From the NCBI RefSeq assembly GCF_902713615.1, contig NC_052168.1, positions 4,712,001 to 4,776,000 on the forward strand: a stretch of DNA of 64,000 bases. Reading direction: 5' to 3'. Positions 1 to 64,000 of the stretch are shown here, piece by piece. Both the position numbers and the translations under genes were made by a program. Source of the stretch: Scyliorhinus canicula. Taxonomy: Eukaryota. The notes beneath the pieces are model-generated. The model searched no databases. It was not told where the DNA came from and saw only the letters and a program-made list of their open reading frames with translations. Each line of letters opens with the position of its first letter. The stretch's first letter is position 1.

Positions 1-1060
1 GTGTCTTGTACGTACTGTCATTCAAGGAGGGGAGTGGGGGGGGATGAGAGTCTCGGTGTGATGAGAGCACCGTGTTCCCAGCCTCGTGACAGTTGTTTGA
101 TGTTGTCTATATTTCTGGATGGATTTGCCAGTGTGTATGCATTGAAAGATGTTTATTTGATGGATGCGAGTGTGTGTGTGGAGCCAAGGCAGGTTTCACT
201 GACCCAAGAAGTATATATATATTGATATTTGGGGTTTTGCTGGCCTTTTTAAAAACTAGATAATAAAGAATGCACATTTTAAAGGAGGCGATAGGGTCCC
301 TCTTGTCAAATTACAGTATCTCATTTAAAAACAATTTTTAAGTTTAAAAAAAAAGAAAATGAGCTCACTGCCTCAAGAAAATTGGACAACTGTTTTGTAA
401 AACAACTAATTTATCTGGGCTGTTTATATTCGCAGTTGAGGTCCCCGCCCTAGTGTTCCTGCACCTCCCACCCTGAATAAAAAGCAAACTGTTAACAGTA
501 TTAGCACAGCTGAGATGAGGAGGAACACACCGCTGTTAGAATTTGCTGAGCGAGAGGAGATAGATTTGTATGCTGAGTTTTGAACTGTTGCACTTCCTGT
601 GTGTCCCACTGAATCCTCCCACCAACGCGACCGACCACCTCAGAAAATCGCAACATCCTGCCGAAGTTCAATCACCAGGGGAACGGGGCTGGGGAAAAGC
701 AGCAATGGTGCTGATTTCGTCCAACCGGGCACCGAAACAGAGGTCAGTTGCCAAGAAAAGGAAACCAAGGTTTTGAAAAGAGCGACGCCCTGCGAGGGAC
801 ATGGCTCACGTTGAAATCAAAGTGAAATCATTGTGGTAGTTTGCATCCCTGTCCAAAAGTGGAGTGAATCCCAATTGTACAGTCCTGCCCGCCCAGAACG
901 GAAATGTCAACGGGCCTGTTATCACTGGGTTGGGATTGGGGGGGGGGGGGGGGGGGGAGAGGGGGGTCAGTTTATGTGACTAGCCCCCTGTGCTCCATCA
1001 GCCGTGCTAATATTGTATTTATCTGCCTGTTATTGAGAATATTGTACAAATAAAAATCCG
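1..1060 (+). other. Probable 3' UTR end of an upstream plus-strand gene (SCAF1 would be expected by human synteny; not demonstrable here)
   Basis: Repeat-free, AT/GU-rich UTR-like sequence with AATAAA at ~476 and ~1048 (ttgtacaAATAAAaat); no coding exon visible. Confidence 0.35.
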
Positions 1061-4000
1061 ATTGTTACAGAGCGGAAGTTCTTGTCTCTTTCGAAGAAAA
1101 GCGGGACAGGAGGCAGGTGACGGCATCCGTCTTGTTTTTGGTTCCCCCCTAAGGTGGGGGATGTGAGGACAGGGGTTTACTACCTTTATCCATTGTCCAC
1201 CTGCTGAAAGGTGTGCGTCGATGCAGGACGGGCTGCAACCCCCCGCCCCCTCCCCCGCCAGAGTCATGAAGCCCTTTGTCCAGACCCACCCAGCGACTAC
1301 CTGGTGGCCACGTGAAGAGGTGCCGCTGTCTGGGGAGTCAGCCGAAGGAGACGGTCTCGTGGGCTTTCAGGTGAGTCACCCCAGCGCACCAGAAGGACAC
1401 GAGGCTCAGCAGGTGAGCTCTCTGAGGAGCAGGCCAGTAAGTCCCATGCCCCCCCGTTCTATCCCCGAAACCCTGCAGCGTTACCTCATCCAATCTCCTT
1501 TCCAAATCATCGACCCTTACTTCTTCCACTGCCCTCGTGAGCAACGCGTTCCAGGTTATTGCACCCCGGTGTGTAAAAGCCGGTTTTCTTCATGTCTCTC
1601 TTTTCCCCCAAAACCTTAAATCTGTCTCCCCGAGTCCATGCACCAGCCTTTAATGTGGCACATTGTCAAAGAGGGAGGGAGAGCTTCATACCTCGTCATT
1701 GAGTGTGTGTAGCACTTGGTCTGGGGTGGAAAGGATTCCTCCGCGTCATCTAGGAATTTTAAAACTTGAATTTCCCTCGTATCCTCTTTAGTGTCACCTG
1801 TCTACCTCTGTAGCATTCCTATAGACGCGTGTGCACACAATCGTCGCTGGCTGGGCCAGCGTTTATTGCCCATCCCTAATTGCCCTTGCTACGGTGGTGG
1901 TGAGCCGACTCCTTGATCCGCTGCAGTCCATGTGGTGTAGGTGCATCCATAGTCAGCTGATGGAAGCCATTCCCTACAGTTCTGCTGTAAGGAATGGCTT
2001 CTATCAGCTGACTGACTACCTGGTAATTCACCTTTTAAAAGAGAACAGGATAGGAAAAGAACACCTGGTTTGCAAACAAGGAAACCAAAGCAGCCTCCGA
2101 ACACAAGGTAGGGACAGCTGCCCAGGTCACTTCTCTCAGAGGAGGAACTACAGCCACATGAAGAGACAGGACCTCAGGAGCCTGTAGCAACGAGAACGAA
2201 ACTGGGTTTTATTTGATAAATGGAAACCAATGGCTTTGACCTCTTGCCCAGCACGAGTTAATGCTCCGTCCACATCCTGTTACCGGGACAGCGGCATGGG
2301 GTTCGCACTGCTGCCGACGGCGGCACAGTGGGTTAGCACTGCTGCCTACGGTGCTGAGGGCCCGGGTTCGATCCCGGTCCTGGGTCACTGTCCCCCTGTC
2401 TGCAGGGGTCTCACCCCCACAACCCAAAGATGTGCAGGGCAGGTGGATTGGCCACGCTAAACTGCCCCTTAATTGGGGAAAAAATGAAAAAGCAGTGCTG
2501 CCTCACAGCGCCAGGGACCCGGGTTCAATCCCGGCCTTGGGTGATTGCGGAGTCTAAACGTTCTCCCCGTATCTGCGTGTGTTTCCTCCGGGTGCTCCGG
2601 TTTCCCTCCCACAGTCCAAAAACGTGCAGGTTAGGTGGATTGCCCATGATAAATTGCTCCTTCGTGTTCAACAGTTAAGCAGGATAGGACTGGGGAGTGG
2701 GCCTAGGGAGGGTACTCTTTTGGAGGGTCTTTGCAGACTCGATGGGCTGAATGGCCACCTTCTGCACCGTATGGGACGATGGATCCTGGTGGGCGATTGT
2801 GTTGAGGGCCTGTGGAACAAATCCACCCTTGTGGGTGGAAGTGGCAATGTCGGAGGTGAGAAAAGCACGGCTGATTGCCCACTATGGCGTGAGAGATTCG
2901 AAGGAAGGCCCAGAGACAGGCAGGCAGGCAGAGCTGTAAGAGGACCTTCGATACGGCTGCTGTGTGACCTTCTGTTGGTGTTCGAGTGACACAAATTTGT
3001 ATTGTTTTGCCTCACCACTTACCACCCCCACCTCTGAGAGAAATGTACTGTACAAAGCTACAATTTCAATCAGTTTAGTAGAATCTTCGAAACCTACAGG
3101 AGGCCAATCAGCCCATTATACTTGGTGTTGGCTCTTCGGAAGAGCTGCTTAGCTTAGTCCCGCACTCCAGTCTGTCACCCTTGTTAACTCCTCATCCTCC
3201 GCTTCCCGTCTTCACTCCCTTTGAAAATTAGAGCATCAGCTTCCACCACCTTTTCAGGTACCATGTTCTAGATGATCTCATTTCTCGATCTTTTTTCCCA
3301 ATGAATTAAAATCTACGTTTATTTATTGACGCACTGGCCAGAAGGAATCGATCAAAACCCCAAGGAGAACATTTCTAACTTTTCCAACCTCCTAGTTTCA
3401 AACGACTTTGCAACTTAAAATAAAATTAAAGAAAAGGTGATCGGGCATTTCTAGCGGAATGGAATTGCACTTGAAGCACCGTCACATTCAAAGGAACAAG
3501 TACTGGTAATTGGATTGGTTTGGTGGTTTCGCTTGGCAAAGTACTGCAGTGGTTTGCCGTTACCTGCTACAGTCTGGCTGGCCAGATAACCCTTCCACTC
3601 TTGCCACATCAGAAGGATATACAGGTTGATATTCAACCTGTTGGCCACGTTATGAATTGCATGAACATCGAGTCCTGAAGTGGGATTCGAACTTATGGCC
3701 CAGTGGTCGGGACACTACCGACCTTGCTGCAAGACCCCTCTCGTAGTCCAAAGTTAGTATATATGAAAGTCACTCATAAATGGGAGAGGCGGCGGCATTG
3801 TGCCTGGACTAGTAAACCAGAGACCCAGAGTAATAACCTGGGGGCAATTTGGGTTCAAATCCCGCCACTGCAGATGGTGAAATTTGAATTCAATAAAACA
3901 AAGGTGGAATTAAAAGTCTAATGATAACCATTGTCGTAGAAACCCATCTGGTTCACTAATGTCGTTTAGGGAAGGAAATCTGCTGTCCTTACCTGGTCTG

Positions 4001-6100
4001 GCCTACACGTGACTCCAGATCCACAGCAATGTGGTTGACTCTTACCTGCTCCCACAAGGGCAAGTAGGGATGGGCAATAAATGGTGGCACATACCGAATT
4101 TTAAAAAAAAATCAATTTGGAACTCAAGTCGCTTGTTTGCGGAGAGAGTGGCGAGGATATGAAACTCTTCCGCAGAGAGTGGTTGGAAGTAAATAGCGTA
4201 GAGTTAGTTAAACAAGTGGAGGTGACTCGGAACAAGCCAAGTCATCATAGAACATAGAAAAATACAGCGCAGAACAGGCCCTTCGACCCACGATGTTGTG
4301 CCGAACTGTTGTCCTAGATTAAGAACAAATTAATCTACACCCCATCATTCTACCGTAATCCATGTACCTATCCAATAGCCGCTTGAAGGTCCCTAATTTT
4401 TCCGAAAGTCGGAGGATCTGTCTGCAGTCCCACTGCTGACCAGACCAGTGAAATTTAGCCGTGTTTAAACCAACATCCACGGGGGGGGGGCAATCAAATT
4501 GTTGGAAGGGGTGCAGAGAGATCAATTGAGTAGCACAGTGGTTAGCACAGTTGCTTCACAGCTCCAGGGTCCCACGTTCGATTCCCCGCTGGGTCACTGT
4601 CTGTGCGGAGTCTGCACGTTCTCCCCGTGTCTGCGTGGGTTTCCTCCGGGTGCTCCGGTTTCCTCCGACAGTCCAAAGACGTGCAGGTTAGGTGGATTGA
4701 CCGTGATAAATTGCCCTTCGTGTCCAAAAACGGTTAAGTAGGGGTTACTGTGTTACGGGGATAGGGTAGATACTTGGGCTTGAGTAAGGGCTGGTGCAGA
4801 CTCGATGGGCCGAATGGCCTCCTGCACTGTAAATAAATTCTATGAATCAAAATTCATGAATACATCAGCAGATCACTGGTAGTGTTGCTCCTGAGTCAGA
4901 GCTGAGACCGCAGTGCTAACCACTACGCCACCGTGGTGCAGTGGTTAACACTGCTGTACCACCTCCAGGGCCCCGGGTTCGATTCCTGGTTTGGGTCACT
5001 GTCTGTGTGGAGTTTGCACGTTCTCCCTGTGTCTGCGTGGGTTTCCTCCAGGTGCTCCGGTGTCCTCCCACAGTCCAAAGAGGTGCAGGTTAGGTGGGTT
5101 GGCCACGCTAAATTGTCCCTTAGTGTCGAAAAAGTTAGGTGGGGTTACTGGGTTGTGAGGATAGGGTGGAGGCCTGGGCTTAAGTGAAGTGTTCTTTTGG
5201 AGGATTGGTGCAGACTTGATGGGCCGAATGGCCTCCTGCTGCACTGTAGATTCTATGACCGTATAACCTGTGGGGGTGGGGGGGGGGGGGGGGGGGGGGG
5301 GGGGGGTGGTTGGGGGGGGGGGGGGGGGGGGGTGGTTGAGGGGGGGGGGGGGTCCCTAGTGCAGGGCGGCCCTTCATCATGACACCAACAGTGGGAGCAG
5401 ACTAGCTTCAAAACTTTCAACGTGGATTATGTCGGCACAGCAATGCAACACGTGAAAACTTTTTTGCCGCAGTTAATTTTCCAAATTGAAACAACACCCG
5501 CAGAACAAAAGATAAAAGCAAATTACTGCAGATGCTGGAATCTGAGACAAAAACAGAAAATGCCGGACGATATCAGCAGGTCTGGCGGGGGTCTGTGGAG
5601 AGAGAGAGAGACGGAGCTACGGTTTCGAGCCTGTGAACCACTTAACAGACTTAACAGTTCAACGGTGAACGAGGGAATGATCCTAAATGCATCCCACCAC
5701 AGTCAGAATCGAAAGCTACCTGGCCCGGCAGGTTCACACCTTAATGCGCGTCTCCAGGCGCTGAGCAGAACCGAATTCCAAGCAGGATCCGCCCCCCCCC
5801 CCCCACAAAAAGGCAGGCATAATAATAATAATCTTTATTACTGTCACAAATAGGCTTACATTAACAGCTCTCTGGATCGCATTGATTGCCCGAAGTCAAT
5901 GGGTTTTTCCACTGTCGGTGTCACGCCCGGGGCGGTTTTACATCGGGTGGGGGGGGGAGAATCCAGCCCATTGTCCACTCCGTCAGCGGTCAATATCGGT
6001 CAGCGGTCAGTATCGGTCAGTATCGGTCAGCGATTAGTATCCTGTCACTGGTCAGTATCGGTCACCGTTAGCCGGCTGCTGGAGAGTGGCGGTGCTTTGC

Positions 6101-6253
6101 CTAATTGACATCCATGTACTGCTCCAAAATGGAGAGGAAGCTGGAGGAGGAGAGAGTGTCGGAGACCTGGAGATCGACATTCTCACTCTGCAGCGAGGAT
6201 GCTCCCACGCCGTGCGCCAGTTCGTGTAATAATTTGAAGATCACAGGCGTCAC
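6101..6253 (-). CDS. IRF3: IRF3 last coding exon ([50 protein letters not shown])
   Basis: ttgtttag acceptor, phase 0; GASSL and DLQVS match human IRF3 GASSL(S385/386)...DLHIS; TAG at 6103-6101. Confidence 0.93.
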
Positions 6254-7308
6254 CTAAACAAGGGGGGGGGGGGAGGGGATAAAATTCATCAGTACAGAAG
6301 CTGGAAACGGGGTGGGGGGGGGGGGTTATACATACATGAACTTAAAGACGGCAGGTCTCAGTAATCGCTGCATTCACAAAGCACCTCGTCGCACCTTTCA
6401 AACATCCCACGTCACTTCAAATACCCTTCTCAAACAAAACTAGCTCGCGAGGGATATTTAAAAAAATCTAATTTTAGAGAATCCAATTCTTCATTTCCAA
6501 TTAAGGGGCAAGTTAGCGTGGTCAATCCACTTGACCTGCACATCTTTGGGTTGTGGGGGTGAAACCCACGCAGACACGGGAAGAATGTGCAAGCTCCACA
6601 CGGACAGTGACACGGGGCCTGGATCGAACACAGGTCCTCGACGCCGTGAGTGCAGCAGTGCTAGCCACTGCGCCACCAGGCTGAATGGCCTCCTTCTGTT
6701 GCTAATCTCAATTATGTAGTTAGACCAAGAAAGGAAATGAATATTGTGTGGAGGTTTTCAGTGGTGATAATAATAACAATAATCTTTATTATTGTCACAA
6801 GTAGGCTTACATTAACACTGCAATGAAGTTACTGTGAAAATCCCCTAGTCGCCACATTATTCGGGTGTGTACCGAGGGAGACTCTGAGATTGGCGTTGAG
6901 AAGAGGCGAGAGAGCACCAGGGTGGGTGCGTAGCACAAGTGGCTAGCACTGTGGCTTCACAGCGCCAGGGCCCCAGGTTCGATTCCCCGCTGGGTCACTG
7001 CCTGTGCGGAGTCTGCACGTCCTCCCCGTGTCTCCGTGGGTTTCCTCCCACAGTCCAAAGACGTGCAAGTTGGGTGGATTGGCCATGGTAAATCACCCTT
7101 AGGTGACCAAAAAGGTTAGGAGGGGTTATTGGGTTTTCGGAGATGGGGTGGAAGTGGAGGCTTGAGTGGGTCGGTGCAGCCTCGATGGGCCGAATGGCCT
7201 CCTTCTGCACTGTATGATCCATATTCATTAGTGGGGACAGTGGGGCGAGGATGAAGTTAAGAGGTGAGTTGTTTGCCTCACTGTGATATTACCACAAGTT
7301 GGCCTTAC

Positions 7309-7430
7309 CTGGACCATGATCATCTTTTTATTCCAGGGTTTATGGTCAGGGTCGGGCCAGAGTTCCCCGAAGCAAAGCCAAATGGAGTAGTTTGGAGAGC
7401 AAGCCGAGGTTTCCAGAAATGCCTGTATTT
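7309..7430 (-). CDS. IRF3: IRF3 coding exon 7 (EIQAFLETSACSPNYSIWLCFGELWPDPDHKPWNKKMIMVQ)
   Basis: ctccacag acceptor / gtaagg donor, phase 1->0; resembles human [28 protein letters not shown]. Confidence 0.93.
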
Positions 7431-7639
7431 CTGTGGAGGAAGGTTTAGAATATTTACTGTACTCTTATCAGCTCTGCCATCTCAGTGAGGTCATTGGCGA
7501 TCTGCAGCATCCTTTAAACAGCCTCTAACAATCGGCACTTATACCAGCGGCCGGCTCGAGGACTCGACGTGGGTTCCTCGAGACTTCCCCCTTGTACGTT
7601 GTCTGTGCGCTCTGATCTCCCCACGGCCCTGGGAACTGT

Positions 7640-8248
7640 GGGCAGCATTCTCTCAGCCCAGGGTCAGGCCGGAGAATCCACGTGACCGGCGCAAATCGGA
7701 GAATTGGCACCGGCGTGGTTGGCGAGGTGTCGGTCAGGGGCCGCTCTACGCGCCCCCCCCCCCCCCCCCCTCCTCCCCCCCACACCACCACCACCACCCT
7801 CCACCACCAATTCACGGCCCAGGTTGGGCTGAGCTGCCGTCGTAAAATACCCCAGGGGAGGGGATCCAACCCCGGGGGGGGGGCTCCATCGTGGCCTGGC
7901 CCGATCGGGGCCCACCGATCGGCAGGTCAGCCTCTCTGGCTGGGGGCCCTCCTTTCTTCCACGCCGGCCCCTGTAGCCCTGCGCCATGTTGCGTCGGGGC
8001 CGGCGCGTTGAAGGCAGCCACTGCGCGTGCCCGCGTTGGCGCCGGTGCCATTGCGCACGCGCGGATCCCGCGGCGCCCAGTCCACGCCAGGTTCAGCAGC
8101 TGGAGCGCCGTGGATCGCTCCAGCGCCGTGCCGGCCCCCCTGTAGGGGCCGGAATTGCTGGTCCTGAGGCCGTGGCGACGCCGTCGAGAAACACGACGCC
8201 GTTTCCGACGGCATCAACACTGAGCCTCAGGATCACAGAATCCCGCCC
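7640..8248. mobile_element. GC-rich MITE-like element (related copies at ~42111-42660 and ~44878-45628; smaller relatives at ~5870, 8605, 11085, 28271, 36290)
   Basis: Imperfect terminal inverted repeats gggcagcattctc / agaatcccgccc; internal similarity between copies. Confidence 0.65.
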
Positions 8249-8848
8249 TGGATTCTTTCAAACTGAGGCAACTTTTAAAGGGTTATTTCATGAGAAGTGG
8301 GCGTCGCTGGGCATTTGTTGCCCATCCCGAATTGCCCCTTGAACTGAGAGTCTCGCTCGGCCATTTCAGAGGGGGGGGCAGTTAAGGGTCACCCACATGT
8401 CTGTGGGTCTGGAGTCACATGTAGGCCAGACCGGGTAAGGACGGCAGATTTCCCTCCCTGAAGGGACATTAGTGAACCAGGTGGGTCTTTCCGATAATTG
8501 ATGATTACTGAGACTAGCTTTTATATTCTTGAGTTCAAAAAAATTTGATAAAACTGATCCCAATTGTGCCCCACCCTGACTTGACAAACTCTTTGAATCA
8601 TACGGTGGGATTCTCCGTTTTCTGGTGTGACGCTCCCCCACTGGCAGAGGGACTCTGCGTCCCAGCGGGGGATTCCCATTGTGGGCACTCCCCAACGCCG
8701 TGGGGAAATCCCCGGGGTGAATGCGCCACCGGCAAAGCGGAGGATCCTGCTCCAGGATGTCTAAAGTGTGACTTGAACGATGTGACTTGTTGTCCAGCAG
8801 ATGTCTCAACGTAACTACGAGTTGAATTTTATCATCCCCGGCACTCAC

Positions 8849-9217
8849 CGTTAACAAATGTCTGCAGATCGTACAGGACCGTGAAGTCCCTGTTGGAGAT
8901 CTGCTGAGGTTCACAACTGTCGGGATATTCCGTCATTGTCCAGAAGCCTCTGCAGCCCCCAAGCCTCCGCCCGCAGATCTGAGTGTTCTGTACCTCCAGT
9001 ATCAGCCCTTGGTCCATGCGATCCAGCAGTCTTTCCGTGTACTTGATTTGTCGCTGGTCACTAACCGGTACGGCCGCGGGCGCCGGGAACTGGACATCCT
9101 GCAGGTGGGGGAAGGTAGATGCCGAGCTGTAGAAAAGGCGGAAGCCGTTGGGGTTTTTCACAACTTGCTCCTGGACCTTCTTCCCGCGATAGAAGACTTT
9201 CACCTCAAAGTCGGTAA
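8849..9217 (-). CDS. IRF3: IRF3 coding exon 6, IRF-association (SMAD/FHA-like) domain
   Basis: cccacag / gtgagt, 369 nt, phase 1->1; TDFEVKVFYRG...DQRQIKYTERLL...CGRRLGGCRGFW. Confidence 0.93.
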
Positions 9218-10496
9218 CTGTGGGGGCACAAGTTTGCGTGAATACTTAACCCACCCGCACATCGTATTAACTGCAATCTTGGACTGATGTGCCTCATTTC
9301 AGCTCCAATGGCCACCCTCACACCTTGTAAAGCATTAATCATACCGCAGCGTAGAGCCTGTTCAAACTCAACACCTTTTCATCCATCAATTTACGGTTAC
9401 TCCTTCCATGGTCAGCCCAGGAGAATGATACCTGCACTCCCAAGGGTTAAGTTACGAGGAGAGGTTATGTAAACTAGCGTTGTGCACCCTGGAAGCAGAG
9501 GGTTAAAGGATAACGTGAGTGATGTCTTCACAGCACAGTGGTTAGCACTGTTGCTTCACAGCGCCGGGGTCCCACGTTCGATTCCCTGCTTGGGTCACTG
9601 TGTGCGCGGGGTCTGCACGTTCTCCCCGTGTCTGCGTGGGTTTCCTCCGGGTGCTCCGGTTTCCTCCCACAAGTCCCGAAAGACGTGCTTGTTGGGTGAA
9701 TTGGACATTCTGAATTCTCCCTCCGTGTACCCGAACAGGTGCCTGAATATGGCAACTAGGGGATTTGCACAGTAACTTCGTTGCAGTGTTAATGTAAACC
9801 TACTTGTGACATTAATAAAGATTATTATTATTAATATTAAGATAGTTTCAAGAATTGACAGGGTCGATAGAGAGACACTAAGTTGGGGAGTCTGCAACTA
9901 GGGAGAAGAGTCTAAAGATTAGACCTTACAGGAGTGAAATTGGGAAACATTTTTACACATCGAAGATTGAAATTCAGTCCCTCAAGTGGACATTAGACCA
10001 ACTGTTAATTCGAAATCTGAGATTTCTAGATTTTTGTTAACTAAAGGGAAACGGGGTGAAGGCAGCTCTCTGGAGTTAGGTCGCAGGCCAGCCCGGTTCT
10101 CGTTGAATGGTGAAAGGGGCTGAATGGCCTACTGCTGCTGTATTGCTAAGCTGTGTTTGTGCTCCGGGCTGTTACTCTTTTCTCCCTGTGAAGCAAAATT
10201 TTTAAAAATGTTTAGCTAGCACCGATTCAGTTTACAGGATGTTGCGAACTTCGTTACAGTCGACTTTTGAAATGTCCCCAGTGCCTTCAAGCCGCCAGTG
10301 AGCACGCAGTGAGATCGGCGGACAGCAGCGAGATGGGACAGGCTGTTTTTGACAACATTGGCTGAGGACACTGTACTGACCAAGGACACTGAATGCGCCC
10401 CTCTTCCACATTGTCCCAAGAATATTTCACTGAGAGAGTGGGCAGGGAATTAACCGAGCCACCCACCACCAAAAGGTCAGAACAGTTCAAACTAAC

Positions 10497-10733
10497 CAAG
10501 TGCGCCATTTGAAATGAATTCCTTCATCTGCGTTTCAAAGTCGCCAATGTTTGGGATCACGATGTTGGGGTATCCGAATGGAGACGGCATCGCGCACGCG
10601 GCCCCTTCACCCACGCCGGGGTACGTGAGATCTGCTTGGCTCATATCTCTTGGCGACGTAGTGTAGTCTGGAGAATAGTGGAGGGGACTGAAAGACATGT
10701 CTGCCTCCATCAGGGAGCCTTGTCCATCGTACT
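10497..10733 (-). CDS. IRF3: IRF3 coding exon 5 (linker, EYDGQGSLMEADMSFSP...EFISNGAL)
   Basis: attttag / gttagt, 237 nt open, phase 1->1 consistent with neighbouring exons. Confidence 0.8.
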
Positions 10734-11772
10734 CTAAAATGAGAAAGAGATGACGTTAGATCAACCTGCAGGATTTCCCCCCCGCCTGTCACTCTCTCAC
10801 CCGGTGTGAGGCGACTGGGGGAAGAGTTCAACGGCTGCTCCCAAATCCAGAGGACCCCCCCCCCCCCCTCTCTGTGGTAGAACTATAATGCACCAATTGG
10901 GCACCATGATCGGTCCATTTCCAAATTCACTGACTCCTGAGAAATTCAGTCAGACTGGAGCAGGGCTCAGACTAATTCAGTCACTCTAATCCGTTAGAGG
11001 CGGAACGTGCAGTGCTGCAGTTTTCAAACGGAAGAGTCCTTCTTCTCCGCAGACGCTCTTCTTCCCATCCTCACCAAGACCCTGGGCGGAATGTCCCCTC
11101 TCGCCGGCCGGTCAATGGGGTTTCCCATTGTGGGGGCAGCCCCACTCCATCGGGAAACCCCCCCCCGGGCAGCCGGTAAAACGGAGAATCCCAACGGCAG
11201 AGAATCCCGGCCCCTGTATTTCACCTCCGCCCTCCTCGGGCACTGCATTGGGCGGAAGGCAACAGTTTAAAATCCCACGCATACGCACCCTCCTCACTCA
11301 TGGTCCTCCGGATTGACCAATCGTACTGTCCCTTGATCGTGCTCAAGCAACTAGAGTGGGAACTGACCCACGACCTTCTGAGCCCGAATCTAGAGGGTTA
11401 GCCACTGAGTGGGAAAGGGCCATCCGTAACCAATAGGGGAAAAGCAGACCAATTGTTCCTGATGGATGTGGACAACCTGCCCAACTCCCTTGTGGTCTAG
11501 CGTGACTTGCCAAGTGCACTGTCTGGTAGGTCTCGTGTTAGATTCTGGCATTTCTGGCCGGGGACTTAGCTCTTGAGGTGTGGGGAAATGATAGGGAGGG
11601 GTGCTCAAACTGACCGCAGTCCCCCCCTTAAACTGCGACGGTAATAATCCATGGTTGAGCCACCCTTTTATTGGGGGTGCGTTTTGCGAAGAGAGGCCTG
11701 ACCAAGGCTTCAGTGCCCTCACGGAATAAAAGCCTGAAATAGGAAGGGAGCAAAGAAAACACCATCGTGTAC

Positions 11773-11824
11773 CTGGTGGTTGGTCAAATATTGTCATGTC
11801 GCTCAAGCTGTCTTCGAGGATTTC
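11773..11824 (-). CDS. IRF3: IRF3 coding exon 4 (EILEDSLSDMTIFDQPP)
   Basis: ttccatcag / gtacac, 52 nt, phase 0->1; required to reconcile the phases of the flanking exons; resembles the IRF3 NES-like segment (human DILDELLGNM). Confidence 0.75.
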
Positions 11825-12002
11825 CTGATGGAAGATGCAAGAAGATTATTCCACAGGCACGCAAGACAGAACACAACCCTGATTTCAACAGTGATTTCAT
11901 TGACCGCATTCCTTCGCCCTCAAATCTACCCACTGGCGAATGGGAAGGGAACGTCTAGGGCCGGTTGATTACCGCGACATTTTACGATCTACCCTACTGG
12001 AA

Positions 12003-12530
12003 GGAGTGCCACACTCCCAGAAGGACGTGGAGGCTTTAGAGAGGGCGCAGAAGAGATTTACCAGGATGCTGCCTGGTGTGGAGGGCGTTAGCTATGAGGA
12101 GCGGTTGAATAAACTCGGTTTGTTCTCACTGGAACGACGGAGGTTGAGGGGCGACCTGATAGAGGTCTACAAAAATATGAGGGGCATAGACAGAGTGGAT
12201 AGTCAGTGACTTTTTCCCAGGGTAGAGGGGTCAATTACTAGGGGGCATAGGTTTAAGGTGCGAGGGGCAAGATTTAGAGGAGATGTACGAGGCAAGTTTT
12301 TTTACACAGAGGGTAGTGGGTGCCTGGAACTCGCTGCCGGAGGAGGTGGTGGAAGTAGGGACCATAGTGACGTTTAAAGGGCATCTTGACAAATACATGA
12401 ATAGGATGGGAATAGAGGGATACGGACCCCGGAAGTGTAGAAGATTTTAGTTTAGACAGGCAGCATGGTCGGCACAGGCTTGGAGGGCCGAAGGGCCTGT
12501 TCCTGTGCTGTACTTTTCTTTGTTCTTTGT
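12003..12530 (+). mobile_element. CR1-clade LINE 3' fragment
   Basis: ORF2 C-terminus DVEALERAQKRFTRMLPG...LRGDLIEVYK and the typical tail gggccgaagggcctgttcctgtgctgtac. Confidence 0.9.
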
Positions 12531-12980
12531 TTGAATCGGCAGCCTGGGGCTCTATCATCCAGAACGTTGAGGCGACCGAGTGACCTCTCTAAATTTCTGA
12601 AAGGGTTCGACGGGCACGGAGAAAACGTTTCCGCCCGTGGGCAAGGCTGGAAGGTCATCGATATAAAATTGTCACTAACGAATCCAACCGGGGCTTCATT
12701 AGAGAGCTCTTTACCAGAGAGTGGGGAGAATGTGAAACTCACTACTCCCAGAATTGGATTTGAGCGGAAGGTGGATATGAACTCATGAGGGGGGAAAGAA
12801 TGGGAGGACGTGTTGGTGGGGTTTTGATAAAGAGTGCAGGTTGGGGGAGGGGGGCGGGGGGGGGGGGGGGGGGGGTGGAGCAGGACGGTCTGGGTCGGTG
12901 TTGTGAAGTTCGATGTGAGATAAGGAACGTTCCAGGACACGGCGCTACATCAGTTAAATTGTGACATGGACTTGCGGTAC

Positions 12981-13072
12981 CAGGTTTGGAGGTGTACTGG
13001 CAGGGAGACCAGGGCTGGTGTTGCCAATCGCTGGGCTGATTTCCTCACTCTCCTCAGCACTGGCCCCCGGGC
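12981..13072 (-). CDS. IRF3: IRF3 coding exon 3 (GPGASAEESEEISPAIGNTSPGLPASTPPNL)
   Basis: ctctgtag acceptor, gtaccg donor, phase 1->0; S/P-rich linker. Confidence 0.72.
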
Positions 13073-13169
13073 CTACAGAGACAGAAAATTCAACAGAATT
13101 AACTTTATAAATAGGGACAATTCGTAGGTTTCCTGTTTGTTCCATGTCAGCAGTAATGGAACGTTTAGG

Positions 13170-14540
13170 TTTCGACCATAAGCCGTCAGAGCAGAAGCAG
13201 GCCATTCGGCCCATCGAGTCTGCTCTGCCATTCAATGAGATCCTGACTGATCTGATGTGATAATCTTCAACTCCACTTCCCGCCATATCCCCTCAACCCT
13301 TGATTCCCTTACTAATTAAAAATCTGCCTATCTCAGCCTTGAACATACTTAACGCCCCAGCCTCTACAGCTCTCTGCGGTACAGAATTCCACAGATTCAC
13401 TCCCCTCTGAGAGAAGAAATTCCTCCTCATCTCTGTCTGAAATGGGTGACCCCCCCCCCCTCACTCTGAGATGATGCCCTCTGGTCCCAGACTCTCCCAC
13501 AAGAGGAAACATCCTCTCAGCATCGTCCCTGTCAAACCCCCTGAGAATCCGATACGTCTCAATAAGGTCGCCTCTCATTTTTCTAAACTCCAGTGAGCAC
13601 AGGCCCAACCTACTCAACCTCTCCTCGTAAGAAAGTTCCTACACACCCGGGAGCGACCGAGTGAATCTTTGTTTGCCCTTTGTTATATCTGAGGTGTGGA
13701 TTCAGGTCGATAACGAATCCTGACAGATCCCATGAGGGGTTATCGAGCTGAACAAAGAACAAACTAGCATAGGAACAGGCCCTTCGGCCCTCCAAGCCTG
13801 TACCGGACATGATACCAACCTTGGCCAAAACCTTCAGCACTTCCTTGTGCCGTATCCCTCTACACCCATCCTATCTATGTGTTTGTTAAGATGCCTTTTG
13901 AACGCCGTTAATGTATCTGCTTCCACAACCTCCCCTGGTAACGAGTTCCAGGCACTCACCTCCCTCTGTGTAAAAATCCTGCCTCACACATCTCCTCTAA
14001 ACTTTGCCCCATGGACTTTCAACCTATGCCCCCTGGTGACTGACCCCTCCACCCTGAGAAAGAGTGTCTGCCCATCCACTCTATCCATGCCCCTCATAAT
14101 CTTGTAGACCTTTATCAGGTCACCCCTCAACACCTGTCATTCTAACTAAAATAGTCCGTGTCTATTCAGCTTCTCCGCATAGCTAACACCCTCCAGACCA
14201 GGCAACATCCCGGTAAACCTCCTCTGCACCCTCTCCAAAGCCTCTGCACCCTCTCCAAAGCCTCCACGTCCTGTGTGGCGACCAGAATTGTGCGCAATAT
14301 TCCAAGTGTGGCCGTACCACGGTTCTATACAACTGGAGCATGACTTGCCAGTTTTAATACTCAATGCCCCGGCCAATGAAGGCAAGCATTCCGTATGCTT
14401 TCTTGACTACCTTGTCCACTTGTATTGCCACTTTCAAAGATCTGTGGACCTGCACGCCCAGATCTCTCTGACTTTACATATTCCTAAGAGTTTTGCCATA
14501 TATAGTATATTTTCCCTCTATGTTAGATCTTCCAAAATAC
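13170..14540 (-). mobile_element. Two CR1 LINE 3' fragments (about 13170-13670 and 13750-14540)
   Basis: RKMRGDLIETYRILRG and ALERVQRRFTGMLPG motifs; CR1 tails. Confidence 0.88.
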
Positions 14541-14689
14541 ATGACTCGTTTATCTCTTTCTCTCTCTTTGCGGATTCTGTCTGATGTGAGTGTTCCCAGC
14601 ATTCTCTCTAACCATTCCCCCAACAAACATCTGCAATGACTCGGATATCTGGGTCTGAAGGTCATAGCTCCCAGTTCCATTCTACATAG

Positions 14690-14935
14690 TGAGAAGTCTG
14701 ACAACACCAGGTTAGAGACTTAATTATCTGCAAAGACTCGCATTCGAAATATTGTCTTGCGTTTTTGACTTTGTCTATATATATACATGTTTCTGGAACC
14801 CAGCTCTTCATTCACCTGAGGAAGGAGCAGTGCTCCGAAAGCTAGTGATTCGAAACAAACCTGTTGGACTTTAACCTGGTGTTGTAAGACTTCTTGCTGT
14901 GCCCACCCCAGTCCAACGCCGGCATCTCCACACCA
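14690..14935 (+). mobile_element. Penelope-like element terminal fragment with minimal hammerhead ribozyme
   Basis: tcac-CTGAGGA-aggagc agt gctcc-GAAA-gcta-gtga at 14812-14848; inverted partial copy at the left end (gaagtctgacaacaccaggtta). Confidence 0.7.
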
Positions 14936-14999
14936 CTCTGCATAGTCAGTGCAGCTGTGAGGGAGCACTAATGCTGGATCTGGGACTCTCACTACTCAC

Positions 15000-15171
15000 C
15001 AATACTCTGGATCTGATAAATCAGATGTGGGTTCTCTGAGGCATTCCTATTGTCCACCAATCTGCATAATTGCCTCTTCCGATTTAAAGCACTTCGAAAG
15101 TTTCTTTTCCATATGGCCGGGTCAGCAGAATTTATCCCTGGTTGGTACCTTCCACTTGCTATTGCCCAAGC
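15000..15171 (-). CDS. IRF3: IRF3 coding exon 2, second half of the DNA-binding domain
   Basis: ctgcag / gtgagt, 172 nt; AWAIASGRY...WKRNFRSALNRK is diagnostic for IRF3 (IRF7 has WKTNFRCAL). Confidence 0.95.
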
Positions 15172-15189
15172 CTGCAGAACATACAAAAT

Positions 15190-18100
15190 GTATTCATCCT
15201 CACCCTGCTGAATAAACAGTGACTCTGTACAGTTACACAGTGAGTGATCCTCACCCTGCTGAATAAACAGTGACTCTGTACAGTTACACAGTGAGTGATC
15301 CTCACCCTGAATAAACACTGACTCTGTACAGTTACACAGTGAGTGATTCTCACCATGCTGAATAAACAGTGACTCTGTACAATTACACAGTGAGTGATCC
15401 TCACTCTGCTGAATAAACAGTGACCCTGTACAGTTACACAGTGAGTGATCTTCACCCTGCTGAATAAACACTGACTCTGTACAGTTACACAGTCAGTGAT
15501 CCTCATCCTGCTGAATAAACACTGACTCTGTACAGTTACACAGTGAGTGATCCTCACCCTGCTGAATAAACAGTGACTCTGGACAGTTACACAGTGAGTG
15601 ATCCTCACCCTGCTGAATAAACACTGACTCTGTACAGTTACACAGTCAGTGATCCTCACCCTGAATAAACAGTGACTCTGTACAGTTACACAGTGAGTGA
15701 CCCTCACCCTGCTGAATAAACAGTGACTCTGTACAGTTACACAGTGAGTGATCCTCACCCTGCTGAATAAACAGTGACTCTGTACAATTACACAGTGAGT
15801 AATCCTCACCCTGCTGAATAAACACTGACTGCACAGTTACATAGTGAGTGATCCTCACCCTGCTGAATAAACACTGACTCTGTACAGTTACACAGTGAGT
15901 GATCCTCACCCTGCTGAATAAACACTGACTCTGTACAGTAACACAGTGAGTGATCCTCACCCTGAATAAACAGTGACTCTGTACAGTTACAAAGTGAGTG
16001 ATCCTCACCCTGAATAAACAGTGACTCTGTACAGTTATGATGTGGAGATGCCGGCGTTGGACTGGGGTGAGCACAGTAAGAAGTCTTACAACACCAGGTT
16101 AAAGTCCAACAGGTTTGTTTCAAACACGAGCTTTCGGAGCACGGCTCCTTCTTCACCTGAAGAAGGAGCCGTGCTCCGAAAGCTCGTGTTTGAAACAAAC
16201 CTGTTGGACTTTAACCTGGTGTTGTAAGACTTCTTACTCTGTACAGTTACACAGTGAGTGATCCACACCCTGCTGAATAAACAGTGACTCTGTACAGTTA
16301 CACAGTGAGTGATCCTCACCCTGCTGAATAAACAGTGACTCTGTACAGTTACACAGTGAGTGATCCTCACCCTGAATAAACAGTGACGCTGTACAGTTAC
16401 ACAGTGAGTGATCCTCACCCTGCTGAATAAACAGTGACTCTGTACAGTTACACAGTGAGTGATCCACACCCTGAATAAACAGTGACTCTGTATAGTTACA
16501 CAGTGAGTGACCCTCACCCTGCTGAATAAACAGTGACTCTGTACAGTTACACAGTGAGTAATCCTCACCCTGCTGAATAAACAGTGACTCTGTACAGTTA
16601 CACAGTGAGTGATCCTCACCCTGCTGAATAAACAGTGACTCTGTACAGTTACACAGTGAGTGATCCTCACCCTGCTGAATAAACAGTGACTCTGTACAGT
16701 TACACAGTGAGTGATCCTCACCCTGCTGAATAAACACTGACTCTGTACAGTTACACAGTGAGTGATCCTCACCCTGCTGAATAAACAGTGACTCTGAACA
16801 GTTACACAGTGAGTGATCCTCACCCTGCTGAATAAACAGTGACTCTGTACAGTTACACAGTGTGTGATCCACACCCTGAATAAACAGTGACACTGTACAG
16901 TTACACAGTGAGTGATCCTCACTCTGCTGAATAAACAGTGACTCTGTACAGTTACACAGTGAGTGATCCTCACCCTGAATAAACAGTGACTCTGTACAGT
17001 TACACAGTGAGTGATCCTCACCCTGAATAAACACTGACTCTGTACAGTTGCATAATGAGTGATCCTCACTCTGCTGAATAAACAGTGACGCTGTACAGTT
17101 ACACAGTGAGTGATCCTCACCCTGCTGAATAAACAGTGACTCTGTACAGTTACACAGTGAGTGATCCTCACCCTGAATAAACAGTGACTCTGTACAGTTA
17201 CACAGTGAGTCATCCTCACCCTGAATAAACAGTGACTCTGTACAGTTACACAGTGAGTAATCCTCACCCTGCTGAATAAACAGTGACTCTGTACAGTTAC
17301 ACAGTGAGTCATCCTCACCCTGAATAAACAGTGACGCTGTATAGTTACACAGTGAGTGATCCTCACCCTGCTGAATAAACAGTGACTCTGTACAGTTACA
17401 CAGTGAGTGATTCTCACCCTGAATAAACAGTGACGCTGTACAGTTACACAGTGAGTGATCCTCACCCTGCTGAATAAACAGTGACTCTGTACAGTTACAC
17501 AGTGAGTGATCCACACCCTGAATAAACAGTGACTCTGTACAGTTACACAGTGAGTAATCCTCACCCTGCTGAATAAACAGTGACTCTGTACAGTTACACA
17601 GTGAGTGATCCTCACCCTGCTGAATAAACATTGACTCTGTACAGTTACACAGTGAGTGATCCACACCCTGAATAAACAGTGACGCTGTACAGTTACACAG
17701 TGAGTGATCCTCACTCTGCTGAATAAACAGTGACTCTGTACAGTTACACAGTGAGTGATCCTCACCCTGAATAAACAGTGACGCTGTACAGTTACACAGT
17801 GAGTGATCCTCATCCTGAATAAACAGTGACGCTGTACAGTTACACAGTGAGTGATCCTCACCCTGAATAAACACTGACTGTACAGTTGCATAATGAGTGA
17901 TCCTCACTCTGCTGAATAAACAGTGACGCTGTACAGTTACACAGTGAGTGATCCTCACTCTGCTGAATAAAGAGTGCCTCTGTACAGTTACACTGTGAGT
18001 GATCCTCACCCTGCTGAATAAACAGTGACTCTGTACAGTTACACAGTGAGTGATCCTCACCCTGCTGAATAAAGTGACTCTGCACAGTTACACAGTGAGT

Positions 18101-18222
18101 GATCCACACCCTGCTGAATAAACAGTGACTCTGTACAGTTACACAGTGAGTGATCCTCACTCTGCTGAATAAACAGTGACTCTGTACAGTTACACAGTGA
18201 GTGATCCTCACTCTGCTGAATC
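15190..18222. repeat. Minisatellite, 48/51-bp unit (~55-60 copies), filling most of an IRF3 intron
   Basis: Unit atcctcaccctg(ctg)aataaacagtgactctgtacagttacacagtgagtg. Confidence 0.97.
16038..16238. mobile_element. Penelope-like fragment forming a perfect inverted repeat, inserted in the minisatellite
   Basis: 81-bp arms 16075-16155 / 16158-16238 with a 2-nt loop; same family as 14690-14935; hammerhead core CTGAAGA...GAAA. Confidence 0.8.
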
Positions 18223-18530
18223 AATGGATATGTTTTTTTTCCAAAAAAATGAATCATTTTTAGAATAACTTTAGAGTACCCAATTAATTTTTTCTAATTC
18301 AGGATCAATTTAGCGTGGTCAATGCACCTACCCTGCACATCTTTGGGTTGTGGGGGCGAAACCCATGCAGACACGGAGAGAATGTGCGAACTCCACACGG
18401 ACAGTGACCCGGGGCCGAGATCGAACCTGGGACCTCGGCGCCGTGAGGCAGCAATGCTAACCACTGCGCCACCGTGCCGCCCAGAAAATTAAATCGTAAA
18501 CATTTTGGAGAAATAGCAAATTGACGTTAC

Positions 18531-18694
18531 CTCAAATATCTTGGTATCTTCTGCAGAAATGTCCTGCCTCGATCCGTGTTTCCAAGGAATCCTGAACTGT
18601 GTTTTCTCTGCGTCTACCCAGTGGAGACCAGGGTAAAGCCCGCTGTTTATTGCTGGATGAGCCAATCACATATCAACGGCTTCTGGGAACCCAT
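18531..18694 (-). CDS. IRF3: IRF3 coding exon 1 (MGSQKPLICDWLIQQ/INSGLYPGLHWVDAEKTQFRIPWKHGSRQDISAEDTKIFE), with a 1-nt frameshift
   Basis: cccaacag|aATG, donor gtaacg; Trp-repeat IRF DBD (FRIPWKHG); 164 nt instead of 165, reading CAG CAA TAA near 18650. Confidence 0.92.
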
Positions 18695-19144
18695 TCTGTT
18701 GGGAACAAGGCAAAACGTAGGATTTGTTCCCGGGATGGAGACTGGAAGCAAAAAGCAACAAGGAGCAGTCAGGGGAAAAGAGGTGGCATCCCTCAGCCAA
18801 CCATCTGTAAAAGCCGATTATCCGGTCGTTGTGGGATCTTGCTGTGCCCAATTCGGCTGCCGCCTTTCCTGAATCGCAAATCGACTACACGTCATTGGCT
18901 GTAAGCTCTTTGAGATCCCTGGTGGCCGTGAAGGGGGAAGACAGGCAATCAGGTGTCTTGACTTTGACCAATTTAATATTTTACTGTTGGGCAGCCAATA
19001 TTAGGGAGGTAATAATAATAATAATAATCTTTATTAGTGTCACAAGTAGGCTCACATTGACACTGCAATGAAGGTACTGTGAAACGCCCCCTAGTCGCCA
19101 CATTCCGGCACCTGTTTGGGTACTTAGGGAGAAGGTGGGGGTGG

Positions 19145-20740
19145 TTCAGTTCATGGAAGCAGGAGGAGGGCCATTTGGCCCCTCAAGTCTGCTCCGCCAT
19201 TCATTATGATCATGGCTGATCATCGAGTTCAATACCCTAACCCCGCCTTCCCCCCCATATCCCTCGACCCCTTTACCCCCAAGAGCTGGATCTAATTCCT
19301 TCTTGAAATTACACAACGTTTTGACGCCAACTACTTTCTGTACCACAGATTCACCACTCTCTGGGTGAAGAAATGTCTCTTCATCTCAGTCCTAAAAGGT
19401 TTACCCCTTATCCTCAAACTATGGTGTCCTAGGTCTGGACGCCCCCACTATTGGGAATATTCTATCGGAATAAGACCATAAGACGTAGGAGCAGAATTAG
19501 GCCACTTGGCCCATCGAGTCTGCTCCACCATTCAATCATGGCTGATATTTTCTCATCCCCATTCTCCTGCCTTCTCCCCATAACCCCTGATCCCCTTATT
19601 AATCAAGAACCTATCTATCTCTGTCTTAAAGACACTCAGTGATTTGGCCTCCACAGCCTTCTGCGGCAAAGAGTTCCACAGATTCACCAACCTCTGGCTG
19701 AAGAAATTCCTCCTCACATGGTTTAAAGGATCGTCCCTTTAGTCTGAGATTGTGTCCTCTGGTTCTAGTTGTTCCTACAAGTGGAAACATCCTCTCCACG
19801 TCCACTCTATCCAGACCTCGCAGTATTCTGTAAGTTTCAATAAGATCCCTTCCCTCATCCTTCTAAACTCCAACGAGTACAGCCCCAGTCCTCAACCGTT
19901 CCGAATCTACCTTGTCTAATCCTGTTAGAATTTTATGGACGCGATTCACTGCTCCCCACGCCGGGTGGGAGAATCGCGGGAGGGCCGGGCGACTCACGAC
20001 ACGTCCCCCTGGCACCCCCCGCGATTCTCCCACCCCCCGCTCGGAGAATCGCCGCTCGCCGTTTTTCACGGCGAGCGGCGATTCTCCGGCCCGGAGCGGC
20101 CTGACGTTCCCGACCTGTTCACGCCGGCGGCAACCACACCTGGTCGCTGCCGTCGTGAACATGGTGCCAAAGCTTCATTTGTGGCTTGTGGGGGGCGGAG
20201 AGGGGATTGAGCACCACGGCCGTGCTCGGGAGGGGACTGGCCCGCGATCGGTGCCCACCGATCATCGGGCCGGCGTCTCCAAGCGACGCACTCTTTCCCC
20301 TCCGCCGCCCCGCAAGATAAAGCCGCCACGTCTTGCGGGGCAGCGGAGGGGAAGACGGCAACCGCCCATGCGTGGGTTGGAGCCGGCCAACCTGCGCATG
20401 CGCGGCTGACGTCACTTAGGCGCCGCCGTCACGTCATTCTCGGCGTAAGCTTCAAGGCCCGGCGGCCGAGATTTACGGAACGCCGCTCCTAGCCCCCTGG
20501 GAGGGGGGTGGGAATAGGGTGCGAGGAGCGGCCTCCGAGGCCGCCGTGAAACTCGGCCGAGTTCACGACGGCCTTCCCGATGCCGTGCGGGAGCGGAGAA
20601 TCGTGCCCAATGTTTTTAATGAGATTCCCCCGTCACTCTTCTAAACTCCAATGAATAAAATCCAAACCCGAATTAGTCTCTGCACATGAGTCTCGCCATC
20701 CCAGGAATCAGCCTGAGCAAACCTTCGCTGCACTCCCTCC
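19145..20740 (-). mobile_element. Nested CR1 fragments interrupted by a GC-rich MITE-like element (~19937-20608)
   Basis: CR1 tails at ~19150 and ~19475; MITE ends ggacgcgattc...gaatcgtgccc. Confidence 0.75.
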
Positions 20741-21876
20741 CTTAACGGAGTCGGTCGAGGGGGTTCTGTGTAAGATGGCAGCTACTCATTTCCTTTTTGA
20801 AAAGAGTTCATCGCCGTCAGTTGTTGGGAGGTACAGTTTGGTTTGGGGGGGGGGGGGTTAAGTTAATTTGTGCTTCTGAATGTTTGTGGTGTTCTTTGTT
20901 ATTGTAACTTGAATGAATTGTTTTGTATAATTTTCGTTTATAATGATCATTTTCAATAAACTTTTTTTTTAAGTTGAGAGAGAGGGACCTCAGAGGGCTG
21001 GGGAGGGGGGGGGGGGGTTTATTGGCCTCAGGCGCTTAGCGACTGTCTCCAACCTCCAACATGGTGGGCCGAAGGGCCTGTTCTGTGCTGTATTTCTCTA
21101 TCTATCCAACCGTGCTGCCAGCAAGGCCACCATCAGTTTGACAATCGGCCAGTGGCGCGATTCTTGTTAACGCTGATCGTTGTACTGAAAGATACTGATT
21201 GTCTGACGCTCAACTTGATCCTTGTACTTGTACCTGGCTGCGTGCAGGTACATGCAACAAACACCTTTTGCTTTTTTAACAAAAAAATAGAGTTCCCAAT
21301 TATTTATATTGCAGTTTAGCGCAGCCAATCCACCTAACCTGCGCATCTTTGGACTGTGGGAGGAAACCGCTTCTTCAGGAGCAGAGTTGCGAGAAGTTGG
21401 GTGCTTAATAGAAGCACAGAAACGGAAAGAAATAGGAGCCGGAGGAGGCCATTCGGCCCTTCACTTTTGGTCTACCATTCAATATGATTGAGGCTGAGCT
21501 TCTATCTCAATACCATAGCTTTAGCTGAGGATACGGTCCCCCGCACTTCCGGTTTGGAGTCCGCGCATGCGCACGGTGGCACAGTGGTTAGCACTGCTAC
21601 CTCACAGCTCCAGGGACCCAGGTTCGATTCCGGCCTCTGGTGACTGTCTGTGCAGAGTTCTCCCCGTGTCTGCGTGGGTTTCCTCCGGGTGCTCCGGTTT
21701 CCTCCCGCAGTCCAAAGATGGGTAGGTTAGGTGGATTGAGCGTGCTAAATTGCCCTTAGTGTCCAAAGATGGGCAGGTTAGGTGGGGTTACGAGGATAGG
21801 GCGGGGGAGTGGGCCCAGGTAAGGTGCTCTTTCAGAGGGTTGGTGCAGAATCAATGGGCCAAATGGTTTAGCTCAA

Positions 21877-22060
21877 GGGGCTGGTTTAGCTCACCAGGCT
21901 AAATCGCTGGCTTTTAAAGCAGACCAAGCAGGCCAGCAGCACAGTTCGATTCCCGTACCAGCCTCCCCGGACAGGCGCCGGAATGTGGTGACTAGGGGCT
22001 TTTCACAGTAACTTCATTGAAGCCTACTCGTGACAATAAGCGATTTTCATTTCATTTCAT
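21877..22060 (+). mobile_element. Second tRNA-headed SINE family (copies also at ~29995-30180, 48500-48675, 60536-60688)
   Basis: ggggctggtttagctca...ggttcgattcccgtaccagcc head, (TTTCA)n tail. Confidence 0.8.
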
Positions 22061-22164
22061 AATCCTAAACCTGACAATCTGTGTAAGAAGGTTACAACCA
22101 GGAAGTCTCTTTTTAAGAGGGTGTTATTGGAGGGGGGGGGGGAGTGAATGAAAACGTCTCTTAC

Positions 22165-22510
22165 CTTGTGTTGTATTCTCAATCTGTCCTATTTTTGGTT
22201 CTAAAATGTCTGCTCCTAATTTGCAGCAGCCCCTCAAATGTCTGTGAGAGGGAACATCAGATTTCTCGCCTCTACCGAGGCCATTTAGTTTCAATTCAGA
22301 GGTTCCTCCCTGAGAACCAATTGCATCGAAAAGCCATGCCACGTCCCTCCTCCTGCATGACATCAGTTCCACTTCTTCCCTGTGGGAACATTTAAAGAGA
22401 AATTCTCCCGGCATTGAAAATACAAAAAGTTGCGATTGTTTTGCCAGCACCTGTTGCCACAGAGACAGACGTTGCCAGAAGGATTCCCTTGACGTTGAAA
22501 AGAAACCAGC
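22165..22510 (-). promoter_or_regulatory. Putative IRF3 non-coding exon 1 and proximal promoter
   Basis: Strong minus-strand donor AAG|gtaaga at 22165; unique sequence with ISRE-like AGTTTCAATTC (22287), kB-like GAGAAATTCTCCC (22397) and GAAAAGAAAC (22497). Confidence 0.5.
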
Positions 22511-23159
22511 CACTCCTTAATTTTAGTTAACCGCGTGTGTGTGTGTGAGGCAGCACGGTGGCCTAGTGGTTAGCCCTGTTCTCTCACGGCGCCGAGGTCC
22601 CAGGTTCGATCCCGGCTCTGGGTCACTGTCCGTGCGGAGTTTGCACATTCTCCCCGTGTCTGCGTGGGTTTAGCCCCCCACAACCCAAAGATGTGCAGGG
22701 GAGGTGGATTGGCCACGCTAAATTGCCCCTTAATTGGAATAAAAAGAATTGGGGTACTCTAAATTTATAATTTTTTAAAAAAGTAATCCATTCAAGCAGA
22801 GTTGGAAACCCGTACGCCCCCCCCCCCCCCCCACCATCTGGAAGGACAAGGGCAGCTGGTACCACACACACACGGTAAAACCGGCACCTGTTTGGGGGCT
22901 ATATTTCGGAGGACCCAGGACCAAGTGTTAGAAACTAGAAGGAGAGTAAGTATAATGAACCAAAAAGACTGGATATGTGGCAACGACAACCCCTCTCCAC
23001 TGGGGCTAAGAACCCAGTGTTGCTGTACATGGGGCAGGTCAGGCCCACTCCTCACAGCGGTACGCCCGAGCCATTTTCCAATTCGCAGTGTTCGCAGGAA
23101 CTCGATGGATAAAGGGGGGAAAAAACATGCCCAACGTTGCCCTAATCCTGATGGGCCAC

Positions 23160-25380
23160 TGTCATGACCCCAATGGAGGTCCAGGGGTCAGGACCATATG
23201 ATTTCCCATGACCACCCCAGAATATGAGCTTCCCCTCTAAGGGGGCGGGGCTTCCTCTTAAAGGGGCGCGGTTCCTCCTTAGCAAGGCGAGTATAAAAAC
23301 CCCGGCCTGTTTGTAGGCTGTGGAAGGAGACCCTTCGGGGGAGTGGAGGAAGATTGAAATAGACCTCGCTCGTAGAGTTCTACTATCGTCTATGCGTCCT
23401 GCTTACTGCGGTTTCAACACTGGCGATGAGGATTCAGTGGATGACACAGGTTGACACGCGCCCGGTCCACCTCGCCTAGGCTTCGGGAGGCCCCACTACT
23501 AACCGCCGAAATGCCGCACATCGGAAAGCTGGAACCTCTTAACGCAGGTAAAGACGATTGGGGGCAATGTGTGGATCGCATGGACTATTTCTTTCGAACA
23601 AATGCGATTATTGGCGATGAGAGACAAACTGATATTACGAATGGCTTGCGGAGGGCCCACCTATAGAGCCTGACTCACCCCGACCTCCCCCCCCCCCCCC
23701 CCCCCCCCCCCCGGCCCGGATACCTGATCATTTGCGAGCCTGGTGGGGGAGCATTTTGACCTGAAACAGCCTTTCATCGTGCGCCGTGTCCGGCTCCACA
23801 CAGCAGCACAGGCCCAGGCCGAGTCGGTGAGTGACTTCCTGGCCCACCTCTAAAGACTGGCTGAGACTCACGGATTTGGAGTGACACTGAATGAGACGCT
23901 CCGGGACCGTTTGGTGTGTGGACTCCGCGACATAACCACGCAACGCAACGGAAATTACAAGCTGAGGTCCACCTGGACCTGAAACGCGCGGTGGCGATAG
24001 CCATCTCCAGAGGAAGCACCGAACAAGGGGTTCCAGGGACTGGCGGTGCTCCGTCTGGGATGCCAAAGCAATCGCCCCATCCCCTCCGCTTACTACATGG
24101 GAGATGTGGACAGCAATACCAGCAGTTACACTGCGCCAGGAGTGACGACCATCTGGATCTCCCTGTGGATTAATGGACACCCAATCTGCATGGAGCCCGA
24201 CACTGGGGCAGCACTGTCTGCAGTCAGTCGCCGTACGTTAGGCCGCAGTCGGTCTGATAGTCTATCGCTGACCCTGTCGGACACCAGCGCGAGGCTGGCC
24301 ACTTCTACCGGTCAACCGTCAACCAGTGGCAAGATCGGGCACTTCCACTGACCCAGTCGAGTATGGTCAATGCTCCGCAAACCTTCCTCTGGTCCACAGG
24401 AAAGGTCTGAGATCGCTGGGACGCGACTGGTTACACCACCTGCGGTTAGATGGGGTAGCAGGTTTGCAGCATGCACCCACATGGCCCCAAGGGAATTCTG
24501 TCCAGGTTTCCATCTGTATTCCAGGTCGGCTTCGGCACCATAAAAGGAGCCGTGGCGCGAACAAGCGTGGACCCAATGGCTCGATCTGTCCCATACACCT
24601 TACGACCCAAGGTGAATTGCGCCGGACGTCCTGGTCATCAAACTGCACAGATCAGTGCGTTTGTGTGCTGACTATAAGATGACGGTCAACCGTGTGTCTC
24701 AATTGGACAGTTATCCAGTTCCCCGGATGGAGGATCTTTACGTGAAGCTCAGCGGAGGGCGCACGATTATGAAACTCGGCGTGAGTCATGTTTACCTTTC
24801 GTTGGTCCTGACCCCCCAAGTCCAGATGCTTCATCATCGTGAACACACACAGGGGGCTGTATGGATACACCCGCCTGACCTTTGGAGTGCCCTCCTCATG
24901 TGCAATATTCCAGCGAGGTAATTGAGAATATCCTGCGAGGCTTCCCCCACGTGGCCGTCTATCTGGACGACGTCCTGATCACAGCCTCGTACGGCGAGGA
25001 GCGCTGACCAAAACTGGCCGAGGTGCTGAGGCGGTTTGAGGATTCCATCATCCAGCACCGGCGGGAGAAATGTGTATTCAATACCGCTGAAGTAGCAAAA
25101 TCCTGCTACCGCGTAGACCGCCAAGGCTCGCACCCGGTGGTTGAAAAGGTGCGAGCAATTCGGCAGGATCCCGTTCCGGGTGGTCCGACAGAACTCCGAT
25201 CATTCCTGGGACTGGTGAATTACTACGGCAGGTTCCTCCCAAACCTGGTCACCAGTTAAGCCGCCCTCCACCATCCTGTTGGAGAAGGGGCAACGCTGGG
25301 AGTGGGCCCGGGAGCTTTCGTCACGTGCAACAATAACTCTACTCATCCAGACTGCTGACCCACTCCGCCCCCTACCTGGG
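23160..25380 (+). mobile_element. Decayed Gypsy LTR retrotransposon: 5' LTR (~23160-23419), PBS, gag, protease, RT
   Basis: TG...CA LTR with TATA, PBS TGGCGATGAG; gag MPHIGKLEPL..DDW..VDRMDYFF; protease DTGAALS; RT RLCADYK..YPVPRMEDL, YLDDVLI, LRSFLGLVNYYGRFLPNL; many frameshifts. Confidence 0.9.
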
Positions 25381-27720
25381 AAGCTGGTACTACACCAGTC
25401 CCACGGGGAGGGCAATAATGGATTCCCCCCCTGTCCTCATCGGGGTGATGACCCCCTCGCCCACAAAGTCCGAAAGCTCCCCTTCAGCCGCCAATCGCAG
25501 GACCCGCCTGCGTCACTTCGCCCGAGACTGTGCTTCAGCTGACGGTGGTTCTGGGTTGCCCAGTGTGGGGTTGGCCAGTGTGGGGTTGGCCAGTGTGGGG
25601 TTGGCCAGTGTGGGGATGGCCAGTGTGGGTTGGCCATTGTGGGTTGGCCAGTGTGGGGATGGCCAGTGTGGGTTGGCCATTGTGGGTTGGCCAGTGTGGG
25701 GTTGGCCAGTGTGGGGTTGGCCAGTGTGGGGTTGGCCAGTGTGGGGTTGGCCAGTGTGGGGTTGGCCAGTGTGGGGTTGGCCAGTGTGGGATGGCCAGTG
25801 TGGGATGGCCAGTGTGGGATGGCCAGTGTGGGGTTGGCCAGTGTGGGTTGGCCAGTGTGGGGTTGGCCAGTATGGGTTGGCCAGTATGGGTTGGCCAGTG
25901 TGGGGTTGGCCGGTGTGAGTTGGCCAGTGTGGGTTGGCCAGTGTGAGTTGGCCATTGTGGGATGGCCAGTGTGAGTTGGCCAGTGTGGGTTGGCCAGTGT
26001 GGGGTTGGCCAGTGTGGGTTGGCCAGTGTGAGTTGGCCAGTGTGGGATGGCCAGTGTGGGATGGCCAGTGTGGGGTTGGCCAGTGTGGGTTGGCCAGTGT
26101 GGGTTGGCCAGTGTGGGTTGGCCAGTGTGGGGTTGGCCAGTGTGGGTTGGCCAGTGTGGGTTGGCCAGTGTGGGTTGGCCAGTGTGGGTTGGCCAGTGTG
26201 GGTTGGCCAGTGTGGGGATGGCCAGTGTGGGGATGGCCAGTGTGAGTTGGCCAGTGTGGGTTTGCCAGTGTGAGTTGGCCAGTGTGAGTTGGCCATTGTG
26301 GGTTGGCCAGTGTGGGGATGGCCAGTGTGGGGATGGCCAGTGTGGGGATGGCCAGTGTGGGTTGGCCAGTCTGCGTTGGCCAGTGTGGGTTGGCCATTGT
26401 GAGTTGGCCAGTGTGGGGTTGGCCAGTGTGCGATGGCCAGTGTGGGTTGGCCAGTGTGAGTTGGCCAGTGTGGGTTGTCCAGTGTGCGATGGCCAGCGTG
26501 GGTTGGCCAGTGTGAGTTGGCCAGTGTGGGTTGTCCAGTGTGCGATGGCCAGTGTGGGGTTGGCCAGTGTGGGGTGGCCAGTGTGGGGATGGCCAGTGTG
26601 GGTTGGCCAGTGTGGGGTTGGCCAGTGTGAGTTGGCCAGTGTGGGTTGGCCAGTGTGGGTTGGCCAGCGTAGGGTTGGCCAGTGTGGGGTTGGCCAGTGT
26701 GGGGTTGGCCAGTGTGGAGTTGGCCAGTGTGGGTTGGCCAGTGTGGGATGGCCAGTGTGGGTTGGCCAGTGTGGGTTGGCCAGTGTTTGTCAGTTCATCG
26801 ACTGCCTCTTCCCGTCCGACCTTCGAAATATCATTGCCGGGACCTCGGTCCCACACACGACATCGTCCGTCTCCACGAATATTTCTGTGGGCTCTGGGAT
26901 GTATGTAACAGGGCCCCCTGGTGGAGGGGCAGTTCTCGGCACATAGGGGCCAGCAAGGCCACCGTTTGGGCATCGTGTACTGCGGACTGCCGCTTCTCAA
27001 GGTGGGCCAAATGTTTCTGCTGAACTTCCCCCTGAACTTTAACCTTGCGTAGAAGACTGGTCCTGTTCTCTCCAGCGTGACACCTGGGAGCCAAAGTGCC
27101 CATCGCCATAGCTGCAGCATAGCCCACGTTCCCTGAGTGTAACCATCGCCCCGGTGTCCTCTGGTCATGGTGCCGTTTCTGTGCCTCCTGCTGAACATTA
27201 GCCTCCCTGCCGAGGTTTCGAAACGTGAGCCTCAATCGAGTTCTAAACTTTCGGCCCAGGAGCAGTTCTTCAGGAGCTGCCCCCATCGTCACGTGTGGCA
27301 TTGTGCGGTAGCTAAAAGTGAACCGCGCCAGTCGCGTGTCCCGTGGAGTCTGTGGTTTGCTTTTTTTATGCCTCTTTTTGAAAGTTTGGACCACCCTTTC
27401 TGCCGGACCGTTACAGAGAGATCCTACGCAGCGGTTCTGATGCCATTTCATTTACCAAAAGTGGCAAACTCCTCACTTGTGAAGGGAGTCCCATTGTCCG
27501 ATACCGGGACCTCAGAATTCCATGGGTGCTGAATGATCAGCTGGGGTTTTCGGGGCACTGGACGTTCCATACCCACACATTTCCCGATGGCGTGGGGGTG
27601 GCCCACAATGAGAAACCCCTTTGGGTGGCTGCAGGTATGGAGAATTCCGGTCCCCCCCGGGCGCACTAAAGCTCGGGGCAGTCGCAGTGGGGCAATGGAG
27701 GAAGGTCGCTGACGAAGATC
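25380..27720 (-). mobile_element. Inverted integrase / PPT / 3' LTR-start half of the Gypsy element
   Basis: Minus-strand VSDNGTPFTSEEF, NGPAERVVQTFK, SYRTMPHVTMGAAPEELLLGRKFRTRL; purine tract followed by gtcatcaccccgatg, resembling the 5' LTR start gtcatgaccccaatg. Confidence 0.8.
25553..26786. repeat. Tandem array, 14/15-bp unit ttggccagtgtggg(g)
   Basis: Directly visible; ~85 copies inside the inverted Gypsy half. Confidence 0.97.
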
Positions 27721-28797
27721 TCTCAGCCATTGTGAACTGAAGGATGGGGAATTCTATAAACCCCATCAGGCTCACATTGAATGTATACAATGAATATTAC
27801 AGGTATCACCATTGTATTGAAGCAGAACCATCTATGTAAATAACTTTGCACAGGGCAGCACGGTGGCGCAGTGGGTTAGCCGGCCCTTAACTTGGCCATT
27901 GTTGACAATATTCAGTGAATGAGAATTCCGAGAACTCTCCCTCCAGACATTTCTGAACAGACCCAACCCGTGTCTCCCAAACACCGCACTTATCAGTGAA
28001 ATGTCTGCCTGAATTCCTTCCCCTCAGTTCGTGTGTTGGTTGGATCACCTCGCATTCCTGCACATTGTTCGTTTTTAATCTCTTGCGGTTTGTTTGTCTC
28101 CTCCAGTTCCCTCTCGTCGCCCCCCCCCCCCCCCCCCCCCCCCCAGAGGTCACTGTCACTGACCCCTGCGGCTGCATAATGCCACACGGCCAGACATTCA
28201 ACAGCAGCCGTTCTTCACCCCGTGAGCTGACAACTACAGCATTGCATTTATATAGCATCCTGAACTTATAGGCCGGAGTTCCCCGGCCGTGGTATTCTCT
28301 GGTGCCGCCGGCAGCGCGCCCCCCCCCCGCCCAGCGGGTTTCCCGGCAGGGTAGGGCGGCTTCAATGGGAATTTCCAACGACGGCAACGGGAGCAGATAA
28401 TCCTGCCGCCTTCGAGTGGCACTCCACCTCCCGGCACCGGGAAACACGCGGCTGGGAGGTCGGAGCGTCGCGCCCAAGGTTAAACATCCCATGGCACAGC
28501 ACAGGAACGATTATCAAAACGATGCACCCCGCGCCCCAGGAGAAGACATTCGGACAGGTGACCAAAAGCTTGGCCAAGGCGGCTGGTTTTAACTTAAAGC
28601 AGGAGGGAGAGGTGGAGAATTGGAGATTGGCGGCACGGTGGCACAGTGGTTAGCACTGCTGCCTCACAGTGCCAGGGACCCGGGTTCAATTCCCGGCTTG
28701 GGTCACTGTCTGTGTGGAGTCTGCACTTCCTCCCCGTGTCTGCGTGGGTTTCCTCCGGGTGTTGTGGTTTCCTCCCACAGTCCAAAGACGTGCCGGT

Positions 28798-29199
28798 TGT
28801 CATAATATCCACTCATGTATATAATGAGATGCAGACAGGCAGTGATTGACACACAGGATGACCAGTGAACACACAGCTCAGAGCAGCCAATCACCAGACA
28901 GGACACTGCCACTATAAAGCCAGAGGGACGAGGTTTCCCGCTCTCTCGGGACCCAGCTACTGAGACAGTCAGAGTCCACTAGCTAGCAAGTGCAAACACC
29001 ACGCGGTAGTTAGTAAGTCTGGTCAGGCTAGTACAAGGTCTCCAGTCAGATCAGTATAGTGTCGACCCACAGCTGAATATGTATATCAGTTCTATAGTTG
29101 AATAAAACAGTGTTGGATCTTCTCCAGTGTTAAGACGTCTGTTTCTAACTTCCCTGCATCGAGTGCAGTCCACATCGAACCAACCTGCCTGACACATCA
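28798..29199 (+). mobile_element. Solo LTR inserted in a V-SINE
   Basis: TG...CA ends, TATA-like at 28912, AATAAA at 29101, flanks ccggt/ccggc. Confidence 0.8.
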
Positions 29200-32059
29200 C
29201 CGGCTAGGTGGGGTTACCAGGACAGGCCGGGGGTGTGGGCCTAGGTAGGGTGTTCCTTCAGAGGGTCGGTGCAGACTCGATGGGCCGAATGGTCTCCTTC
29301 TGCTGTATGGGGAATCTGTGGGCATGCGAAGACTGAAGATCCACACCATTCTGTGTGAGAGAATCACTCATATTTCGCAGCACTTGTGAAGAAATATTTT
29401 CCTCACCTCGATTGTAAATCTGCGCACCTGTCTATTCTGAAACTGTGAAGCATAACTCTAGATTCTTCAGCCGAGGGAAGCAGCCTCGAAGCATCTATCC
29501 TGTCACAGTTTCATCTGTCTCAATAGGATCGCTTTTCATTCTTCCAACTTCCAGAATACATGGGGCCATTTCAACCCAACCTCTCTTCAGAGAACAGTTT
29601 TCTTCTCATCCCCAGTAATCAGTCTAGTGACCTCGGTGGTGGCAAGGCCGTCATCCTATCTTCCTCCTTTACTTTGAATTAGAGCGCACACTGTACTTCG
29701 GCCTAGCAGGTCCTTGCCAGTGTTTAACCTCCACACGAACTGCCTCCCCCTTCATCTCACAGTGGTTAGCACAGTTGCTTCACAGCACTAGAGTCCCAGG
29801 TTCGATTCCCGACTCGGGTCACTGCCTGTGCGGAGTCTGCACGTTCTCCCCGTGTCTGCGTGGGTTTCCTCCGGGTGCTCCGGTTTCCTCCCACAGTCCA
29901 AAGATGTGCGGGTTAGGTGGATTGGCCGCGCTAAATTGCCCCTTAGTGTCCAAAAAGTCCCGAAAGACGTGCTTGTGAGGCGAATTGGACATTCTGGCTG
30001 GTTTAGCACACTGGGCTAAAGAGCTGGCTTTTAAATCAGACCAAGCAGGCCAGCAGCACGGTTCGATTCCCGTACCAGCCTCCCCGGACAGGCGCCGGAA
30101 TGTGGCGACTAGGGGCTTTTCACAGTAACTTCATTGAAGCCTACCCGTGACAATAAGCGATTTTCATTTTTTCATTTCATTCCCTCCGTGTACCCGAACA
30201 GGCGCCGGAGTGTGGCGACTAGGGGCTTTTCACAGTAACTTCATTGCAGTGTTAACGTAAGCCTACTTGTGGCAATAAAGATTATTATTATTAAAAGATT
30301 CTTTTTTTTTTTAATGAATGATTTTTATTGGATTTTTGAACAAAGTATATTTGCCGTTATGTACACGATGTACACAAAGGGAGAGGCGAAAAGAACAAAA
30401 AAACAGTAGCAACACGAGAGAAGTACAAAATCAAATAGTGTAACTGGTAGGGTATAATGCACCTGCCCAGCCACAGCAACTCTGTACACTTGGCAAAATT
30501 ATTTACACACTTAAGTAGGCATGGGGGGGGGGGGGGGGGGGGGGGGGAGTAGATAGACATTTGGGTGCCAGAGAGACAATTCCGGAGGATAACCCTCGAA
30601 TGGGTCTGGTGCTGGTGTTGCCCCCTTGCTCCTGGACGTATTTCGCTGCTGTTGTTGTCTCGTGCTCGCTACCGCTTCAGCTGGCCCTCCCGTCTTCCGC
30701 CTGATTTCTCCTGTGGATTAAAAGATTATTATTATCCTTCCATTCCTCTCCCCAGCTGCCCCCTTAAATGTATCTCCCGTTATTCGCCTCAACCACTCCA
30801 TATTCTCACCGCTCTCTGGGTAAAGACGTTTCTCCTGAATTCCCGATTGGATTTACTTACGACTGCTTTATATTTGTGAGTCTTGTGGTTTCTGTTTCTA
30901 CATAGAAATATTTCATAGAATGTTCATAGAATTTACAGTGCAGAAGGAGGCCATTCGGCCCATCGAGTCTGCACCGGCCCTTGGAAAGAGCACCCTACCC
31001 AAGGTCAACACCTCCACCCTATCCCCATAACCCAGTAACCCCACCCAACACTAAGGGCAATTTTGGACACCAAGGGCAATTTATCATGGCCAATCCACCT
31101 AACCTGCACATCTTTGGACTGTGGGAGGAAACCGGAGCACCCGGAGGAAACCCACGCACACACGGGGAGGATGTGCAGACTCCGCACAGACAGTGACCCA
31201 AGCCGGAATCGAACCTGGGACCCTGGAGCTGTGAAGCAATTGTGCTGTCCACAATGCTACCGTGCTGCCTCGATTGAAGCCTTTCATGGTCTTAGAGATC
31301 TGTCGGCACGCTCTGCCTTCTATTCCTGGGGAACGGAGCCCCGCACTGTTCAGCCTTTCCCGACACAATGCACTGTCTTTCCAAACTCCCACATGAGAAG
31401 AGGATGGGAGGAGCAATGGGGAAATGTTAATGGGACTTAAGCCGCAGAAAGAAGATTATAGCGATCTCCTCAAGGTGAATAAAATGCTAACTGATGCGGA
31501 TGATGCAAGCACAGGAGATTACTTCAAGTTGAAAGAGGAAAGTGAAAAGAGACGATGCAACGCCGATTCAGACAGACGTTAGATCATGGATCATAGAATT
31601 TACAGTGCAGAAGGAGGCCATTTGGCCCTTTGAGTCTGCACTGGCCCTTGGAAAGAGCACCCTATCCAAGCCCATCACTCTATCCCCGTACCCCAGTAAC
31701 CCCAACCAACATTTTTGGAGACTAAGGGCAATTTAGCGCGGCCAATCCACCTAACCTGCACACCTTCGGGTTGTGGGAGGAAACCGGAGCACCCGGAGGA
31801 AACCCACGCACACACGGGGAGAACGTGCAGACTCCGCACAGACAGTGACCCAAGCCGGGAATCGAACCTGGGATCCTGGAGCTGTGAAGCAACAGTGCTA
31901 ACCACCGTGCTGCCCGCAGGAAGATCTAATTTACTGGGAGCGTTATCTTTGGTGTTGGACTGAGGGCAGATGTTATCTCCAGTCCCACACTCACCAGGGA
32001 AGCGTAGCCGAGGTGGTTTTCCATTGCCTTGCTTGTTGGTGGTTTAATACCACATCGCA

Positions 32060-32745
32060 TAATAAGACCATAAGACATAGAAGCAGAATTAGGCCACTTG
32101 GCCCATCGAGTCTGCTCCGCCATCCAATCATGACTGATACTTTTCTCATCCCCATTCTCCTGCCGTCTCCCCAGAACCTCTGATCCCCTTATTAATCAAG
32201 AACCTATCTATCTCCGTCTTAAAGACACTCAGTGATTTGGCCTCCACAGTCTTCTGCGGCAAAGAGTTCCACAGATTCACCACCCTCTGGCTGAAGAAAT
32301 TCTTCCTCATCTCTGTTTTAAAGGATCGTCCCTTTAGTCTGAGGTTGTGCCTCGGGTTCTAGTTTTTCCTACAAGTGGAAACATCTTCTCCACGTCCGCT
32401 CTATCCAGGCCTCGCAGTATCCTGTAAGTTTCAATGAGATCCCCCCTCATCCTTCTAAACTCCCAACGAGTACAGACCCAGAGTCCTCAACCGTTCCTCA
32501 TACGACAAGCTCTTCATTCCAGGGATCATTCTTGTGAACCTCCTCTGGGTCCTTTCCAAGGCCCCAGCACATCCTTCCTTAGATACGAGGCCCGAAAACT
32601 GCTCACAATACCCCAAGTGAGGGCTGACCAGAGCCTTGTACAGCCTCAGAAGTACATCCCTGCTCTTGTATTCCAGCCCTCTCGACATGAATGCTAACAT
32701 TGCATTTGCCTTCCTAACTGCCGACTGAATCTGCACATTAACCTC
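32060..32745 (-). mobile_element. CR1 LINE 3' fragment
   Basis: AVRKANAMLAFMSRGLEYKSRDVLLRLYKALV...RRFTRMIPG. Confidence 0.9.
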
Positions 32746-34104
32746 AAGAGCTCGCTGATAGTCCGGAGGGGAGCTCTGCCGGGATGGAGAGCATCCATTC
32801 CTCTGTGTCCCGGCCTGGTTGGGTTACCTTTGGAGTTTGCATACCTGGAGGCGGTCAAGAACACCAATAGGGGGCGGCACGGTGGCACAGTGGTTAGCAT
32901 TGCTGCCTACGGCGCTGAGGACCTGGGTTCGAATCCCGGCCCTGGGTCACTGTCCGTGTGGAGTTTGCACATTCTCCCCGTGTCTGCGTGGGTTTCACCC
33001 CCACAACCCAAAGATGTGCAGGATAGGTGGATTGGCTATGCTAAATTGCCCCTTAATTGGAAAAAATTATTGGGTACTCTAAATTTATTTTTAAAAAAAA
33101 GAACACCAATAGGGAATCGGTGGAAGGGTTCTACCTGAGATGGTGGCATTTATCTTATACTTAGTTACGATCAGCTGTTGGGGGAGGGGGGGGGGAGAAG
33201 GGTGTAGTCGTGGGGCTGGGGGGGGGTTAATGAGTGCTGCTTTTATTTTGTGTTATTAATGCCATAAATGTATCCTGTATCAGCCGTTGTTTGAGCTGGG
33301 TGGAAGGTGAGGTCGTGTTTGTTATCTATGGGGGTAGCACGGCGGCGCAGTGGTTAGCACTGCTGCCTCACGGCGCCGAGGTCCCAGGTTCCATCCCAGC
33401 CCCGGGTCACTGTCCGTGTGGAGTTTGCACATTCTCCCCGTGTCTGCGTGGGTCTCACCCCCACAACACAAAGATATGGGGCAGCACGGGTAGCATTGTG
33501 GATAGCACAATTGCTTCACAGCTCCGGGGTCCCAGGTTTGATTCCGGCTTGGGTCACTGTCTGTGTGGAGTTTGCACATTCTCCCCGTGTCTGAGTGGGT
33601 CTCACCCCCACAACCCAAAAATGTGAATGCTAGGTGAATTTTCACAAAATGTGTGGGGCTTTTCACAGTAACTTCATTGAAGCCAATAACGATTATTCTT
33701 CTTCTTATTATTATTATTATTATTAATTGGCCATGCTAAATTGTCCCTTAAGCGGAAGAGAAAGCCTATGAAGAATCTTAAACAAAATATTTTTTTTTTT
33801 TAAAAGGGAGTAGAGAGGCGGCGAGGTTGACGGAGGGAATGCGGAGTTTCGGGGTGAGATTCTCTGGCGTACGCGTGGCGCGATTCTCGGTCAATGCGAT
33901 CTTCTGTCCCACCGCTGACGATGCGGTTTCCTATCGTATCCACCGCAGCCGTCGGCAGACCCACGGCGAGGGAAGATTCCCCCGCCTGAAGATCTCACCC
34001 TGGGATTCAGGCAGCTGAAGACCCGGGAATGGTGGAGACAATTAAATTTAGAGGTATTGCCCCGAAATTACCTCAGGCCCTTGCATCCTCACGTTACAAC
34101 CCGC

Positions 34105-35056
34105 TGTAGAAGCCAACTGTTTTCTAATAGGTAAAAGATAGCTAAATATTAAGCCCCAGTTTTACACATTTTAAATTAAGGATTTCAGCACTCTCATAAC
34201 TTCAGATCGTCTCAAAACATACACCTTACAAAACAGCATGACACCGCATAATTCACTTTACTAAGCTCCATTATTCTAGCAAGAGAGTGCAGCATAAAAA
34301 CACATACTTCAACAGAAACACAGAAGAACCTGATACACGCAAAAGCAGTAAAGATTAAAAGAAACATTTTGACTGAACTAATAAATATATTTTCCAAGAC
34401 CGTGTCCAAGGACAGGGCAGACTCCATAGCAACAGCATAGCAACGGCACAGTAGCTTGAAGGCGCTATTGTTATAACAGTTAAGTCAGCAAGAGACGCGT
34501 TCAAGCTGGTCGGGATAACAGCACTGTATCGCATTCCTTAACATATACAAGTAGGCAGACCCGAAACAATTAAAACTAATGTTGCACATACAAGACAGAC
34601 AGCTAACCATCAAATCAAACTCAGTGATTTTAACCCAAACCAATTAGGATTACATAGGGGTGTAGATAGATGGCTAAAGGCTGATATGATTTAGTATAAC
34701 CGTGATAGTCCGTACGGCCATCTTTATCCTGGATAATTCTATACTTTGATCTAAACTATTCTCTATCTCTATATTTTCACTTTTCCACTCTAACTCTTGA
34801 AGTAAATGTAAGCTGTTTGCTGTAAGTAAGAAAATCATTTCTGTACCATTTGAAAGTTAAATTGTGTTCGAATTACTTCTCTTTGAGTCCTTTTGATTGC
34901 CGGACTTATTACAGAATAAGATTGAAGTGATTGTCAATTGTGATCAAATAGAAGACAATAAACGATTCTTATTTGCACCCGAGAAGTGTTAATTCAAATT
35001 TCTACTGAGTTTTAGTGTTCGCGAGTGCCACTAGATCCGCATGGTAGATCGCTACA
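34105..35056. mobile_element. 952-bp solo LTR
   Basis: TGTAG...CTACA ends, perfect CCCGC target-site duplication. Confidence 0.8.
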
Positions 35057-35162
35057 CCCGCACGGGTCTTACGGAGTTGGGATGATTAACTACCCCGCGG
35101 AATATGAGCACTTCTGATAGGGACCGTTAACAATCTCTGGATGTGTCAATAGAGACGGCCAG

Positions 35163-35465
35163 TGTGGTGAATGTGATTCACACCGGATTATAATCTGTAT
35201 ATACATGTGTCTATATTGTAAGTGCAGTTGCACCACCTGACCACCAGGGGGAGTAGCTCTGGGAATGCTCGAGTTGTACGGGGCTTCTCCCTTGGCTCTG
35301 CCCAGGACTCCTCCCCCTGGAGCTGCTGTATAAAGATCAGTGCCACATGACAGCCGGCCAGTTCACCGAAAGTTCAATGGCTAACAGGCTGGCTCTGTTG
35401 TGAGTATATTAAAACCGCTATTCTAATCCTACAAGCACGTGTCCGTAGAATTGTTGGTTCCAACA
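35163..35465 (+). mobile_element. Solo LTR
   Basis: TGTGG...CAACA, perfect GCCAG TSD, TATAAA and ATTAAA inside. Confidence 0.85.
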
Positions 35466-35583
35466 GCCAGTAAGGCACTGACTGGAGAAGACCCAGTGGG
35501 GAACCACTGGAGCTGTACATAATAGTAATTGTAAAGTAAGGTCAGCTTTTGTTCCGGCCTATTCCGTGTGGGCTCTTTGTTGC

Positions 35584-35837
35584 TGATGTACCATCGATTG
35601 TACGCGAGGCGAGTGATTTACCAAAGTCTGGCTTTAATTGACTAGAACACAGCTCTGCGATCGTCTACAGTGGAAAGGGACGATCGTCAGGCGTCTGAGC
35701 ATTTATACCTCGTTAATAGAGGCGTGGTTAACTCAGCCTCTCGGCCAATCGGGCGAGAGGCACATGACCGACCAGGGCCAATGGTAAGCCGCCGTTCTGG
35801 CCCAATGGCAGACGAGTATGCAGATCATATCACCACA
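35584..35837 (-). mobile_element. Solo LTR
   Basis: TGATG...CCACA, perfect GTTGC TSD. Confidence 0.85.
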
Positions 35838-36559
35838 GTTGCCCTGACAAAACCTGAAGTAAAGAGCGAAAAACACCCTGACTCACCCAACCCTGATATT
35901 TGTGATCTTTGATCTGTTTTGCACCATTACTCAGAGAAGGCAATCTTTATCCCACAGTCTGAGACTGGAATATTTGACCATGTTTATCGTTATTTATATG
36001 AGTCTGATATGAAGAAAGGAAGAAACTAAGATGTCCAGTTCTGAGTGTTCGGGAAGTCGAACGTGATTGGTGGGGTGCGAGGTAGTCACCGAGCTAATCC
36101 AAACGCTTGTTTCTCAGGGTATTTGCCGCTTCTGACAAACCCCCACCGCCTCGCTGACCGTTTAGCGTGAAATCAATGGGATGATTTACCCGCTGCTGAC
36201 CACACCGCCCCGGGACACGGGATACCAGCCTTCTGCACAAAGGGTCCAGTCAGGACCATTCAGCAGCTGGTGAACCCAGCCAAAGTGAGCCGGAGTTCTC
36301 CGGAAGTTGGGATTCTCCAATCCCGCCAGCAGCGCATTCCCGCCCACGGGTATCCCGGCGACGTGGTGTAGCGTCAATGGGAAATGCCAACAACGCGCAG
36401 CTGGCGAACACACGGCAGCGTAGGCAGAGAATCCAGCCCGTGATATTCTATTATCCTGCTGTGTACTACGATAAGAGACCATCCCTGTCTGGATAATGGG
36501 GGGAGAGGGGGGTGGGATCCGAGCGTGTTGGTCATGTCATCTCAAGTTCATATTTGTAG

Positions 36560-39090
36560 GACTGGTGCCTCTCAGTCCTCTCTCTCTCTCAGGGAGATAT
36601 CTGTACATTGACTGGTGTCTCTCAGTCCCCTCTCTCAGGGAGATATCTGTACACTGACTGGTGTCTCTCAGTCCCCTCTCTCTCTCAGGGAGATATCTGT
36701 ACATTGACTGGTGTCTCTCAGTCCCCTCTCTCTCTCAGGGAGATATCTGTACACTGACTGGTGTCTCTCAGTCCGATCTCTCTCTCTCAGGGAGATATCT
36801 GTACACTGACTGGTGTCTCTCAGTCCCCTCTCTCTCAGGGAGATATCTGTACACTGACTGGTGTCTCTCAGTCCCCTCTCTCTCTCAGGGAGATATCTGT
36901 ACACTGACTGGTGTCTCTCAGTCCCCCTCTCTCTCAGGGAGATATCTGTACACTGACTGGTGTCTCTCAGTCCCCTCTCTCTCTCAGGGAGATATCTGTA
37001 CACTGACTGGTGTCTCTCAGTCCCCTCTCTCTCTCAGGGAGATATCTGTGCACTGACTGGTGTCTCTCAGTCCCCTCTCTCTCAGGGAGATATCTGTACA
37101 CTGACTGGTGTCTCTCAGTCCCCTCTCTGTCTCAGGGAGATATCTGTACACTGACTGGTGTCTCTCAGTCCCCTCTCTCTCAGGGAGATATCTGTACACT
37201 GACTGGTGTCTCTCAGTCCCCTCTCTCAGGGAGATATCTGTACACTGACTGGTGTCTCTCAGTTCCCTCTCTCTCTCTCTCTCTCTCAGGGAGATATCTG
37301 TACACTGACTGGTGTCTCTCAGTCCCCTCTCTCTCTCAGGAAGATATCTGTACACTGACTGGTGTCTCTCAGTCCCTCTCTCTCACAGGGATATATCTGT
37401 AAACTGACTTGTGTATCTCAGTCCCCTCTCTTTCTCTTTCTCTCAGGGAGATATCTGTACACTGACTAATGTCGCTCAGTCCCCTCTCTCTCAGGGAGAT
37501 ATCTGTACACTGACTTGTGTCTCTCAGTCCCCTCTCTCTCTCAGGGAGATATCTGTACACTGACTGGTGTCTCTCAGTCCCCTCTCTCTCTCAGGGAGAT
37601 ATCTGTACACTGACTTGTGTCTCTCAGTCCCCTCTCTCTCTCAGGGAGATATCTGTACACTGACTGGTGTCTCTCAGTCCCCTCTCTCTCTCAGGGAGAT
37701 ATCTGTACACTGACTGGTGTCTCTCAGTCCCCTCTCTCTCTCAGGAAGATATCTGTACACTGACTGGTGTCTCTCAGTCCCTCTCTCTCTCAGGGATATA
37801 TCTGTAAACTGACTTGTGTATCTCAGTCCCCTCTCTTTCTCTTTATCTCAGGGAGATATCTGTACACTGACTAATGTCGCTCAGTCCCCTCTCTCTCAGG
37901 AAGATATCTGTACACTGACTGGTGTCTCTCAGTCCCTCTCTCTCTCAGGGATATATCTGTAAACTGACTTGTGTATCTCAGTCCCCTCTCTTTCTCTTTC
38001 TCTCAGGGAGATATCTGTACACTGACTAATGTCGCTCAGTCCCCTCTCTCTCAGGATGATATCTGTACACTGACTGGTGTCTCTCAGTCCCCTCTCTCTC
38101 AGGGGGATATCTGTACACTGACTGGTGTCTCTCATCCCGTTTCTCTCTCAGGGGGATATCTGTCCACTGACTGGTGTCTCTCAGTCCCCTCTCTCTCAAG
38201 GAGTTATCTGTACACTGACTGGTGTCTCTCAGTCCCCTCTCTCTCAGGAATATATCTGTACACTGACTGGTGTCTCTCAGTCCTCTCTCTGTGAGGGATA
38301 TATCTGTAAACTGACTTGTGTATCTCAGTCCCCTCTCTTTCTCTTTCTCTCAGGGAGATATCTGTAAACTGACTAGTGTCTCTCAGTCCCCCCTCTTTCA
38401 GGGAGATGTCTGTGCACTGACTGGTGTATCTCAGTCCCCCCTCTCTCTCTCAGGGAGATATCTGTACACTGACTGGTGTCTCTCAGTCCCCTCTCTCTCA
38501 GGGAGATATCTGTACACTGACTGGTGTCTCTCAGTCCCCTCTCTCTCTCAGGGAGATATCTGTACACTGACTGTTGTCTCTCAGTCCCCTCTCTCTCTCA
38601 GGGAGATATCTGTACACTGACTGGTGTCCCTCAGTCCCCTCTCTCTCACAGGGAGATATCTGTACACTGACTGGTGTCTCTCAGTCCCCTCTCTCTCTCT
38701 CAGGGAGATATCTGTACACTGACTGTTGTCTCTCAGTCCCCTCTCTCTCTCAGGGAGATATCTGTTCACTGACTGGTGTCTCTCAGTCCCCTCTCTCTCA
38801 CAGGGAGATATCTGTACACTGACTGGCGTCTCTCAGTCCCCCCCTCTCTCTCAGGGAGATATCTGTACACTGACTGGTGTCTCTCAGTCCCTTCTCTCTC
38901 TCAGGGAGATATCTGTGCACTGACTGGTGTCTCTCAGTCCCGTCTCTTTCTCAGGGAGATATCTGTACACTGACTGGTGTCTCAGTCCCCTCTCTCTCAG
39001 GGAGATATCTGTACACTGACTGGTGTCTCTCAGTCCCCTCTCTCTCAGGGAGATACCTGTACACTGACTGGTGTCTCTCAGTCCCTTCTC
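36560..39090. repeat. Minisatellite, ~48-50-bp unit with a variable (CT)n tract
   Basis: cagggagatatctgtacactgactggtgtctctcagtcccctct(ct)n. Confidence 0.97.
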
Positions 39091-52030: not shown

Positions 52031-52153
52031 CTCCAATACTGGAAAGGTGAAGAGGCACCTCAGTGACGGCGAGAACTCAACCCGTCCAGGTTCCCCGGCC
52101 ACGTTGCGGAATGTTCCGGAGTTACACGCAGCCCTCCAGCTCCCTGAAGGAAG
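52031..52153 (+). CDS. Secretin-family precursor exon 4: SNTGKVKRHLSDGENSTRPGSPATLRNVPELHAALQLPEG
   Basis: Pyrimidine tract + atatcag, donor gtgagt, 123 nt open in phase 2->2; dibasic KR. Confidence 0.75.
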
Positions 52154-54083
52154 GTGAGTGGCAAATATAATTATTACAGCCTTCTCACACTCTGCAGCCT
52201 TCAGTAACCCTGGATAATATGTGGCAGTGTCAGCTCACCTGGAGCACTAAAAATGGTTTCACTGTGCACACGTCTGATCTGCAAATCCATTCCTCACAAA
52301 TCTATGCCAGTTTTCCCAACGTGAATTCCCATGTCCATTGAATACACATTTCCTTATGTAAACGTGTCACGGTGCAACTATGACCTCCTGCCAGCGGCGG
52401 CGCTGTCGGACCTCATTCTTTCTTTCCCCAGCTCCCGAACAGTACTGCAGAGAAATTTCAACCAACTCCATCTCTCTGGAGTATGATTTGCTATTTAATT
52501 GGAATTATTAGGAAGTTAAAACTACGTACTAAAATAAGGGCAGAATAAAATGAAGACTGAATTCCATCTATAGGACCTATTCCAATCATCCATAGAACAT
52601 ACAGTGCAGAAGGAGGCCATTCAGCCCATCGAGTCTGCACCGACCCACTTAAGCCCTCACTTCCACCCTATCCCCGTAACTCAATAACCCCTCCTAACCT
52701 TTTTTGGTCACTAAGGGCAGTTTATCATGGCCTATCCACCTAACCTGCACATCTGTGGACTGTGGGAGGAAACCGGAACACCCGGAGGAAACCCACGCAG
52801 ACACGGGGAGAACGTGCAGACTCCGCACAGATAGTGACCCAGTGGGGAATTGAACCCGGGACCCTGGCGCTGTGAAGCCACAGTGCTATCCACTTGTGCT
52901 ACTGTGCTGCCCTGGACTTTCCCTCTGACTCCATCTGAAGACTACTTTGGTCACTCAAGACCAAGGAACGGGCTGGGGATTGGCCCAGCCTTTGGCAATG
53001 AACGTAAGTTCACTCAAGCCTAGGGGGTATCGCGTGGCGCAATGGTTAGCACTGGGACTACGCTGCTGAGGACCCAGATTCGAATCCCGGCCCTGGGTCA
53101 CTGTCTGTGTTGAGTTTGCACATTCTCCCCGTGTCTGCCTGGGTTTCACCCCCACAACCCAAAGATGTGCTGGGTAAGTGGATTGGCCACTCTAAATTGT
53201 CCCTTAATTGGAACAAAAATAATTGGGTACTCAATTTATTTTTTGAAATGTTCACTCAAGCCTTGACTCCCCAAGTTTAACACATCCATGAAGTTCCGCC
53301 TTCTCAGTTTGTCAATCCATTTCTAATAAATTTCTGCAAATAATTTATTAAAGAATCTAATGCCAACGCAATTGGGGTTTAACATTCTGTTAAATTGGGC
53401 CAACACTCGCATGATATACTTTTAAGGTTTTTATAGTGTTTGTTCTTCAAGATTAGGTGACGATATGTCTTTGCATTGTCAACACTCAATCCACGTAGAG
53501 TTAATAATGGGGAATAGTGATATAATTGTTTATTGCTGCAAAAAGACATATGCTATCAAAGTTTTCCGCCTTGCACTCATCAGGACAGAATTACAAGAAT
53601 ACCAAATCATCCTAGAGGGAGCAACAGTTTACGCTACATGGGAAAAGGGCGTTGATTGGCTGGCAGCACCTAGTTTGCAGGCCCTTGGGCTCCCCAGGGC
53701 AGAAACCTCACCACGCAATCTGCTAGCACGCCCACCTCTAGGTCAGAAGGGTGTGAGAAGGATGAGACTGACAACTCCCAGTGTAGCACTGAAGGAGTTA
53801 AACCTGAGCCCCCACCCCCCTCAACAACCCTCGCCCTCTCAGATAGATATAAAAGATCCTGGCAAATAATCCTCCCCTCCCCAGAGTCCATGGCTAAGTT
53901 TTGTAATGCCCCAGTTAACATCACGGAAACGGGTCAGTATCACGGCGTCCCCCGTGGGATCTTGCTGTGCACAAAGTGGCTGCCGCGTCACCGCAGTGAT
54001 TGCACTTCGAAAAGCAGAACGTAAAGATTTGGGAGTGTCCGAAGTTGGGGAAGGTGCTAATACAAACATCTCATTCTGTTCAG

Positions 54084-54209
54084 TGAGGTGTACGAGCTCT
54101 CGCTGAGGAACCCGGATGTGTCGGCGGTGCTGGGTGAACTACTGAGGCTCCGCGGTTTAACACAGCAGCCCTGCCTGAGATGGTTCCGCAGTTACTACAG
54201 GGCGATGAG
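54084..54209 (+). CDS. Secretin-family precursor exon 5: EVYELSLRNPDVSAVLGELLRLRGLTQQPCLRWFRSYYRAM
   Basis: cattctgttcag / gtaagg, 126 nt; only the phase-2 frame is open. Confidence 0.75.
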
Positions 54210-55125
54210 GTAAGGACGTGGCCACCGGGTTTGAGAGCAAGATATTTTATTTGTATTCGCACCCACCCCGTCTGGCCGCTCAGGAGGATGGGAGAGTACC
54301 CTCACCCCCCCCTCTCTGGCTCCCCACCCCCGTCCACCCACCACTATTTCGAAGAACACCAAACACCAGGTTAAGGTCCAACAGGTTTGCTTCGAATCAC
54401 TGGCTTTCGGAGCGCTGCTCCTTCCTCAGATTCACCTAAGTCAATAAAAAATTTTAAAAGTCAATAAACTGTCCCTTTCTCCTCAAATGCTGTTTTTTAA
54501 ATGGGATCTTGCTCTGCACAAACTAGCTGACGCATGGACTCAGCAGTCGTGCTTTGATCTCAACTTAACCGTTGCAAGATGCTGACAAAGAGGCAAATTC
54601 CTTTCGTTTATGTCCCCACATCTCCCATTGTCCCTGTGAGCTCCAATCGTCTTTCGCCCTCCTTGTAATAATAATAATAATCTTTATTATTGTCACAAGT
54701 CGGCTTACATTAACACTGCAACGAAGTTACTGTGAAAAGCCCCTAGTCGCCACATTCCGGCGCCTGTTCGGGTACACAGAGGGAGAATTCAGAATGTCCA
54801 ATTCACCCAACAAGCACGTCTTTCGGGACTTGTGGGAGGAAACCGGAGCACCCGGAGGAAACCCACGCAGACACGGGGAGAACGGGCAGACTCCGCACAG
54901 ACAGTGACCCAAGCCGGGAATCGAACCTGGGACCCTGGCGCTGCGAAGCAACAGTGCTAACCCCTGTGCTACCATGCCACACAAGAATCTATCTCAGTCT
55001 GCCTTAAAAATATTTGAGGCCTCCCCTTCCACTGCCTTTTGAGGAGGAGAGTTCCAGAGACCCGCCACCCTCTGAGAGGAACTATTTATCCTCATTCCCA
55101 ATTTAAATGGAACACGCCTTATTTG

Positions 55126-55363
55126 TGATGCACCATCAATTACGACGAGACGAGAGTAGAGAGTAATCGAGGCTTTATTAAGCAGAGATGTGTGGCCTCC
55201 TGCAGCTGTTGACGAAATGGCTGCAGCTCGGTCAGCACACACATTTATACTCCGCCTACTGGGCGGAGCCAGCAGACAGGGATCTATCCCCGTACCTGTA
55301 GTACAGGAGCCATACTGTATTACCTCTCATATACATGTTATACAAACAGTGGTGACTACCACA
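55126..55363 (-). mobile_element. 238-bp solo LTR inserted in a CR1 fragment
   Basis: TGATG...CCACA, flanks atttg/atttt. Confidence 0.8.
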
Positions 55364-56108
55364 ATTTTTAAACAGCGACGGCCTATCACAGGCGGAGACA
55401 TCCTTTCCCCTTCCATCCTGTCACTGCCCCTTCCATCTTATTTCAACAATTCACCCAAAAAGCTGTTGAGACTGAGGGTCAATTGTGAACTTCACCACTG
55501 AGATTGATATTCAGTTTAGAAAGGGTAATAAAGGCTATGTAACCAGGTATATGGAAGGGGGCGACATGGCAGCGCAGTGGTTAGCACTGCTGCCTCACGG
55601 AGCCGAGGATCTGGGTTCGATCCCGGCCCCGGGTCACTATCTGTGTGGAGTTTGCACATTCTCCCCGTGTCTGCGTGGGTTTCGCCCCCCCAAAACCCAA
55701 AGATGTGCAGGGTAGGTGGATTGGCCATGCCTACATTGGGGGAGGGGGGGGGGGAGGAGAAACAGGTGTTTGGATGCAATATGCTCCCTCTTGGAATCTC
55801 GAACTAGGGTCTAAAATTTCAAAATCAGGGGTCTCCCATTTATTGGAATCTCGAACTAGGGTCTAAAATTTCAAAATCAGGGGTCTCCCATTTAAAACGG
55901 GGATGGAGGAATTTCCGCCCCCCGAGAGGCGTTAGCGTCGGAGTTTTATTCCACAGCGAGCGGCGGAGCTGGGTTTTTGAATATATTCGAGGGTGAGTTA
56001 ACGGTTATAGGGGGGTGGGGAGGGGTGGGGGGGGGACAGGAAAGTGGAGTTACGGCCACATCAGATCAGTCGTGACCTCATCGAATGCTAGAACAGGCTG
56101 GAGGGGTC

Positions 56109-56584
56109 TGTGGTGATATGCATCGCTGTAAATACACGAGGGGTTAATGTAAATACACTATGACTAAGTAAACACTAGAGGGAGCACCAGAGACGTCATG
56201 ACATGCAGACATACAGCTAATGAAAACATAGAATAGGGCACGACCAATGGGCAGCCAAGACACCCAGAGGTGACACTACCACAAGGGGGCATTACACAAC
56301 CCATATATAAGAGCAGGGCACACATGCTCTGTCTCTTTCCACAGGGAACACTTAGAGAGAAGGACAGGGGCAGATCAGAAGCATCACCACCACCACGTGG
56401 CTTAGAGCAGACTGGTTAGTTAGGCTGAGTTACTATAGCAAGATTAGCAGGAGAGTCAAACTCATAGAGAACTGTGCTAATGGTTCAATAAATCACACTG
56501 AACTGACTTCAATGTCTGGAGTATCTTTTGGTAAAAGCTGCATCGAGTTGCAGCCTGTGTTATCCCAGAGTACACAACACAACA
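56109..56584 (+). mobile_element. Solo LTR inserted in a CR1 tail
   Basis: TGTGG...CAACA, perfect GGGTC TSD, TATA and AATAAA. Confidence 0.87.
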
Positions 56585-56667
56585 GGGTCGAATGGCCCAA
56601 GCATGCTCCTATTTCTTGCTCTTCACAGCTCTTATTGAAATGGCAGGATAGGCTGGAGGAGCCGGAT

Positions 56668-56977
56668 AATTCCCTACCTTGCTTATCCAGCCCAATTCCC
56701 TCCTCTCCCTACCTTGCTTACCCAGCCCAATTCCCTCCTCTCCCTACCTTGCTTATCCAGCCCAATTCCCTCCTCTCCCTACCTTGCTTATCCAGCCCAA
56801 TTCCCTCCTCTCCCTACCTTGCTTATCCAGCCCAATTCCCTCCTCTCCCTACCTTGCTTATCCAGCCCAATTCCCTCCTCTTCCTACCTTGCTTATCCAG
56901 CCCAATTCCCTCCTCTTCCTACCTTGCTTATCCAGCCCAATTCCCTCCTCTCCCTACCTTGCTTATCCAGCCCAATT
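56668..56977. repeat. Tandem repeat, 35-bp unit, ~8-9 copies
   Basis: aattccctcctctccctaccttgcttatccagccc. Confidence 0.95.
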
Positions 56978-57018
56978 CAATCCACCAGGACTGACCCCAA
57001 TTCTTCGATTAATTTCAG

Positions 57019-57145
57019 AATTTTATCCGATGGCTCCCATTGGCCAGCTGCAGTTTTGATAGATCACCAGACTTGTGTGACCATCCGCCAGTTGGCAATT
57101 AACCAACAATTACAAACCTTCCTGACCACGATGGACTTTCAATAA
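57019..57145 (+). CDS. Secretin-family precursor probable last coding exon: ILSDGSHWPAAVLIDHQTCVTIRQLAINQQLQTFLTTMDFQ*
   Basis: CTGAC branch point near 56991, aatttcag acceptor, phase-2 frame open to TAA; supplies a second Cys; alternative terminal acceptor at 58589. Confidence 0.6.
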
Positions 57146-57399
57146 TCAGGTACTTCCAGCTGGTCTAGAATCCCTCCTGATAAAGAGAGAAGGAGCCTGG
57201 GGTCAGCTGAATACTGCTTCAACTGGGCTTCAAATTGGACCCAGACTCATGCTGACTCCTCTCTGCGTACCGTGTGAAACACGTCGGACAGTCTGGTTCC
57301 TTAATTGTTCCGGCTTTGCCGGCAGTGTAGGCCAGGAGCTTGCCTCGGAGTCAGATGGGTTCAGTTTATGATCCAGACTGGCACTCTGAGTCAGTCCTG

Positions 57400-58450
57400 A
57401 GGTGTACTGCGTATTGAGGGGTACTGCATACTGAGGGGTGCTGTTTATTGAGGGGTGCTGCGTAACGAGGGGTGCTGTGTACTGAGTGGTACTGCATACT
57501 GAAGGGTACTGCATAATGAGGGATGTTGTGTACCTAGGGGTGTTGTGTACTGAGGGGTGCTGTGTACTGAGGAGTACTGTGTACTAAGGGGTACTGCATA
57601 CGGAAGGGTGTTGTGTACTGAAGGGGACTGCGTGCTGAGGGGTGCTGCGTACTGAGGCATGTTGCGTACTGAGGGGTGCTGCGTACTGAGGGGTACTGCG
57701 TACTGAAGGGGATGCGTGCTGAGGGGTGCTGCGTACTGAGGGGTGCTGCGTACTGAGGGGTGCTGCGTACTGAGGGGTGCTGCGTACTGAAGGGGACTGC
57801 GTGCTGAGGGGTGCTGCGTACTGAGGCGTGTTGTGTACTGAGGGGTGCTGCGTACTGAGGGGTACTGCGTACTGAGGGGTGCTGCGTACTGAGGGGTGCT
57901 GCGTACTGAGGGGTGCTGCATACTGAGGGGTACTGCGTACTGAAGAGTACTGCGTACTGAGGGGTGCTGCATACTGAGGGGTGCTGCGTGCTGAGGGGTG
58001 CTGCGTACTGAGGGGTGCTGCATACTGAGGGGTACTGCGTACTGAAGGTGACTGCGTGCTGAGGGGTGCTGCGTACTGAAGGGTACTGCATACTGAAGGG
58101 TACTGCATACTGAAGGGTACTGCGTGCTGAGAGGTACTGCGTACTGAGGAGTACTGCGTACTGAAGAGTACTGCGTACTGAGGGGTGCTGCATACTGAGG
58201 GGTACTGCGTACTGAAGAGTACTGCGTACTGAGGGGTGCTGCATACTGAGGGGTACTGTGTACTGAGGGGTACTGTGTACTGAGGGGTACTGCGTACTGA
58301 AGAGTACTGCGTACTGAGGGGTGCTGCATACTGAGGGGTGCTGCGTACTGAGGGGTGCTGTGTACTGAGGGGTACTGTGTACTGAGGGGTACTGCGTACT
58401 GAAGGGTACTGCGTACTGAGGGGTGCTGCGTACTGAGGGGTGCTGCATAT
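57400..58450. repeat. Tandem repeat, 17-bp unit gtactgaggggtgctgc
   Basis: Directly visible; preceded by a SINE-head-like segment (ttgcctcggagtcagatgggttca). Confidence 0.95.
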
Positions 58451-60445
58451 TGAGAGGGTGCTAAAGATCACCCATGATCTGATTGAATACCAGAACAGGC
58501 TTGAGGAGCTGAATCGCCTCTTCCTCCAGTTCCTCCTTTTCCTGTACCCACAGGTTTTGATCATTTCTTTTTGTGTTTTCTTTCACAGGCAGAGGGTGAT
58601 TGCGACCCCATGGGAGAGACCAACAGGACCTCAGTGAGGGTGACCTCTCCCTCCAATATCTACCCCTCGCCCCCTCCCTTAATAACCGTTACAACAGAAC
58701 CATTGCAAAGCTCGGAACAGGATTCCCGAGTTGTGGGCAGGATTGGGACCACGGAACAGCGCTCCCTGGCGTATATGAACCCTCGTTATTCTGTTAATTG
58801 TTCCTCCTTTCTGCTCTGCCCAGAGGATTCGATTCACCTTAAAACATTTCTCAACACCAACCCGTCTTATTTTGCAAGGTATGGGCGGCGATCAATTAAA
58901 TTCACTGACGTCAGCCCTCGCCCCCACCCCGGCACGGCCCTGAATTCCCCCCCCCCCCCCGTCCCCCCCCCCCCACCCCCCCACTAAAAACTCTACTCGG
59001 AGGAACACTGTGTCCTCATCAATGCCGGTTTTGGTGATCACGCCAGAATTAGCCTCTGCGCCACTGATCTAGGGGGGTGGGGGGGGGGGGGACAAGGAGG
59101 GAAGGTGGGGGGGGGGGGGGGATGTGGGGATGCAGACAACAGCCTGTCCTCATTCCGGCAAGCACTGCTATGAAGCACAGAGTGGTCGCCGGGGACAGGA
59201 CTCAGCTCTGCTGCGATGCCTTGTGTAGTTGAATTGCCTGCTGCCGCTAAATGGGGGTGGGGCGATGGAGCATTCCATCTGGAAGTGGAAGGGATGTGGG
59301 TGCTCAGGAGGCGACGGCATTAGTTCAATTACTTCCTGAAATCCTGCATTAAAAAGCGTGTGACAGGAATGGGTTTGGGCAGAGTAAATTAGGAGAAGAA
59401 GAGAGGCAAAGAGTAGGGCATTAACTGGATGGCTCGTTCAAACAGCCAGCACCGGATCGAGGGACCGAATGGCCTCCCTTTGTGCTGCTCGCTTTGAAAT
59501 ATTCCTATTAAAACTGACCGCGTCGGTGACCCTCTCTTCCAGAGATGCTGGTGGTGACACTAGTGACCATATGTGTCTGCCCCCCACTCCCCCCCCCCCC
59601 CCCGACCCCCAACCCCGTCCGCTCCCACCCTCAACCCCATCTCTATTGTTCATTCTATAATGGGGATGTCAACTCTGTAGAAACTGTGGACTGTCCCTTT
59701 AAATTATGTATTTTTAATTGCCATGGCGATGTTCTTGATACTGTTGTGTTCCATGATCTTGCCTAGCAATGATTCTACAGAACCACTGGTGACTTAGCCA
59801 GAACGATGTTTTATTAATATACACGTGGTTAAGTAATGATATGAATCTTATACAGACCGAATTATTACAGAGTTACTTTAGACTCTTCTGGAACTACCCT
59901 TATGTGCGACTGACCTCGTGTACGCCTTACTACCTTCCCATGCTGGACAGATGGCACCTGACTGATGTCTGACGCCACCTGCTGGTGGGAGGTTACACTG
60001 CTGTGTACATGTAATATTATCCACAGGCGTATCACCGCACATGTATGTATGAATTTTCTGTCCTATCTTCCACAACATGTTCTTTCCCTATCAGATTCAA
60101 GTGTGCGTTTATTTATTTCTCTGTGTTTATCTGAATCGCGCGCTCAATGATTATGTGAATTTGGCAGATTTTTTAGTGGCAGGCTAATAAAACGCAGTAC
60201 GATACCAAACAGAGACTGGCTTTGTTGTAATTTATAGACAGATTCGGGAATGAATTGACAGTGCCACAGCGTGTGTGAGAGTATGTGTACGGTAACGTAT
60301 CATAACAGCAACTGCCCCTGAAGCCACAGCACGATATTAAAACTCCCATCTTTATGCCACAATCCCTCTGCGTGCTCACCCCTCCCTATCTCTGTGACCG
60401 CCTCCACACTCCACAACGTCTCCGAGCTGCTCTGAATCTGGCCTT

Positions 60446-60980
60446 GGTGGTAGTCTTTGTGTTGCTGATTCAGGATGGTTGGGGTAGTGTTCACAAAGAC
60501 CACAGTATAGCTTTAACTGAGACAAAGCTGAAACAGGGGCTGGTTTAGCTCACTCGGCTAAATCACTGGCTTACCAAGCACCAGCCTCCCCGGACAGGCG
60601 CCGGAATGTGGCGACTAGGGGCTTTTCACAGTAACTTCATTTGAAGCCTACTCGTGACAATAAGTGATTTTCATTTCATTTCATTTTCGAGCTATGATTT
60701 TATTTCTACCACTAAACTGGGATTCGATACTTAGTCCTTAAGAATACACAATTGATCAATAACATCTCATCTATTCCTAATCTCACTCACTGGTACAAAC
60801 TATAATCTAACCTTCTCACACTATCGGCTCTGATGACCTTCACTAGCTATTTCCTGCAATACCCACCTCCCCTAAGGTCTAGCATCACTGCTTTATATAG
60901 TTGTATCAGTAGCTCCTCCTAGTGGCTACTCTCCACGCTACCTCAACTCTTGCAATGCTGATAATTGTGATTATATCACA
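60446..60980. mobile_element. Solo LTR-like insertion (with a SINE inside, ~60536-60688) splitting an L2 remnant
   Basis: GCCTT TSD, ...TCACA end. Confidence 0.65.
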
Positions 60981-61619
60981 GCCTTCTGAGCGTGCCCCGG
61001 TCTTCACCGCCGAACCGTTGGTGGCCGGGCCTCCAGCTACCCAGGCCCCGAGCTTTGGAATTCCCTCTCCGTCCCCTCCACCTCACCTTCCTTCTTTAAG
61101 ATGCCCCTTGAAAGCTGCCCCTTTGTCCGAGCGTTGGTCAGAACGCTGCCCATTTCCCAACAGTTGTTCAGTGCCACAGGACATGCTTTGTGTGAGGGGG
61201 GGAGGGTCCAATGTTCTCTCTCTCGCCTCGCCGTTATCTTTAACCGCCTAATTTTGGACGTTATTATTTTAGCCAACCAGGTAAGATGGTCGAATGGCCT
61301 CTTTCCATTTTGCAAGGTTTCATGCGAACTTCCCTCTACTTTACCCTACGTAGCCTCTATTGGCCCCTCAATGGGGATTACCTTGTTCCAATATCCACTT
61401 GTAATAAGTCATTGTATATTCCCATAATCCAATACATTCTTCTAAATTCCTCTCCTGGGACGATTTAGAAATTGCAGCTTGGTTATTGCTGATTCAGTCA
61501 GAACAAGGGGCTGGCTTCTCCAGTTTCCCCAACTGTGTGTCTCATAGAATCCCTACAGTGCAGAAGGAGGCCATTCGGTCCATCGAGACTGCACCTACCC
61601 TCTAAAGAGCACCCTAACC

Positions 61620-61998
61620 CAGTGTTTTTCAAACTATTTTCCCGGGGACCCATTTTTACCAACCGGCCAACCTTCGGGATCCAACCCGCCCGACCTTTGC
61701 GACCCACGCCGGCAAACTTGCGCGACCCACCATTTTCTCTTACCTTGTTTGTTGCTGACAAAAATGGTGGAAATGGTTCTGGGTCCCTTTGGCCCATCGA
61801 ACTTGAAAACAAAAGGCTGCAACCATATAAAAATTAATTTGGCCGCACTGCGCAATGGTGCCCGATCATCGGTGCGCATGCGCAGATCGATGATCAGGCA
61901 CCCATGCGCAGTGCAGCCGAATTGTTTTATCTGTCCCTGCCCATTTTGAATGCCGGTTGGTAAAAATGGGTCCCCGGGAAAATAGTTTGAAAAACTCT
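61620..61998. mobile_element. hAT (Charlie-like) MITE inserted in a V-SINE
   Basis: CAGTG start; perfect 44-bp inverted repeat 61624-61667 / 61952-61995; internal palindrome. Confidence 0.8.
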
Positions 61999-63261
61999 TT
62001 GCTGTATAAGGGAAAGTTTTTGCGTAGCCAATCCACCTAACCTGCACACGTTTGGACAGTGGGAGGAAACCGGAGCACCCGGAGGAAACCCATGCACTCA
62101 CCGGGAGAACGTGCAGACTCCGCACAGACAGTGACCCAAGGCCAGAATTGAACCCGGGACCCTGGAGCTGTGAGGCAGCAGTGCCAACCACTGTATCACC
62201 GTGCTGTCTCTGTTCTCAGCGGTGTACCGTTTGCTGGTGACGCGATTCCGGCTGGAGAATTCCGGCCAAGCTTCCGGCCCCTCCTTGTTCCGAAGCTTGG
62301 CCGCACCATAAACAGACTCTATTGATTTCTACTCTCTGTCCCTCAGAGAGGTCAGTGTTCTGATATTGTCCATCCATGCCATCTGGGCTCTTCCCTGTGT
62401 ACGTTTCCCAGGAGTTTTGCTTCACAGCGCCAGGGTCACGATTCCGACTCGGGTCACTGTCTGTGCGGAGTCTGCACGTTCCCCCTGTGTCTGCGTGGGT
62501 TTCCTCCGGGTGCTCCGGTTTCCTCCCACAAGTCCCGAAAGACGTGGTTGTTAGGTGGATTGGACATTCTGAATTCTCCCTCTGTGTACCCGAACAGGCG
62601 CCGGAATGTGGCGACGAGGGGATTTTCTTTTTTTTGAACTAAATTTAGAGTGCCCAATTTGTTTTTTCCAATTAAGGGGCAATTTAGCGCAGCCAATCCA
62701 CCTACCCTGCACATCTTTGGGTTGTGGGGGCGAAACCCACGCAAACACGGGGAGAATGTGCAAACTCCACACAGGCAGTGACCCAGGGCCGGGATTCGAA
62801 CCCGGGACCTCAGCGCCGTGAGGCAGCAGTGCTAACCACTGTGCCACCGTGCTGCCTTCTTCATTGCAGTACTAATGTAAGCCTACTTGTGACAATAAAA
62901 GATTATTACTATAACCCGGATGTTCGTGAACATGATTAACGTACAATTGACAGTCAAGGCCAGATACGGGAAGGAAGCACAGTCTTGGGAAACCTTCTCA
63001 AACATTCAAACCGAATTTGGCACCTCTGAGGGCCTCATAGGGTTAATAACTATTGAATGTCACACACACACACAGAGGACTGTGTCAGTGCTCTCACAGA
63101 TAAGATGGTTTCTCCCCTCCCATTTCTGTGATGTCAGTGCATGTCACAGGCAGAGAGAGAGAGAGAGAGAGAATTTCGCTGCTCCTCTCCCTAATCCCAG
63201 GATCAGGAAAGCTGGAGAGGCTGTGGACCCGGAGCATAAAGCTCTCAGTCTCCTTCTACCC

Positions 63262-63351
63262 ATGAAGATGGAACTAGACGTGTTGACGGACGTCCTCCAA
63301 ACCGGTGACCAGGAGGTGATACAGAAAGCCTTGCTTGAATTTAACAAAGAG
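63262..63351 (+). CDS. RIC8: RIC8 (synembryn, G-alpha GEF/chaperone) first coding exon MKMELDVLTDVLQTGDQEVIQKALLEFNKE; gene continues beyond the window
   Basis: Matches the RIC8A N-terminus (human [28 protein letters not shown]) with a phase-0 donor GAG|gtgagg at the equivalent position; acceptor at 63201; paralog identity not resolvable. Confidence 0.82.
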
Positions 63352-64000
63352 GTGAGGAGTCAGAAAGAGAGAGAGAGAAAGAGAGCATCACATTTTCTGA
63401 CTTGTTTTGCTGTGCTTTGCCTCCCCCCACCCCCCACTGCCCACTGCCCCCTCCCCACCCAGAGAGACAGAGAGCCCTGGCCCCTGAAGCAGCTGCTGAC
63501 TGGTCCACATAACAGGTTTAAGCAGCAGGGCAGCAAGACGGGTTTGTTCGACCCGATGGCTGTACTCAGTGCCGTCATAGAACCAGACGCCAGAACCCCC
63601 AGAGGAAACAGATATTTCCGACGGCCACGGTTCAGTTCACTCCCGGATTCCAAACACAGAACAACCCTCCAAAATGCTCCTCTCCCCCCCCCCCCCCCCC
63701 CCCCCCAAGCTGGACGCACAGCTGAGAATGCCGCGCCATGACCTAATTTCTGATGCTTCTCCCTCTCGCCCCTCTCTGCTGCCCCGGTGCGAACCGTCGC
63801 TGCTCCGGTTGGCAACTGCCTGGAATCCTCGTGGATCCCCCCCAAACCGATTTTTAAAAATATTGGCGACTGTAAATCCGGCCTGGGTAGCTGACCAGGT
63901 CCAGCTGGGCAAAGTTGGCGCCTGACTTGTAAACTAGATGCTGTCGGATTTGTTAACTGTGAATGTTTCCTTTTGGCTGGGATCCACGGGGGGGGGGGGG

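What the first reader, a model, noticed from the sequence alone, without database searches (positions are those of the whole stretch)
6101..63351. IRF3 / secretin-like / RIC8 block mirrors the IRF7 / SCT / RIC8A region: possible ohnologs lost in mammals
Seen: the IRF here carries IRF3 signatures (WKRNFRSALNRK, GASSL) and neighbours a secretin-like gene and a RIC8 gene. Known: human SCT lies next to IRF7 on 11p15.5, where RIC8A also lies; human IRF3 (19q13.33) has neither SCT nor RIC8 nearby and is head-to-head with BCL2L12. Inference: this could be the whole-genome-duplication sister block, carrying a second secretin gene and a third RIC8, i.e. an extra ligand for class-B GPCRs.
Basis: inference. 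Interest (0 to 1): 0.82.

Follow-up and report, generated by a model that had tools for sequence, protein, structure and literature searches.

The report
Shark IRF3–secretin-like–RIC8 gene block
In the small-spotted catshark a real secretin-family hormone gene lies between IRF3 and a RIC8 gene, mirroring the IRF7–secretin–RIC8A region of other vertebrates, but whether it is an ancient duplicate or the shark's only, relocated secretin gene is still open.

Summary
The window is Scyliorhinus canicula DNA. It carries an IRF3-type gene (minus strand, 18694-6101), a five-exon secretin-family prohormone gene (LOC119956275, plus strand, 48863-57145, with an alternative 5' exon at 42083) and the first coding exon of an annotated 580-aa Ric8-domain gene (63262-63351). 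There is no trace of CDHR5, DRD4, DEAF1 or PRMT1.

The same IRF / hormone / RIC8 order occurs in the basking shark, and hormone-then-RIC8 in the cloudy catshark. The elephant shark has a canonical secretin gene in DEAF1-DRD4-SCT-CDHR5-IRF7 (PMC12714231; the cadherin neighbour was confirmed here).

The duplicate-block reading is plausible (about 0.5) but unproven.
- No chondrichthyan species shows two secretin-type precursors, so "a second secretin / extra ligand" is not supported.
- The RIC8 could not be placed as A, B or a third copy.
- Sequence tests pull in opposite directions.
- GASSL is not specific to IRF3. IRF3 identity rests on the WKRNFRSALNRK half of the DNA-binding domain and an NPHL motif.
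- IRF3 carries a one-base frameshift at codon 16 in this assembly.

The scan had noted the hormone gene before, on this same window only.

The parts
6101..18694 (-). IRF3-type gene, coding part. Six coding exons: 18694-18531, 15171-15000, 10733-10497, 9217-8849, 7430-7309, 6253-6101. Conceptual product about 405 aa.
   Evidence: Pfam IRF and IRF-3 domains. PDB: DBD exon 2 scores 50.8 bits against IRF3 and 25.1 against IRF7. All splice sites are AG/GT, the frame is continuous, and there is no other stop.
18647..18652 (-). One-base frameshift in the first coding exon of IRF3. It reads MGSQKPLICDWLIQQ then stop (TAA at 18649-18647). The DNA-binding domain continues in the next frame as INSGLYPGLHW...
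   Evidence: Sequence read directly. Every other exon is intact.
15088..15111 (-). Codons for IWKRNFRS. The full WKRNFRSALNRK motif (15108-15073) is the IRF3-type recognition-helix segment.
   Evidence: The 12-mer is identical to human IRF3 in the PDB alignment, where IRF7 has WKTNFRCALRST.
6191..6205 (-). GASSL motif at the start of the signal-response domain. It marks the IRF3/7 subfamily, not IRF3 alone.
   Evidence: PMC7066157.
42083..42099 (+). Alternative first coding exon (MEAQTG) of isoform X2 of the hormone gene. It lies inside a repeat copy.
   Evidence: Exon mapping with P0030. 42040-42110 is about 80% identical to 8376-8445 and 3982-4044.
48863..48952 (+). Signal-peptide exon of the secretin-like gene (M at 48867 or 48891; ...MQVLLILTLLLQVAKPLPPN). 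Donor is CAG|GTGAGG, phase 2.
   Evidence: The basking-shark protein starts at the equivalent Met.
51042..51146 (+). Hormone exon: (R)HKR | HSDSLFTSELSKLRRTAVARNVINSILEAQM.
   Evidence: Pfam Hormone_2 28.5 bits. PDB: VIP 17.0 bits, secretin 16.8 bits. Exact match to XP_038639277.1.
52031..52153 (+). Exon 3. It encodes the tail of the predicted 38-aa peptide (SSNTGKV), the KR cleavage site, then HLSDGENSTRPGS..., a degenerate second peptide unit.
   Evidence: It aligns with the QLGDSMFTS... unit of C. milii SCT.
54084..54209 (+). Exon 4, carrying the first conserved cysteine (QQPCLRWFRSYY).
57019..57145 (+). Exon 5, carrying the second conserved cysteine (LIDHQTCVTIRQLAINQQLQTFLTTMDFQ) and the stop codon.
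63262..63351 (+). First coding exon of a RIC8 gene (MKMELDVLTDVLQTGDQEVIQKALLEFNKE). The rest of the gene lies beyond the window.
   Evidence: Weak match to RIC8A Met1-Glu28. The annotated 580-aa PF10165:Ric8 gene starts exactly here.

Best explanation
The window is a piece of a small catshark chromosome. It holds three unrelated genes whose neighbourhood records genome history, not a shared function.

(1) IRF3, the interferon-inducing transcription factor.

(2) A secretin-family prepro-hormone gene.
- It encodes a signal peptide followed by an R-H-K-R cleavage site.
- The predicted product is about 38 aa: HSDSLFTSELSKLRRTAVARNVINSILEAQMSSNTGKV, ended by a K-V-K-R site.
- It presumably acts on a class-B1 receptor of the secretin/VPAC type and raises cAMP.
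- A cysteine-containing C-terminal part is conserved and has no known role.

(3) A RIC8 gene, encoding a chaperone/exchange factor for G-alpha subunits.

The most likely origin of the arrangement is that this is the IRF3-side sister of the IRF7 / SCT / RIC8A block, made by the two rounds of vertebrate genome duplication.
- The order RIC8 - SCT - IRF is kept in both blocks.
- The CDHR5, DRD4 and DEAF1 copies were lost here.
- On present evidence the shark gene is the only secretin-type gene of sharks. The likelier form of this reading is therefore differential retention: sharks kept the IRF3-linked copy, while chimaera and bony vertebrates kept the IRF7-linked one. An extra ligand is the less likely form.

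Shown: the gene content, the exon structure, membership of the secretin precursor family, and the conserved order in three sharks. Inferred: peptide processing, the receptor, and the duplication history.
For: Gene content:
-.
- No cadherin, DRD4, SAND/MYND or PRMT1 motifs and no Pfam hits elsewhere in the window.

Same block in other sharks:
- Cetorhinus maximus: IRF 499 aa (-), hormone 190 aa (+), Ric8 550 aa (+) starting 6 kb downstream.
- S. torazame: hormone gene followed by Ric8.

Canonical block elsewhere:
- C. milii SCT is followed 5.9 kb downstream by a cadherin gene.
- C. milii order is DEAF1-DRD4-SCT-CDHR5-IRF7-PHRF1; gar order is ric8a-deaf1-sct/drd4b-cdhr5b (PMC12714231 S3 table).

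Duplication background:
- IRF3 and IRF7 are accepted 2R ohnologs, in paralogons 6D and 6C (PMC12220609).
- That paper states that 6D genes surround IRF3 in the great white shark.

IRF3 identity:
- DBD exon 2 scores 50.8 bits against IRF3 and 25.1 against IRF7, with WKRNFRSALNRK identical to human IRF3.
- The window has NPHL where bamboo-shark IRF3 has RPHL and shark IRF7 has DPHK.

The C-terminal half of the precursor favours an old split:
- C. milii against turtle SCT: 33.1 bits.
- C. milii against catshark: 24.6 bits.
- Catshark against turtle: no alignment.

Constraint on the peptide: the 27-residue core is 96%, 81% and 63% identical to S. torazame, Cetorhinus and C. milii. The rest of the precursor is 78-91%, 45-73% and 24-34%.
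Against: - A phmmer scan of 1.84 billion representatives and a profile search of 5.8 billion proteins found only one secretin-type precursor per chondrichthyan species. No genome is shown to hold both copies.
- On the 27 peptide columns the shark peptide groups with C. milii peptide 1 (support 59/84). Forcing C. milii with the tetrapods costs 6.4 lnL (p-AU 0.096).
- The catshark and C. milii genes share all four intron positions and phases and 17 of 27 peptide residues. Plain orthology would explain this just as well.
- Whole-length identities do not decide: shark-chimaera 28-32%, chimaera-tetrapod 25-31%, shark-tetrapod 20-26%.
- The hormone gene is inverted relative to SCT in the canonical block.
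- DBD exon 1 is slightly nearer to IRF7 (42.9 bits) than to IRF3 (39.6 bits).
- No SCAF1 was seen in the 6 kb 3' of the IRF.
- The RIC8 could not be classified.
Confidence: 0.5

Rival explanations
1. Plain orthologs that moved. The hormone gene is the shark ortholog of SCT and the RIC8 is RIC8A. In the elasmobranch lineage they came to lie on the 5' side of IRF3 through rearrangements, leaving CDHR5, DRD4, DEAF1 and IRF7 elsewhere.
For: - One secretin-type gene per chondrichthyan species.
- Identical intron positions and phases in catshark and C. milii.
- 17 of 27 identical peptide residues, and a weak chondrichthyan clade.
- The spacer between the two peptide units is conserved: SSNTGKVKRHLSD against SSVNLGLSKRQLGD.
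- RIC8 exon 1 resembles the RIC8A N-terminus.
Against: - It needs SCT and RIC8A to be cut out from between DRD4/CDHR5 and from beyond DEAF1, and then to land beside the paralogous IRF in the same relative order (RIC8 - SCT - IRF). That takes several rearrangements.
- The C-terminal half of C. milii SCT is closer to turtle and bird SCT than to the shark gene.
- No conserved non-coding matches were found between the C. milii SCT locus and the window; only interspersed repeats matched.
Confidence: 0.33
2. Sharks hold this block in addition to a canonical SCT and RIC8A, so the hormone is a second secretin and an extra class-B ligand, and the RIC8 is a third paralog. This is a sub-case of the best explanation, so its 0.13 lies within that 0.5 and is not additional to it.
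For: - The same synteny argument as the best explanation.
- Small peptide genes are often left unannotated; the shark gene itself is only 'uncharacterized' or 'hypothetical'.
Against: - No second secretin-type precursor was found in S. canicula, S. torazame, Cetorhinus or any other elasmobranch in two very large protein searches.
- The number of RIC8 genes could not be counted.
Confidence: 0.13
3. The IRF is really the shark IRF7. The window would then be the ordinary 11p15.5-type locus that has lost CDHR5, DRD4 and DEAF1.
For: - GASSL occurs in IRF7 too.
- DBD exon 1 scores 42.9 bits against IRF7 and 39.6 against IRF3.
- The order RIC8 - SCT - IRF would need no further explanation.
Against: - DBD exon 2 scores 50.8 bits against IRF3 and 25.1 against IRF7. 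WKRNFRSALNRK is identical to IRF3, and the IRF7 loop insertion is absent.
- The xPHL motif is that of bamboo-shark IRF3, whereas shark IRF7 keeps DPHK.
- It would require loss of three genes that are conserved at this locus from chimaera to human.
Confidence: 0.06

Closest known systems
Secretin precursor (SCT), especially Callorhinchus milii LOC121850333 / V9L9J8 and the two-peptide SCT-LP/SCT precursors of birds, turtles and marsupials
   Same: - Signal peptide, a basic cleavage site, then an HSD-x-x-FTSE-x-SKL peptide.
- Five coding exons with the same four phase-2 intron positions as C. milii SCT.
- A second peptide-unit exon.
- A C-terminal part with two conserved cysteines.
- The nearest named cluster in the ESM Atlas is 'Secretin' (0.92).
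   Different: - Genomic neighbours are IRF3 and RIC8, not DRD4 and CDHR5-IRF7.
- The peptide lacks the basic site after residue 27-29 and runs on to about 38 residues.
- Its C-terminal half (ARNVINSIL) is VIP-like; VIP and secretin score equally in PDB.
- The second unit has lost Phe6-Thr7.
- The 'ICP...L(I/V)AD(L/M)K' motif shared by chimaera, turtle and bird is replaced by 'TCVTIRQLAINQQ'.
VIP / PHI precursors
   Same: Pfam Hormone_2, the HSD N-terminus and an NSIL segment.
   Different: - The precursor architecture differs, and the C-terminal exons have no counterpart in VIP genes.
- The peptide falls on the secretin side of the unit tree, with weak support (71/82).
IRF3 (19q13.33; paralogon 6D; neighbours SCAF1 and BCL2L12 in amniotes)
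   Same: IRF DNA-binding domain, IRF association domain, GASSL, WKRNFRSALNRK, and a serine-rich C-terminus.
   Different: - The 5' neighbour here is the secretin-like gene followed by RIC8, not BCL2L12.
- There is a one-base frameshift at codon 16 in this assembly.
- The motif is NPHL, not DPHK.
RIC8A / RIC8B (synembryn)
   Same: The annotated product carries PF10165. Exon 1 aligns with RIC8A from Met1.
   Different: - Only 30 residues lie in the window.
- The products are 580 aa (catshark) and 550 aa (basking shark).
- The gene lies next to IRF3.
- Whether it is A, B or a third paralog is unknown.

Membership tests
Glucagon/secretin/VIP peptide superfamily (Pfam PF00123) | Hormone_2 profile match above the curated cut-off | tested here: met
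   28.5 bits against a cut-off of 21.2, covering profile positions 1-27 of 28.
Glucagon/secretin/VIP peptide superfamily (Pfam PF00123) | Secreted prohormone: an N-terminal signal peptide and basic cleavage sites flanking the peptide | tested here: met
   Hydrophobic MQVLLILTLLLQVA segment, RHKR directly before His1, and KVKR after residue 38. No signal-peptide predictor was available, and processing is inferred.
Secretin (SCT) precursor family | Homology outside the hormone motif (the C-terminal part of the precursor) | tested here: met
   Catshark residues 80-195 against C. milii SCT 66-190: 24.6 bits, E 1e-4, including both cysteines. C. milii against turtle SCT: 33.1 bits. Catshark against turtle directly: no alignment.
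Secretin (SCT) precursor family | The same exon-intron structure as a recognised SCT gene | tested here: met
   Five coding exons. All four introns are at homologous positions in phase 2, in both the catshark gene and C. milii LOC121850333.
Secretin (SCT) precursor family | Orthologous position between DRD4 and CDHR5-IRF7 | tested here: not met
   Neighbours are IRF3 and RIC8. No cadherin or DRD4 sequence is in the window. C. milii SCT does have the cadherin neighbour.
Secretin (SCT) precursor family | Activation of the secretin receptor | not testable with these tools
   Needs a receptor assay.
IRF3 (as opposed to IRF7) | IRF DNA-binding domain plus IRF association domain plus GASSL (the IRF3/7 subfamily) | tested here: met
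   PMC7066157 reports GASSL as unique to IRF3 and IRF7.
IRF3 (as opposed to IRF7) | Closer to IRF3 than to IRF7 in sequence | tested here: inconclusive
   DBD exon 2: 50.8 bits against IRF3, 25.1 against IRF7. DBD exon 1: 39.6 against IRF3, 42.9 against IRF7. The summed scores favour IRF3. The NPHL motif matches the RPHL of bamboo-shark IRF3. No full phylogeny could be built.
IRF3 (as opposed to IRF7) | SCAF1 on the 3' side | tested here: inconclusive
   No recognisable coding sequence in 1-6100. That flank may simply be too short.
RIC8 (synembryn) | Ric8 domain (PF10165) | tested here: met
   The annotated genes that start at this exon, or at the equivalent place, carry PF10165: S. canicula 580 aa, Cetorhinus 550 aa, S. 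torazame 440 aa partial. The domain itself lies outside the window.
RIC8 (synembryn) | Assignment to RIC8A, RIC8B or a third clade | not testable with these tools
   Only 30 residues are available. The search with exon 1 found no candidate.
2R ohnolog (paralogon) block | The same gene families in the same order in both blocks | tested here: met
   RIC8 - SCT-type - IRF here and in two other sharks. Gar has ric8a-deaf1-drd4/sct-cdhr5b, and chimaera and human have SCT-CDHR5-IRF7.
2R ohnolog (paralogon) block | Both copies present in at least one genome | tested here: not met
   One secretin-type precursor per chondrichthyan species in the protein databases. This rests on annotation only; no genome-wide DNA search was possible.
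2R ohnolog (paralogon) block | A gene tree with the duplication before the chondrichthyan-osteichthyan split | tested here: inconclusive
   Peptide units: the shark + chimaera clade has support 59/84, and the alternative is not rejected (p-AU 0.096). The C-terminal part points the other way.
2R ohnolog (paralogon) block | Further flanking genes of the 19q13 / 6D type | not testable with these tools
   The window holds no other gene, and shark DNA beyond it could not be fetched (searches returned no DNA).

The most novel reading that the evidence does not exclude
Sharks carry the IRF3-linked 2R sister copies of both secretin and RIC8A, copies that were deleted in the ancestor of bony vertebrates. 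'Shark secretin' would then be a hidden paralog and not the ortholog of mammalian secretin. The ancestral pre-duplication chromosome would already have had RIC8 - SCT - IRF side by side.
Probability: 0.5. Interest if true: 0.62.

Novelty: new member of a known kind. Interest (0 to 1): 0.5.

Why it matters
A fish secretin gene was only recognised in 2025, by bridging from zebrafish through gar to the elephant shark. No elasmobranch secretin-type gene has been described in the papers I could search. In the databases the shark genes are labelled 'uncharacterized' or 'hypothetical'.

If the block is the IRF3-side duplicate, three things follow.
- It would show that secretin had an ohnolog.
- It would date the RIC8-SCT-IRF linkage to before the vertebrate genome duplications.
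- It would warn that shark and mammalian 'secretin' are not one-to-one orthologs, which matters for ligand-receptor co-evolution studies of class-B receptors.

If instead it is the relocated ortholog, it still supplies the missing elasmobranch secretin and a clear 38-residue candidate peptide for receptor assays.

Tried and rejected
- **Length limit on the homology search.** The search with RIC8 exon 1 inside its 280-aa open frame found no candidate. No RIC8 or IRF tree could therefore be built.
- **DNA not delivered.** DNA was not delivered for the S. canicula, S. torazame or Cetorhinus loci. The flanks beyond the window could not be read.
- **Frog secretin-like genes.** P0004 and P0010 are not on record by position.
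- **Skate 'VIP peptides-like' gene (L002).** It has five PHI-like exons and no secretin-type C-terminal exons, so it is not the skate counterpart.
- **Conserved non-coding DNA.** A search between the C. milii SCT locus and the window gave only interspersed repeats.
- **ESM Atlas.** A look-up of the IRF association-domain exon could not separate IRF3 from IRF7.
- **Scan notebook.** It holds no note on RIC8, IRF7, CDHR5, DRD4, DEAF1, SCAF1 or BCL2L12 in this genome.
- **Literature.** Nothing found on RIC8 paralog history or on a second secretin gene. The supplement of the paralogon paper (PMC8040251) is not held.
- **Rejected: other genes in the window.** The long open frames of 15.1-18.2 kb, 25.5-27.2 kb, 36.6-40.4 kb and 56.4-58.6 kb are translated minisatellites.

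Full report
**What the window is.** The hormone gene's exons translate, without a single difference, to XP_038639277.1, 'uncharacterized protein LOC119956275 isoform X2' of Scyliorhinus canicula, on a 27.7-Mb record. The window is therefore small-spotted catshark DNA. It has no N runs. About 42% of it is repeated within the window itself, and it contains several large minisatellites. These minisatellites produce the 600-aa 'ORFs' of the mechanical list.

**The IRF gene (minus strand).**
- Six coding exons with canonical AG/GT borders join into one frame of about 405 codons: 18694-18531, 15171-15000, 10733-10497, 9217-8849, 7430-7309 and 6253-6101.
- Pfam finds the IRF DNA-binding domain in the first two exons and the IRF-3 association domain in the fourth and fifth.
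However, a survey of several hundred IRF3 and IRF7 sequences reports GASSL as conserved in both proteins (PMC7066157). GASSL therefore places the gene in the IRF3/7 pair, not in IRF3.
- What speaks for IRF3 is the second half of the DNA-binding domain. It scores 50.8 bits against human IRF3 and 25.1 against IRF7. WKRNFRSALNRK is identical to IRF3, and the IRF7 loop insertion is missing.
- The first half of the domain is slightly nearer to IRF7 (42.9 against 39.6 bits), apparently because mammalian IRF3 is derived there.
- The motif that is DPHK in most IRF3 and IRF7 proteins reads NPHL here. The same paper reports RPHL for bamboo-shark IRF3 and DPHK for shark IRF7.
- I put IRF3 identity at roughly 0.9. 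No full tree could be made.
- The first coding exon has a one-base frameshift: MGSQKPLICDWLIQQ, then TAA at 18649-18647, with the domain continuing in the next frame. Everything else is intact. An assembly indel in an A-run or a very recent lesion are both possible.

**The hormone gene (plus strand).**
- The core gene has five coding exons: 48863-48952, 51042-51146, 52031-52153, 54084-54209 and 57019-57145. All introns are in phase 2.
- Isoform X2 adds a 17-base first exon at 42083. It lies in a repeat copy and is probably minor.
- The product has a hydrophobic signal segment, then RHKR, then HSDSLFTSELSKLRRTAVARNVINSILEAQMSSNTGKV, then KR.
- The exon passes Pfam Hormone_2.
- Against solved peptides it is as close to VIP (17.0 bits) as to secretin (16.8 bits). 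The N-terminal 14 residues are secretin-like and the C-terminal NSIL is VIP-like.

**Why the gene is secretin-type.** The rest of the precursor decides the family.
- A scan of 1.84 billion representatives returned a 97%-identical partial protein of S. torazame, then tetrapod secretin precursors and the elephant-shark secretin LOC121850333.
- The catshark and elephant-shark genes share all four intron positions and phases.
- They also share a second peptide-unit exon and a C-terminal part with two conserved cysteines (24.6 bits, E 1e-4, without the hormone motif).
- The nearest named cluster by protein-language features is 'Secretin'.
- Within sharks the 27-residue core is the best conserved part of the precursor: 96% to S. 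torazame and 81% to the basking shark, against 45-73% elsewhere in the basking-shark comparison. That is what a bioactive peptide should show.
- The second unit (HLSDGENSTRPGS...) has lost the Phe-Thr core and looks inactive as a class-B ligand.

**The RIC8 exon.** MKMELDVLTDVLQTGDQEVIQKALLEFNKE, followed by GTGAGG, aligns with rat RIC8A from Met1, but only at E about 1. The proof is positional. The annotated S. canicula gene that begins 21,179 bases after the hormone gene's first codon, which is 63262, has a 580-aa product with PF10165:Ric8. Only this exon is in the window.

**What lies between the genes.**
- Motif scans for cadherin repeats, aminergic-receptor motifs, SAND/MYND and PRMT1 found nothing.
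- A translated comparison with the start of C. milii CDHR5 found only repeats.
- Pfam scans of 20 further open frames gave nothing except weak retroviral protease hits at 24.0-24.3 kb and one sub-threshold DUF7729 match at 2.9-3.1 kb.
- The 29 kb between IRF3 and the hormone gene is decayed retroelement, SINE copies and minisatellites.

**The block in other species.**
- Basking shark: an IRF gene (499 aa, opposite strand), the hormone gene (190 aa, 63-66% identical) and a Ric8 gene (550 aa) starting 6 kb downstream lie together.
- S. torazame: the hormone gene is followed by Ric8.
- Elephant shark: SCT is followed 5.9 kb downstream by a cadherin gene. The S3 table of Morash et al. 2025 gives DEAF1-DRD4-SCT-CDHR5-IRF7-PHRF1 there.
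- Gar: ric8a-deaf1-sct/drd4b-cdhr5b. Human: RIC8A, IRF7, CDHR5, SCT and DRD4 all on 11p15.5.
- IRF3 and IRF7 are treated as 2R ohnologs (paralogons 6D and 6C). SCAF1 is the usual 3' neighbour of IRF3 and BCL2L12 its 5' neighbour in amniotes (PMC12220609).
- The shark order RIC8 - secretin-type - IRF3 therefore does mirror RIC8A - (DEAF1, DRD4) - SCT - (CDHR5) - IRF7. The hormone gene is inverted.

**Ortholog or ohnolog?** The evidence divides here.

For an old duplicate:
- The neighbourhood fits. Relocation would need several rearrangements that happen to rebuild the paralogous order.
- The C-terminal half of elephant-shark SCT is closer to turtle SCT (33.1 bits) than to the catshark gene (24.6 bits), and catshark against turtle gives no alignment.

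For plain orthology:
- Neither the representative scan nor a profile search over 5.8 billion proteins found a second secretin-type precursor in any chondrichthyan.
- The peptide is 17/27 identical between catshark and elephant shark.
- On the 27 peptide columns the two group together (support 59/84). Forcing elephant shark with the tetrapods costs 6.4 log-likelihood units (p-AU 0.096), which leans that way without rejecting the alternative. Many of the shared residues are also those of VIP/PHI and may be ancestral.

Not decisive:
- Whole-length identities are 28-32% (shark-chimaera), 25-31% (chimaera-tetrapod) and 20-26% (shark-tetrapod).

**My weights.**
- Duplicate block: about 0.5.
- Relocated orthologs: about 0.33.
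- The IRF is really IRF7: about 0.06.

**How it most likely works.**
- Shown: a gene with an intact frame in three sharks, a signal segment, basic sites and a constrained class-B-type peptide.
- Inferred: signal-peptidase cleavage, prohormone-convertase cleavage after RHKR and KVKR, carboxypeptidase trimming to a 38-residue non-amidated peptide, secretion from gut endocrine cells, and action on a secretin/VPAC-type receptor through Gs and cAMP.
- A 2014 catshark transcriptome of pancreas, liver and brain found no secretin transcript (PMC4362833). That fits a gut-restricted gene but says nothing more.
- No functional tie between IRF3, the hormone and RIC8 is implied.

**Known or new.** The gene models exist in RefSeq and GenBank, but only as uncharacterized or hypothetical proteins. 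The papers I could search describe the elephant-shark gene only. The scan's own notebook holds one earlier first-reader note on the hormone gene, on this same window. I checked its extent and refined it. The gene is a new member of a known family, in a neighbourhood that raises a real evolutionary question which the window alone cannot settle.

Noticed in passing
window 18647-18652 (-): IRF3 has a one-base frameshift at codon 16 (CAGCAATAAAC where CAGCAAATAAAC would keep the frame). All other exons and splice sites are intact. It may be an assembly indel or a very recent inactivation.
   Followed up: partly
window 15196-18221: A 3-kb minisatellite (51-base unit, about 60 copies, 87% matches) fills the intron between the two DNA-binding-domain exons of IRF3. 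It generates spurious 600-aa open frames on the gene's strand.
   Followed up: partly
window 56671-56978 and 57397-58462: The last exon of the hormone gene is bracketed by two minisatellites: a 35-base unit x 8.8 just upstream and a 17-base unit x 63 just downstream of the stop codon.
   Followed up: no
window 36560-40407: Two adjoining, strongly strand-skewed minisatellites (50-base unit x 51 and 37-base unit x 36; GC skew down to -0.5) lie in the IRF3-hormone intergenic region.
   Followed up: no
window 23700-27500: A decayed retroelement (weak aspartyl-protease hits at 24.0-24.3 kb) is interrupted by a 14-base microsatellite of 86 copies (25552-26786).
   Followed up: partly
window 42040-42657 against 7906-8445 and 3982-4044: A GC-rich repeat family is present here. 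One copy, with a 33-base internal tandem array at 42369-42539, supplies the alternative first exon (ATG at 42083) of hormone-gene isoform X2.
   Followed up: partly
P0022 (C. milii SCT) residues 72-108 against P0003 (turtle SCT) residues 108-146: The elephant-shark 'second peptide' (QLGDSMFTS...AALLQHVQTFKR) aligns with a third, post-secretin unit of the turtle precursor (...KAFLHHVQNLRGS), not with turtle secretin itself. Tetrapod precursors may therefore hold three units. The Gln-starting unit conserved in fishes has a tetrapod counterpart.
   Followed up: partly
P0030 residues 139-195; P0022 137-176; P0003, P0011 C-termini: A C-terminal segment with conserved cysteines (C..WFR.Y and ID...C) is as well conserved among sharks as the hormone itself (65-73% catshark against basking shark). 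This suggests a second functional product of secretin precursors.
   Followed up: no
L002 (Amblyraja radiata CM021373.1, 61.11-61.15 Mb), exons near 11.4, 13.6, 16.2, 19.3 and 27.0 kb: The skate 'VIP peptides-like' gene holds five tandem PHI-like peptide exons and no secretin-type C-terminal exons. No other gene is called within 10 kb.
   Followed up: partly
Cetorhinus maximus locus: The annotated basking-shark IRF gene range spans the whole hormone gene and reaches past the RIC8 start. In that model the hormone gene sits inside an IRF intron, and IRF and RIC8 would start head to head. This could be an annotation artefact.
   Followed up: no
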